From an uncultured delta proteobacterium (GTDB lineage Bacteria; Desulfobacterota; RBG-13-43-22): a stretch of DNA of 64,000 nucleotides. Under the pieces are notes generated by a model. The model had not been told where the DNA came from. It did no database searches and saw only the letters and a list, made by a program, of their open reading frames with translations. A program made the position numbers and the translations under genes. The DNA lies in contig CAVUPH010000014.1 in assembly GCA_963743305.1 (NCBI GenBank), positions 256,001 through 320,000 on the forward strand, given 5' to 3'. Shown piece after piece: positions 1 through 64,000 of this stretch; positions within the stretch are counted from its first letter, which is position 1; the number at the start of each line of letters is the position of its first letter.

Positions 1-1368
1 CCCAGGGGCGACCCCCAGGCGCTGGGAGATCAATCGGCCCAGGGCGGCCAGGTTATCCAGCAACGCCCCGGTCTCGGCGAGTGCCCTCAAGTCCTGGAAA
101 GGATGGTAATTCCCACCTCCAGATTGATCATAATAAAGCGGCCTTTTAAAAAAAAGGCCCCGGATCGTTTCCTTGAAAGGCGAATCCAGCACCTCCTCCC
201 GCAGAAGGATATCCCGGTACCATTCCCCTCTGCGAATAATGGCTTCCGCCCGGAATTTCAGTTCCAAACCCAGGCTGTGCCCGGTTTGAAAAATCCGGAG
301 GAGGGGGATACGCCTCAGGATCTCCCCGGCCGATCCCAAATCATCCCGACTTAAATGACGCAGCCCCAGATCCAGGAATTGAAAGGCCTTTTGGACCGAT
401 TGGTAGATCGGCGCCGGCTCATTCACCTCCGCGCCGTCGGCCACCAAGAGGTGATTGGCCAGGTGCGCCAGTTCCCATTTGATTCGAGTGATCTCCCCTT
501 CCTCCAACCCCCGGTTCAAGGCGGCATAAAGGAAAGTCCCCTCCCCGGCGGCTTCGAGGTGACTGGGAGGATAAAAAGAGGCCTCCGGTAGCGACCGGTC
601 AGGAAATCTCTCCTTCCGGACCTGATCGCTGGGAACATACTGGTAGATTTCCAGGGCCTCATAAAACTCGGGAAAACCCCGGTCGGCCAATCGTCCCCGG
701 CGCCACTGAAGGGCGGTCTCTTCTTCTTCCAGCGGCAGGCGCAGGTGGACCCATTCCAAAAGATTCTGATAATAGAGGGGGTCATCGACACTCAGGAATT
801 TCAGAAATCGGGTTATTAGAGGCGCATCCTTTCCACTCAGAAATTGCACATAATAATAGCCGTCCAGAGTAAAACCGTTATTATCCAGGGATTCGCCTAT
901 TTCATCGTCCAGACTTTCCATTTTGACGACTCGGATCAGCTTCTGAAAAAGGGCCACGAGTAACTCGGAATCCACGGTGTCAAAAAGCTGTCTAAGTTTT
1001 TCCTCCCCGCAGGCCTCCAGCGTCTCCAGCCAAACGATGCTATTCTCCTGATTCAATTGATCTTTTTTCCAGAGGTCCAGGTCCAATAAATGGACGATTT
1101 GCTCCGGGGTGGCCAGGGAAATCAAATCAACGCTCTCCTTAATTCCCAACCCTTTGACGGTGAGGAACAGATCGGTTTCCGGGATCTGAGCCACCAGCTC
1201 CCTCGGATCGGGGGATTTCAAGATAGATTCTAGCCGCTCCTCAACGGGCAAAAAAAGAATGGCCCGGGTTTCTTCCGTTGAAGGAAAATAGCTCTGATCC
1301 ACGAAAGGAAGTTCGGCGTCAAACCCGGCGGGTTCATCGTTAACTTGATTTTTTTCTTTTTCCGGCAT
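1..1368 (-). CDS. DUF6178-family protein (3' end runs off the window)
   Basis: Not in the ORF track. Read by hand from ATG at 1368 (MPEKEKNQVNDEP...). Contains LDLDLWKKD and EEEETALQWRRGRLADRGFPEFYEALEIY, typical of this deltaproteobacterial family. Confidence 0.7.
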   Translation of the reverse strand, partial: MPEKEKNQVNDEPAGFDAELPFVDQSYFPSTEETRAILFLPVEERLESILKSPDPRELVAQIPETDLFLTVKGLGIKESVDLISLATPEQIVHLLDLDLWKKDQLNQENSIVWLETLEACGEEKLRQLFDTVDSELLVALFQKLIRVVKMESLDDEIGESLDNNGFTLDGYYYVQFLSGKDAPLITRFLKFLSVDDPLYYQNLLEWVHLRLPLEEEETALQWRRGRLADRGFPEFYEALEIYQYVPSDQVRKERFPDRSLPEASFYPPSHLEAAGEGTFLYAALNRGLEEGEITRIKWELAHLANHLLVADGAEVNEPAPIYQSVQKAFQFLDLGLRHLSRDDLGSAGEILRRIPLLRIFQTGHSLGLELKFRAEAIIRRGEWYRDILLREEVLDSPFKETIRGLFFKRPLYYDQSGGGNYHPFQDLRALAETGALLDNLAALGRLISQRLGVAPG

Positions 1369-1512
1369 AGAGAATTCTACTATAATTGAGGCCCGCCCGG
1401 TACAAAGAGAAGAAGTCCCTCAGGCCATAGACTCTTCACCGCGGTGTGAAAAACCATTTCTCCGAAATCCAGGCGGCCCCAAAGGCTTGGGTTTGGACTG
1501 CTTTACTATATT

Positions 1513-3132
1513 ATGCGTCATCTCTTCAAAGGCTGCAATAACCATCTGCTCATCTTATTGAGTTATTCCCTTTTGACTTTTCTCTTTACCTATCCTTTAC
1601 CTGTTCAAATGGGAACATCCCTTTATGGGCATGAATTGGTCGGCTTCAATGTCGACCCCTATGCCGAGATGGAACGTTTCCAAAGGGTCAAACAAACCTT
1701 TCTGGCCACCGGAAAGCTTTGGTTTTCTCCTTTTATCCACCCCCTGGTGGCAGTTCCCGGAGCACTCTTAACCGAGGCTTTTGATGAGGTTGTTGCTTTT
1801 AATCTATTACTCCTAATCAGTTTTCCTCTGGCCGGGTTTTTTACTTACCTCCTCGCGTATCAGCTTACTCAAAAACCCTTCCCTTCCTTTTTTGCCGGCC
1901 TGGTTTATTCCTTTTCCCCTTACCACTGGGTCCATGCCTATTATCATTTGAGCCTTTCTCAGATCCAGTGGTTCCCCCTCTATTTGTTGAGCCTTATTCT
2001 GTTTTCCCAAAAAAAGTCTTTTCCCCGAGGCCTCCTGGTTATGGGTTCTCTGCTCGTCCTGGTCTTGACCAACTACTATTATGCCCTCTTCGGCCTGCTC
2101 CTGACCATTCTGTTTATCCTCTATCACGGGGGGTTCCTTTATGTGAACCGGGGTCAGAAGGTTTTCCCGCACGCTTCTTTCTGGGTCCTGCTGGGAGTCT
2201 TGACTTTGGCCGGCCTGCTATTCTCATTATATTTCTATAATCATCTGGTGCTGATTTACCATAACCTGCCCTCTTTCAGCGCCCGTTACCCGGATCTCTT
2301 TCGGTACGGCTCCCGACCCTGGGGATTTATTGTCCCACCCCAAGACAACCCCTTCTTAGGCTGGATTGGAAAGAACTACATCCATTCCCGACTGGAAGGG
2401 GGGACTTTGGTCGAGCATACCTTGTACCTGGGGTTGGTCCCCCTGCTCTTGTCCATTCTGGCAGTATATAGCGGGCTCCGGGGAAAACCAAAGCCCTTCG
2501 CTCAAAGTCCTTCCTATTATCTCGGCTTTTTCGGAATCCTATTCATCTTGGCCCTTATTTTTTCCCGGCCTCCGCTGACCACCGTTGGGGGGTTGAAGAT
2601 TCCCCTGCCGGCCTACTACCTTTACCCGGTCTTCCCCATGTTCCGTTCCTATGCCCGCTTCGGCCTTTTGGCCTATCTGGCCCTGGCCCTTCTGGCGGCG
2701 GGCGGCCTCACCCTGCTCCAGACCCGTTGGCCCAAAAACTATTGGATTCCGGCTTTAGCCTTTCTTTTGCTGGTCATCGAATATGCCAATCTTCCCCCCT
2801 GGCGGTACCGGCCCATCCTCCCCACCCAAGCCCATCGGTATCTTGCTGAAAAGGTTAGGGATGTGAAAGTGGTCGATTATTTTCCACAAAAATTTTATGA
2901 CCTCCCGCCCATCCGCAAGCGGATGAACAACCATTTGCTGACGGGCCGGGAAATGGCGGCCTTTGCCCTGGTCAATCTTTCTCGGCCTGACCTCTTCCCA
3001 AGACTACGCCTCCAAGGAGTATCTTATGCCATCTTCCCTCCCGATCGCCTCGGACTTTTAGGTGAGAAAGGGCCCCCTCCGGTGATGCGTTTCCCGGATT
3101 CGGTTCTCTTCCGAATCGATCCCTTCCCTTAA
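1513..3132 (+). CDS. Polytopic membrane protein, YfhO/GT-C glycosyltransferase-like
   Basis: 539 aa with many TM helices. Motifs AGLVYSFSPYH, LYLG and FRSYARF resemble the GT-C/YfhO-like family. Confidence 0.6.
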   Translation: MRHLFKGCNNHLLILLSYSLLTFLFTYPLPVQMGTSLYGHELVGFNVDPYAEMERFQRVKQTFLATGKLWFSPFIHPLVAVPGALLTEAFDEVVAFNLLLLISFPLAGFFTYLLAYQLTQKPFPSFFAGLVYSFSPYHWVHAYYHLSLSQIQWFPLYLLSLILFSQKKSFPRGLLVMGSLLVLVLTNYYYALFGLLLTILFILYHGGFLYVNRGQKVFPHASFWVLLGVLTLAGLLFSLYFYNHLVLIYHNLPSFSARYPDLFRYGSRPWGFIVPPQDNPFLGWIGKNYIHSRLEGGTLVEHTLYLGLVPLLLSILAVYSGLRGKPKPFAQSPSYYLGFFGILFILALIFSRPPLTTVGGLKIPLPAYYLYPVFPMFRSYARFGLLAYLALALLAAGGLTLLQTRWPKNYWIPALAFLLLVIEYANLPPWRYRPILPTQAHRYLAEKVRDVKVVDYFPQKFYDLPPIRKRMNNHLLTGREMAAFALVNLSRPDLFPRLRLQGVSYAIFPPDRLGLLGEKGPPPVMRFPDSVLFRIDPFP

Positions 3133-3154
3133 CCAATATGATCGGATAAATCAC

Positions 3155-3184
3155 TTGACAGCCTTAAGCGGATCTTCCTACTAT
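3155..3184 (+). promoter_or_regulatory. Sigma70-type promoter upstream of the RRE operon
   Basis: TTGACA (3155-3160), 18-nt spacer, TACTAT (3179-3184). Confidence 0.55.
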
Positions 3185-3189
3185 CATTT

Positions 3190-3335
3190 GAACCTTGTTC
3201 GCTTGGCAGTTTAGGCTCGGGACTCGAGGTCTAGGTGCCTTTGGATAGCCCTCTCGCCGAGACCCGTCGGCCAGACCAAATAGGCGGGGGAACCCACCCA
3301 AAAAGGCGAAGCGTCATTTTATAATGCAGAGGTAA
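3190..3335 (+). ncRNA. Putative structured RNA or 5' leader, family unassigned
   Basis: Follows the promoter. Nested pairings by eye: TTCGCTT 3198-3204 with AGGCGAA 3304-3310; GGC with GCC; CGGG 3218-3221 with CCCG 3263-3266; CTCG 3223-3226 with CGAG 3258-3261. Confidence 0.25.
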
Positions 3336-3357
3336 CCCCATTTCTCAGAGACCCTTC

Positions 3358-4503
3358 ATGCCCGACTATCGACCCAGGATGGATCTGGAATCCGTACTCT
3401 TGGACGACGAATTAATGATCTTTGATCCGGTCCGCGACGAAACCCATATCTTAAACGAAACCGCTGCCGAGATCTGGCGGTTGCTGACCGAGAAAAAATC
3501 GTTGCCCGAAATATTGAATCATTTTTTCGAACACCATGGGACTGAGGACAAGGAAGACCTCCGGAAAATTCTTCAAAGTACCTTGATCCGATTTAATCAA
3601 AAAGGTCTCCTGATCCCAACAGGCCCCTCCAAGTCAAAACAAGAGAAAGACGCTGAACTTGAGGACGCCTTGTCCCGGCAGGAGCGACTGCTGTCCGAAA
3701 CCCCCGACGATCCCCTGGTACTCGGCAACCTGGGGGTTCTCTATATTCAATCGGGTCGCTGGCCGGAGGCCGAAGCGTTACTGGTTCGGGCCCGGGGGCT
3801 GGAACCGACTAATGCAGCCTTGGCCTTTAACCTGGCATCCCTTTGGCATCGCCTGGATCGGTCCGCGGAGGCCTGGGAAATACTGGAAAGAGTCGACTCC
3901 CAGCATCCCGGCAATGTTCACCTCCTGAGCCTTTCCGGAAAGATATTGACGGCCTTGCGCCGTTTGGACAGCGCCGAAGATAAATTCCTTCAAGCCTTGG
4001 CCATTAATCCGGAATTACTCAATCTGTACAATGAACTGGCTTTGGTCTACCTCCTGCTGGACCAACCGGAGGCGGCGGAAGCCCAACTCACGGCAGCCCT
4101 CAAACGATCCCAAGTTTATTCGGATACTTTCCGGAACCTGGGAAACCTCCGTTTGAAAGAAAACAATCCGAAGGCCGCGGAAGGGTATTTCCGGCAGGCA
4201 CTGGAATTAGATCCCGGAGACGTTTTGGCCCGGTATGCATTGGCCTGGATTTATTTCCAGCGGAGGGAGTTCGGCCAAGCGGTTCAGGAAGCGGAGTCCT
4301 GTCTTCAGCAAAGTCCGACCTGGCTGCTTCCCTATGAATTCTTGGTTCAGGTTTATCAAACCCGGGGAGATCGGTTCCAGGCCCTGTTGGTCTATAGCCG
4401 CGTCCGTAGGGCCGTCCCGGATTTCAGTCGGCAAGAGTTCCCTTTCCTGGCGACCCTGGAGCGGGCAGTCCTTAAAAATACCCCTGAGAATAAAAGGCGT
4501 TAA
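3358..4503 (+). CDS. PqqD-family RiPP recognition element fused to TPR repeats
   Basis: N-terminal LDDELMIFDPVRDETHILNETAAEIWRLL...FNQKGLL is a PqqD/RRE signature. The remainder is TPR repeats (LGNLGVLY, AEGYFRQALELDP). Confidence 0.85.
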   Translation: MPDYRPRMDLESVLLDDELMIFDPVRDETHILNETAAEIWRLLTEKKSLPEILNHFFEHHGTEDKEDLRKILQSTLIRFNQKGLLIPTGPSKSKQEKDAELEDALSRQERLLSETPDDPLVLGNLGVLYIQSGRWPEAEALLVRARGLEPTNAALAFNLASLWHRLDRSAEAWEILERVDSQHPGNVHLLSLSGKILTALRRLDSAEDKFLQALAINPELLNLYNELALVYLLLDQPEAAEAQLTAALKRSQVYSDTFRNLGNLRLKENNPKAAEGYFRQALELDPGDVLARYALAWIYFQRREFGQAVQEAESCLQQSPTWLLPYEFLVQVYQTRGDRFQALLVYSRVRRAVPDFSRQEFPFLATLERAVLKNTPENKRR

Positions 4504-5773
4504 TGAAACCGGCTGTTGGTTTTATCCGCCACTTGTTTCAGTATATTGCCCAAGCGGATCGGATTGAGTCCTTTCAAGAATTTCTCGGGCGTCCAGAAAA
4601 TGGGCTCTCCTGGGGGGAGCTTTTCCATCTCCTTCAAATGCAGGGCCTCGCACCTTTCACCTATTACTCCCTGCGTGCCCCCGAGTGGCAGTCCCTACTC
4701 CCGGAAACTTTCCTGGCCCGATTAAAAAATACTTTTCGGGAAACCAGCCTCCAAAATTTCTTCCTTCAGCGGGAATTGAAGCGCCTCAACGAACATTTTG
4801 ATCTAGCCCGCTTGATCGTGGTCCCCCTTAAGGGGGCCAGTCTCATCAACCGGCTCTATCCGCTGCCCGGTCTTCGCCCCATGCAGGATATCGACCTGCT
4901 GATTCATGACCGGGACTGGGAAAAGGTCAAGCGGGTTCTGCTTACCGCCGGATATCAACCCCTCTCCGATCTGCCCGAAAAATGGGTTAAGGGTTTTCAT
5001 TTTCATGCCGCCTTTATCCTGCCGGAGCGTAACTTGGTGGTGGAAGTCCACTGGAACTTGACGGATGAACATCTCCTGCCGTTTGAATCAATGGAAGACC
5101 CTCTGGGACCGGGTCTATTTTTCTGAATCCACCAGATCCTGGTTTCTGGCTGACCGGGATCAGTTTCTTTACCAATGCCTGCACCTCTATAAGCACGGGA
5201 CCTTTAATGCCGTGCTGGCTCGGCACCCGATCGCTATGATCTCCTTTTCGAACCGCTAAGCGGAAACCGCCTGATCTGGTTTCTGGATCTCTGGCTGCTG
5301 ATGAAGGGTGAACCCCATCCGGACCTGGAAGGATTGATCCGGGAGGCGCAACACTGGCAAGTGGGACCGGCCCTCCATTCCGGCCTGGTCCTGACTCAAA
5401 ACTTATTCCAGCCCCTTCCTCAGTGGACTTGGCCTTTCGAGCAACCGCTGCCCGCTATCCCACGGGCAAAGTATTTCCTGCTGGCCCGTTTAGCGGACGG
5501 GAGCGGCCAGAGAAAAACGCTGGACCCTGGACCCTGCTTAAACGGCTGCAATCCCTCGATCAGCGCCTCCATGTCCGCCCTGTCCGGGCCCTGGATATGA
5601 TTGACCGCCTCCTTCCTTCATCGGACCAGCGACGGGAGTGGTCGGTGCGGCATTCCAGACGTTGGGTCCCTTTTTTATACCTGTTCGCTTTTCTCCAAGG
5701 ATTGGGTTTTGCTTTTTCCCGGGCCTCAATCCTGATTAAAATGAAAAGATACCGGGGCCTGAAAAAAACATGA
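4503..5773 (+). CDS. Nucleotidyltransferase, NTP_transf_5-like (frameshifted across ORFs 4503-5126, 5065-5259, 5301-5600, 5423-5773)
   Basis: VPLKGASL...YP.PGLRPMQDIDLLI, VEVHWNL, LYQCLHLYKH and LIWFLDLWLL occur in successive frames. Confidence 0.8.
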
Positions 5774-6951
5774 CCCTCTCCGATCAGCTTGCCAGGGAAA
5801 AATGGGGGGCACGGGCGGGCTATCGCCGGATTTATCTTTTTTTTGGCCACCCCATCGAGTTTTTAACCGACTCCGAGCCCGATTTCAGCGACTTTGATAC
5901 CATCTACCGCCGGTTCCAAAGGGGTCCGGAACACCATTCCTTTAAAGAGGAGATAAATCCTCTTTTTCTTTTGCGTGAGCGGAAGCATTCCGGCTATCTG
6001 CTCTATTTGAATAATCGGCTCTTCCAGGTCCCTGCTCCAACTAATCGGTTAGAGCTGTTTATGTATTTGCTCAATTACCTTTTGGATCGGACAGAGAATT
6101 TCTTTATGGTACACGGGGCGGCCCTGGCGGATCTGGACCATGGACTGATTATCGCCGCCCCTTCCGGTAGGGGAAAGTCCACCTTGACCTTGGAACTCCT
6201 AACCCGGGGAAAAAAATTTCTCTCCGACGAACTGGCCTTGATTTCCGTCCAGGACGGAGGGATCCAGGCCTTTCCCCGCGCCCTGGCCGTCAGCCGGGAA
6301 AATCTGAACAACGTTTTGTCCCGGAGAGGCGAAAGATTCCGTAAATTTTTGCCGGCCCTGGGGCGGGAAGGCCGGATGATGTTCGATGTGGAGGATCTTT
6401 TCCCCGGCCAGGTGGCCACGCACTGCCAACTCCGGAATATAGTTTTTGTCGAGCCCGCGACCCTGACCAAATCGGTAGCAAGCGGCATCCCCCTGGAGAT
6501 CGGGTTCACCGCCCTTCCCGAGGGCCTGTGCCGGACAATGATGGATATTCCGGCAATAAAAAAAGTGGATCAAATCCAGGCATTGCCCTACCCCATCCTT
6601 CGCCTGACCTGTCAAGCAGAAACAGCCCTGATGGCCCAGATCCAGGAGGTAGCGGCGACGCAGGGGGTGGGGATCTGCAGTTATTACCCCGAGGGGAAGG
6701 AAGGGATCGATTACCTGGCCACCCCGGACTTGATTAAATTGAAACCCTCGTCCGGGATCACCACCCTGCTCCGCTATGTCTTAAACATCCCGGCGCTCAC
6801 CCGTTCCTTCAGCGATTCGTCCGGCGGACGTCAGCGCCTCCTGTTTCGATTGGCCCAGACCACCCGAGGCGTTCAGTTTTATCGGCTCACACCGGGAATT
6901 CTTTCCCAAATGACGGACTTGATCGATGGAATTGCCCGGAGGGCATCTTAA
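5770..6951 (+). CDS. HPr-kinase-related P-loop kinase
   Basis: VHGAAL...APSGRGKSTL...FLSDELA...AFPR motif set of HprK-related kinases. ATGA overlap with the upstream gene. Confidence 0.8.
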   Translation: MTLSDQLAREKWGARAGYRRIYLFFGHPIEFLTDSEPDFSDFDTIYRRFQRGPEHHSFKEEINPLFLLRERKHSGYLLYLNNRLFQVPAPTNRLELFMYLLNYLLDRTENFFMVHGAALADLDHGLIIAAPSGRGKSTLTLELLTRGKKFLSDELALISVQDGGIQAFPRALAVSRENLNNVLSRRGERFRKFLPALGREGRMMFDVEDLFPGQVATHCQLRNIVFVEPATLTKSVASGIPLEIGFTALPEGLCRTMMDIPAIKKVDQIQALPYPILRLTCQAETALMAQIQEVAATQGVGICSYYPEGKEGIDYLATPDLIKLKPSSGITTLLRYVLNIPALTRSFSDSSGGRQRLLFRLAQTTRGVQFYRLTPGILSQMTDLIDGIARRAS

Positions 6952-6985
6952 TGGACGGTAATGGAGGATTGTTCGCGAGGTTATC

Positions 6986-7576
6986 ATGATTGACTTCGCC
7001 GGAATCAGGGAGGAATCGGTTTCCGCCCTCCTGGCCGATTATCAGGTCCAGGGCCGGGAACAATGGTTTCCGATCCGGGGTCGAAGCATGAGACCCTTAT
7101 TACGGGAGGGGGATGAAATCCAGGTCCGTTTCTGCTTCCCGGAAAACATTCGGAAAGGGGACCTGGCCGTCTTTTGGGAAGGAAGGGTTTTGAAAGCCCA
7201 CCGGATCCTGGATATCTTCAAAACATCCCAAGACATCCTCTTTCTGGAAAAAGGAGACAGCAACCCTACCGCCAGCTATATTCCTTCTTCCCGGATCAAG
7301 GGCCTGGTTCAGGCCGTTCGGAAACCATGGGGGGTGGTTGGGTTGGATCGCGCCTGTTGGCGCTGGTGGAATCGGATGGTGTCCAGATCCGGGTATGGTT
7401 TTATCCGTGCCTTTGCTTTCTTCCCTTCCCCAGAAAAAGGAAAAACCGGTTCTCCCAGCGCTTACGGGCCATTCTGGGGATACCGGTCCTGGATCTATTT
7501 GCTCTTGTTCTTTCCTCTTTTCGAAGAAAGAATTCGAGCCTTTTTCATTTCTCGTTTTAACAGGGCGGGGAGATGA
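6986..7576 (+). CDS. S24/S26-family peptidase (signal peptidase I-like, Ser-His type)
   Basis: GRSMRPLLREGD (Ser), AHRI (His), EKGDSN. Confidence 0.85.
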   Translation: MIDFAGIREESVSALLADYQVQGREQWFPIRGRSMRPLLREGDEIQVRFCFPENIRKGDLAVFWEGRVLKAHRILDIFKTSQDILFLEKGDSNPTASYIPSSRIKGLVQAVRKPWGVVGLDRACWRWWNRMVSRSGYGFIRAFAFFPSPEKGKTGSPSAYGPFWGYRSWIYLLLFFPLFEERIRAFFISRFNRAGR

Positions 7577-8018
7577 CACAGGAGCGGTGATTGCTGGAAT
7601 TCCCATCCTGATCCTGGATGAAAAAGTCAATAGTCACCGGTATCAGCTCCGGGGCCTCCAGTATTTCAACGCATTCCCCGGATTTCCCGCTCACACATGT
7701 CTGGTCGGTCAGCGGAGCGCAAGTCGTTGAAACACCGACCCGGCCGGTTTTGGCCGGGTAAATATAGGCATAGCATTTTTTTCCCCCCACCATGTCCCCG
7801 GCAATTTTCTGCCAGTCAAACTTCACCTGTATACGGGGCAGCGTTTCCGGGCATTCATTGTTGAAAGGGACTTCGGGGTTGCAGGTGAAGGTCGTCAGTT
7901 GAGGCGGGCTGTTGGTCGGAGGTCCATACTGGGTAATAATCGGGCCGACCAAATGGTCCAAGGTTGCCTGGTTATAGCTTTGAATCTCCGGTTTCAAAAA
8001 TACTTTCTTGGATTTCAT
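7557..8018 (-). CDS. Putative RiPP-type precursor: lasso-like leader plus Cys-rich core
   Basis: Starts MKSKKVFLKPEIQSY, similar to the lasso/RRE-binding [Y/F/W]xxPxL motif. 8 Cys in the rest. RBS-like GAGGAAG upstream. Convergent with the RRE operon. Confidence 0.6.
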   Translation of the reverse strand: MKSKKVFLKPEIQSYNQATLDHLVGPIITQYGPPTNSPPQLTTFTCNPEVPFNNECPETLPRIQVKFDWQKIAGDMVGGKKCYAYIYPAKTGRVGVSTTCAPLTDQTCVSGKSGECVEILEAPELIPVTIDFFIQDQDGNSSNHRSCVISPPC

Positions 8019-8177
8019 TCTTTCTTCCTCAACGATAAAATCACCAAAGGATCTGGTTTAGGGCATTGTGACTCAACTTATTAAATATATGCTCTAAAAT
8101 CAACCGGTTGTCAATAGAAAAAACCAGCGCCCTCCCCCCATTTCAAAAAATCTCGACGATTGCAGCGGACTCCAGAT

Positions 8178-8462
8178 CTAATGGAATTTCTGTTCTCCCT
8201 GGTCGACCACCTTTATCGGGCCATATTGCCGTTCATATTTTTCCAGGTTATCCTTCAGGGCATTGATAATCCTTCTTAAATTGCTGGGGCTGACCATAAT
8301 GCGAGAGACTAAAAACGTCCCGCTGGGGGAGTTCAAGAGCCAGTCTAGGATAAACTCCTCCGGGCTGTGGGAAGCGATCAAGGAATTGCTGTAACGGCCG
8401 CGCATCATTTCGTCGCCGGTATTGATTTGGATCTGCTGAGGGGGGTTGTTCGGGTTGGTCAT
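8178..8462 (-). CDS. DUF3467-family protein
   Basis: GRYSN...HSPEEFILDW...VSRIMVSP...YERQYGPI. Start moved to ATG 8462, preceded by AAGGAGG. Confidence 0.85.
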   Translation of the reverse strand: MTNPNNPPQQIQINTGDEMMRGRYSNSLIASHSPEEFILDWLLNSPSGTFLVSRIMVSPSNLRRIINALKDNLEKYERQYGPIKVVDQGEQKFH

Positions 8463-8608
8463 GGTGGCCTCCTTAATATAACCACTAAATTTTGTTAGCA
8501 TATGCTTTTATTACCTGATAAAAAAGAAAAAACGTTTATCCACCCTTCTTACCTGCGGTGAGGTCCTCGGTCTTTTCCGCGGCTATCGCCGATGAGCTTA
8601 TCTTAACC

Positions 8609-9499
8609 ATGCGACTCCGGCACCTTGTCGATTACCTGAAGTTGTTACGAATTCATCATTATGTCAAGAATGCTTTTATCTTTCTGCCGCTTTTTTTTGC
8701 CGGTGAATTTTTGTTGGTAGACTCCCTTATTTTAAATTTGCGCGCTTTTTTTGTCTTTTCTCTCGTTGCCAGCTCTATTTACATTTTTAACGACCTAAAG
8801 GATCTTCAGGAAGATCGCGAACATCCGACAAAACGACTGAGACCTCTGGCCAGCGGAGTTATTTCTCAATCGGCGGCCTGCCTTACCATGGCACTTTTGA
8901 TCAGCTTAGGGTTGGGTCTTTCCGCCTACTGGTTTCATTTTGATTTTCTGGCTTTAATTGTCTTTTATTTGATCATCAATATGGGTTACTCCCTAAAGTT
9001 GAAACATGTGCCCCTAGTGGATATAACGATCATCGCCTTCGGTTTCGTTATCAGACTTTTCGTCGGTTCAGTAACGGCCAAAGTGCCCTTGACCTTCTGG
9101 ATCATCACCCTGACCTTTCTACTCGCCTTGTTTCTCGGTTTCGCCAAAAGAAGGGATGATATCCTGATTTATAACCGCAGCCACAAGAAAACAAGAAAGA
9201 GCTTAGACGGGTATAATCTGGAATTTGTAAACGCAGGAATGGTGGTGGTTGCCGGAACAATGATCGTTTCCTATTTTATGTATACCCTATCGCCGCAGAC
9301 GATCTCAAAATTGGGCACAGATAAGCTCTATCTGACAACCCTATTCGTTATCCTAGGTACGCTAAGGTATCTCCAAAAAAGCTTCGTTGAAGAAGAGAGT
9401 GGATCCCCGACAAAGATATTACTGAAGGACTTTTTTTTGCAGACCACGATTTTCCTGTGGTTATTCTCCTTTACGGTAATCCTTTATCTGAGGCGGTAG
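8609..9499 (+). CDS. UbiA-family prenyltransferase, decaprenyl-phosphate phosphoribosyltransferase-like
   Basis: LRIHHYVKNAFIF, NDLKDLQEDREHPTKRLRPLASG, YSLKLKH...D, KRRDD. Confidence 0.85.
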   Translation: MRLRHLVDYLKLLRIHHYVKNAFIFLPLFFAGEFLLVDSLILNLRAFFVFSLVASSIYIFNDLKDLQEDREHPTKRLRPLASGVISQSAACLTMALLISLGLGLSAYWFHFDFLALIVFYLIINMGYSLKLKHVPLVDITIIAFGFVIRLFVGSVTAKVPLTFWIITLTFLLALFLGFAKRRDDILIYNRSHKKTRKSLDGYNLEFVNAGMVVVAGTMIVSYFMYTLSPQTISKLGTDKLYLTTLFVILGTLRYLQKSFVEEESGSPTKILLKDFFLQTTIFLWLFSFTVILYLRR

Positions 9500-9501
9500 G
9501 A

Positions 9502-10593
9502 ATGGCAAAATCGGTGGTAGCGGTCATCAAGAGTACGCCAGGTCAGGTCCTTTCAGATATCGGAGAACTGATGGATCAGGCCGCCTTCCGCAGTTTACTG
9601 TTGAAGGAGGTCGTCACCATTTTGAAGGACAATATTTCATGGCATTTCCCTTTTCTGAGCGCCAATACCACGCCTTGGCAGCTTGAGGGGGTCATCAGGG
9701 CGCTAAAAAAAGCAGGCTACGAGGAGGTCGTTGCTGTCCACAATAATACGGTTGTTACCAATCCCTATAAAGGCGGGACGTTGAACAGGCTTGGCCCGGT
9801 GTATCGCCGCTATGGAATCAAGGAACTCTACAATTTTCTACCCGCGGATACAAAATGGGTAACCTACCGGCCCAAGACAAAAATGAAGATTCTGGACAAG
9901 CTCTATCCCGAGGGCATCCGTATACCCGACTATTTCATCGGCAAAAACATCATCCACCTTCCTACCGTCAAGACCCACATTTATACCACAACCACGGGCG
10001 CCATGAAAAATGCTTTCGGGGGTCTTTTAAATACAAAAAGGCACTACACCCATAGCTGGATCCACGAGACTCTCGTCGATCTGCTGGCCATTCAGAAGGA
10101 GATCCACACCGGCATATTCGCCGTCATGGATGGAACAATCTGCGGCAACGGTCCGGGTCCTCGGACGATGATCCCCGTCCAGAAGGATTATCTTCTGGCC
10201 AGCGGCGACAGCGTGGCCATTGATGCTGTGGCCGCAAAAATGATGGGTTTTGACCCCATGGGCATTCCCTATATTCGCCTGGCTCACGAAGCGGGTTTGG
10301 GTTGCGGAAAGCCCGAGGAGATTGAAGTGGTCGGAGAGGATGTTTCCCGAGTAAATTTCGGCTTTTCCGTCGGAGACAATATGGCCAGCAAGGTAGGAAA
10401 TTTGTTTTGGTTCGGGGCACTAAAGTCTGTTCAGAAATCCTTTTTCCGGACACCCCTGGTGTATGCCTTCATTTTCGGCTCCTTCCTCTACCATGACTAC
10501 CTGTGGTGGCCGTTCAAGGGCAAACAGATCCAGAAAGGGACGGCCAAAGGGACGAGCTGGGGCAAACTTTTTGGTTCTTACGCCGGCGAATAG
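9502..10593 (+). CDS. DUF362 domain protein
   Basis: LKDNISWH, LPTVKTH...TGAMKNAFG, GNGP, DSVAIDAVAAKMMGFDP. Confidence 0.85.
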   Translation: MAKSVVAVIKSTPGQVLSDIGELMDQAAFRSLLLKEVVTILKDNISWHFPFLSANTTPWQLEGVIRALKKAGYEEVVAVHNNTVVTNPYKGGTLNRLGPVYRRYGIKELYNFLPADTKWVTYRPKTKMKILDKLYPEGIRIPDYFIGKNIIHLPTVKTHIYTTTTGAMKNAFGGLLNTKRHYTHSWIHETLVDLLAIQKEIHTGIFAVMDGTICGNGPGPRTMIPVQKDYLLASGDSVAIDAVAAKMMGFDPMGIPYIRLAHEAGLGCGKPEEIEVVGEDVSRVNFGFSVGDNMASKVGNLFWFGALKSVQKSFFRTPLVYAFIFGSFLYHDYLWWPFKGKQIQKGTAKGTSWGKLFGSYAGE

Positions 10594-10855
10594 AGACGGG
10601 CAATGACTTGGTGGCCTTCTTATAATTGTCAATAATCTTTTCAGAATATCCTTTTATTGTCCGATAAAAAGAGAAAAGGTATTTCGAGCCCCATTCTGCC
10701 CTGCCGTCTGGGTTGAAGGCCTGGGCTCATCGGACCATCAGCTTGTGTAATTTGTTTATTAAAATTCAGCATCTTACCTGCCGACCTGAAGTCAGTAAGA
10801 CCTGTCTCGAATTCAGAAATACCAGCCAAAAATAAACTTTGAGAGTGTACCTACG

Positions 10856-13800
10856 ATGAACCTAAAAAATTCACAACCTGAAAATAAAGGGGTGGTCAAG
10901 CGCTGGATTCCCCGAAAACCGGACGGCCAAAGACAACGGCTACGGCAACCCCGGGTTATACTAGCAGTAGTCGCGTTTCTTCTCTTAAGCCTTCCTTACC
11001 TGGCGGGGGCCACCACGACCATCAACGAACAGTTCAGTCCGGACGTGATCAATCAGGGCGATGCGTCTCTCTATACCATTTCGATCACTAACGATGATAC
11101 GATTAATCTCACCAGTGCCATGGTGACGGTCTTCCTCGACAATACCACAGCCGCCCCCAACACCTCGGGCGGTCACATAACCATCGCCAGCGGGACGGTC
11201 GTCGACAATACCTGCGGTTTTTCTGTGGACAGTGCGGGTGCCGGAACGAGCAAGATCGTGCTGACCGGCGGAACGATTCCTGCGGGCTCGCCGGCCACTC
11301 CCTCGGTCTGCACCTTCTCCCTGGAGGTCACCTCCGTCACATTAAGCACATACCATGCGGTCATCCCGGCTAACACGACCCCGGATGCCACTACTTCCGG
11401 GTATGCGGCCACGGGGAATTCCATTATCGTCCATAACACGACATCCGCCGACATCACCCTGCAAGTGAACGCCCTCTCAGCGCCCACCGGCAACAAGGCC
11501 TTCTCGCCCTCTCCGGCGGTCGCCGGCGATCCGATCACGCTGACCATTACGGTCAGCAATCCCAATGCCACCAGCACGATGCCGCTGACGACCTTCACCG
11601 ACAGCCTGCCTGCAGGCATGGTCGTGGCCGGCACGCCCGGTGCTTCCGTCAACTGCACCGGAGCGGGGGCCGTCAATGGGGCCTTTGCACCCCTGGCCAA
11701 CGATACCTCGCTCACGCTTACTGGCGGAACGATAGGGCAGGGAGGTGCCTGCACCCTCTCCGTCCAGGTGGTTGTTCCGACCATCTCCGGCACTACCCAG
11801 AGCTTCGACAATAGTCTGGGAAGCGGCGCCATCGGAAATAGCCGCGGTCTTACCAGCCCGGCCTTTAATAGGACCCTGACCGTCAATTCTCCCATCAATG
11901 TGACCAAGAGTTTCGCCACGTCTCCGATACCGGCGGGCCAGCCTTCCCGGATGACGATCACTATTACCAACAACAGTACGGTCAATGCCCTGGACATTAC
12001 GCAATTCAACGACCATCTGACCGGCACCACGCTGAAGGTCCTCAATCCCTCCAGTTCCCCGGTTGCCGGCATTACGCCCAGCGTCACTTGCGACGGCACT
12101 GGATCTGTCAACGGCTCACTCACCTACACCGTGGACACACTGGATTCCACCTTGACCCTCACCAACGCCAAAGCCGGTCCCAAATCCGGCGGCACCGGCA
12201 AGTGCATAATCATCGCTGACCTGACCTCCACGGTGGATGGAGCGCATACCAATACCCTCCCTGCCGACGCAGTAGTCAGCACCGGCGGTTACCACAGCCC
12301 CAGTGCCTCCGATACCCTGACGGTCAACGCCCAATTGACGGTGGATAAGACCGTATCGGTGAACCAGGTGGCTCCCGGACAGTGGACGAGGTTCACGGTC
12401 ACCATTTACAATTGGTCCGGCGCCCCCGTCACGAATCTGAGCTTCCGCGACGACCTGCCCTCAAGCGGCGGGAGCCAGATGGTGCTCGACGGCGGCAATC
12501 CGATCTCTTCTTTAGGTTGTACCGGTGGGACCTGGACAGGGGCTCCCGGCGAGGCGACGCTTCAGTGGAGCAACGGGACGGTAGCGGGCGGCTCCGGCAC
12601 CTCGCCGGGGATCTGCACGATCGTCTTTCAGACCAGGCTGCCTATTTCCACCCCAACGGGACTTACCTTCGGCAACCAGATTCCAGCTTGGGATGGCACC
12701 CATGGTGCAGGGGGGGACGGTCCCGGCGGACCCGTAGTCAACCCGGCATCCAGCCCTGCTGCCAACGTATTGAGTGTCGATGCGGTGGCGATCACCAAGA
12801 CCTTTGCCCCGGCCTCCATCGCCCAGGGCGGAATTTCGACCCTGACCCTAACCATCCGCAACCGGGTGGTAACCGGCGGCCTGAGCAATGTGAACCTAAC
12901 CGACAATTTCCCGGCAGGCATCACGCTGGCCGCCAATCCCGCCGCGACCAATAGCTGTAATGGCACACTCCAAGCATTTCCCGGAGACAGCAAACTGATC
13001 TTGACCGACGGCAGCTTAGCCGCGCGGCCCAACGACGGGCAGGAAACGACCTGCACGATTACCGCGAGGGTTACCGGTACGACTGTTGGGACCTACAATA
13101 ACACTATCTCGGGGGCGACGTATGGCCTGGTGCCGACGACGATACCCGACAGCAATACGGCCACGCTGACCATCGCGACCGGTCTATCCGGCGCCAAGTC
13201 CTTCAACCCGACCAGCGTCACTTCAGGCGGCACCTCGCGGGTCACGATTACCGTGACTAACGGCTCCAACGGCGATCTCACCAATGTGTCGGTGGATGAC
13301 AATACCTTCGGCGCAGGCCTGACCGTGGCTAATCCGGCCAATGCCGCCACGAGCTGTCCGGGCTCTCCGACGATGGTCGCCAACCCGGGGGCAACCCGTG
13401 CGCAGTTGCTGGGCGCTACCCTGGCGGCCGGCGCGAGTTGCGATTTTTCATTCGATGCCGAGACCAGCGGCGCCGGTCCCTGGAGCAACACTATCCCCAG
13501 CGGCAAGATCACGAGCGCCGAGGGCCCGGCCAACACCGCGGCCATCTCAGCAGCACTCAGCGCTGTTTCTACCCAGATCAACATCAACAAGTCTTTCAAC
13601 CCGGTCGTTGTGACCGGCGGCGTCCCCTCCACCCTAACCCTGACTCTGACTAACCCTTCCAATACAACCCTGCACGGCATCGGCTTCACCGATGTATTTC
13701 CGACCGGGATCCAGGTATATTCCGTTCCCGCCGTGACTTCAACCTGCCCCGGCGGAAGGGTCACCGCCATCCCCGGTGACGGCCAAGTCAGCCTCGCCGG

Positions 13801-16800
13801 CGCAACCCTGGCCTCCGGCAGTACCTGTGTCGTTACCCTTCAAACGACTTCGGTCAAATTCCTTAACCTGACCAACAATATACCGGCCGGCGCCATCGAG
13901 AGCTTCGAGGGCTATACGAACCCGCTGTTGGTCTCGGCCACGCTTTCGACCCTGCAGGGACTGGGCGTCATGAAGGCCTTCTCGCCGGCCTATGTGACCC
14001 CTGCTACGGTCACAAAACTCAAGATGTGGCTGGTCAGCACCTTTGACCCCAACGCCCCGACCCCCCTGACCCTTACCGGCGTCTCCTATACCGATACCCT
14101 TCCCGCGAATGTTTTTGTATCGGCTGCGCCGGATGCCACCACCACCTGTCCAGGACCCGGTGGCGTCGGAAGCGCCACCATAACCGCGAATCCAGGAGCT
14201 GCCCTTATCACGGTCTCAGATGCCCACATCGTCCCCGGCGCGGTCTGCGAGATTTCGGTTAATGTCGTAGCTCCCGGCTCCATCGGCACCTACACCAATA
14301 TTATCCCGGCCGATGCCATCACCACCCTCCAGGGACCGACGAACAGCGAACCCGCCACCGCCAGGCTCTATGTAGTCAATCAGCCCACGATCAACAAGGC
14401 CTTTAGTCCCAAGGTGGTATCCGTGGGCGGCACAAGCACATTAACTGTCACCATAAACAACGGCGCGGGCATTCCGCTGACCGGTCTCTCCCTTACCGAT
14501 ACTTTACCGGCGGGACTGGCCATTGCAGGCAATCCGGCCGTGGCCACTACATGCTCCAACGGAAGCGTTACCGCTGATCCCGGCAGTGACGCTCTCTCGC
14601 TCAGCGGCGCCGTCGTCCCGGCAAACGGCTCATGCACCTTTTCTGCCAGGGTTGTGGCCAATTCCCCTGGGGTCTTTATCAATAATATCAACGCCGGGGA
14701 GTTGGTCAACAACGAGGGCCTCACCAATAGCGGTCCGGCCAACGACACCCTGACGGCGCGCCTGACGCCCACGGTGAATAAAACCGTTCAACCCGGTCTC
14801 GATCGCCTCCGGCAGCTCCTCGACCCTGACTATAACGGTCGGCAACAGCAATGGCGGGCCGATTACACTTACCGCGCCTCTGGTCGACGCCCTGCCGGGC
14901 AACGTGGTGGTAGCCGATACGCCCAATGCCAGTACTACCTGCGGTCCGGGTACGCTCTCCGCCAGTCCGGGGGACATTTCCCTCAGCTACGCCGGGGATA
15001 TCCCTGATGGCGGCTGCACAATATCCGTCGACGTGACTTCCAGCGTCTGCGGTGTGCATACCAACAGTATAGCGGCGGGACAACTTCAGACCTCTGTCGG
15101 AAACAACCAGGATCCTGCCTTTGCCGACTTGGGGGCTTGTAGCGCGCTCGTCCCCACAATAAGCAAGTCCTTCAGCCCCGGCACGATCCCGGTGAACGGA
15201 ACCTCTACGCTGACCATAACCCTGGCCAACCCGAATGCCTCGGCCTTGACGCTTTCTTCGGATTTTTCCGACAACCTGCCGGGTACCGTGCGGGTGGCGT
15301 CAACGCCCGCGGCCGGGACCACCTGTCCGAACGGCACCGTTACCGCCGTTGCCGATGCGACCGGCATCACCCTCCAACGCGGCAGCGGCCCCTTCACCCA
15401 GATCCCGGCTTCCGGTAGTTGCACCGTCACCGTTAACGTCACCTCGGCGGCGGAAGGCAGTTATACGAATACCATCCTGGTCGGTGACCTGCAGACCGAC
15501 GGCGGCAGCAACAGCCAGCCGGCAATAGCGTCCCTGGTGGTGCAGGCACCCATCCCGCCGACAGTGGATAAATCCTTTACTCCCAATACGATCAACCCCG
15601 GCGGCCTCTCGACGCTGACCATCTCCTTGGGCAACAGCAATGGCGGATCAATAAATCTGACCGCCAATTTCATTGATACGCTTCCTGCCGGAGTGACCGT
15701 GGCCGCTACGCCGAACATCCGCGGCACCTGTACGATCGGCAGTATCACGGCCGGAGCCGGCACCGGTATTATTTCCTACGCGACAGGCGCGTCCATTCCC
15801 TCCGGCGGTTGTACAATCCTGGTGGATGTGACGGCGACCAGCAATGCGGGTTCACCCTATACCAATACCATCCCGGTCGATGCCTTGCAGACCAGTGCGG
15901 GCAACAATGGCGCCTCGGCAACGGATAGCCTCTTCGTGAACCCGCCCCAGCCGCCGTCGGTCAGCAAGTTCTTCTCGGCGCCAAAATTTCTCTCTGCCGA
16001 CACGGTGACGCTCACCCTCGCCCTGGGCAACGGCAATAGTACTGCTGCCACCTTGACAGCCGATCTCGTCGACACGCTGCCCTCGGGTCTTATTATCGCT
16101 ACGCCCAACGGTTTAGTGACCAACTGCGCCGGTACGGTGCTGGCACCGGCCGGAGGCAGTACCCTGACTTACCAGAGCGGCGGCACTATCCCGGGCAACG
16201 GGGGCTGCGCTATCTCGGTGACCCTCAAAGCGGCGGATGGCTTACCCCATCACCTGTTTACCAACACCATTCCCGCCGGGGCCTTACAGACGAACTTCGG
16301 CGACCAATGCCGTCGCCTTCCACCGCCACCGTCCAGGTCCTGGTCCGGCCGACGGTCGCCAAGACCTTTAACCCTTCGACCATCAAGTACAACCAAAATT
16401 CAACCCTGACTCTCACGCTTGGGCAATATCAACGATGTCCCGATCACGCTGACTCAGGACCTGGTCGATACCCTGCCGGCGAACGTCTTCCTGGCCACGC
16501 CGGCGACCATCGGCGGCACCTGTATTAGCACCAATCCCGGCAAAGTAATCGCCGCCAACGGCGGCGGCACAGTCACCTACCAGAGCGGGGCCACCATACC
16601 CGCGGGCGGTTGCACCATCACGGTCCCCGTGACCTCCACCACCATGGGCGATTACACCAATACCCTCAACGTCGACGATCTCAAGACCGATGCCGGGACC
16701 AACCCCGCGCCGGGCTCGGCGCAACTGATCGTGCTGGCCCCGCCGACGTTGAGCAAGGCCTTCTCCCCGACGTACATCATCGCCGGCGCGCCCTCGACCC

Positions 16801-19800
16801 TGACGCTGACGCTCGGCAATCCGAATACGCACGTTTTGACGCTGCAATCGGCCCTTTCCGACAATCTGCCCGGCATCATTAAAGTAGCGAATCCGCCGTC
16901 CGTCGGCGGCACCTGCCCAGGCGCCGTCACCGCGGTTGCGGGCGCGGGGACCATTACCTACGCCAGTGGGGCGACTATCCCGAGCGGAGGATGCACCATC
17001 ACCGTGAATGTGGCCGGCTCAACAGCCGGCTTCTACACCAACACGATTTCGTCCGGAGGGCTCGTCACCGAGGCAGGAATCAATGCCGCGGCTGCCACAG
17101 ACACGCTTACTGTTGCCTCACCCTCTATGACCAAAGTCGATCACCAGCGTGAGTCCCGGTCCGAATTCGCCTAATGCCACGGTCGGAGATACGGTAACCT
17201 ATTCCATCCAGGTGACCCTCCCGGAGGTGAGCGCCCCGGGGCTGGTCTTGACCGACACGCTTCCGGCGGGATATCAGTATGTCAACGGATCGGTGAGCGT
17301 CGTGTTGGGCTCGTTCAACGGTACGGTGACGCCGACGCCGACGGTGACACCTTCCGGCTTCGCCCACTCGGGGCAGACCGTAACCATCGATTTCGGTGAC
17401 GTTACGGTAAACACCGATGGCAACTCTTCGAATAACACCTTCGGCGTCACCCTCCAGGCATTGGTAATCGATGATTCCGCCAACGCCGCCCTCGCTTCGG
17501 CCCAGACCAAGCCCAATAGCGTCAGCCTGAACTACACCGGGAAGCCGGCGGGTGCGATCTCCGCGTCGGTGAACCAACCAATTCAGGAGCCACGGCTGAC
17601 CATCACCAAGGGCATGGCCCCGGCCAGCCCTGACGCCGGAACTACCGTAACCGTGACCCTGACCGTCAACAACACCGGCACCGCACCGGCCTATGGCGTT
17701 GTCGTCACCGACGACCTCTCCGCCATGACCCCGGAATCGCCCTTCGATCTGGCTACCGTAGCGGAACTTTCCACCCCTGCGGGTTTTACCTACAGTTTTG
17801 CCGCCAATACCGTTTCCTATACCGCCAACGCCTCCCAGACGATTGCCGCGGGGGGCTCCAAGGTGTTTACCTTTACGGCGATCGTAAAAAACACGGTCGT
17901 GACCGGTATTACCTACACCAACAATGTCTCGGTCACCGGCGACGGACAGGACGGGGCGGTAAACCCCCAGCGCGTCACTTCCCAGAACAACAGCGCCACG
18001 CTTTCTTCGGCGGCCTCTTCGGTGAGCAAGGTACTGACCACCACCTCGGAGACTGATACCGGCAACCCCAATGTGGCGGTCGGCGAGGTCGTCACTTGGA
18101 CCGCGACCTTTACCATCCCCGAGGGTGTGACCAAAAATGTGATCTTGGCCGATGTCCTGCCTGCAGGATTGACCTATCTGACCGGCTCGGCCACGCTGCA
18201 GAAGACCACGGCCAGCCTGTTCTGTTCGGATGGCGGGCCAATTGCAGCTGCCATCAATGGCGCCGTCGCCAATACCCCCGTTGCCGTGACCATGAGCGGA
18301 TCGACCGGGGAGATCCAGGTGGCCCTCGGCGACGTGACGAACTCGGCCAATGATCCGGCCAATGAGCAATACATCCTCGTCCTGCAGTCGGTCGTCGAGA
18401 ACAGCGCCGGGAACAACGCCGGCACCGTCCTCACTAACCTGGGAAGGCTTCGCTACGATAACTATACCGGCAACCAGCAGACCGTCACATCGACCAACCA
18501 GAACGTCACCGTCGTGGAACCCGCGATCACCATCAACAAGACTGTGAACCCCGCCGCCGCGGGTGGTGGCGACACCGTTACCTACACCCTCGTAGTAACG
18601 AACACCGGCGGGGCAAACCGCGCGCCGGCCTACGACCTGGTCATTACCGATCTGCTGCCGGCCGATCTGAACACACCGGCCATCGCCTGCCCCGGGGCGG
18701 GTTGCAACGCCGGCGCGACCGGCGCGACCCTGACCGCATCCTTTGGCGGCGAACACCCTGAATGCCACCATCGACCAACTCGATCCTGGTGAAGTGGCAA
18801 CCTTCACCTATACGGCGAAGCTCAATGATTCTGTTGCCGTACGGCAAATCCATTACCAATACCGCTACCTATACGGCTACAAGCCTGCCCGGCACCAACG
18901 GCACAGGCGGGGTGACCCCCGGCACGGCCGGCAGCGGGACGGGAGAAAGGACCGGGACGGGCGGCCTAAACGACCTTGACCGGCTCCGACCCGGCGACGG
19001 TTACCGTCAATACGCCGACAATCTCTAAATCCGTTGTCGGCCTCAAGAGCTACTACGCCATCGGCGAGGCCGCCACCTACCGCGTTACCCTGCCAGTCCC
19101 GGTGGGAACATCCACCAATTTTACCCTAAGCGATACCATCCCGGCGAACCTCGCCTACCAAAGCGGCTCCCTGAATGTTACGCTCCCTACCGGGGCCACA
19201 GCGAGCAACAGTCCGCTGGCCGACACCAACCCCGCCTTCTTTACCCTCGCCGGAAATGTCCTGACGCTGCACTTCGGCACACTCACTGCGCCCACGGCGG
19301 GCAATGTGACGGTCGATTTCAATGCCGTTGTCCAGAATGTGATTGCCTCCCAGGACGGCACGACCTTTACCAATTCCGCCACCCTTGCCTTTGACAACCC
19401 CGCCGGCGGCACGATCACGGTCGGCCCGGTAACGAACAACCAGGTGCGGGTAGGCGAGCCGAACCTTACCCTGGCCAAGGCCATAAGCGCTGGATCGGCC
19501 GGTTCAGACGCCGGCAACACCGTCTCGTGGCGTATCGACCTCCAAAACACCGGCCACACCACGGCCTATCAGGTCAACTGGAGCGATGTGCTGCCGGATG
19601 GTCTGTATCAGATCACCAATGTGGGGCTTTCGATCAGCGGTCAGGTCTACCTGAACGGGACTACGACCGCGCCGGTGGTGGGCGATGCTACGGTGAGCAC
19701 CACCACGCACACCCATGACACCTTAACGCTCAACCCGGTGCAGATCGATACGGGCGCGTCGCTGACCCTCACCTTTGATACCGTCGTAATGGATACGGTC

Positions 19801-22800
19801 AGCCCCGGTCAGGTCACCAACAACACTACTGCCGCCACTTACACCAGCCTGGTGAACGGCGGCAGAGACGGCTCCGGCGGCGGAGACGATGATGTCAATG
19901 ACCGCCTGAATAACTACCGAGAATCGGCGAGCCAAGCCCTGACCATTTCCTCAGCCATTGCGGTCAACAAGACCGTCTCTCCCGACAAATACACTATCGG
20001 ACAGGACCTGACCTATACCATTCGAGTCAGCATGATCGAAGGCACGATCCCGAACCTGGTGGTTACGGATACGCTCCCTGCCGGACTGACCTACCAGAGC
20101 CATTCCCTATCGGTCGGCCATATGGGAATTACTATTGGAAACGGTTCGTATAACACCCGCCTCGGGTCCGGGCAGACGGTCCAGTTCGACTTCGGGACGG
20201 TGACCAACCCGGCCAACGGCTCCGCTTCCGATGACTATATCGATCTGCAGATCACGGCCCGGGTCGACAACCTCTTGGCCAATCAAAACAACACGGTCCT
20301 TCGGAATGGTGAGCAGGCCGCGGGTTCATTGCTTACGGTCCAGTACGGCAGCGGCCCGATAACGGTGACCTACGACCACGACGCCGGCACCCCGGGGGTC
20401 CAGGGCCTGCCCATAACGGTTATTGAACCGGCCCTGAGCCTTTCGAAGGTTTCAACGCCGCTGACACAGAGCCTCGGCGACGTGGTGACTTATACCGTGA
20501 CGGTCCAGCACACCGGCGCCAGCACGGCCGATGCCTTTGAGATCGTGATCGACGATCTCCTTCCGGTTGGGTTGACCTACGTCCCCGGCTCGGCCTCCCT
20601 ACCGGGCTCGGATGTAACCGTGGCGGGCCAGAGTCTGCAGTTCCGGTATGCCTCCCTAACCTTGGTTGAAGGCAGCAAGTCTTTCACCTATCAGGCCAGA
20701 ATCAATATCAGCGCTCCGGTGGGCCAGACCCTGACCAATAACGCGACCATGACCTGGAAGAGCCTGACCGGTTCCGACGGTACCGCGCACAGCGGCCGGA
20801 CCGGCAGCGACGGCGCGAGCGGGCTCAATGACTATCAAATGACGGCTGCCGCCAATGTGACGGTCAATGAAGCCGCGATCATCAGCGCCGTTAAGACCGT
20901 AACCGACCTCAACGGCGGGATTTTGCTCTCCGGGGAGACCCTGGAGTACACCATAGTCTTAACCGACAACAACGGACCGCTGACGAATGTGGTCTTTACC
21001 GATTCGCTGCCGGGTAATACCGCTTATCTCGGCAATCTTACGACCACCAAAGGAACGGCCAACTTCGGCGGCAACGCGGTGACCGTCACTGTCGGGTCTA
21101 TGGCCCCCGCCGAAACCGTGACGATCCGGTTCCGCGTTACGGTGAACGACGACCTGCCCGACGGGACGGTGATCTCCAACCAGGGCCGCGTGGACTCCGA
21201 CCAGACCGTGCCGACACCGACCGATGCGGACGGGATTCCGGAAAATGGCTATCAGCCCACGACGATTGTGGTCAGCGGACCGCCGGCGCTGCAAAACGCA
21301 CTTTATGTAGAGAAGATTGTTTCCTGGGTCAATGATGCCGACTCCAGCGGAAGTATCACGCCCGGGGACCGGATGCGCTATACCCTGATCTTCCACAACC
21401 TTGGACAACAGACGCTGACCAACGTCGGTCTGAGCGACACGATACCGGCCAACCTCGCCTACGTGGGGGGCAGCGCAGCCGCCGGCAGCGGGAGCCTAAC
21501 CGTTGTCGGTGCAGCGGTATCGGTCAGCGGCCTTACGCTTCCGGTGTCGGGCATATCCACCGCCCAGTTTGATGTTACGGTAGGAGCTGCCGGGACCTAC
21601 ACCAACCAGGGCACGGCTACCTCGGATCAGACCGGCAGCCTGAAGACCGACAGCAACGGGGACCCCACCGACGGCAACCAGCCGACCACCTTCATCGCCG
21701 TGGCCTCAGGCGGAGGGACGCCCCTGGTCGACGTGCAAAAACGCTGGCAGCTCGCGGTCGATCTTAACGGTGACGGCCTGATGAATCCTGGCGATACCAT
21801 CGGCTACACGATCACTGTTCGAAATACGGGCTCGGCCGCCGCCACGAATGTCCGGCTGGCCGATTCCATACCGGCCTTCACGACAGTCGTAGCCGGATCG
21901 GCCCTGACCAGCCAGGGCGTTATCCTTAGCGAAATCCCGTTAGGCGTCAATATCGGCACCGTGAACCCCGGAGGACTCGTAACGGTCTCTTTTGCGGCAA
22001 CGGTGGACAGCGGCTCACCTGCCTGCACAATCATCGCCAACCAGGCGACGGTAACGGGCGGGAACTTCTCGTCCCTGGCGAGCGACGACAACGGTGACCC
22101 CGGTGACGGATTAAACCCAACCCTCACCCCCGTGGCTTGCTCGTCCGTAGGCCTGGCAAAAGTCCTCTCGACCACGAGTGAGTCTGGAAGCTCAGGCAGC
22201 AACCTCATGATCGGGGAGGTGGCCACCTACCAGATCACCTTAGACCTCCCCGCCGGAATAACGCGGGAGGTGACCCTGAACGACACGCTCCCGGCCGGCA
22301 TGAGCTATCTGCCCGCCAGCGCCCGCCTCAAGCGGATTTTGGATACCGGACTAGAGGCTTCGGCTAATCCCGGGAATATCAACGCCGCCGCCGCCGGCGC
22401 GTTCATGGCCCTCACGGACGGTACGGAGATAGCGGTGAGCGGCCAGACGATCAGCCTTTACCTGGGCGATGTCATCAATTCCGATAACGACGCCAATGCC
22501 GAAGGCTATACCCTGGAGCTGAAGGCCCTGGTGCTCAATACGGGCGGCAACCAGGCGGGCACAGCGCTGATCAACCAGGGCGGAGCAAGCTATCGCAACG
22601 GTCTGTTGCAGCTCCAGAACCTTACGCCCGCAAGCCAGACGAGCACGGTCATCGAACCCCATGTCCAGATTACCAAGACAGCCACGCCTCCGGTCATCGC
22701 CACCGGCGGCGGGACTGTCGCCTTTGCGGTCATTGTAAGCAATCCGGCCGGTGCGAATGTGGCCGCCGGCTACGATTTGCGCATCACCGATGCACTTCCG

Positions 22801-25800
22801 TCACAGTACGGCAGTTTGACTGTCGATTCGATCACGCCCTCCGCCGGCGTAACGGGCGTCGTGAATAATACCTCGGGCAGCACCCTTGACCTCACGGTCG
22901 ACGCCCTGCCTCCCGGAGAGCAGGTGGTGATCCAATACCACGCCGCTGCCGGGCCGCTGGCCGCGGGGACAACTATCACCAACACCGCCAACGTCACCTG
23001 GACGAGTCTGCCCGGGGCAAACGGAACCGGCGGCGCAACGCCGGGGAGCGCGGGATCGGGTACTGGCGAGCGCACCGGCGCGGGAAGCGGTGTGAATGAC
23101 TACACGGCTTCCTCTTCTGCCCTGGTGCTCGTTGCCAATGTGGCCCTGACGAAGGAACTCCTCGCCCCTCAACAACGCTATGCCATCGGCGATACGGTGC
23201 AGTACCGGGTGCAGATCACACTGCCGGAGAACAGCACCTACACTTCTACTTCGGTACAGGACATCCTGGTTGAGGGACTCTCCTACCGGATGGGGACATT
23301 AAGCGTTACCTATCCGGCAAACGTCACGTCCTCAATAAGCCCTGCCGACTTTACGCGGACCGACAATGCGCCATCGGCCGGGCAGGAGATCTTAAGCCTG
23401 AATTTCGGGACCCTGGCCAATGCCAATGCTACGCCACGGACGATCATTCTGTCCTATCAGGCCCTAGTGGACAATATCATTTCCAATCAAGACAACCAGA
23501 GTCTGACCAATAGTGTAACCCTCACCTTTACCGATCCCGGCACCGGCCTGCCTGACACCCGCACGGCAGGCACGACCCTAACAGTCGGCGAACCGCACCT
23601 GACCCTGGCCAAAGCGATCACGTCGCCGCTGGCCGGGCTCGATGCCGGAGACCCGGTTTCCTTCCAGGTGACGCTCGGCAACAACGGCACGATGACCGCT
23701 TATGAGACTGTCCTGACGGACATCCTGCCTGCTGGCCTGGTAAACCTAACGAATGTCCAGGTGGGCTCAGCGGGGGGCGCGCCCACGCCAAGTCTGACCA
23801 ATACCGGCTCGCAGTGGCAGAGCGCAGCCATAACGGTCCCCGTGGGCGGCACCGTGACGGTTACCTATGACGCCCATTTGGCCCCAACCGTAATACCGGG
23901 TCAGCAAATCCAGAATACCGTTACGGCCACCTTTACGAGCAGGAGCGGTTCCGATCCGAACGAACGGGACGGGAGTACCCCCGGTAGCCATGAAGATGAC
24001 AGCAATCTCAATAACTACAACGTTTCTGCCAATGCGCCGGTGATTACGGTCAAGGATCCCATAGCAATCACCAAGCAGTTCCATCCCGACGTGGCGAAGA
24101 CGACCTACACCATCGGCGAAAACGTGCGCTACCGGATTACGCTCTCGTTGGTCGAAGGGGTGGTGAACCAGGTGTCGGTTAGCGACACCCTGCCCGCGGG
24201 TCTCTCCTATGTCAGTTCCCTGGTGGGCGTCGGCACGACCCACATCACCTACAGCGGCAACGCCGCAGCGGCGGTCGCCGGTCAGACGCTCACCTTTGAC
24301 CTGGGCCAGGTGACAAACATCGCCGACGGCAACAGCGCCAACGACTTCATCACCATCGACCTAACGGCGAAGGTGATGAACGTCGCGGATAACCAGGACG
24401 GCACGGTCCTGGGCAACAACGCCCGACTGAGCTTTGCCGGCCCACTTGGCGGCAGCAGGTAGCCCGCGACTTTGACGCCGACATCAACACCTCGGGCATC
24501 CAACCGTTAAACCTGACGGTGATCGAACCAAACCTTCAACTTTTAAAGAGGGCCAACCCGACCTCCGTCTCCCTGGGAGACGAGACAACCTTCACCATCG
24601 TTGTCGACCACACCGCGACCAGCCGGGCCAATGCCTATGATATTGTGGTCACGGACACTCTTCCCTTGGGCTTGACCTATGTAGACGGCTCGGGGACGCT
24701 GACTCCGGTGGCAAGCGGTCAGACGCTCACCTTTACGATCGAGGCCTTGACCCTGGCGGCCGATCAGACCGCAATCAGCTTCCGAGCCAAAGTGGATCCG
24801 GCGTCCGTCGCCGGGATTGCCCTGACCAACCGGGCTGAAGCCACCTATACCTCTCTGGCGGGGAGCCGCCCGGACGAGCGAAACGGCACGGGAGGTCTCA
24901 ACGACTACACCGCTTCATCCTCTGCCACCCTAACCCCTTCGACGGCTTCAGCGATCGAGGCCGCCAAAACAGTGACCGACCTGAACGGCGGGCTGGTGAT
25001 GCCCGGGGATACCCTCGAATATACCGTGACCCTCACGAATACCGGGGGCAGCGCTCTGACCCAGATTCGGTTTACCGACCCGCTGCCGGCCTACACTACC
25101 TATGCCGGAAGCTTGACTACGACCAAAGGTAACGGATCTATGACCGGGGGCCTGATCACCGTTACTATCGACAACCTGGCCCCCGCAGAAACGGCCATTA
25201 TCCTCTTCCGGGTTACGGTCAACGGCAATAGCCTGTCAGGCACGGTCATCTCCAATCAGGGAACGGTGGACAGCGCCCAGACCGTCCCCCGACCGACTGA
25301 CAGCGACGGGGACCCGAACAACGGCTATCAACCCACGGAGGTGGTGGTGGGCGGTGTGTCTCCGCAAGAAACCCGACTTTACACCGAAAAATCGGTGGCG
25401 CTCTTAACCGATGCCGATGGCAACGGAAGTCTCAGCGTCGGAGATACCGTGCGGTATACGGTTACGCTGAGAAACACAGGAAATGTGTCGCTGACCCACG
25501 TGACCTTTAGCGACCCCATTCCGGCCGACCTTTCTTATGTCAGCGGGAGTGCTGAGATTACCCCGGAGGGGGTGGTCGAAGTGTTGGGTGCGAACCTGGC
25601 GGCCGGCGTGGCGTCCTTGGCGGCAGGCGAAGTGGCCGAAATCCGTTTCGATGTCACTATCGAAAAACCAGGTACCTTTACCAATCAAGGCATGGCGGCT
25701 TCGGATCAGACGGAATCCGCTTTGACCGACTCGGACGGCGCCCCGGAAAATGGGAGTCAGCCGACTCGGTTTAACGCGGTGGCCGCGAACGACGTGGGCG

Positions 25801-26543
25801 CTCCTTCTTTGGTCATGGAAAAGCTGGCGGTACTGACCGAGGATTTTAACGGCGACGGGCTGGTGAACCCGGGGGAAGCAATCACCTATATCATTACCCT
25901 GCAGAATATCGGTTCCAGCGCTGCCGAGGATGTCCGTTTAAGCGATCCTTCACCGACCTTGACCAACATGATCTCTGGTTCGGTGACCTCGACTCACGGG
26001 GTAGTCTTATCGGAAAATCCGGTGACGGTCAATATCGGTCAGCTCAACCCCGGGGAGATAGTCATCGTTCGATTCCGGGCACGCATCCGTGCCGACGTAC
26101 CCAACGGCTCCTCCGTGCTGAATACGGCTACGGTTTCTCAGGCCGGGGGCGAACCGCTTCAAGCTCAGCAAACCACCTTGGTTTTAAGCGCTCCGGTAGT
26201 GGTCGGCTCCTTATGCGGTTCCGTTTATAAGGATTGTGACCAGGACGCCACGCGAGATCCACTGGAACGGGGCCTCAGCGGGGTAACCGTTCATTTGTTC
26301 CGGGCCAATGGGACCTGGATCGCCACCGCCACCACCAATTTCCTGGGCGTCTATCGCTTTAACGGTGTGCCCGAGGGAACCTATACGGTTCAGGAGGTGG
26401 TCCCCCAGGGGTATCTCCCTTCTACCCCGAAGGAATTGTCTGTGTCGGTCATCGAAGGGGGAACGTCTACGTCCAGCTTCGGGGTCCAAACCCAGAATAG
26501 TCCCTGCCAAAGAAGAATCTATCTGCCGATCATTGTGAATTAA
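10856..26543 (+). CDS. Giant secreted adhesin-like protein (~5,200 aa): tandem DUF11/isopeptide-type Ig-like domains and a C-terminal SdrD-B-like domain; about 8 frameshifts
   Basis: Signal peptide ...[19 protein letters not shown]. Dozens of K-x-F-x-P...LTITxxN...D-x-LP-x-G...N repeats continue across ORF breaks (e.g. [14 protein letters not shown] near 14786). C-terminal [27 protein letters not shown]...GVYRF...[10 protein letters not shown]. Confidence 0.85.
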
Positions 26544-26550
26544 GGAATGG

Positions 26551-26580
26551 CAGGCCCCGGGGGCTCACCCCCGGGGCCTG
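26551..26580. terminator. 13-bp perfect hairpin between convergent genes
   Basis: CAGGCCCCGGGGG-CTCA-CCCCCGGGGCCTG, with no clear U-tract. Confidence 0.55.
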
Positions 26581-26951
26581 TAGGCCACGCAGTCGATCTC
26601 CACGGCCCCGCCCAGGGCAAGCTCCGCCTTTCCCACCGTAATCCGCGCCGGGGGATCCGTTCCCATGACCGCCAGGTAGGCCTGGTTCATCTCGCCAAAG
26701 GTCCCCATGTCGGCCAGGAAGACGTTGACCTTGACTACGTCTTCCAGCTCGGCCCCACAGGCCTTGAGGATCGTTTCGATATGCCGCAGGGTCTGGGTGG
26801 TCTGGGCCCCGGTTCCCCCCTCCACCAGCTCCAGGGTGTTGGGTTTGGTTCCCAGGATCCCGGAGACATAGATGAAATCTCCGGCCACCACCGCGTGGCA
26901 GAAAGCCGGCAGCCTGGCCAGCCCCTCCACGATAACTTTTTTTCCAGCCAT
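26565..26951 (-). CDS. ridA: RidA/YjgF/YER057c/UK114 family protein
   Basis: HAVVAGDFIYVSG, VVKVNVFL, PPARITV, VEIDCVA. RBS AAGGAGG before ATG 26951. Confidence 0.85.
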   Translation of the reverse strand: MAGKKVIVEGLARLPAFCHAVVAGDFIYVSGILGTKPNTLELVEGGTGAQTTQTLRHIETILKACGAELEDVVKVNVFLADMGTFGEMNQAYLAVMGTDPPARITVGKAELALGGAVEIDCVAYRPRG

Positions 26952-27026
26952 ACTATCTTCCTCCTTTGCTCTCGAGAAATTTTCGGAAATCAATCCTTTG
27001 CCGGACGAAACTCCGCCACTTCGGTT

Positions 27027-28511
27027 TCAGAATTCGGTGGTTGAGATTTCGTCGTCTTGATCATCCCTTTTTTTTTCACGGAAAAGCTTAAACGTCCGGA
27101 TCAATAAGGCCCAAGCGATCCAGGCGCAAAAAACGATTAAGGGGAGGGTGGCCCAGCGGGGCCAGAAGATCAAAAGCAGGGTGACGGTCAGTAGCAACAC
27201 CCCGGCCAGGCCGGTGATTCTGGCTTCCGCGGGGCCTAAGAGGCGGTGGTTGGTGATGGCCGCCCCCACGGTGCCGCTGAGCCGGATGGCCCGAATTCCC
27301 GCCCGTCCCACACTGCCTGAACTGAAGGGTCGGTCGGGGAAGCCTCGTCGCGGGGAAGCCGACGAAAGACGCACCTTTCCCCGCAAACTGATGACCACCT
27401 CCGTGGACGACCTCAAATCTTCCTCATACATATTTTCCATGGCCCGGGCGAAGGTTTGATCCTCCACGGCCACATCTAGTTCGTAATTACCCATCCAACT
27501 GGCGATATTCAGATTGGTGGAACCCACCCGGGCCCAACGGCCGTCGGCCACGGCTGTCTTGGCGTGAATCATGGGACCGTTCCATTCAAAAACCCGGACA
27601 CCGGCTTCCAATAAAGGCTGGTAGGCCGCCCTGGAAATTCCCCGCAGCAAGGGAATATCCGTGGCCCCGGGAAGCAGGAGGCGCACATCCACACCGTCCT
27701 GGGCGGCTGCCCGTAGGGCCTGGACGTACGAACTGGTCCCCATAAAATAGGCGTCGGTCAACCACAAGGTCTGCCGGGCCAGAGCGGCGATCAGCAGGTC
27801 CAAGCGGTAGAGGCCGGCCGTGGAGGGAACGGTGCCGATCACCCGCAGGGCGACGCTTCCGGCCGGCGGGATCCGGTCCGGAGGGGGGACCTCTTCGGGC
27901 GGCAAGGGTTCGCCCACGGTAGCCCAGACCTCGTCAAAGGATCGTTCCAGATCGACCAGGGCCGGACCGCGCACCTCCACGCCCGTATCCCGCCAGGGTT
28001 CAATCCCCTTTTCGGGTTCACCGGCCCACATCCGCCCTACGCATAAACCGGTGACAAAGGCAACACGACCGTCAACGGCGATCATCTTGCGGTGGTCCCG
28101 GGTGATCCAGCTCAGCGGGCTGTCCCAGTGAGGCGGATTGAAACAACGCACCTCCACACCCCTATCCCGCAGGTGCTTCCAGAATCGTCCGGAGGTCTTG
28201 CCGAAGCCGCCAACCCAGTCATAGAGGAGTCGGACTTTGACCCCTTCCCGGGCCTTGGCGGTCAATATTTCGGCGAATCGACGGCCGACTTCATCTTCGT
28301 GGATAAGGTAGCTCTCGAAATGGATGAACTTCCGCGCCGAAAGCAGGGCCTCTACCCAGGCCGGGTAATTTTCCCGAGCGTCCTTTAAAAGACGGAGGGC
28401 GTTTCCGCTAACCAGGGGAGCGCCGGCCGTCCGGGAGAGGACTTGCTCGGCCAATTGCCGGACAGGCAGCGTTGGTTCCCGGGATGACGGGGTGGGGTCC
28501 TTCGGATCCAT
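27027..28511 (-). CDS. cls: Cardiolipin synthase-like phospholipase D protein
   Basis: Two HKD motifs ([21 protein letters not shown]...GSTNL) and WRDT. Start position uncertain. Confidence 0.85.
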
Positions 28512-28566
28512 ATAAATTCTATCTATCATAGGGCGGGTTAGGGGACCATCGTTTTCGCCAGTGATA

Positions 28567-29727
28567 TCAAGCCGTCTCCACCGTGCCCCGCAGGATCCGA
28601 ATCCGCAATCCTCCGTGAGATAACGATATCCCTTGATCAAAGCGCAGCCCGGTATTCCGAGTCAAGGGAAGACTCGAGCTAAGGAGAGCGACCTGCCAGC
28701 CCGGACACTTGGCTCGCAGGACCTTGCCGAATTGAGCATAGAGGTTCCTCAGGTCTTTTTGCCGGCTGACCCGAACTCCAAAAGGCGGATTGGTAACCAC
28801 CCAGCCGGGTCCCGCCGGCACCTCAATCGATGAAACGGCCCGGCAGGAAAATTCGATGAGGCGGCCCACCCCGGCCCTTTCGGCATTTTCCCGGGCGGTC
28901 TTAATGACCCCCTGATCCCGGTCCGATCCGCTGAGGCTGGGGGTAAAACCCTTCAACCCGGGGGCGGGGGTATTCAAAAGAGACTGCCATTTCCGGGCCT
29001 CAAAAGAGGGCCAGTTCATAAAGGCAAAGGGCCGGTTCAATCCCGGCGGAATGTTATAAGCCTGCAAGGCGGCTTCAATGGGGATGGTGCCGGAACCGCA
29101 AAAAGGGTCTATCAGGGGAGATGCCCCGTCCCATCCGGAGGCCAGGAGCAGTCCCGAAGCCAGGGTTTCTCTCAGCGGGGCCTTCCCTCCCGCCAGCCGG
29201 TATCCTCTTCGATGGAGCAACGATCCGGAAGAATCGAGACTGACGGTCACCTGGTCATTTACCACCCGGGCCATGATGATTTGCGGCCCTGGGAATGTTT
29301 CGTTTTCATCGCCCGACTGAACGGGGGGAAGTCGACCCAACCGGTCGGCAATGGCCCCGACCAGACGCTCGGCCACGGCCTTCTGATGATACAGACGGGA
29401 TTGGTGACAGGTGACCCGGAAAACCACCGGGCTCCCGGGTGGGAGTACCTCTTCCCAGGGAAGTTGACCGGCCTTGCGGCGCAGCTCGCTGAACGCGGCC
29501 GCGTGAAAAGTCCCGAAGCGGACCAATATCCGCTCGGCGGTCCGCAAATTAAGATTCGCCCGGTAGAGATCCGTCAGCTCCCCCGAAAAGGAAATCCCGC
29601 CGATCTCCTCATCGGCCGGGTGCTCCGGCGCTGAGGAACCCGGGTCGGGAGGAAAGAGACCCAGGGCCTCCAGCTCGTGTGCCGTAAAAGACTCTAATCC
29701 TGGAGTACAGACGGCGAAAAATTCCAT
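28567..29727 (-). CDS. THUMP-domain class I SAM RNA methyltransferase (RlmL-like)
   Basis: LHRRGYR...[24 protein letters not shown]. Confidence 0.9.
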
Positions 29728-30985
29728 TTATCCCGCCGATTTTCTAAGCCGGTTGATCCTTTCCACTAGAGGGGGATGGGAATAATGAAACCGGACATAG
29801 AAGGGATGGGGGTTCAGGTTGGTCAGGTTGTCGGCCGCCATCCGTTTAAAGGCTTCGATCAACGGTTCGGGCCGTTCCCATCTTGGCCAGGGCATAATCG
29901 TCGGCCTGGCGTTCATAGCGTCGGGAGAGGGCCAGGGGAAAAGGGGCCAGGAAGAAAGCCGCTTTTTGTCCGATGAGGCCCAGTAAAAAAAGACCGACAT
30001 AGGCTTTGGGTTCGCCGAAGCCGAAGGAAGAATAGAGTCCGGACCAACCCAGGAATCGAGCGGCCAGATAAAGCCCGGCCAGAGTAGAGGCGGCAAACAG
30101 CAGAAACTGTTTAAGGATGTGCTTTTTTTTGTAGTGCCCCAATTCGTGGGCCAGGATGCCTATGATTTCTTCCTGGGGATGGGCCTGGATCAGGGTATCG
30201 AACAGAACCACCCGTTTGGTTTTCCCCAATCCGGTAAAATAGGCATTGGTATGGCCGCTGCGTTTTCCGGCGTCCATCTGAAAAATCCCTTTCAGACCGA
30301 CCCCGGCCGTTTTCATCAGTTCGGTGATCTTTTCCTTCAAATCTTCCGCTTGAATGGCCTCAAACTTATTGAAGAGGGGAGCGATGAGTACCGGGTAGAG
30401 TACGGCCAGCACCAATTGAAATGACGAGAGGAACAGAAAGCCCCAGACCCACCAAAATTGAGGGGCGGCCTGGATGAGCCAGAGGACCAGGGAAAAGACC
30501 AGAGTAAAGAGAAGCAACGAAAGCAGGCCCGCCTTCAGGTGATCTAAAATCCAAATTTTGAGGGTGGCCCGGTTGAAACCGTATTTTTCTTCCAGCACAA
30601 AGGCTTGATAATAATCAAAAGGCAAATCCAGTAAGGCATTCAAAAGCCCGGGGATCATAAAAAACAACAGGCCCGTGAGAACCGAATTCCAAGACAGGCG
30701 GGTCAGCAGGTTATCCAAGAAGGGGAAGAAGCCCCAGAGAATCAGACCCAGGAAATAGAGTTCGGAAAAGACCAGGTGAATCGACTCGAATCGGCTCCGC
30801 TCCCCCGAATAGGCAATGGTCTGTTTCACTTTTTGTCCATCCATGAACCCTTCAAATCCCTCCGGTACCCGGCCGCCATGTTTTTGCTGATGATCCCGGT
30901 TCATTCGCTCCATCCCCAGAGCGAAGATCAACTGAAGCAGATAGAGCCCCACAAAACCACCAAACAAAAAATTCCATTGAGGCAA
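29728..30985 (-). CDS. M48 (Ste24-like) zinc metallopeptidase, frameshift near 29880
   Basis: NAYFTG.GKTKRVVLFDTL, AHELGH, ERQADDYA. C-terminal YSHPPLVERI lies in the next frame. Confidence 0.9.
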
Positions 30986-31007
30986 AAAGAACTCCTTAGT
31001 TTATTGC

Positions 31008-31097
31008 CGTCTTGCCGGACTTGATCCGGCATCAAGGTCCTTTGAGGCTTAGCTGAGGCCTGGATTCCGGATCGCGCTTCGCTTGTCCGGAATGACG
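31008..31097. repeat. REP-like palindromic element
   Basis: CGTCTTGCCGGACTTGATCCGGCATC...TGGATTCCGGA...TCCGGAATGACG: two hairpins in inverted arrangement. Confidence 0.7.
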
Positions 31098-31293
31098 AAC
31101 TGACTCGACCCGTTTAAAGCCTATTTACCTGCTTCGGGGTGCCCACCCCGGGACTGCGGTTTTAGTATGGAAAAGTTTAACTTTGAATTCAAGCGGAAAA
31201 CGATGCGCCGCGCTTTCTGACTTGGATTATTTCCAAGCATCGTCCTTTCCTGTTTTAAATTAAGAAAGCTTTCGGTTAAACTGGGAGAAGGCC

Positions 31294-33072
31294 ATGCATT
31301 TTTTAAAATCCTTCAGCGCCTTCCTCAAGGCAGGTTTTATCTGCACGATTATAACCCTCACTGTTTCAGGGGTCTCCTCGGGGGCCGCGCCGACTTTAGC
31401 GGTGGTGGTGGAAGGACTGGAAGGAGAGTCCCAAAAAAACGTGGAACGGGCTCTCTCCCTACCGGAAGGAATCTTGGATAAAGATCGGGTCGATGAACTG
31501 TGGCTGGCCCTTTTCCAAAAGGATGTACCCCTGAAGGTCCGGGAAGCCTTGAAGCCTTTCGGCTACTATCATCCCCGTGTGGAAACCGTCAGCGAGAGGT
31601 CCTCCGATAAGCTTGTCCTGCGGGTCCACGTTGAACCCGGACCTCCGGTTCGGGTTCAAGCCCTAAGAATAGAGCTTCAAGGACCCGGGTCCGAGATGGA
31701 CAAACTCCGGGAGCCTATCTCCCTATTTCCGTTGAAAGAGGGGGATGTGCTCCGGCAGGACCTGTATGAGGAGGGAAAAACCGCCCTTCAGGACGCGGCC
31801 CGTGAATCCGGCTACCTGGACGCCTACTTTTCCACCCACAGCATTCATCTATCTTTAAAGGAAAATTCGGCCCAAATAAACCTGAACCTGGACACCGGCC
31901 CCCGATATTACTTCGGAGAGGTTGTCTTTGTCCCGCCCTTGACCTTTCCGGAATCCTTTCTGCGGCGGTACCTGGCTTTCCGCCCCGGCCGGCCTTATTC
32001 CCCGCGAGGCCTGGCCCGGACGCAACTCAACTTCAACAACGCCGACCGTTTCTCGGAAGTCACCATCGAGGCCGACAAAGAAGAGGCGCGGGATTACCGG
32101 GTGCCGGTCCGCCTTCGCCTGACGCCTTCCAAACTTAAGCGGTTCCGGTTCGGAGTCGGTTACGAAACGGACAACGGACCCGGAGTGCTGGTCCGCTATC
32201 AGGACCTGAATTTCAATCATTGGGGGCACGAGGCCAACGCCGAGCTGAGGCTTTCCGAGCGACTGCAGGGATTGGGCTTCGATTACATTCTGCCGGGTAC
32301 TCGTAATTTAGACGACAAGACCACTTTTAAACTGGGCTATAAACATGAAATCACCGATACCTACGATACGCGCTCCTTCTTTGCCGTGGGCGAAATCGTG
32401 CACCCTCTCGGCCGGGGTCGTCTGGGGTCGGCCTACCTACAACTGTTGCAGGAAGATTATACTATCGGCGACCAGAAAGGGATTGCCACCCTGTTGATCC
32501 CGGGGGCCCGATTCTGGCAGCGCCGTTACGACGACCTGGTTCGTCCCACCCGGGGCTACCGCTTTTCCATCGAGACCCGGGGGAGCACTCCGGCCCTGGG
32601 CGCCGACGGGTCCTTTCTGCAAGTCATTCCCCAAGGCGATGCCCTGATCCCCCTGGGAAACGGTTTCTCGCTCCTGTTGCGGGGCCAGATGGGCGCCTCC
32701 CTTCAGAAGGAACCCTTAAAAACTCTCCCGCCGTCTCTCCGCTTTTTTGCCGGCGGGGATCAAAGCGTCCGAGGATATGCGTATCAATCCCTGGGCACCC
32801 AGGATCCGTCCGGGAAAGTGGTGGGCGGGAAAAACCTGCTGGTCGGCAGCCTGGAAATCGAAAAGGCTATTACCCGCCTCTGGGGATTGGCGGCTTTTTA
32901 CGATGCCGGGAATGCCTTCGATGATTTCAGCCAATATAAATTGAAACAGGGCGCCGGTCTCGGCCTACGCATTTATACTCCCTTGGGCCCCATCCGACTC
33001 GATCTGGCGCGCCAGATCGGTGAAACCGACAACCAGTATCGGATTCATTTTTCCGTGGGGTTCGCCTTATGA
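31294..33072 (+). CDS. tamA: Autotransporter assembly complex protein TamA (Omp85 family)
   Basis: ALKPFGYY POTRA region, RFFAGGDQSVRGY, GPIRLDLA, C-terminal FSVGFAL. Confidence 0.92.
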   Translation: MHFLKSFSAFLKAGFICTIITLTVSGVSSGAAPTLAVVVEGLEGESQKNVERALSLPEGILDKDRVDELWLALFQKDVPLKVREALKPFGYYHPRVETVSERSSDKLVLRVHVEPGPPVRVQALRIELQGPGSEMDKLREPISLFPLKEGDVLRQDLYEEGKTALQDAARESGYLDAYFSTHSIHLSLKENSAQINLNLDTGPRYYFGEVVFVPPLTFPESFLRRYLAFRPGRPYSPRGLARTQLNFNNADRFSEVTIEADKEEARDYRVPVRLRLTPSKLKRFRFGVGYETDNGPGVLVRYQDLNFNHWGHEANAELRLSERLQGLGFDYILPGTRNLDDKTTFKLGYKHEITDTYDTRSFFAVGEIVHPLGRGRLGSAYLQLLQEDYTIGDQKGIATLLIPGARFWQRRYDDLVRPTRGYRFSIETRGSTPALGADGSFLQVIPQGDALIPLGNGFSLLLRGQMGASLQKEPLKTLPPSLRFFAGGDQSVRGYAYQSLGTQDPSGKVVGGKNLLVGSLEIEKAITRLWGLAAFYDAGNAFDDFSQYKLKQGAGLGLRIYTPLGPIRLDLARQIGETDNQYRIHFSVGFAL

Positions 33073-36000
33073 AACGAGGATTGCTAATCGGCGCCGGTCT
33101 GCTGGCCCTGATCCTGGCCCTGTTGTCCTGGGGGGTTTACCGCCTCCTCTGGACTCCCGGCGGCGTACGTTGGCTGCTGGAAAAGATCCCCCAATATACG
33201 TCCCTGACGATCCGGGCCGAAAAAGTAGCCGGCCGGCTGGCTGGCGATCTGCTCCTGGAAGGCGTACAGGTCCGGTGGGAGGGCGGTCGACTGGAAATTC
33301 AACAGTTGCAGACCTCCTTCAGGATCAGTCCTCTGCTCCAGGGACGCCTCCTTTTTGAGAAAATTGCCGCCAACCGGATTTCCTTTGAAAAAAAGTCGTC
33401 CCCGCTGGAGCCGCTTGATTTAACCCTGCCCCGGGTCGGCGGCCTTCTGGGTCGTCTGGATTTTGAGGTCCGGACTTTTCTCCTGGAGGCTATTCTCTAC
33501 CAGAGTGGTCAAGAGCCGCCGGTGGTCATTAAAAAAATAGGCGGTCGACTGGCCTGGAAGCAGGGGACCTTGGCGCTCAATCCCCTGGAACTGGAATTGA
33601 CCGCCGGGCGGTTGCAAGGGGCGCTGGGGTTAGGTCTGGCCGTTCCCTCCCTGAAGCTGGATCTCCAATTTTATCCGGAGAAGCCCCTTTGGGGTTCGGA
33701 CCGGATTTTCCTGCAGGCGCACTTGAAGGAAGGCCGCCGCCCGGAACAGTTGGCCGGCCCGCTGGCGATTCAAATCCGGTCGGAATCCAGAGATCAAATC
33801 CTGTTCCAATCCGATCTGGCCGTCGCCCCTCGGCGAATTACCCTCCACCGGTTTTCCCTCCGGGAAAAAGGCCGGGAGGGAACAATTAACGGACGGGGAG
33901 CGATCATTTTTGAGCAGGCGGGTACCGCCTACCAGGCTGATTTAAGAATAGATGGCCTCGATCTATCCCGGGAAGTGAACTTTCCCGCCAAGCTGACGGG
34001 ATTATTGCGGGTTGCTGGAAATCCGGGTTCGTATAAAGGCGACTTCGATTTGAAAAATAATGCGAATACCTGGCGGACCATGCAACTCCGAGGCGGCTTT
34101 CAAGGGAACACGGCGGGACTGGACGCGCAGGTGGACCGCGGGGAATGGATCAAGGGGTCCCTAAAAGGGCGGGTCAGACTGGCCTGGGTTAGGTATTTTT
34201 CTCTTCAGACTACCCTGGAAGGCAGACAGTTCAGGCCGGAGCAGATAAACGCCGGCTGGCCGGGAATAATCAATGCAGATCTCAAAGGAAATCTGCTCTG
34301 GTCGGAGACCGGCCTGTCCGGTGGAACCCTGGACATCCGCCTGCTGGAGAGTCGGTTCCAGGAGAAAAATTTACTGGGCGGGATCAGGGCCACCTTGAAA
34401 GGTGAACGTCTTTCCATTGAAAAAGCCGAACTCCGGGGACGAGGATTCGCCCTTACGGCCCACGGGGATTGGACAGAACGTCTGAACTTTGAAGCCCGGG
34501 TCGCCGATCTTTCCGCCTTGCTGCCCGAAAGCCGCGGAGGGGGGGTGGCCAGCGGCTGGATCCGCTGGCGGAATCAAAAGCTGGCAGGACGCCTCTCCCT
34601 TCAGGGGAAACATTTTTCCTGGAATGACCTCTCCGCTGAAACGTTTAACCTGGAAGGGGGGTTAGACCAGGAGAAACCGAAAACTTCGGTCGACCTGAAG
34701 ACCCGGATTGGGAAAGGGACGTTTCGTTCCTTCCCGGTTGACTCCCTCTCCCTGAAGGTTCAAGGGACGATGGCCCGGCAGGAAATAAGTCTTTCCGTTC
34801 AGACTCCGGAGGGAAAGGTCCAAGCCGGATTGGAGGGGGCTTATCGACAAAGCCGCTGGGAGGGGACCCTTTTAACCCTGGCCGGGGAAATCCCCCGGGG
34901 AAAGGCCTTCCGCCTGAGGGATCCCGCCGAACTGAACATCGGGCCGGAGCGAATCCGCCTTTCATCTCTGGTCCTCACCGGGCCGGGCGGGGAGGTCCTG
35001 ACCCTCGAGGGGGACCTGAGTCTGAAGCCGCTTTCGGGTTTCATACACGGTAAATGGCAGCGGTTCGATCTGGCCCGAGCCCGTTTCTGGTTAAAGCAGC
35101 TTCAGCCGGAGGGAGAGGCCTCCGGTCGGCGCAGGCGCTCTTTTCAGGGGAAGATCGCCTGGAAGTTACCCTCCGGAACGAGATGAAGGGAAAAATCCGG
35201 ACCGCCCGGCAGACCGTGGAAATAAACCGGGGTGATTTAAATCTGAACTGGAACGACGCGGGGCTGCGTTCCTCCTGGGATCTATCCGGACTGGGGGGGG
35301 TTCGATTTTGGGGCGAGGCCGCCTCAGCGGAAAAAGGCCGTTTTTCATTTCCGGAAAAAGGGGGCCTAAACGCCCAATGGAACGGGCTGCGTCTGGACCT
35401 CCTGAAACCGTGGCTGCCTCAAGGCCTTGTCCTGCAAGGACAACTAACGGGCCAGATTCAGGGATTCTGGAGCAAAGGGCTCCGCTTTAATCTCGATGGC
35501 GGGGCCAAGGTCCAGGAGGGTTCCATCGCCTGGAAAGAAAACGGATCTGAAATCCGGGCTCAGGTGCGTCAGGCCGACTTGGGAGTTCACTGGGGTGAGG
35601 AGTCCTTGAAAGGCGATCTGGCGGTTGACCTCGATGGGTATGGAAAGGCCTCGGGAAAATTCCATTTGCCCCTTCCCTCCCGATTACCCTTGAAGTTTAA
35701 TCCCTTCGGTCCGCTGCAAGCCGGACTTTCGGGAAACTTTCGAGAAAGGGGTCTGGTAACCGCCCTCTTCCCCCAGGCGGTTCGTTCCAGCCGGGGGAAA
35801 CTGCAATGGGACCTCGCTGCCCAAGGGACCTGGGAAAAACCAAACCTACGGGGAAATCTGGAACTGGCCGAAGGCGGAGCCGATCTGCCCTCCCTGGGCC
35901 TTCGTCTCCAGGACGTAACGATCAAAGGAACCCTCGGCGACGATCGCCTTCAAATTGACTCACTGGATCTGCGCTCCGGGCCCGGGACCTTGAGTGGAAA

Positions 36001-37003
36001 GGCCGGTTTCAGGCTGAAGGATTGGAAAATTACCGAATTGCAGGGCCGGTTGCTCGGAAAAAATTTTCAATTCGTCAACCGGCCTAGTTTTCAAGCCCTG
36101 GGGAGCCCGGACCTGACGTTTAACGGGGCCCCGGACCAACTCCAAGTGAAGGGCAAGATTGAAATCCCTGAAGCCCTGATCACCAAAGATCTCATTCCGG
36201 GAATAAAAAAAGCCAGTCCCGATGTGGTGATCGTGGATGCCCCCCCGTCCCCCCCGGCGGGCCGGATTTATCCCCTCCAGGGCCTTATCCATCTGGTCTT
36301 TGGAGAAAAAGTCCGGGTAAAAGTCGGCGGGCTGGATACCCTGCTCAAGGGAAATATCCAGGTGGCTCTCCACCAAACCAAGGACCTGACCGCCGAAGGG
36401 GAGATCCGCGCCGACCAGGGTACTTACCTCGTTCAGGGAACCAAACTGAACATCACCCGGGGACGGTTGATTTTTCAAGGCCCCCCCGATAACCCGGTCC
36501 TGGATATCCTGGCCCTGCGGACCATCCGGGGAAGTCAACGCCTGGAAAACTATGTGGATGAGGTCAAAGCCGGCGTCGTGGTGACCGGGTCGATACGGTC
36601 GCCCCTGGTCCGGCTCTCTTCCCAGCCCGCCATGTCGGAGACGGAGGTGTTATCTTATATCTTATTCGGAAAACCCCTGGGACGCGGCGCCGACCAGCAG
36701 AACCTGGCGATTCTGGGCAAAGCGGCCCAGCTTCTTTTGGGAGATAAAATGGACAGCAGCCTGGTCAGCCGCCTGAAGCTGGATACCCTCGATATTCAAT
36801 CCGAAGGCGGGGATGTTTCCCAATCCATCGTTACTGTGGGCAAGTACCTCGACCCACGCCTCTACCTGGGTCTGGGGGGGTCCCTGTTCAGCAATACCTA
36901 TCAGGTCATACTGCGCTACGCCCTTACCCAGCGCTTGGAACTGGAAACCAGGGGGGGCACCCAGAGCGGCGGGGGCATTTATTATAAGGTGGATTTCGAG
37001 TAA
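33069..37003 (+). CDS. tamB: Translocation/assembly module TamB (frameshift near 35130)
   Basis: N-terminal TM anchor, AsmA-like beta repeats, DUF490-type C-terminus (NPVLDILA, VLSYILFG, VGKYLDPRLYL). Confidence 0.9.
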
Positions 37004-37144
37004 GGAAGGCTACTGTAATTGCCAGGATTATCACTATATTTATCCTTGACAGCTTCCGGTTTCCTATATTATAGATCAATCAAATTCCTTGCCCGCCCAA
37101 AAAGTTCCCGTAAAAAATCCAGAGTAATCAAGGAGAAAAAAAAC

Positions 37145-38980
37145 ATGTCGAATCGGTTAAGTTTACGGAAGATTTCGCCCTTCCCTATCCTATTGATCTC
37201 ACTTTTCTTTATTGCCCTGTCGGTTCCCAAGGGGTATTCGCAATCCTTCGTTACCCGATGGGGGTCCCTGCCTCCTGGGAACGGCAACTTCAAACACCCC
37301 ATCGGAGTGGCCGTGGATCTATCGGGCGATATTTTAGTGGTCGACAGCGGCAACCATCGCATCCTGAGATTCAACAACACCGGAGGTTACATAGAACAAT
37401 GGGGTTCCCTGGGAAGCGGTAACGGCCAGTTTAATTGGCCCATAGGAATAGCCGTCGATGGACCAGGGAATATTTATGTGGTCGATGCCGGAAATGGTCG
37501 GATCCAGAAATTTAATTCGGATCGAACCTATCGCTCCCAATGGGGCTCCCCGGGAAGCGGTGACGGCCAGTTTAATTGGCCCTATGGATTGGCTATCGAC
37601 TCAACCGGCAATATCTACGTGGCGGACGGATCCAACCATCGCATTCAGAAGTTTGACTCCAGCGGCGGGTATCAGACCCAGTGGGGTTCCCTCGGAACGG
37701 GTGACGGCCAGTTTAATTTCCCCGTGGGAGTGGCGGTTGACACTGCTGGTAACGTTTTTGTAGCCGACAATAAAAACAATCGAATACAGAAGTTTACTTC
37801 CGCTGGCGGTTTCCTGACCAAATGGGGTTCCCGGGGAGGAGACCCAGGCCAATTTAGAAACCCTTACGGAATAACAGCCAATGCTTCGGGTAATGTCTTT
37901 GTGGTTGACTCGGAAAACAACCGTATTCAGGAATTCAGTATCAGCGGATCTAATGTAACTAATGTAAGCCAGTGGGGTGCCTCGGGGACAGGGGACGGTG
38001 CCTTTATGGGCCCGCAAAACCTGGCTTTTGATACCTCGGGAAACATTTATGTTACTGACGGCTATAACCACCGGGTCCAAAAGTTTAACTCCAGCGGCGT
38101 GTATCAGACCCAGTGGGGTTCCCTGGTTAATGGAAATGGACAGTTAAATTTACCCCGGTCTGTGGCCGTGGATCCGACCGGGACTTATGTATATGTTGCT
38201 GATACCTTCAATCATCAAATTCAGAAATTCAGTACCAGCGGTACCTTCCTATCCAAATGGGGATCTTTGGGAACCGGCAACCTCCAGTTTAGTTTTCCCA
38301 TGGGGGTGGCGGTCGACCCCAGCGGCAATGTCTATGTGTCTGACAACCAAAACAATCGCATTCAGAAATTTGATTCCAGCGGCGGTTATATCACCCAATG
38401 GGGTTCCTTGGGCACTGCAAACGGTTTCTTTAAGGAGCCAAGTGGGGTAGCCATAGATTTATCCGGATTTATCTATGTCGTTGATAATGAGAACAACCGG
38501 GTCCAAAAATTTGACTCCAATGGAGGATATCGCACTCAATGGGGCTCTCCAGGTCCCGGGAACGGTCATTTCAATGACCCCAATGGAATAGCAGCAGACG
38601 CTTTCGGTTTTGTTTATGTGGCTGATCGCCTTAACAACCTGATTCAGAAGTTTACTTCCAACGGCGTTTTCGTAACCGAATGGGGTTCCTCCGGGGCCGG
38701 CGATGGGCAGTTTATCAGCCCAACAGGAGTAGCAGCCGACAAGTTCGGCAATATCTATGTGACGGATGCCTTTAACAACCGGATCCAGGAGTTCTCTTCC
38801 AATGGGACTTTTAAAACCAAATGGGGTTCACTGGGGGGCACCAACGGACAGTTCGAGGTTCCTATTGGTGTAGCGGCGGACCGTTCGGGCCTTGCCTATG
38901 TAGTTGATTACTTAGATTGTTCTATCCGGACATTTGATTTACAGTGGCAAGCCCTATACCTGCCGTTGCTGCGGCGTTGA
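37145..38980 (+). CDS. Secreted NHL-repeat beta-propeller protein (12 repeats)
   Basis: Signal peptide, then 12 WGSxGxGxGQFxxPxGxAVD...YVxDxxNxRIQKF-type repeats. Ends QALYLPLLRR. Start placed after AGGAG. Confidence 0.9.
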   Translation: MSNRLSLRKISPFPILLISLFFIALSVPKGYSQSFVTRWGSLPPGNGNFKHPIGVAVDLSGDILVVDSGNHRILRFNNTGGYIEQWGSLGSGNGQFNWPIGIAVDGPGNIYVVDAGNGRIQKFNSDRTYRSQWGSPGSGDGQFNWPYGLAIDSTGNIYVADGSNHRIQKFDSSGGYQTQWGSLGTGDGQFNFPVGVAVDTAGNVFVADNKNNRIQKFTSAGGFLTKWGSRGGDPGQFRNPYGITANASGNVFVVDSENNRIQEFSISGSNVTNVSQWGASGTGDGAFMGPQNLAFDTSGNIYVTDGYNHRVQKFNSSGVYQTQWGSLVNGNGQLNLPRSVAVDPTGTYVYVADTFNHQIQKFSTSGTFLSKWGSLGTGNLQFSFPMGVAVDPSGNVYVSDNQNNRIQKFDSSGGYITQWGSLGTANGFFKEPSGVAIDLSGFIYVVDNENNRVQKFDSNGGYRTQWGSPGPGNGHFNDPNGIAADAFGFVYVADRLNNLIQKFTSNGVFVTEWGSSGAGDGQFISPTGVAADKFGNIYVTDAFNNRIQEFSSNGTFKTKWGSLGGTNGQFEVPIGVAADRSGLAYVVDYLDCSIRTFDLQWQALYLPLLRR

Positions 38981-39200
38981 GGCCGGCTTAAGAAAAATCA
39001 AGTAGATTCAAAAAATCAATAAAGGTTTTAGCAAGGGATTACTACTTTTGAAATCCAGGTCATTGACCAAAAAAGGTTCCGATCCAATAAATTAACGGGA
39101 ACCTTTAATGTCTATTAATTGCCGGGTGAAACCGTGAGGAAGGGAGCCAAAGCGTTAGACGAAAAACCAATTTTTCGCAGAGCCCAATGAGGCTAACCAG

Positions 39201-39737
39201 TTGTGTTTAATCGCTTGCGGGATTATGCAAAAAGAAATCGATACCCTGATTTCCCTGGGCCAGATCGATGCGAAAGTGGTTTTTCTGGACAAAGGGCTTC
39301 ATTCCGATTACCAAAAACTGGACCAGGCCCTCGAAAGACATAAGTCCAGGGTCGAAGCGAAACCGGTGGTGGTCTACGGCGATGTCTGCCTGGGCTTTAA
39401 AAATGAGATGCGGAGGTTGTTGGAACGTCACGGGGCGGCCAAGGTGGCGGCGCTGAACTGCATCGACTGTCTTCTGGGCGGGGAGGGGAAACTCCTGGAA
39501 ATCGATCCGGATCACCTCTATTTATTCCTGACCCCGGCCTTCATCGAATTCACCGAAAGGATCCTGTCCAAAACCAGGGAAGAAACCCGCCGGATTTCCA
39601 GCCGCCTGAAAGGTATCCTCCCGATCGATTCCCTGGGAAACCTGGACGAATATCAGGATCGCATCAGGGCGATCAGCGACCTCACCGGCTTGCCGATATG
39701 GGAGACCAGGAAGGTGGGTGGGGTTGGCCGGTCTTAA
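39201..39737 (+). CDS. DUF1638-family protein (possibly degraded)
   Basis: LIACG, LDKGLH, VVYGDVC, NCIDCLLG, FLTP. Confidence 0.65.
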   Translation: MCLIACGIMQKEIDTLISLGQIDAKVVFLDKGLHSDYQKLDQALERHKSRVEAKPVVVYGDVCLGFKNEMRRLLERHGAAKVAALNCIDCLLGGEGKLLEIDPDHLYLFLTPAFIEFTERILSKTREETRRISSRLKGILPIDSLGNLDEYQDRIRAISDLTGLPIWETRKVGGVGRS

Positions 39738-39815
39738 AAAAGTATTATCGAACGCCCTGGAAAGAGTCCAATCCTGAATCCTTTACTCCAGCTTATGGAA
39801 AAACGGCCGAGGGAA

Positions 39816-40307
39816 TTAAAGCACCTTGGGGTTAAGATGCCATAAAACCGCCGTGAGCCCGGTGGCCAAACTGACCCAGGCCAGGTAAGGCAAAAGCAGA
39901 TAGCCCGCTAACGGTCGCACCCGGTAGAAGGCGATCAGGGTCAGCAGGATCAACAGCCAGAGGACGATAATCTCCGCCAGCGCCCAGCCACCCAGCCGCC
40001 AGGCGAAGAAAACCCAGGTCCACAAGGCGTTCAAGGCCAATTGGATCAGATAGAACGAAAGGGCCTGCCGGGTATTCTTCTTTCGGTCTTCACGCCAGAC
40101 AAGCCAGGCGGCAATGGTCATGAGCAGGTAGAGGATGGTCCAGACCGGTCCGAAGACCGCCGCCGGCGGGGCCCAGGAAGGCTTGATCAGCTCGGCGTAA
40201 AAACCGGGGGCGTTGGCCGAAGCCCAACCCCCGATGGCCGCCGCCGAAAAAGTAATTCCCAGAATGATGAAGAATCCGACTAAGGGTCGAACTTTCCTCT
40301 CGCTCAC
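39816..40307 (-). CDS. tspO: TspO/MBR tryptophan-rich sensory protein
   Basis: KPSWAPPAAVFGPVWTILY, QLALNALWTWVFF, LLPYLAWV. Start uncertain (GTG 40307). Confidence 0.88.
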   Translation of the reverse strand: MSERKVRPLVGFFIILGITFSAAAIGGWASANAPGFYAELIKPSWAPPAAVFGPVWTILYLLMTIAAWLVWREDRKKNTRQALSFYLIQLALNALWTWVFFAWRLGGWALAEIIVLWLLILLTLIAFYRVRPLAGYLLLPYLAWVSLATGLTAVLWHLNPKVL

Positions 40308-40341
40308 CGGTATGATCCCTAATTCCGAAACAGGAATGGAT

Positions 40342-42593
40342 TCAACTGCTGCCAGAACTCGCCTCTGACCAGAGTTTTTCCAGCCGGTCCAGCAGTTCCC
40401 CCATTTCCGACTGGCTGGACAGGTAATAATCGGCATGCAGGCTCTCGCCGATCGAGATGGAAAGACCCTTATCCTTCAGCGCCAGGAAAGCGTCCTCATC
40501 GGTTACATCATCACCGATATAGATGGGCAGCTTGCCTGGTCCCAGCTTTTCCAAAATAAAGGAAACCGCCGCGCCTTTATCCGGCGCCTGGAGGGGCCGG
40601 ATTTCAAAGACTTTCTTGCCGGACCGTAAAGCAAAAAAGTGGTCATACTCCTTGGCCAGATTGAAAATAAGGTTGAAGAGCTTTCCCAGATAGGGAATGG
40701 GCACCTGGCGGAAATGGATGCCGGCCGTGATCGTTTTATCCTCAATGAAAACCCCCGGAATGTAGGTCGTCGCCTCCCGCAGGCGGCCCAGATACTCTTC
40801 CAACATCGGGCGGTCGAATTTCCATTCCGGCAGATCATACACTCCCAGGCCATCCCTTATCTCCGCTCCATGATTTCCGGCATAACAGCAGGTCATCCAC
40901 CCCGACCTTCTCGCGGATATCCTGGAGGCTCCGTCCACTGATCACGGCCAGGGAGACCTTGTCTTTCAAACGCCGGAGCCGGGCCCGCATGGCTTCGGAA
41001 AGGACCGCTTTTGCCGGGGAGGAGACGATCGGCGTCAAGGTGCCGTCGTAATCCAGAAACAGGAAAACCGGCCGGTCTTGAATCTCTTTAGCGAAGCGGT
41101 CCCAATGCTCAAAAATATACCTCTGGATCCTGGACCGCATTCCCGACAAGTGGAGCATCTCCCCGAGAATATCAAAAATCCAGCGGTGGATGTCGTGCTC
41201 CTCCACTTGCCTTCTTAAGGCCGCCATGCGGCCCTTTCGTTCCTGCTCCGGCATGAGCAAGGCTTTCTTGATCTGCTCCGAGAAGTCTTCCACATTGTAG
41301 GGGTTGACCAGAATAGCGCCGTCCAGTTCTTCGGCCGCGCCGGCAAACTCGCTAAGAATCAACACGCCTATTTCATCCACCTGAGACGCCGCATACTCCT
41401 TGGCCACCAGATTCATGCCGTCATAGACGGAGCTGATGATGGCCAGGTCCGCCAGCCGGTAATAGGCCACCAAGTCCGGATGATCGATTTTGGTGTCCAG
41501 GTAGATGATGGGCTGCCAGTCCGGTCCCCCGAATTTGCGATTGATTTTGGCGACCAGTTCCTCCACGGTTTTTTTATAACTCAAATACGGTTCACGCATC
41601 CGGGTCGCCACGGCCACTTGAATAAAGGTGAAGCGATTTCTCCATTTTTCATGACGTTCAAAAAACAGTTGCAGGCTTTGCAGGCGCTTGATCAAGGCCT
41701 TGGTGTATTCCAGCCGATCGACTCCCACGCCCACCTGTCCGCTGAGGCGATATTTCTTTCTGATCCGGCCCATCAATCGTTCGGTCCGGGCGGCCCCGGC
41801 TAGCGCGTTGAATTTCTTGAAATCGATGCTAATGGCGAAAGCCTTCAGACGGGTCAGATGCCCCTCGTAGCGGACCGTCTCCTGCGAATAATCCACCTCC
41901 GCCCCCAGGCCCTCCCGGGCGCAGTCCAGGAAGTTCTTCACAAACAGCGGAATCTGAAACCCGATCAGGTCGTTTCCCAATAAGCCTTTCAGGATCTCAG
42001 GGGCCTGAGGACAGATCCGAAAGACACTCCAGTCCGGCCAGGGGATATGCCAGAAATGGGCGATAACCGCCGGAAGGTTTTTGTCGCGCAGGGCCCTGGG
42101 AACCAGGCAGAGGTGGTAATCGTGAATCCAGACCAGGGAGGGGTCCTTGACTTCCTCCTCGACAGCCCGGGCAAAGAGGCTATTGGCCAACAGTATAATC
42201 TTCCCAATATTTATTGCGGTAATAGACCCGGTCCAGGGTGATGTGGCAAAGGGGCCAGAGTACCTGGTTGGAATACCCGTGATAGTAATTTTCCACCAAC
42301 CCGGGATGGAGCCAGACCCGTTTCAACCGGTAGGAAGGCTGATCCGGCGGGACGGATACCCGGTCGTGTTCATCCACACTATCCCGGTCGGCGCTGCCGC
42401 TCCCCCAGGCGATCCAGGTCCCTCCCAGGGATTGCAGCACATCGTCCAGGGCCGAGGTCAGACCGCCGGCCGGTTGATCCACGACCTTCCCCTCCCGGGT
42501 ATTTTTGTGGATATAGGGTTCCCGGTTGGAAACCACAATAAGATTCTGGTGGGACAACCCGGTCTCCAAAACCGCGCCTAACCGATCTTCCAA
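40342..42593 (-). CDS. Bifunctional trehalose-6-phosphate synthase/phosphatase (frameshifts near 42185 and 40890)
   Basis: VVSNREP, AGGL, WIHDYHL, GVDRLEYTK and DGMNLVAKEY (GT20) fused to a HAD domain (FLDYDGTL, GNHGAE, YIGDDVTDEDAF). Confidence 0.9.
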
Positions 42594-42612
42594 TGTGGTT
42601 CCTTCCCTAATT

Positions 42613-43824
42613 CTACAGTTCCAGTCGAGGTCGGCCGTTATTTTCCAGAGTGAGCCAGACGGCCAGATAATCCCGCATCTGACGGGTGATCAAAAAATTT
42701 TTTCGCACGTATTCCCGGGCCTGTTCCCCGATCCGGCTGACCATCTCCGGATTGTTCAGTAATTGCCGAATCCGGAAGGCCGCCCCCTCGATGGAATGAA
42801 CCAACAGGCCGGTAACCCCGTGGATGATCTGGAGCGGGATCCCTCCCACCGCTCCTCCGATGACCGGCTTGCCTTTCCACATGGCCTCGGAGACGGTCAG
42901 TCCGAACCCTTCCTTGATCGACTTCTGCACGACTATCGTGGCTGCCCGCTGCAAGGCGTTGATTTTTAAATCGCTCCCGGCCGGCAGCAACAGTAAGAAA
43001 ATATCAGGGTCTCCCTGGCAATAATTCTGCACCTCCGCCAAAACCTGTTCCCCCTCGGGGTCATCGGTCGCCGTGCTGCCGGCCAGAATCAAAATGCAAT
43101 CATTGTACTTTTTGGCCATCCGGTAGGCCTGGATTACCCCGATGGGATCTTTAAACCGGTCGAAACGGGAGACCTGGAGCACGATCGGCCGATCCCTGGG
43201 AATGTTCAATTCGTTCAGGACCTGATCGATCTCCTCGGGCAAAAGATTCCGGTTTTTTTCACTGATGGGATCGATGGACGGAGGAATAATAAATTTGTCG
43301 AGGGTCAAATCCTGGGCAAATTTGGCCACGGAAAAAATGACCCCCTGGTATTGCCGGACATAACGGCTGATCGGCTGCCAGACTTCCGGGTAGGGTTTGG
43401 ACAGGTCGATATGGCAGCGCCAGACCCAGTGCCCGTCTTTTTTGTATTCGATCAGGGGCACCGGCTGCGGATCATGGATCAGGACCATATCCGCTTCCAG
43501 GTCGAGCCGTTGGGCGTTGACCTGATTGATATGATGATGGTAGTCCCACATTTCCGGAGTGATAAGGGCCTCGTCCCCCTGGAGGGCGTTGTGAAACAAT
43601 TTGGTGGTTTCGAAAAACGGTTCGTCGCCCTCGATAACTTCCCAGCGGGTCCGGATACCCAGTTCCTGAAGCATGGGAATCATCCGTTGCAATATTTCCG
43701 CCACCCCGCCGCCGTCTTTCGTGGAATTGATGTGCAGGAAGGTCCTGTCTTTCAGCCTGTCCCCCATGCGCTTCAAAAGGATTAAATCCCCCTTGGGGGC
43801 GATACCGGCATAGGTGTTGATCAT
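42613..43824 (-). CDS. treT: Trehalose synthase TreT-like GT4 glycosyltransferase
   Basis: HINSTKDGGGVAEIL, IHDPQP, WRCHID, QVSRFDRFKDP, EGFGLTVSEAMWK. Confidence 0.85.
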   Translation of the reverse strand: MINTYAGIAPKGDLILLKRMGDRLKDRTFLHINSTKDGGGVAEILQRMIPMLQELGIRTRWEVIEGDEPFFETTKLFHNALQGDEALITPEMWDYHHHINQVNAQRLDLEADMVLIHDPQPVPLIEYKKDGHWVWRCHIDLSKPYPEVWQPISRYVRQYQGVIFSVAKFAQDLTLDKFIIPPSIDPISEKNRNLLPEEIDQVLNELNIPRDRPIVLQVSRFDRFKDPIGVIQAYRMAKKYNDCILILAGSTATDDPEGEQVLAEVQNYCQGDPDIFLLLLPAGSDLKINALQRAATIVVQKSIKEGFGLTVSEAMWKGKPVIGGAVGGIPLQIIHGVTGLLVHSIEGAAFRIRQLLNNPEMVSRIGEQAREYVRKNFLITRQMRDYLAVWLTLENNGRPRLEL

Positions 43825-44492
43825 AGCGAGATGGTCTCCATGTCTGCTCTCAGCTTCTGTTCCACTTCTTGAATCAGGTGCTCTTTGATATCCTCCAGGC
43901 CGTTCATAAATGGGTCGATGGTCCGGATCCTCTCAGCCAGGGCCGTCTCCCCCAGGACATCCTCCATCCATTGGGAGAAGTCATCCTGACGGCTGCCCAA
44001 CCGCACCCGGGCTTCATAAAAATGATAGTAAAGGGAGGCCGGTTCGATGTATTTGATGGCCATTAATAATTCCGCCAGATTCCGAATACGGACCCCGGCC
44101 GGAAATATCACGGTGACCGTTTCATTAAAGTAAAATTCATCTCCCGGCCAGACCACCCGGGGTTGGGGCGACTGGTTCAGGTAGGCATCAATTATGAGCA
44201 ACAACTCCTGGCGGACCTCCTGAATATGTGTATGGCTGAAAGGGTCCACCATGGACAGTCGTTCGGCCAGGGAACGCTCTTCCAAAAATTCTCCCGCCCA
44301 ATGGGCGAAATCGTTGGTATATTCGACGCTGATATCCTTTAGAAAATATTCACGGGTATGATGATAGATGGACCGGTCGGAAACCGTCGCCAGGGCCTCT
44401 CGCAGCTCCTTCAGATCCCTGGCCTTCCTGCCGGTCGATTTGAGCAGCAGGACGCACTGCCTGAAGTCGAAAGATTGGTTTTGATTGTTCAT
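43821..44492 (-). CDS. DUF5752-family protein
   Basis: Two internal repeats (SIYHH...NDFAHW and SLYYHF...DDFSQW). Lies next to treT. Confidence 0.8.
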   Translation of the reverse strand: MNNQNQSFDFRQCVLLLKSTGRKARDLKELREALATVSDRSIYHHTREYFLKDISVEYTNDFAHWAGEFLEERSLAERLSMVDPFSHTHIQEVRQELLLIIDAYLNQSPQPRVVWPGDEFYFNETVTVIFPAGVRIRNLAELLMAIKYIEPASLYYHFYEARVRLGSRQDDFSQWMEDVLGETALAERIRTIDPFMNGLEDIKEHLIQEVEQKLRADMETISL

Positions 44493-45532
44493 GCGCTCTC
44501 CTGCTTTTCCTGCCGCAGATGAACTGTACGCTGCGGGAAGGGGATCTCGATGCCTTCTTCTTTGAAACGCTTGAAGATACGTTTCCGCAATTCATGCTGG
44601 GCCAGGTAGTTGTCCACAAACTCGTTAACCTGGCAGATCAGTGTAAAATCCAGGGAGCTGTCTCCGAAACCTGGAATAAAGCGGACCAAGGGTTCCGGTT
44701 CCGCCAACAGCCCGGGAACCTCCCCGGCGGTCTTCTTGGCCACCTCGATCAAGATGCGCTCCACCCGCTCGGGATCCGTGTCATAGCTGACCGACACCGG
44801 AATAAGCAGCGAAAGGCGCTTTTCCGGCAAATAATAATTCGTGATGACACTTTGGGCCAGCTTGCCGTTCGGAATCACGACGAGGTTGTTGGCCAGCAGC
44901 CGGACGCGGGTCGTCCGCCAGTTGATATCGGTTACAATCCCTTCCTGGCCCGATTCCAGCCGGATGAAATCACCGACTCGGATGGCCCGTTCCATCAATA
45001 GGTTGATTCCGGCAAAAAGGTTTTCCAGGGTATCCTTCAGGGCCAGACCTACCGCCAGGCCGCCGACGCCGAGCGCGGTAACCATGGGGGCGATGGAAAC
45101 TCCCAAAATGGTCAAGGCCGTCAAGAACCCGATGATCGCGATGATTCCCTTAACAATTCCCTGAGCCAGTCCGGTGCTTGGGACGGGTAAGTCCAGTTTT
45201 TCGATGTAAAAGTTAAAAAGTCTTCCGGATAAATTCACGACCCCGATGACGATTGAAAGCAATATGGCCAGATGAATGGCTTTAGTACTATAAAATGCCA
45301 TACCGGAGGAAAGTTCCAGCAAGTCAACTCCCAGGCGGAGCCCGATGGCTAGACACAAAAAAATAGAAGGAATTTTAATCGCCCGGATGATCAGATCATC
45401 CATCCGGGAGTTGGTCCGTGTCGCCCAGTGATGAAGGGCACGCATCACAACGGCGCGAACGGCAAGCAGGATAGAGAAGATGATTAGAAAGGTTAGAAAG
45501 GGAACTAAATATTTATCTAAATAGGCATTCAT
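44489..45532 (-). CDS. mscS: Small-conductance mechanosensitive channel
   Basis: LGVGGLAVGLALKDTLENLFAG, VGDFI, INWRTT, IPN, GIEIPFPQRTVH. Confidence 0.92.
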   Translation of the reverse strand: MNAYLDKYLVPFLTFLIIFSILLAVRAVVMRALHHWATRTNSRMDDLIIRAIKIPSIFLCLAIGLRLGVDLLELSSGMAFYSTKAIHLAILLSIVIGVVNLSGRLFNFYIEKLDLPVPSTGLAQGIVKGIIAIIGFLTALTILGVSIAPMVTALGVGGLAVGLALKDTLENLFAGINLLMERAIRVGDFIRLESGQEGIVTDINWRTTRVRLLANNLVVIPNGKLAQSVITNYYLPEKRLSLLIPVSVSYDTDPERVERILIEVAKKTAGEVPGLLAEPEPLVRFIPGFGDSSLDFTLICQVNEFVDNYLAQHELRKRIFKRFKEEGIEIPFPQRTVHLRQEKQESA

Positions 45533-45538
45533 TGATTA

Positions 45539-45567
45539 ATAGTAACTGAAAGGGGCGCGACTGTCAA
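45539..45567 (-). promoter_or_regulatory. Sigma70 promoter of the mscS-trehalose operon
   Basis: Minus strand TTGACA (45567-45562), 17-nt spacer, TACTAT (45544-45539), then 6 nt before the ATG. Confidence 0.7.
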
Positions 45568-45707
45568 ATGATGAGCACCGGCAGGCAGTTGGCCATACGG
45601 GACTTTGAGCGAAGCGGTGCGGTCCTCCGGCTGTAGCCGGGGGAGACCTCAATGCCCATCCGGTCTTAACCCGCATTATTCCGGCTTCAATTCGGGTCGA
45701 GTAATGC

Positions 45708-46751
45708 TCATCCGTTTCGGCCCTCGAGGAATTTCTGGCTGATATCCTGCGCGATTAAAGGGGCATTTCCGCCGGCCCGGTTGTTAATGATCAGGTAAAG
45801 GTCCAGTTCCCTCTCGGCAGCCCGTTTCATCAACGCCACGGTGTCCTGGACCAGGCCCGGACTGAGCATCCCCTCCACGAGTTTATCGAAAGGATGGGCT
45901 TGAGCGAAAGCGTCTTCATAGCGCTTGCCGATGGGGGTCATCAGGCGAACCAGACCCACCCGGCCGGCGGTGACCCAGCGGCCGCCGGCCCGCGCCACTT
46001 GCCGGCTTAAGGGCGGCAGCCAGGTCCAGTGCGACAGGATCTGACCGACCCCATGCTTTTCCAAGACCTCGAATACGGGCGGAGACCAATAGGCTTCGGT
46101 CCTCAGCTCCAGGTGGTACCGGGTATCCCGGGGAAGGGCTTCAAAGAAGGCGTCCCATCCGGAGGCCAGTTGAGAGATGGGTATCCGATCTTCTTTACGC
46201 TGATACTCCTGTTCAAAGACCATCCCCGCCAGATTTGATCCTAATAATTTATTCGCCGGGAGGTAGAACTGGTCCAGGAATACGCGGGAATTCAAGTAAT
46301 GGGGGTTGGCGACCGTCTGGTTTCCCTGGCGGACCTTAAGGGCGCAGACTTCTTGAGGCACCTTTAAGATGACCCGATCATTTTTCCCCAGGTAATGGGT
46401 ATAATTTTTTAGAACATGGTAGTTCGAGGTGGGTTCTCCGTCCAGCGTCAGCAGCGGTCGATAAAAGGTGTAGTCCAGTTCCAGAATGGAAAAGTGCTCG
46501 AAATACTCCCGGACGCTGTCCACCGGCACGATTTCATCCCGGTAAACTTTCCCACCCACGGTATGAGACCGGTGAGTGATCCGGCCCTGGTACTTTTCCG
46601 CGGAATAGATCTGGCCGATCCAGCCCGCGTAGCGGTCGCTGGCCGTGCCGATGAAAATATGGGGATGAAGACCCCGGAAACGAAAACTTTTCAGGTCTGC
46701 TTTTTTCACCAATGCGCTCCCTATAGGGTTTTGCCGCCAGGACGCCTCCAA
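45708..46751 (-). CDS. DUF72 domain protein
   Basis: IGTASDRYAGW, ELDYTFYR, LKVPQ, LELRT, INNRAGGNAP. Start uncertain. Confidence 0.85.
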   Translation of the reverse strand: MEASWRQNPIGSALVKKADLKSFRFRGLHPHIFIGTASDRYAGWIGQIYSAEKYQGRITHRSHTVGGKVYRDEIVPVDSVREYFEHFSILELDYTFYRPLLTLDGEPTSNYHVLKNYTHYLGKNDRVILKVPQEVCALKVRQGNQTVANPHYLNSRVFLDQFYLPANKLLGSNLAGMVFEQEYQRKEDRIPISQLASGWDAFFEALPRDTRYHLELRTEAYWSPPVFEVLEKHGVGQILSHWTWLPPLSRQVARAGGRWVTAGRVGLVRLMTPIGKRYEDAFAQAHPFDKLVEGMLSPGLVQDTVALMKRAAERELDLYLIINNRAGGNAPLIAQDISQKFLEGRNG

Positions 46752-46755
46752 CGGA

Positions 46756-47334
46756 TCACCCTTGTCGGGCCAACCGCTTCACCTCTTCATATCGGAAACA
46801 GTCGACGGTATGGTCGTTGACCATCCCGACGGCCTGCATGAAGGCGTAGCAGATGGTTGAGCCCACAAAGGTCAACCCTCGCTTTTTGAGGTCTTGGCTC
46901 AATCGGTCCGATATTTCGGTCCGGGCCGGCAATTCGGCCGGGGTTTCCCAGGCATTCTGCCGGGGGGTGTTATCGACATATCCCCAGAGAAACGTATCAA
47001 AAGAACCAAACGACTCCATTATTTCCAGTACCTTTCGGGCGTTCCTGATGGCCGATTCTATCTTCAGCCGGTTGCGGACGATGCCTGGATCGGCGAGCAG
47101 GCGCCTCACATCACCTTCCGAATAGGCGGCCACCCGTTCTACCTCGAATTCGTGAAAAACCCGGCGATAATGCTCTCTTTTCCTCAGGATCGTCAACCAG
47201 CTCAAGCCGGCCTGCGCACCCTCGAGAATCAATAACTCGAACAGGCGCCGGTCGTCGTGCACGGGTACGCCCCACTCGTCATCGTGGTAGGTGACATAGA
47301 GGGGGTTACTGCCGCACCATTCACAGCGAATCAT
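46756..47334 (-). CDS. tag: DNA-3-methyladenine glycosylase I
   Basis: RCEW, YHDDEWG, LEGAQAGLSW, VRNRLKI, GMVNDH...C. Confidence 0.95.
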   Translation of the reverse strand: MIRCEWCGSNPLYVTYHDDEWGVPVHDDRRLFELLILEGAQAGLSWLTILRKREHYRRVFHEFEVERVAAYSEGDVRRLLADPGIVRNRLKIESAIRNARKVLEIMESFGSFDTFLWGYVDNTPRQNAWETPAELPARTEISDRLSQDLKKRGLTFVGSTICYAFMQAVGMVNDHTVDCFRYEEVKRLARQG

Positions 47335-47435
47335 CGAACTCGTCGATCCTTTCTTTATACAAGTCCTCCCGAATGACTTCGTGTCCCCTTTCCTTTTTCA
47401 TTTCGTCACCCGGTGCATCAGACCGTCTCCTTTGG

Positions 47436-48569
47436 TCAATAGATATCAAAGACGACGAGTTTAACGGGAACGGTGCCGTTCAAAAAAGGCGCCTGCTTTT
47501 GAGGTTTCAGTCCAATTTCCTTCAGTGGTGCGGTCGCGGGCGCGAGAATCCCGCAGCGCCAGCCTTTAAAGTGATTTTTGAGGTGGTCGCCGATGGCTCG
47601 CAGAAATTCGGCGCTCACTTCTTCTTCCTTCATGCGGACACCGTAAGGGATATTGGCGATCAGGAGTCCACCCTCCGCCGGTTTCTCCGTTTGGAAGAAG
47701 TCTCTGGTCTCAAACCGAACCACGGTTTCCAATCGGGCGTTGGCAGCAGTTTTTTGGGCGATCCTGACAAATTGGGGATCGATATCGGAAGCAAATATCC
47801 CCGCCGACGCGGGCCGTTCCGCCGCCAGCGCCGCGTCCCGAACGGCCTGCCAAAGCCCGGCATCAAAATCGAGCAGGTGTTCAAAACCGAAACCGCCTTT
47901 TTTTCTATTAATCAGCGGGGCCCGGTTGATTGCCGTTTGCGCGGCTTCGACCACGATGGTGCCGCTCCCGCACATGGGATCGAAAAAAGGCGTCGTCCCG
48001 TCGTATTCGCAGACCGCCAGCAGGGCCGCGGCCAACGTTTCCTTCAAAGGGGCCGGATGGCCCTCAACCCGGAACCCCCGCCGGTGCAGGCTCTCCAGCG
48101 AAGTATCGACGCTGACCATCAGCCGTTTGTGGTGGAAGTAGCCGGTGATCCCAATGACGGCGTCCCAGGAACTCTGGTTGGGCATGACCTTCAGGTGATG
48201 TTGAAAGCAATCGTTGATGGCTTCGCGCAATTTGCTGCCGATCAGGTGCGTGGGAATCGGACTTTCCTCGTTGGCCGCGACCACCGTGATACTGACCGCC
48301 TGTTTGTCAGAAAAGAGTTCGTGAAACCGAATCCTCCTGGCCTTATCGAAGATGATGGTCGGGGAGTGGGCCGGGATTTCTTTTAAAATCCGGTAAATCC
48401 GACTGGCCAGGCGGGAGTGCAGGTGTACCCGGTAACTGACTTCTTTCGACGCGGAAAAGTATACCACCCGGTAGGCGGTCCGTACCGCGGTTCCTCCCAG
48501 GGATGCGATTTCCTTGGCCAAAAGGCCCGTCAGTTCATCGGGGCAGGTGGCGTAAAGCGGATATTCCAT
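47436..48569 (-). CDS. THUMP-domain RNA methyltransferase (second RlmL-like paralog)
   Basis: LHRRGFR...APLKETLAA, DPMCGSGTI, NIPYG. Confidence 0.9.
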   Translation of the reverse strand: MEYPLYATCPDELTGLLAKEIASLGGTAVRTAYRVVYFSASKEVSYRVHLHSRLASRIYRILKEIPAHSPTIIFDKARRIRFHELFSDKQAVSITVVAANEESPIPTHLIGSKLREAINDCFQHHLKVMPNQSSWDAVIGITGYFHHKRLMVSVDTSLESLHRRGFRVEGHPAPLKETLAAALLAVCEYDGTTPFFDPMCGSGTIVVEAAQTAINRAPLINRKKGGFGFEHLLDFDAGLWQAVRDAALAAERPASAGIFASDIDPQFVRIAQKTAANARLETVVRFETRDFFQTEKPAEGGLLIANIPYGVRMKEEEVSAEFLRAIGDHLKNHFKGWRCGILAPATAPLKEIGLKPQKQAPFLNGTVPVKLVVFDIY

Positions 48570-48652
48570 TAGCAGGTCCTTGGATTAAAGGTTCTTTTCT
48601 TGGCGACCGATACCCAAGGTATAGCATAACCCTGATGAAAGGAGATCCTTTG

Positions 48653-48877
48653 ATGAATTGCTGGGAATTCAAGAAATGCGGTCGCGAACACGGTGGAGCC
48701 CGGGCGAAAGAACTGGGCGTTTGTTCTGCCTATCCGGATCACGGGAAGCACTGCGCCCGTATAGCCGGCACATTGTGCGGCGGCCAGGTACAAGGAACTT
48801 TCGCCCATAAAGTGGCAAACTGTATGCAATGTGACTTCTTTAAAAGTCCCCATTATGACAAGTCCTATAAGGGTTGA
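48653..48877 (+). CDS. Small two-CW-domain-type Cys-rich protein
   Basis: MNCWEFKKCGRE...C..Y...C..IAGTLC...C..CDFF. RBS AAGGAG. Confidence 0.8.
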   Translation: MNCWEFKKCGREHGGARAKELGVCSAYPDHGKHCARIAGTLCGGQVQGTFAHKVANCMQCDFFKSPHYDKSYKG

Positions 48878-49311
48878 TGCTATCCTGATAAAAAGATATC
48901 GACTCGGCCGCCGTTCAATACGACTGTCCACCGTACCTTTTCATCCCCTCAACCTTCCTCCTCCAATTGTCGCAATCCATCTTGGCTCGTAAACGCTCCT
49001 CCGGCGACAGCTCAAGGAACCTCGCGACCAACCCCCTATCAATTGGGAAGAGGCTTCAAATATTGACTGGGAGGAATCTCTATTTTACATAAATTCTATC
49101 TCATCTCTCCAAATAATTCCAGTAAATCAATAAAATGGCAACTGCAACTTCGGTTATTAAAGTGGAATTCAATTCTATCCTTTTATTGCCATTACCGCCT
49201 CTCAATGATACTCTCAAATTCCGGGTTCATTGAAATGCTCCTGCGCCTGTCACAGCTAATGGATGCGTTACCGGAAATCCGGGTAGAGGAACAAAGTAAG
49301 GAGAAAAATGA

Positions 49312-49665
49312 ATGATGAGACGATTTGAGATCAGGGGCTGGATGGTGTTGTGTTTCTTGGCTTCTCTCGGATTCGGATCATGGCCGGCGGCGGCCTTGGC
49401 CGACTACCGCCAATATTACGGCTGGGGACCGGGCATGATGGGCTGGGGGCCCATGGGGTGGTTTGGGCCTTTGGGTATGATCCTTTTCTGGGTAGTGATG
49501 ATCCTCGTGATCATTTTGCTGATCCGGGGATTCCGGACTTCGAAAGGGAGCGCCCGGGAGTCCGGTCCCGCGGCGGAATCGGCCCTGGATATCCTGAAAA
49601 AACGATATGCCCGGGGAGAGATCAATAAGGAAAAATATTTGGAGAAGAAAAGGGATCTGGATTAA
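49312..49665 (+). CDS. SHOCT-domain membrane protein
   Basis: GPGMMGWG, a TM helix, ALDILKKRYARGEINKE. Confidence 0.85.
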   Translation: MMRRFEIRGWMVLCFLASLGFGSWPAAALADYRQYYGWGPGMMGWGPMGWFGPLGMILFWVVMILVIILLIRGFRTSKGSARESGPAAESALDILKKRYARGEINKEKYLEKKRDLD

Positions 49666-49667
49666 CC

Positions 49668-50801
49668 ATGAAACGAGAAACGCAGTGCATCCACAGCGGC
49701 GGCTACCGGGACCCCATCACCCGGGGCCTGAACACTCCGATATTCACTTCCTCCTCCTACGAATATTTGGACCGGGAGGATTGTCCCTATCCGCGCTATT
49801 TCAACACCCCCAATCAGGAAGCGGTGGTTCGAAAGATGTGCGCCCTGGAGGAGGGCGAGGACGGGGTCCTCTTCAGTTCCGGCATGGCGGCCATGAGCAC
49901 GGCTATCCTGGCCTTTGCCAGCGCCGGGGACCACGTGGTCCTGATGGATGAACTGTACGGCGGGACCCACGCCATCGCTACGAAGGAGTTCAACCGGCTG
50001 AAGATCGATTACACCTTCGCACCGACCGAAGCTGAAGCCATCGTGCAGGCTTCCACCGACCGTACCCGAGTGATCGTGATCGAATCCCCTACCAATCCCC
50101 TCCTCGGTCTGGTCGACATTCGCCGCGTAGCGGCCTTGGCTCGGGAGCGGGGCATCACCACGATCATCGATAACACCTTTGCCACCCCCATAAATCAGAA
50201 CCCCTTGACCATGGGAGTCGACGTGGTAGTCCATAGCGGGACCAAGTACCTGGGGGGTCACAGCGATCTTTGCTGCGGGGTGGTGGTGACCTCGGCCGAA
50301 AAGGCCGCGCGCGTGCGGGACCTGGCCCGGAACCTGGGCGGCAGCCTGGATGCCAACAGCGCTTATCTGCTGGAACGGAGCCTCAAGACGCTCTCGCTGA
50401 GGGTCGGACGCCAGTCCGAGAACGCCCAGCGCCTGGCGGAGTTCCTGGAGCGGCAGGCGGGGGTAACCCGCGTTTTTTATCCCGGGCTGAAGACCGCTCC
50501 GGGCCACTCCCTGGCCCAGGCCCAGATGCAGGCCTTTGGGGGTATGCTTTCCTTTGAATTGGATGAAAAAAAGATAGCCTCCTCCCAATTCCTTCGGCGC
50601 CTGCAATTGATTAAACCGGCCGTGAGCCTCGGCGGCGTGGAATCGACCATCTGCGCCCCGGCGGTCACCTCCCATGCCAAGATCTCGGCCGCCGAGAGAA
50701 AGCGGATCGGCATTTCCGACTCCTTGTTCCGACTGTCGGTCGGCATCGAGCACCCCGAAGATCTAACGGAGGATCTGGCTAGGGCACTGGATAGGAGATA
50801 G
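49668..50801 (+). CDS. Cys/Met metabolism PLP-dependent enzyme (cystathionine lyase/synthase family)
   Basis: FSSGMAA, ESPTNP, DNTFATP, HSGTKYLGGHSD, SLGGVES, RLSVGIE. Confidence 0.92.
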   Translation: MKRETQCIHSGGYRDPITRGLNTPIFTSSSYEYLDREDCPYPRYFNTPNQEAVVRKMCALEEGEDGVLFSSGMAAMSTAILAFASAGDHVVLMDELYGGTHAIATKEFNRLKIDYTFAPTEAEAIVQASTDRTRVIVIESPTNPLLGLVDIRRVAALARERGITTIIDNTFATPINQNPLTMGVDVVVHSGTKYLGGHSDLCCGVVVTSAEKAARVRDLARNLGGSLDANSAYLLERSLKTLSLRVGRQSENAQRLAEFLERQAGVTRVFYPGLKTAPGHSLAQAQMQAFGGMLSFELDEKKIASSQFLRRLQLIKPAVSLGGVESTICAPAVTSHAKISAAERKRIGISDSLFRLSVGIEHPEDLTEDLARALDRR

Positions 50802-50850
50802 GCATTAAGAAAAAACCCAGACCTGAAGGAAAGACCAGAGCCCTTAAATC

Positions 50851-51153
50851 ATGACCTATTCAAAGCCGATTGAACTTCCCATCGACGGCGTCCTGGACCT
50901 GCATACCTTTCCTCCCCGGGAAGTCAAAGCCTTAATTCCCGATTACCTGATAGCCTGTCTTGAAAAGGGCATCTACCAGGTGCGCATTATTCACGGCAAA
51001 GGTACCGGGGCCTTGCGGGAAATCGTCCACGCCGTTCTTAGAAAACAGCCCGGGGTCGCTTCATATCGTTTGGCCGGCGAGGAGGAAGGGGGCTGGGGCG
51101 CCACGCTGGTGCTCCTCAGGCCTGTTTCCAGGCCCACAGCATCCACGCTATAA
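50851..51153 (+). CDS. Stand-alone Smr-domain protein
   Basis: LDLHTF, IIHGKGTGALR, GGWGATLV. Confidence 0.9.
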   Translation: MTYSKPIELPIDGVLDLHTFPPREVKALIPDYLIACLEKGIYQVRIIHGKGTGALREIVHAVLRKQPGVASYRLAGEEEGGWGATLVLLRPVSRPTASTL

Positions 51154-51215
51154 CCTTTCCAGGCAAAAGGCGCCGGCGCGTCCTGGCCGGGACGGAAATT
51201 ATTATTTCAGGCTTG

Positions 51216-51244
51216 TTGACTTTTATCGACCCAGGCCTTAAGAT
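51216..51244 (+). promoter_or_regulatory. Sigma70 promoter of the DUF2946-like/DUF2318/ABC region
   Basis: TTGACT (51216-51221), 17-nt spacer, TAAGAT (51239-51244). Confidence 0.6.
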
Positions 51245-51272
51245 TTAATAACGAAGAAAAGAGCCGAAGCCT

Positions 51273-51680
51273 TTGAAATCAAAAACCCTTCAATCTGCAC
51301 TGGTTATAACTTTAGTTCTAAGTCTATTCGGGTTAGGGCTCGCGTCACCCTTAGCTCCCTGTAATTGTTTGAAGTCTAAAGCCCGGACGACTGCCGTGCA
51401 TCCCCACCAGGATACGGGTTGCTGTAAACCGCCGGCCGTACCTTCCTCGCCCGTCTGCCCCTGTGAGGACGACTGTAATCCTACTTTCCAATCGCCGGTC
51501 AAGGATCTTGTCTTATCGCTTAACGCCGGTCAATCGGCTTTTTCTTTAGAAATCAGCCACTTTTTTTCAACTAGCCGTGGATCCCTGCCGTCTGAACTGT
51601 TGGCTTCAGGGCTGGTTTTTCCGATCCACAGCCCTCCACCTGGCCCGTTGTACCTCAAGACCCTTTCCCTGCGCTGTTAA
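51273..51680 (+). CDS. Cys/His-rich exported small protein, DUF2946-like
   Basis: Signal-like N-terminus, CxC, HPH, CC, CxC, and C-terminal HSPPPGPLYLKTLSLRC. TTG start. Confidence 0.55.
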   Translation: MKSKTLQSALVITLVLSLFGLGLASPLAPCNCLKSKARTTAVHPHQDTGCCKPPAVPSSPVCPCEDDCNPTFQSPVKDLVLSLNAGQSAFSLEISHFFSTSRGSLPSELLASGLVFPIHSPPPGPLYLKTLSLRC

Positions 51681-51869
51681 TCCCTCCATCCCTTCAGCGG
51701 ATCTCTTAATCCTTCTTTAAAGAAAGTCTTAGGCTATTATTTTGGCCAAGGCCCGGGTCCTTCCTATTTCAGGATGGGGCGGATCAACTAAAATTCAACG
51801 TTAGCCAATAACTAGTTGTTTCGATTCGCAATATGAATCGAGGGACTCAGCAAGAAAGGAGACCTTAAA

Positions 51870-52346
51870 ATGTTTTCCAACTATTTAAAAAAGTCCAATC
51901 CCGTTTTTTCCTGCCTGTCCGGCCTAATTCTTTTTTCGGGTATTCTGGTGTTTTCTTATTCACAGGTCCTGGCCCTGGAAAAAACCGCCTCCATTCCGTC
52001 CGAATTTTCATATCCAGCCTCTCAGTTTGCCGACGGAAAGGCCCGCTTCTTTAGCTATTCCGCTCCCGGGGGAATAACCATCAAATATTTTATCATCAAG
52101 AGTTCCGACGGCGTCATCCGGGCCGCTTTCGATGCCTGCGATGTCTGCTGGCCCTCCGGAAAGGGATACAAGCAGGATGGTGATTTCATGGTCTGCCAGA
52201 ACTGCGGGAAGCGGTTTGCCTCCAAACTGGTAAATGAGGTCAAGGGCGGCTGCAACCCGGCGCCTCTGACGAGGACGATCCAAGGGGTCCATCTGGTTAT
52301 CAAGACCAAGGATATCCTGACCGGCCGCAATTATTTCAATTTCTAA
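51870..52346 (+). CDS. DUF2318 (predicted Fe-S/metal-binding) protein
   Basis: AFDACDVC...GY...VCQNC...GGCNPAPL. RBS AAGGAG. Confidence 0.85.
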   Translation: MFSNYLKKSNPVFSCLSGLILFSGILVFSYSQVLALEKTASIPSEFSYPASQFADGKARFFSYSAPGGITIKYFIIKSSDGVIRAAFDACDVCWPSGKGYKQDGDFMVCQNCGKRFASKLVNEVKGGCNPAPLTRTIQGVHLVIKTKDILTGRNYFNF

Positions 52347-52361
52347 ATCGAGGATTCCGTT

Positions 52362-53520
52362 ATGAAACTCAGAACCATTGCCTATCGCAATTTGATGCGT
52401 CGGAAGGCCAAGGCCCTGTTTATCCTGGTAGGCCTCCTGATCGGGATCGCTTCGGTGGTGGCCTTCATCAGTCTGGTGGAGGCCCTGACCAGGGAAATCA
52501 ACCATAAGATGGAAAAATACGGGGCCAATATTCTGATAGTTCCCAAAACTGAAAATCTATCCCTGACTTACGGCGGGATATCCCTGGGCGGCCTCTCTTT
52601 TGATATGCAGGAAATTAAGCAGGCCGATCTGGAGAAGATTAGGACCATAAAAAATAAAGCCAATGTGGCGGCGATCGGCCCTATGGTTTTGGGCGCTGTG
52701 ACGGTCAATAATAAACAGCTCTTGCTGGGAGGACTGGATTTCAAGGTCCGCCGCTTTCTACGCCCCTGGTGGAAGACCGAAGGGCGTTTCCCTGATCAAG
52801 AAGAAATCCTGGCCGGCTCGGAAGCCGCCCGCATATTAGGGCTGACCGAAGGGAAAGCGGTCGCCCTCAACGGAAAGAACCTCCGGGTTTCCGGCATTTT
52901 GGAACCTACCGGGTCCCAGGATGACCAGATGATCTTCGGGCACCTGACCACCGCCCAGGCGATTCTGGGCAAGCAGGGGCGCATCTCCATGGCCGAGGTG
53001 GCCGCTTTGTGCTCCGGTTGCCCCGTAGAAGACATGGTGACCCAGATCTCCGGGGTCCTGCCGGGAGCCAAGGTCATGGCCATCAAGCAGGTGGTCCAGA
53101 GCCGGATGGAAGCCCTGGGGCATTTTCAAAAGCTGGCTTTCATACTATCCGGGCTGGTGATCCTGGTGGGAGCCTTGGTGGTTTTGGTGACGATGATGGG
53201 CAGCGTCCGGGAGCGAACCAGTGAGATCGGCATCTTCCGGTCCATCGGTTTTCGACGAAGCCACGTGATGCGCATCATCCTGCTGGAAGCCGGGGTGGTT
53301 TCTTTCCTGGCCGGGGTTGTGGGCTACCTGGTCGGCATCGGGGTCACGCAGGCGGCCCTGCCCTTCTTCTCCGAAGGCCACAGCCTGATCCGTCGGTTTT
53401 AGCCCGATCGTCGCCGGCGGGGCCGTGGGCCTGGCCCTCCTCTTGGGCCTCCTGGCCGGTATCTACCCGGCCTTGATGGCCGCCCGCCTGGATCCCAATG
53501 AAGCGCTGCGCACCCTTTAA
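52362..53520 (+). CDS. MacB/FtsX-type ABC transporter permease (frameshift near 53395)
   Basis: AYRNLMRRK, SVRERTSEIGIFRSIG, internal CSGC. C-terminal IYPALMAARLDPNEALRTL ends at TAA 53520 in the next frame. Confidence 0.88.
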
Positions 53521-53537
53521 TCGAAGAGGATCTGGAT

Positions 53538-54293
53538 ATGGACTACGTAAAAATGGAAAATATAGTTAAAACCTATGGCACGGGTGAGGGAAAGGTGGCC
53601 GCCCTTCAGGGAATCAGCCTGTCCATTCAAACCGATGAATTCGTGGCCATCATGGGCGAATCGGGATCGGGAAAATCAACCCTGCTATCCATCCTGGGCG
53701 TTTTGAATACCCCTTCCGGCGGTTCCTATCAGGTGAACGGGGTTGAGGTCTATTCCCTGACCAGTGAACAGCAGGCCGACTTTCGGCGGGAAAATTTGGG
53801 ATTCGTTTTTCAAAGCTTTCACCTGATCCCCTACCTGTCGGTGGCGGAGAACGTCATGCTGCCGCTGACCACCAAGCGTCTCAAGGAAAAGATCAAGCGG
53901 GAAATGGCCGACGAGGCCCTGTCCCGGGTGGGCCTGGCTTCCAAGGGCCACCGCTTGCCGAACCAGATCTCCGGCGGGGAGCAGGAGCGCGTGGCCATCG
54001 CCCGGGCCGTGGTCAACCGACCGCCGATTCTGCTGGCCGACGAACCCACCGGGAACCTGGACACCCGGACCGGCCTGGAGATCCTGGAGTTGCTTCAAGA
54101 GCTGAATGGGGAGGGCATGACCATCATCATGGTCACCCACAGCCCGGAATGGTCCCGTTATACCCATCGGATCCTGCAGATTTCCGATGGTCGGCTGAAG
54201 GGGGAGGAGACCAACTCCGCCCCGCTCGCGTTGGTTCCGGCCGAATTCGGGCTGCCTGGTTTTTCGGCGGGAAGGCTGGCGGCGGCGGGTTGA
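53538..54293 (+). CDS. ABC transporter ATP-binding protein (LolD/MacB-like)
   Basis: [36 protein letters not shown]. Confidence 0.95.
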
Positions 54294-54312
54294 TTATTAG
54301 CAGTCTTATAAA

Positions 54313-54355
54313 ATGGTTTCGCAAAAAGTCACCGAAAGATCGTTTTCGTCATTCC
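54313..54355. repeat. Truncated left end of the element at 63362-63506
   Basis: ATGGTTTCGCAAAAAGTC (54313-54330) is identical to 63364-63381 and is followed by GTCATT. Confidence 0.6.
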
Positions 54356-54581
54356 TCGCAATCGGACTCGCTTAGTTAATTCACGGACCGGTCACCGGGG
54401 TGAGATGGAGTTATCTTTTGAATAGTAATCGCTGACGACAAGCCGATGATCTTTCAAACTGGACCGTCACGCGCGGATTGAGGCGACGGAGCAATCCGAA
54501 GGAAGCAGATCGTTGCTGATGGCGCCCTCGAACTTCCGGATACCCGCAATCCGCGGCCCGGATTTGCTCCGACGTTCCAGA

Positions 54582-54741
54582 TATAAACGGTCTCAAAATA
54601 GTACCAACATCGTAGCGCGTCATCCCCGCAGCGTTTTTGAGCGGGGATCCAGGTCTTTCTCAGGGAACACTGGATCCCCGATAAAGACATTCGGGGATGA
54701 CGTAGAAATTAAATGTAAAAATAATCATGAGATAGTTAATA
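54582..54741. mobile_element. MITE-like insertion carrying a REP-like palindrome
   Basis: Absent from the homologous position in unit 2 (~59333). Imperfect terminal inverted repeats TATAAACGGTCTCAAAAT and ATCATGAGATAGTTAATA, TA at both ends. Inner CGTCATCCCC...GGGGATCCA...TGGATCCCC...GGGGATGACG (54618-54702). Confidence 0.65.
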
Positions 54742-54766
54742 CAAAGCTTCCAGAAAATTCCGAAGG

Positions 54767-57700
54767 TCAATTGGTTATGTTAATCGTCATCCCGTTGCTG
54801 ATGGCCCCCTTCGAGTTCCGGATTTTCACGGTCACAGATCCGGGAGTGCCGCCGCTGTTCCAACTTGGAAGGTGACCGAAGTCGGGGACCAACTGGTCGC
54901 CGTCAGGGTCGCGCCACCGATCAGAACCGCGCCGGGGGTGGTGTTGGGGCCGAATCCCCCTCCGTAGACGGTGAATAGTGTAATTGGTGTTCTTGGCCAC
55001 GGTCGACGGGCTCACCCTGGTGATCGTGGGCTGCTCCAGGGTGACCGTCGGCGTGCAGTCGGCCGTGTATCCGTAGCGGTTGTCGATATAGAGCAGATAC
55101 AGCGGGGCCACGGCCGTGTAATACCCGAGACGGTGGTCGTTAGAACGCGCGTCAAAGGGGTGGAGGCGATACCCCTTCAAACTTCAATCCGGGAATGATT
55201 TTTCGGGTCGAATCATAGAAATAGAACAATCTTACCGGTGCAGGTGCTCGGCGATCCGGGCCGTGCTCCCGATGCCCGAGGAAAAGGAAGCCGGGGGACT
55301 GGAGGTGGTAGCCTGGATGGTCAGCAGACCGGAACTGAGGGCCGGTGGGACGGTGCTCTGAAACACGGTGTTTACCGGCTGGTCCATCACCACCGGCGCC
55401 GTCCGGGAGGTCCAGTTCCAGGACTTCACCGGTTCAAAGGATTTGCTCCAGTAGGCCTGGGCAAATTCCTTGTAAAAATCATCAAATTTTTTGCCGGTAA
55501 CGAACTCGATGGCCTTTAGCGGGTCTACCACGTTATCCATGTCGACGGTCATGGCCCAAAAGGTTTGAAATACCGCCTTGCTTCCATAATTTTGTTTCAG
55601 GTACTCGGCCAAAGCCATGGCCCCGTTCATTTCTTCGGGTTCCATACTATTCCAGTCGGCGTACCCGGTCCGCAGCCATTCTTCGCCCCAGGAAGGATGG
55701 ATATCCTTGGTATAATAACCGAGATGGGATGGATAGACCTCATACTGGGCCCAGATGGCCGTGGCCTCCTCATACCAGACCGGGTTCATGTACCGTCCGG
55801 AGGGCGAGGCGTTGGTTTTCTGTAGCACATGCATAAATTCGTGGACGGCCGTATCCTGGAGATATTCCAGGGTCAGGACATTGTTGATCAGGATATAGAA
55901 ATTGTTCAGGTCTGCCGAAAGCCGGGGTGACTCCGGTCTCGAAGAGCTCGCCGCCCAGGGGGCCACCTTGACCACGACCGGTTCAGCGGGCATGATGGCC
56001 CCCAGGCCCTGGAAGTGGCTGTACCCCGTCTCCAGGGCGTCGAGCAGATTCACGGCATAGGCGAGCGGGCAGTCGGCGGTGTTAAACAGGACGACGAAAC
56101 GGGGGGTGACGAGCTTGTCGTTGGGCAGGCCCACGGCGTGCCAGACGCCGGTGGTCCCCAGCCAGTTCAACCCGCGGCCGGATCCAACTGGGAGAGGCGG
56201 GGGCGTTCAGGTTGGCGGCCCGCTGGAGGGTCGTCTCGTTCTGCAGGGCGCCGCTCAGGGGATAGGTGCCGGCCGGGAGTTTCAGGGTGATGTACCCGGC
56301 CATGGTCGAGTCCGGACTGTATTCGATGGGAAAGGCATCCTGGATGTTCGAATCGTAAAAGGCCATGATCGGGTTCGCCGCGCTGCTTCCCTGGGGCATA
56401 TGGATCAGGAGGTCCTGATTGAGCTGGGTCACTTCGGGCGTGAACCTGAAATAGTAGACCAGACTCTTGTCGCTCACCGAGTCGCGAACGGGATAAATAT
56501 TGTCCTGGGAATAAAACGACACCTGATACCCTCCCGGGTTGTAGGGCAACGCCCCCGCCGGGATCTCCAGGGCGGCGACGCCGGCCCACAAGACTCCGCC
56601 CTTGGCCGGATCGATCGTTTTAACGGCGGAAGTCGGGGCCCCGTAGGCGTTCACCGTAACGGTGGCGTGTTTGACGGTCGGATTCGTCCCTTCCCCGGTG
56701 ACGGTGAAGTGGTAGACACCGGGGGTCGTGAATTGATAAAACACCCTGATCTCCCCATCGTAATTATTGCGGACGGCCGTGGCAAAGAGCCCTTCATCCG
56801 AACTCAAGGAATAGCCCTGGTAATGGGACAAGGCCACCCACTGACCGGGCGCCACCGTCAGGCCGGCCCCGTTGCTGTCCAGCGGAAATCCCAGATAGGG
56901 GACGGCGGGCGCCTTTACCTGCTGGGAAGCGCAGGAGACGCCGTTGATTTTGAATTCGAGGGTGCCGTACTGTTCGGACAGGGGTTGGTAGACCGACGGC
57001 TCGGGCTGGGGGATCGATATCGTGTAATGAAGGACGCTTTCACTGCCGGTGAAACTATTTTCTTCCAGGGGATTCATTAAAAAACGAGCGCCGTTGTAAT
57101 AAAGGGCGTTATGGGCCGGGATGTTCGAGAAACCCGACGCCTTGGCGGTGATATGCAGGTTCGATCCGGAAAGGGTGCCGGCAGGGGTAAGCTGAACCTC
57201 CGGGGCGATATCGTTAAAGGACTCGGCGGAACGGGTGGTCAGTTCTCCTTGGGAGACCACGAACAGTGTGCCCCCCGAAACGGCCAGCGGTCCGGGTTGC
57301 GTGACGGGTATCGACCCCACCACATCCGAAAGGGGGCCGGACACCACCGAGACCACATTGCCGGTGCCGTTCGACAGGTAGGTCCGGCCATTGGTCCCGG
57401 CCGCCAGGTAGTATAAACCTCGGAATCCGGGGTATTCGAAAAGAAGGCTATCCAGGGGATTGGTCCCCACGGCGGTCAGCAGATAGGCACCGGTATAGTC
57501 GGAGGCCCCACAGCTCTTATCGGGACGGGTGGCCAGCAGCCGACCTTCGCTGTTGACCGCCAATCCCTCCAGGACCCCAAGTCCTCCCATCCCCGTGCTG
57601 TGATCACCCAGGACCTGTCCGTTGGAGGCCTGCAGCACGCGGACCCAGAGTTGCGGACCGGACAGCCGAACCAGTAGTCGTGAATGCGCGACATGGACAG

Positions 57701-58680
57701 GTACAGAAGATCTCCGGAGGGTTCATAGGCCAAATTCCAAACTTCCTCTCCGGCTGGAACGGCATAGAGCACAGTTAGGGTACTCCCCGCCACCGTCGCG
57801 ACTTTTTTCGAAGCCGGGTTGGTCTGAGACGACATGATCAGAAAGACCTTGCCTCCGCCCGGATCCGCGGCCAGACGGCTGAACCCGTATTCCAGCCCCT
57901 GGGCCGGGGCCGAGTTGGTGAGGTCGGCAAACGTGGATAGCCCGCCGGAGGCGTTGGCCTGATAAACGATCGGAGCGGCGGCGACATAAGCGGTCCCGGA
58001 CGGTCCGTTCGCCAGGTCGGTGATCGTAGTACCCGCGCGAGAGTTGCAACGGTTCCGCGTAGAGGGTCTGTCCGGAGACGATTTTGTTTGTCGTATCGAC
58101 CACGATATTGCTGATGGGCAGATTGGAAGAAAGCATCCCGGCATTTTCAGTCGTTGCTGTCTGTTCCAAGGCATTGGAAACCGACCCGGAGGAGATGATC
58201 AGCCGGGATTCGTCCAAAAAGGCCGTGGAAACCTTGGAATAATCGATGGAAATGGTCACCGGAAAGTTGAATTGATAGAAATTGTAGGGGTCTTCGCCGG
58301 GGTTCAACTGACAGAGGATGTAAAAATTGAATTCGAGCCACGAAGCGTTTTGGTCCGGGGTTTCGATGTGCAGGGTGCAGTTGGGATAATTCACCGCTCC
58401 CTGGGGAAAGTCGAGGGCCATCCGGCCGCCCAGGGCCTGGATTTTCCCACCGCCCCAGTCGACCGAAAAGGTTTCATGGCTGGGCTGGACCGGGATGATT
58501 GGGGCCGGATCTTTCAGAATCACCGGGAGAAAGATATGGGTCTTCGGAACCGAAAGCCGGTCTACGGATCGAGAATCATCCGATTTTGCCGCCGCGGTTG
58601 ACGTCCCCGGGAATAATCCGGTCAACATAGACACAAGAAATAAAACTGAAATCCGGTAGCCTAACCCGCAGCATTCTCAT
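54767..58680 (-). CDS. Large secreted multidomain protein, copy A (~1,300 aa): ZU5-like, propeller-like, HEXXH peptidase, IPT/TIG-like; several frameshifts
   Basis: ORF pieces 57723-58634, 57476-58174, 56082-57638, 55232-56170 and 54767-55180 are collinear with copy B. Contains TAVHEFMHVLQ...WYEEATAIWA. Confidence 0.75.
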
Positions 58681-58741
58681 CTGGTCCTCTCCATTAATCT
58701 TAAGTGGAATCAATATATTCTGCTCATAGACAAGCGGACGG

Positions 58742-58770
58742 ATTATAAACAATCCAAAACAAAAATGCAA
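58742..58770 (-). promoter_or_regulatory. Sigma70 promoter of copy A
   Basis: Minus strand TTGCAT, 17-nt spacer, TATAAT. Conserved in copy B. Confidence 0.65.
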
Positions 58771-58805
58771 TCCCCCGAAAGTAGGGTTTTTAAAGTTTTA
58801 CTTGA

Positions 58806-59165
58806 TTGGCTTCCAAGGGCCACCGATTGCCGAACCAGATCTCCGGGGGGGAACAGGAGCGCGTGGCCATCGCCCGGGCCGTGGTCAACCGCCCGCCGAT
58901 CCTGCTGGCGGATGAACCCACCGGGAACCTGGACACCCGGACAGGCCGGGAGATCATGCACTTACTTCAAGAGCTGAACGGAGAGGGTATGACCATCATC
59001 ATGGTCACCCACAGCCCGGAATGGGCCCGCTATACCCATCGGGTCCTGCATATTTCCGACGGGCGACTGCAGGGGGAAGAAATCCATTCCGCCCCGCTTG
59101 AGTTGGCAGCGGCGGAATTCAGCCAACCTGATTTTTCGGCAGGAAGGCCGGCGGTGTCGAGTTGA
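58806..59165 (+). pseudogene. Orphan 3' half of the ABC ATPase
   Basis: Nearly the same as 53935-54293 ([24 protein letters not shown]...) but lacks Walker A. Confidence 0.85.
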
Positions 59166-59359
59166 TCAACTACGCCCCGCCACGGGATCGCTTTACTCCT
59201 CAACCTGCCGGACTGGCAGACTTTTTAAGAATCCGTCCCAGGTGATATGGTTATATGCCGGCGGTTGCTGATGGCGCCCTCAAAATTCCGGATGCCCGCA
59301 ATCCGCGGCCCGGATTGGCCCCGCCGTTCCAGATGAAAGGCTCCAGGGAATTCCAAAGG

Positions 59360-62300
59360 TCAATTGGTTATGGTAATCGTTATCCCGTTGCTTCTGGCCC
59401 CCTTCTTGTTCAAGATGTACACGGTCACCGAACCGGGAGTGGCGCCGCTATTCCAACTGAAGGTGACCGAAGTCGGAGACCAACTGGTCGCCGTCGGGGT
59501 CGCGCCACCGATCAGGACCGAACCGGGAGTGGTGTTGGGGCCGAACCCCCCACCCGAGACGGTGAATGATCTGGTAGTATTTTTGGGGACAGATGACGGA
59601 TATACCCCGTTGACCGTGGGCTGCTTCCAGGGTGACGGTCGGCGTGCAGTCGGCTGTGTTTCATCCGTAGCGGTTATCGATATAGAGCAGATACAGCGGG
59701 GCCCCGACCGTGTATTCCCCGAGACGGTGGTCGTGATAAAGCGCGTCAAAGTCCGGAGGAGGCGATACTCCTTCAAACTTCAATCCGGGAATGATTTTTC
59801 GGGTCGAATCATAGAAATAGAAATTCTTGCCGGTGCAGGTGCTCGCAATCCGGGCCGTGCTCCCGATGCCCGAGGCAAAGGAGGCCGGGGGACTGGTGGT
59901 GGTGGCCTGGATGGTCAGGAGACCGGAACTGAGGGCCGGGACGGTGCTCTGAAATACACGGTGTTTACCGGCTGGGTCATCACGAGGGGATCCGTCCGGG
60001 AGGACCAGTTCCAGGATTTCACCGGTTCAAAGGATTTGCTCCAGTAGGCCTGGGCAAATTCCTTGTAAAAATCTGCGAATGGTTTGCCGGTAACGGTCTC
60101 GATGGCCCCCGCCGGTCCCGTCCAATCGTCCGACATGGTCCAGAAGGTTTCCAGGACCGCCGTAGCTTTTTTGCTTTGGAGGTAAACGGCCAGGGCCATG
60201 GCCCCGTTCATTTCTTCGGGCTCCATGTTATTCCAGTTGGCGTACCCGTTCCGCAGCCATTCCTCACCCCAGGATGGATGGATGTCCTTGGTATAATAGC
60301 CGGTATGGGACGGGTAGACCTCATATTGGGCCCAGATGGCGGTGGCCTCTTCCCACCAGAGCGGGTTCAAGTTCCGTCCGACGTACCAGGAGTTGGTTTT
60401 CTGCAGCACGTGCATGAATTCGTGGACGGCCGTGTCCTGTAGATATTCCAAAGTCAGGGCGTTGTTGATGAAGATATAAAAATTAGCCAGGCTGTTGACG
60501 GCGGGGGTGAGGCCGGGGGTCGTGGTGCCGGCGACCCAGGGGGCCACTTTGACATACACCGCCGTGGCGGGCATGACCGACCCCATGGCCTGGAAGTGGC
60601 TGTACCCCGTTTCCAGGGCGTCGAGCAGGTTCGCCGGCATAGGAGGGCGAGCAGTCGGCGGAGTTGAACAGGATGACGAAGCGGGCGGTGACGAGCTTGT
60701 CGTTGGGCAGGCCCACGGCGTGCCAGACGCCGGTGGTCCCCAGCCAGTTCAACCCGCGCCGGAGCCAACTGGGAGAGGCGGGGGCCTTCAGGTTGACGGC
60801 CCGCTGGAGGGTCGTCTCGTTCTGAAGGGAGCCGCTCAGGGGATAGGTTCCCGCCGGGAGCTTCAGCGTGATGTACCCGGCCATGGTCGAGTCCGGACCG
60901 TATTCGATGGGAAAGGCGTCCTGGATGTTCGAATCGTAAAAGGCCATGACCGGGTTCGCGCCGCCGCTGCCCTGGGGCATATGGACCAGGATGTCCTGAT
61001 TGAGCAGGGTCACTTCGGGAGTGAACTTGAAATAATACACCAGGCTCTTGTCGCTCACCGAGTCGCGAACCGGATAGGTATTCGCCTGGGAATAAAATGA
61101 CACCTGATACCCTCCCGGGTTGGAGGTAGCGCCCCCGCGGGGATCTCCAGGGCGGCCACACCCGCCCACAAGACCCCGCCCTTGGCCGGGTCGATCGTTT
61201 TAACGGCGGAAGCCGGGGCCCCGTAGGCGTTCACCGTAACGGTGGCGTGTTTGACGGTCGGATTCGTCCCTTCCCCGGTAACGGTGAAGTGGTAGACACC
61301 GGGGGTCGTGAATTGATAAAACACCCCCATATAGCTACCATGATGGCCGCGGCGAAGAGCCCTTCGTCCGAACTCAAGGAATAGCCCTGGTAATGGGACA
61401 AAGCCACCCACTGACCGGGTGCCACCGTCAGGGCGGCCCCGGTGCTGTCCAGCGGAAATACCAGATAGGGGACGGCGGGCGCCTTTACCCGCTGGGAAGC
61501 GCAGGAGATGCCGTTGATTTTAAATTCGAGGGTGCCGTACTGTTCGGTCAGGGGTTGGTACGACCGAAGGATCGGGCTGGGGGATCGATATCGTGTAATG
61601 CAGGACGCTTTCACTGCCGGTGAAACCAGATTCTTCCAGGGGATCCATTAAAAAACGAGTCCCGTTGTAATAAAGGACGTTATGGGCCGGAATGTTCGAG
61701 AAACCCGGCGCCTTGGCGGTGATGTGCAGGTTCGATCCGGAAAGGGTGCTGGAAGGGGTAAGCTGAACCTCCGGGGCGATCTCGTTAAAGGACTCGGCGG
61801 AACGGGTGGTCAGTTCTCCTTGGGAGACCACGAACAGTGTGCCCCCCGAAACGGCCAGCGGTCCGGGTTGCGTGACGGGTATCGACCCCACCACATCCGA
61901 AAGGGCGCCGGCCACCACCGAGACCACATTGCCGGTGCCGTTCGAAAGGTAGGTCCGGCCATTGGTCCCGGCCGCCAGGTATCCCAGACCGCGAAACCCG
62001 GGGTATGACGATGAGAAGCCATCCAGGGGATTGGTCCCCGCCGCGGTCAGCAGCGAGGCGCCGGTATAGTCTGAGGAGCCACAGCTTTTGGAGGGCAGGG
62101 CCGCCAGCAGTCGCCCTTCGCTGTTGACCGCCAACCCCTCCAGGACCCCAAGTCCTCCCATCCCCGTGCTGTGGTCACCCAGGACCTGTCCGTTGGAGGC
62201 CTGCAGCACGCGGACCCAGAGGTTGCGGACCGGACAGCCGAACCAGGAGTCTTGAACGCGCGACATGGACAGGTACAGGAAATCTCCAGAGGGTTCATAG

Positions 62301-63244
62301 GCCAAATTCCATACTTCCTCTCCGGCTGGAACGGCGTAGAGCACATTCAAGCCGCTCCCCTCGGCCGTCACCACTTTCTTCGAAGCCTGGGTCTGGGAAG
62401 ACAGGATCAGAAAGACCTTCCCTCCGCCGGGGTCCGCGGCCAGACGGCTGAACCCTTTCAAAAGCCCCTGGGCCGGGGCCGAGTCGGTAAGGTCGGCAAC
62501 AGTTGAGAGGCCGCCGGACGCGTTGGCCTGATAAACGATCGGGGCGGCGGCGACATACGCAGTCCCGGCCGGTCCGGACGCCAGGTCGGTGATCGTGTAC
62601 CCGCGGGAGAGATGCAACTGTCCCGTGTAAAGGGTCTGTCCGGAAACAATTTTATTGACCGTATCCAGTGATATATTATCGATGGGGATATTGCTCGAAA
62701 GGGTTTCCATCCCCGCTACGGCTTCCGGCTGCGTCAACGCCCCGACCGCCGGTCCGTCGGAAATAATGAGCCGTTTCTCGTCAAAAAATACGGTGGAGAT
62801 TTTGGAATAATCGATGGCAATGGTTACCGGAAAATTGAATCTATAGATCTTGATGGGATCCTCGATGCCGTTCAGACAAATAATGTAAAAATCGACCTGA
62901 AGCCAGGGGTCGTTCTGATCGGGGGTTTCGATATGGAGCGTACATCCGTTCCGGTCAAAAGCCCCTTGCGGGAAATCGAGTTTCATCCGCCCGTCAAGGG
63001 CGGTAATGGTTCCGCCGGACCAGCCGATCGTATAGGTTTCATGGCTGGGCTGGACCGGGATCATCGGGGCCGGATCTTTCAGTACCACCGGGAGAAAGAT
63101 ATGGGTCCTCGGAACCGAAAGCCGGTTCACGGAGCGATAATCATCCGATTTTGCCGCTGCGGTTGTCGTCCCCGTGATTAACCCGCTCCACATTGCCACA
63201 AGAAATAAAACTGAAATCCGGCAGCCTAGCCTGTACCTTCTCAT
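59360..63244 (-). CDS. Large secreted multidomain protein, copy B (~1,295 aa); several frameshifts
   Basis: Signal peptide MRRYRLGCRISVLFLVAMWSGLITGTTTAAA. ZU5-like GGTITALDGRMKLDFPQGAF and GGVLWAGVAALEIPAGAL. TAVHEFMHVLQ...WWEEATA. IPT-like TVSGGGFG...WSPTSVTF. Confidence 0.78.
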
Positions 63245-63304
63245 CGGGTCCCTCCGTTAATCTTAAGTGGAATCAATAGATTTTGTTCATAGACAAGCGC
63301 CCGG

Positions 63305-63333
63305 ATCATAAACAATCCAAAACAAAATAGCAA
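63305..63333 (-). promoter_or_regulatory. Sigma70 promoter of copy B
   Basis: Minus strand TTGCTA, 17-nt spacer, TATGAT. Spacer identical to copy A. Confidence 0.6.
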
Positions 63334-63361
63334 TCCCTCGAAAGTGGGGGTTTTTAAAATA

Positions 63362-63506
63362 TGATGGTTTCGCAAAAAGTCCCCAGCGCTGTCATTGCGA
63401 GGAGTGAAGCGACGAAGCAATCCCCAAGAATCAGCTAGTTACCATGGTGGGGATTGCTTCGCTTCGCTCGCAATGACAGGTTTTTGGACTTTTTGCAAGG
63501 TTATCA
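63362..63506. repeat. Nested palindromic REP/MITE-like element
   Basis: Outer TGATGGTTTCGCAAAAAGTCC with GGACTTTTTGCAAGGTTATCA. Inner CTGTCATTGCGAG (63389-63401) with CTCGCAATGACAG (63467-63479). Innermost CGAAGCAATCCCC with GGGGATTGCTTCG. Confidence 0.8.
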
Positions 63507-63760
63507 GAATATTACTTGTTGATGGATTGTTTGGGGAAGGGATAAGGGATCATGGTCCGGTCCCAGGGTTTCTCCGGGTGAGTGCCCGGTCGGCGGGTCA
63601 GATGCCGGATCATCTGGATCAGTGCCCGCTGACCGCTTTGCAGAAATTTCCACCTATTTTTCTTAAAACGCATTGAAACTTTCTTAGGACATAACAGGAG
63701 CGGGGTCAATTCTTTATTATTAACACGAACAGCTTCATCGCTTTTTTCCGTTTTATCTTT

Positions 63761-64000
63761 TTAATCCTGAGGAAGCTTTGGAAGTTCCTGGAGCGCCTTG
63801 GCAAATCTTTCCGGATTAAACGTTTCCTGTTTTTTCACGACATCAAAAATCTCCGCCACGACAACGCACCCAATCAGCTTCTTGGAATCTTCTACTGAAT
63901 ACCCTTCCGCTATCAAACGATCAAATGTTTGACGCGTCTCGGGCGGATCATTTCTCTTAAGCTGCGTTTCGACGACTTCAAGAATTGCTGATTTCAAATA
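63761..64000 (-). CDS. Conserved hypothetical protein (5' end outside the window)
   Basis: AILEVVETQLKRNDPPETRQTFDRL...GYS...KKLIGCVV..EIFDV resembles a small conserved helical family. Confidence 0.65.
   Translation of the reverse strand, partial: YLKSAILEVVETQLKRNDPPETRQTFDRLIAEGYSVEDSKKLIGCVVVAEIFDVVKKQETFNPERFAKALQELPKLPQD

Follow-up and report, generated by a model that had tools for sequence, protein, structure and literature searches.

In the window, by which we mean the whole 64,000-nucleotide stretch of DNA that was analysed, four closely spaced genes on the + strand converge on a fifth gene on the - strand, with a promoter-like block on either side. The features are as follows:

3155..3184, + strand: candidate sigma-70-like promoter (TTGACA-18-TACTAT) upstream of the four-gene operon
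3358..4503, + strand: RRE-TPR gene, with a PqqD domain at residues 18-85 and about 260 residues of TPR repeats
4503..5773, + strand: PF14907 nucleotidyltransferase gene (LppN/PsmN-like), with four 1-nt indels
5770..6951, + strand: HprK-like P-loop kinase (LppK/PadeK/BsfK-like), from profile matches
6986..7576, + strand: soluble S26B (Sec11/SipW/archaeal-type) signal-peptidase homolog, from profile matches; candidate leader peptidase (LppS-like)
7557..8018, - strand: 153-aa candidate precursor, with a leader-like N-terminus, a Pro-rich linker and an 8-Cys beta-sandwich
8093..8124, - strand: conserved block with TTGACA (8114-8109), candidate own promoter of the 153-aa gene; coordinates derived from alignment columns

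The stop codon of the RRE-TPR gene and the start codon of the next gene have A4503 in common (TAATG, 4501-4505), and the nucleotidyltransferase and kinase genes meet in an ATGA at 5770-5773. Both junctions, and the coordinates, had been given correctly in the preliminary description of this DNA. The first two junctions overlap by 1 nt and by 4 nt, and a gap of 34 nt separates the kinase from the S26 gene. The 153-aa ORF, which starts MKSKKVFLKPEIQ, is convergent to the operon and lies outside it, overlapping the tail of the S26 gene by 20 nt. Comparisons were made with the one related genome found (L001), the 1 locus that a scan of genome contigs gave from 47 pattern matches; the five genes are syntenic and all intact there. 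The upstream promoter candidate showed 10/12 matches in a consensus scan and lies within a block identical to L001, the rest of the spacer being poorly conserved. The block at 8093..8124 is likewise identical to L001 (columns 77-108 of the alignment), with diverging flanks. From these sequence patterns, we infer that the first block may be the operon promoter and that the second may drive the 153-aa gene. A further idea, a short precursor concealed in the 226-nt spacer that precedes the operon, was rejected, as the spacer is not conserved outside the promoter-like block.

Family searches upheld the domain assignments made in the preliminary description, namely RRE-TPR, nucleotidyltransferase, HPr-like kinase and S26 peptidase. 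The check proposed for the start of the 3358 gene gave a match to PF05402 (PqqD) of 32.0 bits, above the cutoff of 23.4, and many TPR families matched after the PqqD domain. The model TIGR04353 ('HPr-rel-A system PqqD') scored 34.2 bits, under its cutoff of 35. The protein is 73% identical to its L001 ortholog, with a dN/dS of 0.39. A phmmer search of PDB sequences with the RRE (E up to 10) returned no RRE structure and nothing related. Co-folding of the RRE (residues 1-92) with the N-terminus of the candidate precursor (residues 1-45) scored 0.50, as compared to 0.41 for the control in which chain 1 was replaced, and is taken to speak neither for nor against binding. Scaffolding of the enzymes or of the folded core is the probable role of the TPR extension. 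Fusions of an RRE to the kinase also occur, as in protein P0029, which contains PF05402 and matches the kinase.

The kinase, 393 aa in length, matched TIGR04352 (HprK_rel_A) with E=5.7e-16 and 58.4 bits, under the curated cutoff of 200, and PF07475 with 24.3 bits, under the cutoff of 33.3. The profile of its family matches the HPr kinase structure 1knx (E=1.6e-5), and H115, the SGxGKS motif at 132-137 and D153-E154 are invariant in 12/12 sequences. The homologs fall into identity tiers of 70-76%, 45-48% and 25%.

A pathway of this kind is already known, because Popov et al. (Nat Commun 2026; PMC13381572) showed by experiment that "linear polyphosphorylated peptides" (LPPs) are produced by the same gene set, in a pathway from relatives of Bacillus that was demonstrated in Paenibacillus. 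The preliminary description knew of no characterised product for the gene set; the product class can now be named as the LPP family (PMC13381572). [quoted passage not shown] The precursors are 35-200 aa long with the N-terminal motif YxxPxVLxHQxIxFETxxS. LppK polyphosphorylates Ser3 of the core, LppS (S29/H68/D93) cuts off the leader only with the RRE present, as it is the RRE that presents the leader to this SpI-like peptidase, and the system works without a cyclase. Deletion of lppN left the detected LPP products unchanged. The authors describe LPPs as restricted to Bacillota.

The nucleotidyltransferase differs from the other genes in its reading frame. PF14907 (NTP_transf_5) matched the first ORF with 121 bits over profile positions 4-149, and positions 159-196 were matched in a second frame; the intact 422-aa gene of L001 scored 162.5 bits over positions 4-248 of 249. 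The nucleotidyltransferase proposed earlier is present, but not as a single open frame: four 1-nt indels relative to L001, near 5081 (+1), 5225 (-1), 5502 (+1) and 5528 (+1), split the gene over the ORFs 4503-5126, 5065-5259, 5301-5600 and 5423-5773. Four frameshifts in 1.27 kb, together with other genes that are broken up in the window (OtsA/OtsB in three parts, TamB, a DUF7933 adhesin and an ABC fragment), could indicate that the cassette is a decaying, non-functional remnant in this host. We consider this quite improbable. The other four genes differ from L001 by in-frame gaps only, with dN/dS values of 0.09-0.39, the frame-corrected transferase has a dN/dS of 0.27, and the L001 copies are intact. 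Frameshifts as widespread as these may be assembly errors. Moreover, loss of the N gene need not inactivate the pathway, since the lppN deletion was harmless to the detected LPPs (PMC13381572) and N genes are missing from some related lasso clusters.

The best NCBIfam model for the S26 protein was TIGR02228 (archaeal-type signal peptidase I; E=3.2e-10, 40.1 bits, under the cutoff of 51.85), and a tblastn search matched 5 haloarchaeal 'signal peptidase I' genes. Comparison with SEC11C (7p2q; E=0.0024) aligned the segments GRSMRP, AHRI and KGDSN. In our reading of the alignment, the position that corresponds to the second Asp of the SEC11 'DD' is not Asp here. The residues S34, H72 and D91 are invariant in 8/8 sequences, which together with the S26B family match bears out the proposal that an S26 Ser-His peptidase occupies the protease position. 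Among 30 matches in the ESM Atlas, 27 were in clusters carrying Peptidase_S24, a domain found in 25-35% of the members of the top three listed clusters; we take this as a lead only. The structural model had a mean pLDDT of 53, and its fold matches therefore add little: the top ones were only to S24/S26 proteins, all with E of 3e-3 or weaker, and the best was SipA of S. pyogenes, a signal-peptidase homolog needed for pilus polymerisation.

The SipA match, and the adhesin-like genes with pilin-type domains that begin 2.8 kb away, raise the question of whether the S26 protein serves instead as a SipW-like signal peptidase or pilus-assembly chaperone for the giant DUF11/DUF7933 adhesins, unrelated to the RRE and kinase. 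Such a role is extremely unlikely. A hydrophobic anchor was not detected, as no 19-residue window reached a Kyte-Doolittle mean of 1.6 (maximum 1.35) in what is a crude test rather than a dedicated TM prediction. Only 34 nt separate the kinase stop from the start of the S26 gene, the two genes share an operon in the window as well as in L001, and the S26 motif set is by eye nearer to the soluble RRE-associated SpI proteins than to the membrane-anchored SipW group in Supplementary Data 1 of PMC13381572.

Other parts of the neighbourhood were also searched. PADLOC gave no credible defence-system match, and a 539-aa membrane protein gave 0 matches to PDB sequences. An alignment of the window's adhesin genes with those of L001 gave 60% identity, with unreliable placement. 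No ABC transporter was found between 1 and 27 kb; ABC domains occur at 52362-54293, with a fragment at 58806-59165, and none was found among the L001 ORFs scanned.

The 153-aa protein contains the motifs F7xxP10xI12 and G25P26xxxQ30Y31, followed by a Pro-rich linker and an 8-Cys beta-sandwich domain. Because its dN/dS against L001 is 0.09 (90% amino-acid identity), the ORF is a real gene under strong purifying selection. It matched no Pfam or NCBIfam family and had no usable match in the ESM Atlas. In the family alignment, P10, E11, G25, P26, Q30, Y31 and six Cys are invariant, and F7 and I12 are near-invariant in homologs down to 33% identity; the leader-bearing ORF pointed out earlier at 7557-8018 accordingly has its N-terminal FxxPxI, kept over this whole range. 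The AF2 model had a mean pLDDT of 80, with low confidence for residues 1-35 except a helix at 17-24, and strands from residue 40 to 149. Its fold matches were generic beta-sandwiches only (RhoGDI, a LacZ domain, ASF1, UNC119 and NPC2; TM 0.35-0.47). The family is tiny in current databases, and the homologs are mostly from metagenomic sources.

The leader motif alone is only mildly unusual: [YFW]xxPx[LIV] lies within the first 20 residues of 5 of the 257 six-frame ORFs of at least 60 aa, and it follows 18 of the 477 start sites of the window and 9 of the 441 of L001. The 153-aa ORF is, however, the only stand-alone motif ORF common to both, the other common one being an internal start in the transferase gene. 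The identity tiers of its homologs (85-90%, 51-53% and 33%) are parallel to those of the kinase. Shared longest contig sizes suggest that homologs co-occur, namely kinase with precursor (55631 and 36829), peptidase with precursor (3411) and peptidase with kinase (176640). Of all loci with context evidence, one was read directly and the rest come from such size matches. The conserved adjacency is weak evidence because all context loci are from close relatives (peptidase or kinase at least 71% identical).

These observations bear on whether the 153-aa protein is the substrate of the cassette or a coincidental Ig-like neighbour, with a short peptide, elsewhere or unrecognised, as the true precursor of an LPP-like system. 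We regard the latter as unlikely, although several points speak for it: the gene converges on the operon behind a conserved promoter-like block of its own, the likeness of its leader to LPP and lasso leaders extends over six residues only in a loose motif, the adjacency is documented among close relatives only, and Supplementary Data 1 of Popov et al. sets aside columns for precursors located 'elsewhere in the genome' (PMC13381572). Against it stand the retention of the motif in the most distant homologs, in an N-terminus predicted to be unstructured before a folded domain, the parallel tiers, and the lack of any other conserved stand-alone motif ORF in the window or L001, or of a conserved spacer upstream of the operon. 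In addition, the size range of known LPP precursors extends to 200 aa (PMC13381572).

The earlier claim that the window contains no cyclase, B2 protease or radical SAM enzyme held: its 107 translated ORFs showed no domain of the Asn-synthase-like cyclase, transglutaminase-like B2 or radical SAM type, and a scan of 8 ORFs flanking the L001 genes found neither cyclase nor B2. In paeninodin, pseudomycoidin and Bsf-type lasso clusters, tailoring is carried out by HprK-like kinases and PF14907 transferases, one such cluster being present in L003, and more than half of the lpp-bearing bacteria also encode lasso enzymes (PMC13381572). The 64 kb inspected are part of a contig of 528,745 bp, so that the genes could be accessory to a lasso pathway with its cyclase, B2 and short precursor elsewhere in the genome. 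This is very unlikely given the results for both loci, the S26B peptidase that holds the place of B2 in the operon, and the ability of the LPP gene set to function without a cyclase.

Taken together, the locus is best explained by analogy as a divergent Gram-negative version of the LPP RiPP pathway with the convergent 153-aa protein as precursor, a reading that we hold to be moderately probable. The cyclase-less, leader-directed pathway proposed earlier, in which a kinase, and possibly the nucleotidyltransferase, modifies the substrate and the S26 enzyme cuts the leader, is well supported by analogy to the LPP chemistry in Paenibacillus (PMC13381572). The PqqD/RRE domain of the RRE-TPR protein would bind F7-x-x-P10-x-I12 in the disordered N-terminus, and the HprK-like kinase would phosphorylate the substrate thus bound at a Ser or Thr, possibly repeatedly. 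The PF14907 enzyme, where intact, would add a further group to the phosphate. The S26B peptidase (Ser34/His72/Asp91), with the leader presented by the RRE, would then cut off roughly the first 24-31 residues, setting free the Cys-rich Ig-like domain.

We suggest more tentatively, as a possible though somewhat doubtful extension, that the LPP-type kinase and peptidase machine may have been adapted in Gram-negatives to mature a folded, disulfide-capable Ig-like protein, with the TPR repeats as adaptor for a protein-sized substrate and a product that exits or acts at the envelope without an ABC exporter or a Sec signal. If true, RRE-dependent chemistry would reach small proteins and LPPs would reach beyond Bacillota. 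A Gram-negative relative would also mean that the module of RRE, HprK-kinase and S26-peptidase is older or more mobile than reported. The locus would offer another substrate, of a very different type, with which to study the purpose of the phosphate tag, the way in which an RRE retargets an S26 peptidase, and whether enzymes guided by an RRE can work on entire protein domains. As the family is so rare in databases, it is probably of little ecological weight.

Among known systems, the Sec11/SipW/archaeal signal peptidases I share with the S26 protein the SMxP Ser box, the HR His box and the KGDxN box (aligned with SEC11A and SEC11C), but the protein here is without their transmembrane anchor. 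Among named models, the kinase and RRE come closest to those of the NCBIfam 'HPr-rel-A system' (TIGR04352 and TIGR04353, with an adjacent nucleotidyltransferase), whose cutoffs are missed here, narrowly for the RRE (34.2 against 35) and widely for the kinase (58.4 against 200); a literature search found no paper on this system. A Vibrio alfacsensis plasmid locus (L002) has the same neighbourhood of PqqD-like ORF, kinase and nucleotidyltransferase, with a P-loop and LSDELA motif that are alike by eye, whereas it shows no S26 gene and has a kinase of 298 aa and an unfused PqqD-like ORF of 84 aa.

The phosphorylated lasso clusters (PadeK; PsmK/PsmN; BsfK/BsfB1 of Bradymonas) are alike in that an RRE and an HprK-like kinase act together on a precursor that has a leader and a YxxPxL-type motif, and the RRE BsfB1 speeds phosphorylation by BsfK (Duan et al. 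2023; PMC10368454). Their PF14907 homolog acts on phospho-Ser. Unlike these clusters, with cores of about 20 aa, the locus here has a 153-aa protein and neither an Asn-synthase-like cyclase nor a B2 cysteine protease.

With LPP clusters, the likeness to the LppS, LppB and LppA sequences was judged by eye. The RRE is discrete there and fused to TPR repeats here; the locus also differs in having no MsbA-like exporter beside it, a transferase gene with frameshifts in the window, and a candidate precursor gene that converges on the operon. The leader is without LxHQxIxFETxxS: its agreement with the consensus ends after six positions, which read FxxPxI, and the family then conserves another string, ...L..[LE][VI]GPx[IT][TA]QY. 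The LPP spacing would place the cut at the poorly conserved residues 22/23. The core is a folded 8-Cys beta-sandwich domain, and the host is Gram-negative (TamA/TamB in the window), whereas LPPs have been called Bacillota-only. The gene families common to both are the RRE, the HprK-like kinase, the PF14907-type NTP transferase and a soluble S26 peptidase of archaeal type that has a Ser/His/Asp triad, without a macrolactam cyclase. Further likenesses are a precursor (here a candidate) within the range of 35-200 aa that begins with basic residues and then [Y/F]xxPx[V/I], and a neighbourhood of cell-surface genes.

The ORF map and the raw sequence confirmed the layout of the preliminary description, in which four tightly linked genes converge on a gene for a leader-bearing substrate, including its coordinates and its TAATG and ATGA junctions. 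The conservation of the promoter-like blocks was judged against L001, the one locus returned by the genome scan for the comparison of context (from an uncultured delta proteobacterium MAG).

3155-3184, promoter-like TTGACA block 5' of the operon, conserved with L001 inside a diverged spacer
3358-4503, + strand, RRE-TPR gene, 381 aa (ORF map and raw sequence)
4503-5773, + strand, PF14907 nucleotidyltransferase region, frame broken (ORF map)
5770-6951, + strand, HprK-like kinase gene, 393 aa (ORF map)
6986-7576, + strand, S26-like peptidase gene, 196 aa (ORF map)
7557-8018, - strand, precursor candidate gene, 153 aa, convergent to the operon
about 8093-8124, promoter-like TTGACA block 5' of the 153-aa gene, conserved with L001 inside a diverged spacer

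The RRE-TPR stop codon and the transferase start have one base in common (TAATG, 4501-4505), the transferase region and the kinase gene overlap in ATGA, and the kinase and peptidase genes are 34 nt apart. The tail of the peptidase gene overlaps the end of the convergent precursor gene by 20 nt. The 153-aa protein starts with MKSKKVFLKPEIQ, and the conserved promoter-like block 5' of its gene suggests a separate transcription unit. This block and a G-run/T-run separate it from a DUF3467 gene located upstream on the same strand (8178-8501, -; 12643-12948 in L001), which is strongly conserved (dN/dS 0.11). Directly 5' of the cluster lies a gene for a 539-aa polytopic membrane protein with many hydrophobic segments (1513-3132, +), which had no match in Pfam, NCBIfam, PADLOC or PDB. 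Its counterpart in L001 (5649-7268) shows 83% amino-acid identity and a dN/dS of 0.22, and it may be a member of the system, for example an exporter or a glycosyltransferase.

Analysis with Pfam bore out the proposed PqqD-type leader-binding domain (RRE) in the first gene, with PqqD scoring 32.0 bits at residues 18-85 (cutoff 23.4), followed by TPR repeats. The same part scored 34.2 bits against TIGR04353, 'HPr-rel-A system PqqD', just below the cutoff of 35. The assignment of an HPr-like kinase also held: the E-value against TIGR04352 (HprK_rel_A) was 5.7e-16, although the 58.4 bits are below the cutoff of 200, and the family profile matched HPr kinase structures (1knx, E=1.6e-5) over the His, P-loop and acidic-pair region, which is invariant in all 12 aligned homologs. 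The 31 kinase relatives fall into identity tiers of 70-76%, 45-48% and about 25%, beyond which proteins named HprK-related kinase A are matched at the P-loop level only; our literature search found no paper mentioning 'HprK-related'. In two relatives, P0029 (458 aa, from an Acidimicrobiales MAG) and the plasmid hit H11 (Methylobacterium tardum), a PqqD/RRE domain and a match to the HprK-like kinase region occur in one protein. From their domain content these look like natural RRE-kinase fusions, and such proteins (P0029) support a direct partnership of RRE and kinase.

The S26 Ser-His peptidase was likewise recovered, with an E-value of 3.2e-10 against the archaeal-type signal peptidase I family TIGR02228 (40.1 bits, below the cutoff of 51.85). 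Its SMxP, HR and KGDxN boxes align with SEC11A and SEC11C, and residues S34, H72 and D91 are invariant in all eight homologs. A simple hydropathy window detected no hydrophobic anchor, and tblastn against plasmids returned haloarchaeal signal peptidase I genes only (five records). By eye only, the peptidase resembles the RRE-associated signal-peptidase-I-like (SpI) proteins of Popov et al. in its soluble architecture and its SM(R/Y/F)PL(I/L)REGD, HR and KGDxN boxes, whereas the N-terminally anchored SipW group is less similar. That the peptidase instead serves the adjacent adhesins would fit their proximity, but with this resemblance to RRE-associated enzymes we consider it highly improbable.

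The 153-aa ORF is, judged from its conservation, a real gene: its product is 90% identical to that in L001, with the lowest dN/dS of the neighbourhood (0.09). No Pfam or NCBIfam family was matched. An exhaustive HMMER search of 1.84 billion representatives gave six proteins at E<=1e-3, three of them strong (E<=1e-30) and one a 137-aa relative at 33% identity. A word-indexed search also returned six proteins, among which the window's own 153-aa protein was missing, whereas its kinase (P0001) and peptidase (P0043) were present in the corresponding searches; the source annotation probably lacks the gene, perhaps owing to its overlap with the peptidase gene.

The protein looks like a leader plus a domain. 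In the family alignment, P10 and E11 are invariant, F7 and I12 near-invariant, and position 14 is S or T; G25-P26 and Q30-Y31 are invariant and are followed by a proline-rich linker. Of the cysteines in the domain, six are invariant and two nearly so. In the AlphaFold2 model (mean pLDDT 80), residues 1-35 have low confidence except for a short helix at 17-24, and a confident beta-sandwich spans about 40 to 149, for which Foldseek found generic Ig-like sandwiches only. The loose motif [YFW]xxPx[LIV] occurs near the N-terminus of five of the 257 window ORFs, and when all start sites near the cluster are considered, no stand-alone ORF with the motif other than the 153-aa one is common to the window and L001. 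The family keeps S113, S142 and S146 of the domain invariant, and S/T14 belongs to the leader; no Ser3-type acceptor is evident in the alignment. That this neighbouring protein is not the substrate of the cassette is an unlikely reading given the shared motif.

The nucleotidyltransferase of the preliminary description stood as to family (NTP_transf_5, PF14907, 121 bits) but not as an intact open gene. The region breaks up into four ORFs that overlap each other and lie in three different frames, with four single-base indels (near 5081, 5225, 5502 and 5528) relative to the intact 422-aa ortholog in L001; all other genes compared showed in-frame gaps only. The frame-followed transferase has a dN/dS of 0.27, near the values of its neighbours, which suggests that the breaks are either recent events or artefacts. 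Other genes of the window also look split:

10856-18792, + strand, DUF7933 adhesin in four ORFs, looks frameshift-split
33069-37003, + strand, TamB in two overlapping ORFs, looks frameshift-split
40342-42593, - strand, OtsA/OtsB fusion in three ORFs (GT20 2-124; GT20 126-467 plus phosphatase 1-61; phosphatase 58-214)
58806-59165, + strand, isolated ABC_tran fragment

The DUF7933 adhesin is a single open ORF of >2705 aa in L001. These split genes make assembly indels plausible for the transferase as well, and suggest that either the assembly is prone to indels or the genome is rich in pseudogenes. Even so, the clustering is still striking, with four indels in the 1.27 kb of the transferase while the remaining 3.4 kb of the cluster is free of them. 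Decay of the locus as a whole would account for the broken transferase, but with the in-frame gaps elsewhere it is quite improbable.

The L001 locus is fully syntenic, with DUF6178, the 539-aa membrane protein, RRE-TPR, intact transferase, kinase, peptidase and the convergent 153-aa gene, downstream of which follow DUF3467 and a giant DUF7933/DUF11 ORF. Longest contigs of equal size for kinase and precursor homologs (55631 and 36829), peptidase and precursor homologs (3411) and peptidase and kinase homologs (176640) indirectly suggest further co-occurrence, all among close relatives, as for L001. For the tiers at 45-53% and 25-33% identity, the parallel tiers of the kinase and precursor families are the only hint of a deep co-distribution. 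The stretch 8558-10593 of the window, with a GC content of 0.43 as compared to about 0.54, contains a UbiA gene that resembles decaprenyl-phosphate phosphoribosyltransferases (NF008977, 249 bits, exceeding the cutoff) and a DUF362 gene. Neither gene is present in L001, whose adhesin gene comes directly after DUF3467, and a recent insertion is the probable explanation. Three adhesin-like genes of very large size (10856-26543, +) combine DUF7933/DUF11 repeats with Gram-positive-pilin-like, SpaA and SdrD_B domains; their surroundings are Gram-negative (TamA/TamB, 31294-37003).

Experimental precedent comes from the linear polyphosphorylated peptides (LPPs) of Popov et al. (Nat Commun 2026; PMC13381572). 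According to that paper, LPP precursors have 35-200 aa, share the N-terminal consensus YxxPxVLxHQxIxFETxxS and vary at their C-termini; LppK was shown by experiment to add one to four phosphates to Ser3 of the core; LppS (S29/H68/D93) cuts the 27-residue leader after Thr-1 only with the RRE LppB present; Y-16 and P-13 of the leader occupy RRE pockets in a crystal structure; and lppN deletion gave no detectable change. The clusters are located in capsule loci. The enzyme roles are further supported by PadeK and ThcoK, which phosphorylate the C-terminal Ser of the precursor, by PsmN, which adds a hexose to the phosphate (PMC9266682, PMC8498205), and by a deltaproteobacterial lasso cluster in which the RRE BsfB1 speeds up phosphorylation by BsfK (PMC10368454). 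A Butyrivibrio plasmid also carries a classical lasso cluster with kinase and transferases. RRE-Finder reported about half of some 8,000 lasso-type discrete RRE matches without cyclase and peptidase (PMC7470986), and only about one third of the clusters surveyed by Popov et al. were linked to lasso enzymes (PMC13381572). That these genes work for a lasso pathway located elsewhere in the genome is very improbable.

An LPP-analogous, leader-directed pathway is most likely at this locus, with every step proposed by analogy. The RRE would bind F7xxP10xI12 of the precursor, and the kinase would phosphorylate the tethered substrate on Ser or Thr; the transferase, where intact, may elaborate this phosphate. 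The S34/H72/D91 peptidase, with the leader supplied by the RRE, would cut somewhere between the conserved [VI]24|G25-P26 and Q30-Y31, freeing the Cys-rich domain. With the spacing of LPP (Pro at -13), the cut would fall at the poorly conserved 22/23, so that the LPP site is not transferable.

The features first described are real, with the sole exception of the broken transferase gene, and by this analogy the leader-directed reading appears essentially right. Since the same reading has experimental precedent (PMC13381572), its kind is already known. The authors consider LPPs restricted to Bacillota; SSN cluster 3 of their Supplementary Data 1 contains nine SpI-like proteins from other phyla, two labelled delta proteobacteria, and by our own count from the supplement an 'other' RRE lies nearby in four of the nine (PMC13381572). 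The Vibrio alfacsensis plasmid locus carries the canonical HPr-rel-A trio of an 84-aa PqqD-like ORF, kinase and nucleotidyltransferase, but, unlike the window cluster, no S26 gene. There, at 6596-7699, the unannotated 84-aa ORF (7445-7699) precedes the 'HprK-related kinase A' gene, and upstream the locus encodes a Cys-rich protein of 274 aa whose N-terminus is twin-arginine-like. The window cluster differs from LPP clusters in its TPR-fused RRE, the lack of a linked exporter and a folded, protein-sized core, and what is new here is this Gram-negative variant, which belongs to a tiny family.

Follow-up and report, generated by a model that had tools for sequence, protein, structure and literature searches.

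A leader-bearing, eight-cysteine protein with a predicted FN3/Ig-like core as candidate substrate of a divergent LPP-like maturation island

Introduction

The closest described systems are the gene clusters for linear polyphosphorylated peptides (LPPs), as represented by lppA-K-B-S-D-N from Paenibacillus alginolyticus (Popov et al., Nat Commun 2026, PMC13381572). In these clusters the peptidase requires the RRE and the kinase phosphorylates the core (PMC13381572). The motif by which leaders bind an RRE has the form [Y/W]xxPx[L/V/I/F/A] and acts in the cytoplasm (PMC13381572). LPP precursors of 35-200 aa are reported, and their leader consensus is YxxPxVLxHQxIxFETxxS, where the cut follows T-1 and position +3 is a phospho-Ser (PMC13381572). 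LppS, the S26-type peptidase of the system, has the catalytic set S29/H68/D93 and cleaves directly after Thr(-1) (PMC13381572). The authors call LPPs restricted to Bacillota, and their supplement contains uncharacterised SpI+RRE pairs from other phyla for which the precursor is given as 'ND' (PMC13381572).

The island described here, which lies in a 64,000-nucleotide stretch of DNA (the window) from an uncultured delta proteobacterium, encodes putative counterparts of four of the five core LPP enzyme genes, namely an RRE, an HprK-like kinase, a PF14907 transferase and an SpI-type S26 peptidase (Table 1). The two systems are also alike in having no lasso cyclase, in the association with glycosylation genes, and in a precursor with a conserved N-terminal aromatic-xx-P-x-aliphatic motif followed by a variable remainder. 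Both peptidases are of the SipW/archaeal type with a Ser/His/Asp set and are encoded near an RRE, the one studied here scoring below the TIGR02228 cut-off. The combination of an HprK-like kinase and an NTP transferase found in LPP clusters occurs here as well, with a kinase that stays below model cut-offs and a transferase whose gene is broken by frameshifts here and whole in the related genome G001.

There are also differences. LPP clusters have a discrete PqqD-like RRE and an MsbA-like ABC exporter, whereas the island RRE is fused to TPR repeats and the island has a predicted GT-C glycosyltransferase instead of an exporter. The LPP leader has Tyr at the start of the motif while the island leader has Phe or Trp, never Tyr; the HQxIxFET stretch and Ser+3 of the LPP consensus are absent from the island leader, in which Pro lies 7 residues further from the putative cut. 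These leader differences count against an LPP-like reading. Bacillota LPP precursors among those listed in the supplement measure ~40-75 aa and have Gly/Pro/Asn-rich tails, in contrast to the predicted folded 8-Cys domain of ~110-120 aa found here. Finally, the host of the island lies outside Bacillota, unlike the LPP hosts.

Two further systems come close. Kinase-tailored lasso peptides of the paeninodin and pseudomycoidin type have the RRE, HprK-like kinase and nucleotidyltransferase in common with the island, according to the LPP report (PMC13381572). Their leaders carry a motif of the same type, with Tyr or Trp where the island leader has Phe. Lasso systems also have a cyclase and a B2 protease and a core of ~15-25 aa, whereas the island core would be a β-sandwich of 110-120 aa. 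The HPr-rel-A system of NCBIfam provides the best-scoring curated models for the island kinase (TIGR04352) and, TPR families aside, for the RRE part (TIGR04353), but both island proteins score below the cut-offs. Our literature searches found no paper on the HPr-rel-A system, TIGR04352 or TIGR04353, and none that combines a RiPP recognition element, an HPr kinase and a signal peptidase.

Table 1. Positions of the island, its genes and the parts of the precursor-like gene in the window
Feature	Position (nt)	Strand	Basis or remark
Island, 6.7 kb	1441-8164	.	Five genes on the + strand, with the 153-aa gene convergent to them
Predicted polytopic membrane glycosyltransferase of GT-C fold (DUF6311-like), 539 aa	1513-3132	+	AF2, Foldseek
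PqqD-type RRE-TPR fusion, 381 aa	3358-4503	+	PF05402 and TPR families
PF14907 nucleotidyltransferase gene	4503-5773	+	Pfam; broken into three frames
HPr-kinase-like P-loop kinase, 393 aa	5770-6951	+	PF07475, TIGR04352
S26 peptidase, ER/archaeal (SipW/SEC11) type, 196 aa	6986-7576	+	TIGR02228, SEC11 matches
Precursor-like gene, 153 aa	7557-8018	-	Leader, variable linker and predicted 8-Cys FN3/Ig-like core
Leader, residues 1-29/30	8018-7929	-	Alignment of family
Variable linker, residues 31-44	7928-7887	-	Alignment of family
Predicted FN3/Ig-like 8-Cys core, residues 45-153	7886-7560	-	AF2 model
Promoter-like block starting TTGACA	8088-8114	-	Upstream of precursor gene, conserved

The precursor-like gene

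The 153-aa ORF starts with ATG, is open without a stop and has Cys as its final residue; the eight cysteines occupy positions 46, 56, 82, 100, 108, 116, 147 and 153. A GAGGA Shine-Dalgarno sequence is located directly upstream. Pairwise comparison of the window, G001 and the metagenomic stretch L005 gave dN/dS values of 0.093, 0.074 and 0.109. The ORF is a real gene. The leader and seven of the eight cysteines were retained in relatives down to 33% identity, and the alignment of the family has P10, E11, G25, P26, Q30, Y31 and seven cysteines as invariant positions.

The protein has no recognizable export signal of the usual types. A Sec h-region was absent from residues 1-45 (maximum Kyte-Doolittle mean over 10 residues of 1.14), and the same 10-residue maximum was 1.1-1.7 across five divergent members of the family. 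No TM-like segment was found in the 153-aa protein, and a twin arginine (RR), as the Tat route would demand, does not occur in its sequence. Translation and hydropathy thus agree with the first-pass annotation of this DNA, which had described an ORF with eight cysteines, one of them terminal, and no Sec signal. The protein matched no model in Pfam or NCBIfam, even at E 10, and the ESM Atlas gave no usable match.

That annotation had also given the gene its own candidate promoter. The TTGACA at 8114-8109 upstream of the gene belongs to a 27-nt block (8114-8088) that is identical in the window, G001 and L005, with diverging flanks, which supports a separate, conserved promoter-like block. A sigma-70 scan of 7300-8700 called no site (1.3 expected), and the block was missed because the CATATA at 17-nt spacing is a weak -10 element.

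Leader, linker and putative cleavage site

Alignment of the family divides the protein into three parts. The first is a conserved leader of ~30 aa with the pattern [F/W]xxPE[I/V]...GPxx[T/A]QY, which is present in all full-length members (9/9); a check for leader-less homologues found none among them. Compared with the most distant member, P0011, identity was 42-45% in the leader and 27-28% in the core. The linker that follows is variable and has indels among family members, such as a 12-nt in-frame deletion in a wetland relative. The division into a leader and a Cys-rich core agrees with what had been proposed from the letters alone, and the structural model described below is consistent with a folded β-sandwich in the core.

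The start of the leader, [F/W]xxPE[I/V], matches in shape the RRE-binding motif [Y/W]xxPx[L/V/I/F/A] (PMC13381572). Reading the leader as a tag for non-Sec export, as suggested earlier, found no support; the motif that its start resembles is one that acts in the cytoplasm. The protein is the single candidate carrier: a genome-wide search with a leader HMM returned the 153-aa ORF alone (E 1.6e-20; next best E 1.6), and a strict leader regex applied to the whole genome recovered in addition a single 37-aa chance ORF. Among the other ORFs of the island no credible motif carrier was found.

Residues 27-29 are small or aliphatic in 9/9 members, which fits a signal-peptidase site as judged from the sequence. 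The first-pass annotation had placed the cut after TQ by the lasso rule of a Thr at -2. This rule appears to be the wrong guide because the island encodes neither the lasso B2 protease nor the cyclase. Because LppS cuts after Thr(-1) (PMC13381572), cleavage between T29 and Q30 would be at least as likely as cleavage between Q30 and Y31. The 9-member alignment has no conserved Ser within ~10 residues of the putative cut; the invariant candidate phospho-residues are S113, S142, S146 and Y31. A leader of the double-glycine type was considered and dropped, as GP stands where GG would be expected and a C39 peptidase is absent.

Predicted fold of the core

AF2 modeling of the 153-aa protein from a 7-sequence alignment gave a mean pLDDT of 71.8 and a pTM of 0.70. 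The pLDDT was <50 at residues 1-15 and 25-35, with a helix at 17-24 between them, and mostly 70-89 in the core; nine β-strands span residues 40-149. Searches by Foldseek and VIA-align retrieved only generic Ig-like/FN3 sandwiches. The best VIA-align match had a Z of 8.4 with an rmsd of 3.0 over 96 residues; 606 chains reached Z >= 5, and those listed are almost without exception FN3 or Ig-like. The model therefore predicts an FN3/Ig-like β-sandwich at the level of fold only, which implies no specific family. The Ig-like β-strand pattern noted earlier by eye is in keeping with this prediction.

Sequence searches pointed to two remote core-like domains, one in a 145-aa protein of G002 that has a Sec signal (E 1.5e-3) and one within a 1,486-aa CARDB protein of G161 (E 1.9e-7). 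These weak links and the predicted fold are what the core shares with secreted or surface Ig-like/FN3/CARDB domains. Those proteins come with an ordinary signal peptide or are giant proteins with the domain as one part, and they lack the leader; the G002 protein also lacks the cysteines of the 153-aa core.

Two other leads were discarded. The stretches L006, L007 and L009 share a GRIQVRFDWQ-type segment with residues 39-70, which we regard as a short strand motif and not as homology; L006 and L007 resemble large VgrG-like proteins when their translations are read by eye. The protein encoded here also contains D138-G-N140-S-S, which would be a sequon for PglB-type N-glycosylation, an idea dropped as N140 is not conserved.

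Island enzymes

The S26 protein matched TIGR02228 with 40.1 bits (E 3.2e-10), below the cut-off of 51.85, and phmmer against the PDB gave SEC11C/A at E 0.0024-0.011. In the SEC11C alignment its S34, H72 and D91 fall on the GSMEP, HRV and KGDNN stretches, which we take to be the catalytic motifs of SEC11C. The protein has no N-terminal anchor. Its gene overlaps the 3' end of the precursor gene with its own 3' end by 20 nt and is 2.5 kb away from the RRE gene. We regard the S26 protein as a candidate leader peptidase.

The RRE comprises residues 18-85 of its protein and is followed in the same chain by ~280 aa of TPR repeats. The fusion matched PF05402 (E 1.5e-7) and many TPR families, and scored 34.2 bits with TIGR04353 (cut-off 35). 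Residues 1-100 gave no RRE match in the PDB by phmmer (best E 1.4). Seven homologues of the fusion were found, all at least 72% identical. The kinase has a P-loop, [AG]xxxxGK[ST], seen by eye in the translation; it matched PF07475 with E 2.6e-5 and 24.3 bits (cut-off 33.3) and TIGR04352, the model for HprK-related kinase A, with 58.4 bits (cut-off 200). Kinase, RRE and peptidase all being below the cut-offs of their nearest curated models speaks against an LPP-like reading.

The PF14907 match of the nucleotidyltransferase (E 8.1e-35) covers its first 207 aa. DNA alignment with G001 located four 1-nt indels, at 5081, 5225, 5502 and 5528, and the G001 ortholog is intact (429 aa, E 1.8e-47). The fourfold frameshift in this genome likewise speaks against the LPP-like reading.

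The 539-aa protein has ~9 hydrophobic segments and was modeled by AF2 with a pLDDT of 87.2 and a pTM of 0.89. Foldseek gave 31 matches at E <= 1e-3, and all among the matches listed are GT-C enzymes, including STT3, AglB, PglB, ArnT, AftA/D, DPY19, ALG12 and Pmt4. The predicted fold is thus that of a polytopic GT-C glycosyltransferase. D48 of its first loop hardly varies and would be the acidic residue that such enzymes conserve in the first extracytoplasmic loop. A literature search for DUF6311 found nothing. Pfam and NCBIfam detected no ABC transporter among the six island proteins and neither an Asn-synthetase-like cyclase nor a transglutaminase-like B2 protease. In the window, ABC genes were seen only as a MacB/FtsX pair, which lies at 52-54 kb.

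Inheritance and distribution

The island is inserted between a DUF6178 and a DUF3467 gene and occupies the same site in two of the four genomes of the genus. All six genes are present in G000 and G001, the latter having the whole island, and all are missing at this site from G002 and G003. In G002 the segments that align with window 7-1440 and 8165-8544 are separated by just 39 bp. In G003 the region 1551-7635 is missing and the remnants 1506-1550 and 7636-7717 abut, so that the deletion scar fuses the start of the glycosyltransferase, the first island gene, to the inside of the 153-aa ORF. The island genes are thus inherited together, as one unit. Scar and joint presence or absence support the link to the neighboring RRE and S26 genes that had been proposed earlier, and a search for family members without an RRE locus found that locus adjacent in 2/2 genomes with readable context, both of one genus. 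Giant DUF11/DUF7933 surface proteins are encoded near the island.

Matches to the family were found in 2 of 41 relatives searched, in 2/21 genomes at order level and in 2/21 at class level (the same 21 genomes), and in 3 of 401 genomes of the phylum, two of these matches being remote. Candidate stretches matched the family in 2/217 cases for genome contigs, one being G001's own contig, and in 3/160 for metagenomes, where L005 (1.3 kb) was the sole true relative. Contigs nearly identical to this DNA come from soil and sediment. At 12 other HprK-like loci of the phylum no relative of the protein or its leader was found (best leader-HMM E 0.08), which counts against the LPP-like reading. Contig data for members from more distant lineages indicate a shared contig, not adjacency: a 51% identical precursor (P0008) and a 61% identical GT-C protein (P0026) each occur on 5 contigs, the longest of 25,061 bp; for P0054, of the P0006 cluster, and for a GT-C protein with 53% identity (P0031) the longest contig measures 1,237,239 bp; and P0004, an RRE-TPR protein (P0016) and a GT-C protein (P0021) all have a contig of 55,631 bp.

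Proposed maturation and alternative explanations

Taken together, the data make it probable that the 153-aa protein is the substrate, equivalent to LppA, of a divergent LPP-like maturation island. We infer a route in which the PqqD/RRE domain would bind the leader segment [F/W]xxPE[I/V] as an added β-strand in the cytoplasm, and the HPr-kinase-like enzyme would phosphorylate a residue of the substrate. Where intact, the PF14907 nucleotidyltransferase may add onto this phosphate. The soluble SEC11/SipW-type S26 peptidase, with the RRE presenting the leader, would then remove ~29-30 residues, most likely by cutting after T/A29, where position -1 is small and position -3 aliphatic. The freed FN3/Ig-like core would reach the envelope, where its cysteines may form disulfides and the GT-C glycosyltransferase could glycosylate it. 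The lack of an exporter and of an export signal sits badly with eight cysteines present as disulfides. The more far-reaching view that a RiPP-type pathway was recruited to mature a folded, disulfide-rich Ig-like protein, with recognition through a cleavable leader, phosphorylation and perhaps nucleotidylation or glycosylation in the cytoplasm, delivery to the envelope without a Sec or Tat signal, and glycosylation there by the GT-C enzyme, is one that we put forward tentatively and consider rather doubtful.

The missing exporter and export signal would be accounted for if the leader were a docking tag on a protein that is neither cleaved nor exported. The RRE-TPR protein and kinase would then phosphorylate a cytoplasmic Ig-like protein with reduced or metal-bound cysteines, and the S26-like protein would have another role. 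The host lineage is probably anaerobic and fused TPR repeats would be well suited to scaffolding a folded client, both in line with this explanation, which we nevertheless judge improbable. GT-C enzymes work on the external side of the membrane, and the predicted GT-C enzyme of the island should act there. The core has its remote relatives among secreted and surface domains, and the small or aliphatic residues at 27-29 in every full-length member fit a signal-peptidase site. The LPP pathway moreover uses an S26-type enzyme as leader peptidase (PMC13381572).

It is comparably improbable that the gene is merely a neighbor of the cassette, encoding a small adhesin-like secreted or surface protein with an unrecognized export signal while the convergent cassette acts on a different substrate. 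The opposite strand, the gene's own conserved promoter-like block and the giant DUF11/DUF7933 proteins nearby would suit such a protein. Against it, the deletion scar and the joint presence or absence tie the gene to the cassette, the non-hydrophobic N-terminus bears a motif of the RRE type, and no alternative substrate candidate was found in the island or genome. Still less credible, and in our estimate very improbable, is an accessory protein, be it for immunity, as a carrier or in regulation, that has a leader-like docking segment while a small peptide encoded at another locus is the actual precursor. The HMM and regex searches found no second leader-bearing ORF in this genome, and the size of the protein is within the 35-200 aa of LPP precursors (PMC13381572).

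Significance

The substrate assignment that we favor bears on a family that was first described in 2026 and that its authors see in Bacillota only (PMC13381572); with this island the pathway would reach a further phylum. The island would also pair an LPP-like pathway with a confidently modeled folded core and a protein-type GT-C glycosyltransferase. RiPP mining with length filters would overlook precursors of this size. If the link between protein and cassette is true, the products of the kinase and nucleotidyltransferase would be accessible on a 12-kDa folded substrate that is tractable by intact-mass spectrometry, and the border between RiPP biosynthesis and leader-guided protein modification would be blurred. 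If the folded-protein reading is true as well, the island would represent a leader-guided route for modifying and exporting folded proteins in a little-studied lineage outside Bacillota.

Gene content of the island

Five plus-strand genes converge on the gene of the 153-residue protein, and together they form an island between DUF6178 and DUF3467 genes.

Features of the island and its surroundings, in window coordinates
Feature	Position	Strand	Details
Polytopic membrane protein, 539 aa (GT-C)	1513-3132	+	
GT-C/RRE-TPR intergenic stretch	3207-3330		
36-aa ORF	3231-3341	-	
PqqD domain fused to TPR repeats (RRE-TPR)	3358-4503	+	PqqD at residues 18-85, E 1.5e-7
PF14907 nucleotidyltransferase	4503-5126 and following	+	E 8.1e-35
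HPr-kinase-like protein	5770-6951	+	PF07475 E 2.6e-5; TIGR04352 58.4 bits
S26 peptidase, archaeal/ER type	6986-7576	+	TIGR02228 40.1 bits
Overlap of the S26 and 153-aa genes	7557-7576		
153-aa ORF	7557-8018	-	ATG start
TTGACA	8114-8109		upstream of the 153-aa gene
UbiA-family and DUF362 genes	8558-10593		
DUF7933/DUF11/DUF7507 repeat proteins	10856-26543		1,383, 501, 251, 547, 1,828 and 674 aa

The 539-residue protein was modeled from 30 sequences with a pLDDT of 87.2 and a pTM of 0.89. A Foldseek search with this model returned 31 matches at E ≤ 1e-3, and among the matches listed all were GT-C glycosyltransferases (STT3/OST, AglB, PglB, ArnT, AftA/AftD, DPY19, ALG12, Pmt4). Residue D48 in the first loop is near-invariant in the family alignment. 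Both atlas and precomputed Pfam labels indicate DUF6311, and two relatives are labeled YfhO or PMT_2.

A phmmer comparison of the S26 peptidase with PDB sequences gave matches to SEC11C and SEC11A (E 0.0024-0.011). In the SEC11C alignment S34, H72 and D91 of the peptidase coincide with the GSMEP, HRV and KGDNN motifs, taken here as the catalytic ones. Simple hydropathy analysis found no membrane anchor in the peptidase. Compared with the intact 429-residue ortholog in G001, a genome of the same genus, the PF14907 gene (4503-5773) carries four single-base indels, at 5081, 5225, 5502 and 5528, which divide it into three frames. Conservation persists in the sequence encoded by the shifted pieces, and an alignment of 4503-5800 alone with G001 contained no further single-base indels. 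The four indels reflect either recent decay or an assembly error.

The intergenic stretch that separates the GT-C gene from the RRE-TPR gene has no aligned counterpart in G001. A similarity of 74% links it to positions 269-387 of locus L061, elsewhere near the DUF6178 gene of the same-genus genome G002, and a wetland contig has 108 other letters in place of 125 nt. This stretch may represent a short repeat or a mobile segment.

The 153-residue protein and its family

The first-pass annotation described the convergent gene as encoding a leader on a probably folded core with eight cysteines. Translation gave 153 uninterrupted codons and exactly the protein it had quoted, ending in Cys, with cysteines at positions 46, 56, 82, 100, 108, 116, 147 and 153. 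Ahead of the start codon is a GAGGA ribosome-binding site, and the TTGACA that had been proposed as part of a separate promoter is indeed present. The absence of a Sec signal was also borne out: no hydrophobic stretch was found in the first 45 residues, where the highest 10-residue Kyte-Doolittle mean was 1.14 (1.25-1.74 in four divergent relatives), and the protein sequence contains no TM-like segment and no twin arginine. Pairwise dN/dS values among the window, G001 and the metagenome locus L005 were 0.093, 0.074 and 0.109, so the gene evolves under purifying selection. The 3' ends of the convergent S26 and 153-residue protein genes overlap by 20 nt, and transcription of one therefore enters the other.

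A word-indexed search of 5.8 billion proteins with the 153-residue query yielded six relatives among 14 candidates. Four were 85-90% identical, one was 51% identical, and one (P0007) was apparently truncated or out of frame past about residue 85 of the alignment. When 1.84 billion cluster representatives were searched exhaustively with HMMER, six proteins reached E ≤ 1e-3: P0008 and P0009, full-length at 51-53% identity and additional to the word-index relatives; P0011 (137 aa, 33% identity); the out-of-frame P0007, recovered again; and P0010 and P0012, long proteins with a local match only. In an alignment of nine family members the N-terminal residues P10, E11, G25, P26, Q30 and Y31 and seven cysteines are invariant, the C-terminal Cys153 being absent in P0011. 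Identity among divergent members is 32-55% in the leader (residues 1-31) and 27-76% in the core (45-153), while the linker (32-44) has indels and 8-54% identity except in one close pair. A wetland relative carries an in-frame 12-nt deletion within the linker. Relative to the most distant member the leader is more conserved (42-45%) than the core (27-28%). These regional identities show that this small family has a three-part architecture.

An AlphaFold2 model of the protein, built from a 7-sequence alignment, had a mean pLDDT of 71.8 and a pTM of 0.70, with low confidence at residues 1-15 and 25-35, a short helix at 17-24 and an all-β core at 40-149. In Foldseek only the LacZ Ig-like domain reached E ≤ 1e-3, and sandwiches of UNC119, RhoGDI and NPC2 ranked next. 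The best VIA-align score among 48,161 chains was Z 8.4, for the FN3 domain of the lambda tail tip (96 residues, rmsd 3.0), and there were numerous FN3 and Ig-like ties. The protein had no match in Pfam or NCBIfam even at E 10, and none in the ESM Atlas. The core is thus predicted to be a generic FN3/Ig-like β-sandwich outside any named family, and the fold agrees with the earlier guess of an Ig-like domain. Loci L006 and L007 encode large proteins that look VgrG-like on manual reading. Together with L009, a Chryseobacterium record, they carry a GRIQVRFDWQ-type stretch matching residues 39-70 (41-44% over 32 residues), which is probably a short strand motif and not homology.

Distribution of the island

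G001 has all six genes, in unchanged order, flanked by its DUF3467 and DUF6178 genes. In G002 and G003, also of the same genus, DUF3467 directly adjoins DUF6178. The G002 DNA matches window positions 7-1440 (95.5%) and 8165-8544 (86.6%) with 39 bp between, and in G003 (L062 1301-1426) the matched flanks enclose two abutting island remnants: 45 bp from the start of the GT-C gene (window 1506-1550) and 82 bp from within the 153-residue ORF (window 7636-7717). This is the scar of a 6.1-kb deletion that fused the island's first and last genes. Because G003 keeps remnants and G002 shows a clean absence, the ancestor of the genus probably had the island, with one or more later losses. The six genes behave as a single unit. 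The island G+C of 0.528 is near the 0.546 of the genome.

The 153-residue family occurred in 2 of 41 relatives and in 2 of 21 genomes, a set comprising the entire order and class. A 401-genome sample of the phylum added only two weak matches, a Cys-free 145-residue protein of G002 with a normal signal peptide and repeats within a 1,486-residue CARDB protein of the genome G161. Among database proteins, P0008 and the GT-C homolog P0026 (61% identical) each occur on five contigs, the longest being 25,061 bp; the longest contig is 1,237,239 bp for both P0054 (P0006 cluster) and the GT-C homolog P0031, and 55,631 bp for P0004, the RRE-TPR homolog P0016 and the GT-C homolog P0021. These equal sizes, which are no proof of adjacency, suggest that distant precursors and GT-C or RRE-TPR homologs share contigs.

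Immediately beyond the island are two genes, of the UbiA and DUF362 families. The UbiA-family gene scores 249 bits, above cut-off, as a decaprenyl-phosphate phosphoribosyltransferase and has an unusually low G+C of 0.435. A maker of polyprenyl-phospho-sugar beside a GT-C enzyme is suggestive; the pair is absent from this place in G001. The giant repeat proteins further on are probably surface proteins, and the gene immediately next to DUF3467 in G001 encodes over 3,086 residues.

HprK-like loci in the phylum

Relatives of the kinase at E ≤ 1e-5 were present in 46 of the 401 phylum genomes, the best at about 25% identity, and 12 HprK-like loci were taken for comparison. Six hold PqqD, HprK-like and S26 genes together, three hold a kinase with a nucleotidyltransferase, and three a kinase alone (L045 and L056, both with the kinase near a contig end, and L046, 15 kb). 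A radical-SAM/SPASM enzyme and a C25 peptidase accompany the kinase in L047, the one locus annotated among the first six, and in the kinase-nucleotidyltransferase locus L049. Another of the three such loci, L054, encodes a transglutaminase-like protein along with two small ORFs of lasso-like type. Since no relatives of the 153-residue protein, its leader (best E 0.08) or the GT-C protein were found in the 12 loci, the HprK-like module is widespread with varied partners and its pairing with the 153-residue protein is rare.

In L047, L048, L050, L051, L052 and L055 the recurring PqqD, HprK-like kinase and S24/S26 peptidase genes have ORFs of about 465 and 1,100 residues between them, in L047 a PqqD-radical SAM/SPASM enzyme and a C25 (gingipain-like) peptidase. 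An EF-P-like N-terminus recurs in L047, L048, L052 and L055, and a class II tRNA-synthetase-like gene was annotated just in L047. None of these six loci has an evident precursor. The two tandem ORFs of L054 (8251-8554; 47 and 60 aa, or about 35 and 33 aa from internal Met starts) have lasso-like YxKPxL leaders and adjoin HprK-like, PF14907, PqqD and transglutaminase-like genes; a cyclase was not seen within the stretch examined. In L053, of the HprK/PF14907/radical-SAM type, a 109-residue ORF (7896-8225) with a twin-arginine-like RREFIK motif directly adjoins the PqqD gene.

Candidate substrates and comparison with known pathways

A leader HMM from the nine-sequence alignment, run against 40,076 genome ORFs, matched the 153-residue ORF alone (E 1.6e-20; next best 1.6). 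A strict leader expression found this ORF and one 37-residue chance ORF in the genome. The leader pattern of the first-pass annotation gave five starts in four ORFs, with only the 153-residue ORF convincing. The other [YWF]xxPx[LVIFAM] starts in the island lie inside or antisense to larger genes, except for the 36-residue ORF, in an intergenic stretch not alignable with G001. Thus no rival substrate was apparent among the genome ORFs or in the island.

Cyclase and B2 protease were not found among the island proteins with Pfam and NCBIfam models, so the island is not a lasso cluster. Nor is it a member of the HPr-rel-A systems by the curated NCBIfam cut-offs. Linear polyphosphorylated peptide (LPP) clusters, such as lppA-K-B-S-D-N of Paenibacillus alginolyticus, are described as comprising the SipW/archaeal-type signal peptidase LppS, the discrete RRE LppB, the HprK-like kinase LppK, the NTP transferase LppN and the MsbA-like exporter LppD (Popov et al. 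2026, PMC13381572). Its precursors of 35-200 residues have the leader consensus YxxPxVLxHQxIxFETxxS, of which YxxP binds the RRE as an added strand. LppK places several phosphates onto Ser3 of the core, and LppS (catalytic S29, H68, D93) requires LppB and cleaves after Thr-1. LPPs are described there as restricted to Bacillota; the supplement contains uncharacterised SpI and RRE pairs of other phyla, with the precursor given as 'ND' (PMC13381572).

The island appears to hold four of the five LPP enzyme types, and its leader shares the aromatic-xx-Pro-x-aliphatic motif at the start. The island differs in lacking an exporter, in including a GT-C enzyme within the unit and in its non-Bacillota host. 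The RRE is joined to TPR repeats, an arrangement found in just seven proteins, all at least 72% identical, whereas the LPP RRE is discrete. The leader has Phe or Trp in place of Tyr, lacks the FET and Ser+3 motif and is seven residues longer from the Pro to the presumed cleavage position. The core is predicted to be folded, with eight cysteines, whereas the Bacillota precursors seen have about 40-75 residues and Gly/Pro/Asn-rich tails (PMC13381572).

Proposed pathway

We consider it reasonably probable that the 153-residue protein is the substrate of the island. By analogy with LPP, the RRE would bind the leader, the kinase would phosphorylate the substrate and the S26 peptidase would remove the leader. 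The first-pass annotation had placed the cut after TQ (Q30|Y31). Positions 27-29 read [I/V/A]-[I/T]-[T/A] in all nine members, where the small -1 and aliphatic -3 residues would suit a signal-peptidase-type enzyme. Because of this pattern and because LppS cuts after Thr, cleavage at T29|Q30 seems at least as likely. No Ser/Thr near the putative junction is conserved in the nine members, so the phosphorylation site is not predictable; the invariant Y31, S113, S142 and S146 are candidates.

An extracytoplasmic destination of the core is suggested by the GT-C enzyme in the island and by the core's secreted relatives. However, the island has no exporter and the protein no export signal, and the proposal that the leader serves as a non-Sec export tag gained no support. 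Pairing of the cysteines as disulfides is putative. The first-pass observation thus stood, and its interpretation did so in part. On computational grounds and over a narrow phylogenetic breadth, the island appears to be an LPP-like leader/RRE/kinase/S26 pathway outside Bacillota that would act on a folded Ig-like protein and be coupled to a GT-C glycosyltransferase.

Follow-up and report, generated by a model that had tools for sequence, protein, structure and literature searches.

The 64-kb window, i.e. the whole stretch of DNA that was analysed, carries four copies of a short (Y/F)LP tag, and translation placed all four where the initial annotation had reported them. The first is the C-terminal tail IYLPIIVN with its stop codon (26517..26543, plus strand; stop at 26541-26543), which closes the last fragment (24519-26543) of a giant DUF11/SdrD_B adhesin-like surface-protein gene (10856..26543, plus strand) delimited by frame map, Pfam, NCBIfam and homology to genome G405. 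Its Pfam matches are DUF11, SdrD_B and SpaA. This had been described as one giant protein; the tail was confirmed, but the gene is not a single frame in this assembly, where it falls into at least six pieces. These pieces are homologous to a giant ORF of G405, a single open frame of at least 3312 aa that also ends in KIYLPIIVN. The second copy, LYLPLLRR (38954-38977, plus strand; stop at 38978-38980), ends an NHL-repeat beta-propeller protein of the ScyF-like family with a Sec signal peptide (37145..38980, plus strand; Pfam/NCBIfam), whose C-terminus reads QWQALYLPLLRR before the stop. The NCBIfam ScyF 'PEP-CTERM protein' model covers the propeller part of this protein only, the best stretch being 138-285 of 376 model positions.

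The remaining two copies are N-terminal and lie on the minus strand in a pair of paralogues. In paralogue A (gene fragments at ~55232-58634), IFLPVILKD (58509..58535; THIFLPVILKD at 58509-58541) is found ~20 residues past the predicted signal-peptide end, and THIFLPVILKD is retained by the G405 orthologue. In paralogue B (fragments at ~59915-63244), the signal peptide MRRYRLGCRISVLFLVAMWSGLITG... lies upstream of IFLPVVLKD (63074..63100; THIFLPVVLKD at 63074-63106). Both had been annotated as HEXXH proteins. The tags are present, but the genes are not intact, and HEFMH is encoded only by downstream fragments in other frames (ORF 59915-60640 for paralogue B; near 55843 in ORF 55232-56170 for paralogue A). 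The claim that all four proteins are Sec-exported holds for the NHL protein and paralogue B, which have clear signal peptides, whereas the first fragment of the giant gene shows only an N-terminal hydrophobic, signal-like stretch and the N-terminus of paralogue A is incomplete, with a frameshifted continuation. The suggestion of a probable Desulfobacterota host proved sound, the genome being of 'delta proteobacterium'/sulfate-reducer type with support from synteny.

Across the whole genome, 47 frames contained [YF]LP[LIVM][LIVM] at most 12 residues from the stop, against an expectation of ~8.3. This control used 37,849 stop-to-stop frames with a minimum length of 60 aa, for which gene calls were not required, and the expectation was derived from the interior rate (120 interior matches). 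The distance from tag to stop peaked at 7 (17 cases) and 8 (15 cases). The consensus is (R/K/Q)-[ILV]-[YF]-L-P-[LIVM]-[IV]-[LV]-[RK], usually with the stop codon directly after it. Among 97 non-redundant tails, the stop lay directly 3′ of the basic residue in 72; the terminal residue was a single R or K in 76 and N or Q in others, rather than a basic cluster. Only three to four hydrophobic residues separate L-P from the basic residue and stop. Synonymous codons vary in the DNA beneath the tags, which shows that the protein is conserved rather than a DNA repeat, and a repeat was thus ruled out as the source of the shared tails.

The initial annotation had called this signal undescribed. It is in fact already curated in NCBIfam as 'YLP-box putative sorting motif-containing protein' (NF050076 sort_motif_YLP, 11 positions; NF053834 ultrashort_CTERM, 10 positions), and several tails of this genome score above the cut-offs. 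C-terminal fragments of four proteins encoded outside the window (L008, L003, L017 and L013) gave 13.2, 13.2, 12.4 and 13.5 bits with NF053834 (cut-off 10), the N-terminal tag of a further protein, L149, gave 11.1 bits with the same model, and the L013 fragment gave 15.1 bits with NF050076 (cut-off 15). An NCBIfam scan of full-length proteins at E ≤0.01 gave no YLP-box match. A genome-wide six-frame search returned 24 places at or above cut-off, mostly tails already found by pattern, and none inside the window. The four window tags, searched as 39-40-aa fragments, matched neither NF053834 nor NF050076 at E up to 10. All four fit [ILV][YF]LP[LIVM][IV]x[RKN], and their membership therefore rests on consensus and context; that they are divergent YLP-box copies is a tentative assignment, weighed jointly with the docking explanation given below. 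NF053834 also matched in 10 of 14 control genomes in the six-frame search, so the model alone is unspecific. The NCBIfam entry names no mechanism, and a literature search by motif, topic and name found no paper.

Most carriers of the tag have a signal peptide together with adhesin or hydrolase domains. With a crude, home-made ORF caller and test for signal peptides, 16 of the 25 tagged ORFs reaching 100 aa were positive, compared with 556 of 3896 untagged ORFs (odds ratio 10.7, Fisher p 2e-8), an enrichment for which the initial annotation had proposed to look. The same test on four other genomes gave 16/25, 18/26, 8/11 and 6/10 for tagged proteins and, in the same order, 39/225, 26/198, 14/92 and 13/108 for untagged neighbours. 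Domains on the tagged proteins include PKD/Big, FG-GAP, LamG, beta-helix, M23, CarboxypepD_reg, Lcl_C, thaumatin, delta-60 propeller, metallophosphatase, TIG, choice-of-anchor Q/Z and NHL. In one AlphaFold2 model the tag falls in a stretch with pLDDT <50 beside a domain at >90, and in a second it has pLDDT ~53 after a propeller at >90. The tag thus lies outside the fold in both, and a buried strand of each fold, named beforehand as a refuting outcome, was ruled out for these two proteins by the models, as well as by the exchange with PEP-CTERM described below. Signal peptide-tag-domain and domain-linker-tag-domain architectures were seen in two phyla (e.g. signal peptide-YLPLITK-polyproline). 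Its occurrence at either terminus counts against sortase-like directionality. The genome-wide scan and the signal-peptide enrichment bear out the original proposal that exported proteins with unrelated folds share a genuine tag near one or other terminus. It is a real address tag of very small size, confined to exported cargo of surface type, and its place is either C-terminal to the last folded domain or in the interval from the signal peptide to the first domain, frequently on a linker.

Matches to the pattern were then counted per genome against a reversed-pattern control. The window's genus (g1) showed an excess in 3/3 genomes (18 v 7, 11 v 1 and 19 v 5), whereas its sister genus (g2) was at background, with 37 v 40 summed over 11 genomes. 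The Chloroflexota genomes G401, G402 and G403 gave 12 v 2, 24 v 6 and 9 v 0, and the relative G405 gave 29 v 3. Chloroflexota accounted for 60 of the 80 matches listed from a species-genome collection; 55 of these 60 closed a frame that was open over the whole upstream flank (100 codons in nearly all), compared with 0 of the 17 listed from other phyla. The link to Chloroflexota made in the initial annotation is hereby substantiated. Of the 151 Chloroflexota genomes sampled, 7 were tag-rich, and among 401 Desulfobacterota genomes the tag was limited to one genus. Between G405 and G000, the window's genome, orthologues keep the tail. What is new here is the presence of the tag in a 'delta proteobacterium'-type, Omp85-bearing lineage outside Chloroflexota, where it replaces another surface anchor, and its N-terminal and internal use besides the C-terminal one.

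That replaced anchor is PEP-CTERM. In the TIGR03118 family, the query cluster and the two nearest clusters end in ...NGLFGVIQPxRAY[YF]LPLI..., while the next-closest clusters end in ...NGLFGVIQ-VPEP followed by a hydrophobic stretch and RRKK; one of these PEP-CTERM homologues is labelled Smithella. In the CSLREA/TIG family, a YLP-like tail directly follows the last TIG domain in 28 of the 120 homologues listed, and it is conserved across more than 20 clusters. Only one PEP-CTERM-like tail was found in this genome. Judged from these ends, the YLP-box occupies the PEP-CTERM position in orthologous proteins.

Lastly, we searched for a reader or processing enzyme. The presence/absence table comprises five genomes only, of which G000 is 90% complete. 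By profile search, sortase (PF04203) was found in G401-G403 and not in G000 or G405, exosortase (PF09721) was not found in G000 or G403, and Omp85 turned up in G000 and G405 alone. In G402, one tagged gene has a sortase gene 0.6 kb downstream of it, a finding that keeps an enzyme-processing reading alive for Chloroflexota; this sortase is the only one of nine matches in G401-G403 near a pattern-found tag. Neighbourhoods of ~100 tagged genes in the five genomes contained generic families only and no partner candidate. Neighbours were clustered all-against-all (~220 in G000; 1,324 ORFs from G000 and four other genomes), with Pfam searches on 94 and 24, and the families recovered were histidine kinases, ABC ATPases, BTAD-AAA-TPR regulators and metabolic enzymes. 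Antisense shadow ORFs made up one 'unknown' cluster, and small membrane ORFs beside tags were mutually unrelated. A BLAST search for Chloroflexota-like genes in G000, using ORFs of 37 Chloroflexota regions, matched 148 ORFs, the best being housekeeping enzymes.

A CBM-like domain, NGDFE, is preceded by the tag in two phyla. It is present in 3/3 g1, 0/11 g2 and 38/151 Chloroflexota genomes; within Chloroflexota it occurs in 5/7 tag-rich versus 33/144 tag-poor genomes and is missing from two of the seven tag-rich ones. Its CBM61/16/4-like fold and a distribution that does not track the tag rule it out as a specific reader. TamA/Omp85, sortase, exosortase, the window's Ste24-like M48 peptidase and a TMTC-like membrane-TPR protein beside a tagged gene were each rejected as reader for their wrong distribution. 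The search for co-occurring machinery suggested in the initial annotation thus came out negative for each of these candidates.

Our tentative inference is that the YLP-box, an ultrashort terminal tag on dozens of Sec-exported surface-type proteins per genome, works as a short linear peptide that docks non-covalently on a putative envelope partner. Such docking would serve retention or sorting, so that adhesins and hydrolases stay in the envelope or on the surface of the cell, and the tag would not be processed by a sortase-type transpeptidase. The initial annotation had pictured a beta-strand that may dock on a secretion channel, an S-layer or an anchoring partner. The window's Desulfobacterota-type genus would have acquired the system, probably from Chloroflexota, and would have moved its own surface proteins from PEP-CTERM/exosortase to the YLP-box. 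A fuller version is doubtful, namely that this is a portable docking system of 7-9 residues, usable at either end or between domains, whose reader is no sortase-type enzyme and no machine of the outer membrane, and which crossed from single-membrane Chloroflexota to a double-membrane Desulfobacterota genus, displacing PEP-CTERM/exosortase.

The tag could instead be a processing signal, at or within which a dedicated enzyme cuts, linking the protein covalently to a wall polymer, a lipid or a glycan in the manner of sortase, exosortase or PorU, the N-terminal copies being propeptide cleavage sites. Several observations are in keeping with this: the tag takes the exact place of PEP-CTERM in orthologues, its L-P is invariant as in LPXTG, a sortase gene lies close by in G402, and NCBI curators chose the name putative sorting motif. 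Moreover, the motif, short hydrophobic run and basic residue resemble a compressed form of the tripartite design as outlined in 10.1101/2023.06.07.544157. However, with a transmembrane segment absent the substrate would have no membrane hold, and the tag is also found N-terminally and between domains. Neither the sortase nor the exosortase family follows the tag's distribution over the five genomes, eight of the nine sortase matches in G401-G403 lie away from pattern-found tags, and no recurrent membrane protein adjoins the tagged genes. We consider covalent processing unlikely. Still less probable is that no protein partner is involved, a basic-hydrophobic-basic peptide partitioning into the membrane interface or a hydrophobic wall layer and being held there by avidity. 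Seven hydrophobic residues flanked by basic ones, at either terminus and in genomes with and without Omp85, would suit such a peptide, and frog temporins, which are membrane-active, begin with FLPLI, a link by resemblance. Interfacial hydrophobicity scales nevertheless give, by rough estimate, only a few kcal/mol for a single 7-residue stretch, not enough to anchor a protein stably. That Y/F-L-P and the spacing are strictly conserved suggests a specific reader over bulk hydrophobicity, and so patchy a distribution, in 7/151 Chloroflexota and a single Desulfobacterota genus among 401 genomes, is hard to explain without a lineage-specific partner.

That the motif is no signal at all, but the terminal strand of each fold or else a functionless passenger on horizontally acquired genes, is largely refuted and very improbable. 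The cargo does appear partly shared with Chloroflexota, as the occurrence of NGDFE in g1 and Chloroflexota and its absence from the sister genus illustrate. Against this, both AlphaFold2 models show the tag either as disordered or with low confidence. It sits on unrelated folds, replaces the PEP-CTERM carried by the next-closest listed homologues, and is conserved both in the G000/G405 orthologues and over the CSLREA/TIG clusters.

In filamentous Chloroflexota, which are abundant in sediments, soils and digesters, each genome has dozens of surface proteins that bear the YLP-box. The genome described here shows that the tag is bound neither to one phylum nor to one envelope type and that it can replace PEP-CTERM on orthologous proteins. 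A tagged genus with an untagged sister genus is a natural experiment. A reader would be expected to be common to g1 and the tag-rich Chloroflexota and missing from g2, which provides a two-phylum contrast for finding it. If found, it would explain the hold of a large share of the Chloroflexota surface proteome.

Among known systems, PEP-CTERM/exosortase (PF07589, PF09721) resembles the YLP-box in its end position on proteins of the TIGR03118 and ScyF-like NHL families and in marking dozens of proteins of the same type in a genome. PEP-CTERM, however, has a transmembrane helix and an Arg cluster and needs an exosortase, whereas the YLP-box has 7-9 residues and no helix. LPXTG/sortase (PF04203) likewise has an invariant Leu-Pro core at the C-terminus of surface proteins and coexists with the YLP-box in the Chloroflexota genomes searched; the YLP-box differs in having no T-G, transmembrane segment or charged tail beyond one residue, and in also being N-terminal. 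More generally, tripartite C-terminal sorting signals are outlined in 10.1101/2023.06.07.544157 as a motif, a membrane-spanning hydrophobic segment and a basic cluster. Compared with such signals (LPXTG, PEP-CTERM, GlyGly-CTERM, MYXO-CTERM), the hydrophobic run of the YLP-box is too short to span a membrane, and of the cognate enzyme families searched, sortase and exosortase, neither accompanies it everywhere. Like the YLP-box, the T9SS C-terminal domain and donor- or orphan-strand tags address a protein from its C-terminus with no transmembrane helix involved, and contact between proteins may be how they are read. In T9SS the signal folds into a domain of ~80-100 residues, and no such domain was detected by Pfam/NCBIfam on the 20-23 tagged proteins scanned, where the tag has 7-9 residues. 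As for strand docking, no acceptor domain lacking a strand came to light; the sole domain regularly beside the tag is NGDFE, which folds completely without it. The closest match remains the YLP-box of NCBIfam, with the same consensus, extreme C-terminal position and exported cargo kind. The present case differs in its host, a 'delta proteobacterium'-type genome with Omp85, in window copies too divergent to score, and in the N-terminal and internal copies and the PEP-CTERM replacement documented here.

The [YF]LP-hydrophobic-hydrophobic motif found near the ends of four proteins in the window is a real terminal tag of exported, surface-type proteins and is usable at either end. Translation of the window, C14:256001-320000 of the genome, placed all four copies where the initial annotation had put them. 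The motif closes the final piece of the giant DUF11/SdrD_B adhesin-like protein (10856-26543, + strand), the NHL propeller protein has the C-terminus QWQALYLPLLRR followed by a stop, and the tandem minus-strand paralogues (55232-58634 and 59915-63244) carry THIFLPVILKD or THIFLPVVLKD ~20 residues past the end of the signal peptide. The paralogues matched no Pfam or NCBIfam family. Each is spread over several frames, with the HEFMH zinc motif of both in downstream fragments; the orthologue in G405, a 'delta proteobacterium' record related to the genome under study (G000), also changes frame, near residue 80. The giant gene lies in at least six pieces and three frames in this assembly (4.91 Mb, 43 contigs, 54.6% G+C, 90% complete), and its G405 orthologue runs uninterrupted over at least 3312 aa to the same tail. 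The breakage could be an assembly error in repeats or reflect a decaying gene. Between the giant and NHL proteins lie a Ste24-like M48 peptidase with a five-helix N-terminal domain (29846-30985, -), TamA (31294-33072, +) and TamB (33069-37003, +). The order giant protein, PLD, M48 peptidase, TamA is common to G405 at 72-90% identity; an RlmL-sized ORF sits between PLD and M48.

As a control free of gene calls, all stop-to-stop frames of 60 aa or longer in G000 (n = 37,849) were searched. The pattern [YF]LP[LIVM][LIVM] occurred no more than 12 residues before the stop in 47 frames, where the interior rate (120 matches) predicts ~8.3, and the distance from motif to stop peaked at 7-8 residues, with 17 frames at 7 and 15 at 8. 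In a home-made ORF set from a crude script (4,580 ORFs), 32 of 84 motif matches fell within the last 15 residues, and across G000 a DNA pattern of the tail gave 25 matches against 11 for its reversed control. Synonymous codons vary in the DNA beneath the tags and selection is therefore on the peptide. A logo of 97 non-redundant tails from five genomes, with positions 0 to 4 fixed by the collection method, shows R, K or Q at position -2, I, L or V at position -1 (77/97), and then Y (69) or F (28) ahead of an L-P pair; the next three positions are L/I/V/M, I/V and L/V. A basic or polar residue ensues (R in 57, K in 19, N in 9, Q in 4), with the stop directly after it in 72 of the 97. A shared GG(Y/F)xLxGGFW(x)G-type motif directly precedes many tails (stretches L044, L052, L054, L055, L075 and L087 of the searched genomes; C19:80268-80657 in G000; L156:8311-8583 in G405), which suggests a recurrent last module ahead of the tag.

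Enrichment in exported proteins, by which the initial annotation had proposed to judge the tag, was clear: among ORFs of 100 aa or more, a signal peptide was called in 16 of the 25 with the tag and in 556 of the 3896 without it (odds ratio 10.7, Fisher p 2e-8, by a home-made crude test). The cargo comprises PKD/Big, FG-GAP, LamG, beta-helix, CarboxypepD_reg, TIG and delta-60 propeller domains, together with Lcl_C, thaumatin-like, M23 peptidase and metallophosphatase proteins, choice-of-anchor Q and Z, a TIGR03118 'PEPCTERM_chp_1' protein and a ScyF-like NHL protein. These are kinds of protein that other bacteria attach to their surface. Tagged genes were also seen in clusters, with ~5 in C11:1-47438 and four in one 20-kb stretch (C13:245001-265000); the C11 cluster includes an M23 peptidase and an RlpA-like DPBB protein adjoining an ECF sigma factor gene.

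Placement at either terminus, likewise claimed at the outset, extends to further copies in G000 besides the two window paralogues. Several proteins run signal peptide, tag, domain (e.g. ...TQA-YSLYLPLIIKV..., ...SMKIYLPLVLSP... and ...FVYLPVIFKD...), and in a papain-like C1 peptidase the catalytic domain leads into a Pro/Thr linker, then the tag and one more domain. In a 17-member CBM-like 'NGDFE' family, 13 rows retain sequence ahead of the domain, and 12 of these have a YLP-type tag there, with the form (W)VYLPV[VI]LKD.GxCxQT or a variant of it. One member has an entire Flg_new_2 domain inserted between tag and NGDFE domain, which makes the tag an element in its own right. The tag-then-domain order also occurs in the Chloroflexota genomes G402 and G403, and G405 has a signal peptide-YLPLITK-polyproline architecture. 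The arrangement is the mirror image of C-terminal tagging, where domain, linker and tag come in that order. In the N-terminal and internal copies of just two independent families, including the window tags at 58509-58535 and 63074-63100, Asp or Glu comes after the basic residue almost without exception (LKD, LRD, LKE); this acidic residue could stand in for the free carboxylate with which the C-terminal form ends.

The tag lies outside the fold, at the place of PEP-CTERM. Among 120 listed clusters of the TIGR03118 family, four end in a YLP-type tail. The ending ...NGLFGVIQPxRAY[YF]LPLI... is common to the G000 protein and the two clusters nearest to it (80-82% identity), and the fourth (P0017) is longer, with extra C-terminal sequence before the end ...NNLIYLPIILNITW. 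The next-closest listed clusters (73-77% identity) and most others instead end ...NGLFGVIQ-VPEP-hydrophobic stretch-RRKK, which is PEP-CTERM. G000, at 90% completeness, yielded one PEP-CTERM-like tail (C23:39403-40041). In a CSLREA/TIG family, a YLP-like tail comes straight after the last TIG domain in 28 of the 120 homologues listed, three of them labelled Chloroflexi, Chloroflexales or Chloroflexus, and close orthologues all keep ...FTIGPPxLYLP[LI][IV]xRN. In AlphaFold2 models, the TIGR03118 tail has a pLDDT of ~53 and follows a propeller above 90, and a small CBM-like protein with an N-terminal tag scores below 50 around the tag and above 90 in the adjacent domain. The objection of a buried strand, raised in the initial annotation, therefore does not apply to these two proteins.

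Chloroflexota carry the tag, and so do a Desulfobacterota-type genus and the relative G405. A codon-restricted pattern (I-Y-L-P-L-[IV]-L-[basic or polar]-stop), which like the other DNA pattern searches detects only tails ending exactly 7 residues past Y/F, matched 108 stretches in a one-genome-per-species collection. The 80 matches listed include 60 Chloroflexota records, in keeping with the link made in the initial annotation, and two from 'uncultured delta proteobacterium'. The Chloroflexota span Anaerolineae and Anaerolineales, Thermoflexales, Caldilineaceae, Promineifilaceae, Chloroflexia and Herpetosiphonaceae. Among these listed matches, the whole upstream flank (100 codons in nearly all) was open in 55/60 Chloroflexota and 2/2 delta proteobacterium records, compared with 0/17 from other phyla and 0/1 unlabelled. 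Pattern exceeded reversed control in G401 (Anaerolineae, 12 v 2), G402 (Caldilineaceae, 24 v 6), G403 (Chloroflexia, 9 v 0) and the delta proteobacterium records G404 (19 v 5) and G405 (29 v 3). Fifty-seven regions of 20 kb around pattern matches held 76 long ORFs ending in the tag, again enriched in signal peptides. Among 401 sampled genomes of the window's phylum, a clear excess was confined to the genus of G000, G169 and G312 (18 v 7, 11 v 1, 19 v 5); the sister genus had none (37 v 40 over 11 genomes). A mild excess (e.g. 11 v 4, 8 v 1, 7 v 1) was seen in G001, G176, G292, G175, G180, G243, G030 and G039 of the same phylum. Of 151 sampled Chloroflexota, seven were tag-rich (at least 9 matches, control at most 3) and 101 had no match. 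The distribution is thus patchy in both phyla.

The motif had been put forward as undescribed, which did not stand: several G000 tails pass the cut-offs of curated NCBIfam models, and the tag is identical in kind to their YLP-box. Two models, NF050076 'sort_motif_YLP' and NF053834 'ultrashort_CTERM', are both named 'YLP-box putative sorting motif-containing protein'. On 40-residue G000 fragments, NF053834 (cut-off 10) scored four C-terminal tails at 12.4-13.5 bits and an N-terminal tag at 11.1 bits, and NF050076 (cut-off 15) scored one fragment at 15.1 bits. In a six-frame search of G000, 24 places passed, mostly the tails collected here; model matches in 10 of 14 control genomes make this weak on its own. 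The four window tags gave no score in either search, and an NCBIfam scan of full-length proteins (E up to 0.01) gave no match on tails. Literature searches with motif strings returned only unrelated peptides, and those with 'YLP-box' and the model names returned no paper. Curators therefore already know the motif, which as far as searched is unpublished and without a mechanism.

Six candidate readers were compared over five genomes and two phylum samples, with G000 90% complete, and none was found to fit. Omp85 and the Ste24-like M48 peptidase of the window were found in G000 and G405 and not in G401-G403. Sortase had the reverse distribution, and exosortase was found in G401, G402 and G405 (one match in the latter) and not in G000 or G403. 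A TMTC-like membrane-TPR protein whose gene adjoins a tagged one was found only in the tag-free G031, and not in G401-G403 or G405. The NGDFE domain, with a CBM61/CBM16/CBM4-like fold, occurs in 3/3 genomes of the G000 genus, 5/7 tag-rich and 33/144 other Chloroflexota, and 0/11 of the sister genus; it was rejected as a specific reader and is cargo favouring N-terminal tags. Neighbourhood clustering of tagged genes in five genomes returned generic families only. Known sorting enzymes do not track the tag over the genomes searched.

Taken together, we tentatively favour a non-covalent docking or retention tag with a putative partner. A tag without function is highly improbable, and direct partitioning into membrane or wall is improbable. 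A signal for a putative unrecognised processing enzyme is rather unlikely. In G402, a sortase gene starts ~0.6 kb downstream of a tagged gene (L188, G402:C4:2516300-2536299, ~10.0-11.0 kb); of the nine sortase matches across the three Chloroflexota genomes, no other lies near a tag. C-terminal sorting signals usually have a tripartite design (Haft, 2023 preprint, 10.1101/2023.06.07.544157), and passages of that preprint make no mention of Chloroflexi. A sortase-like reaction discards what comes after its motif, and tags upstream of domains are hard to reconcile with that.
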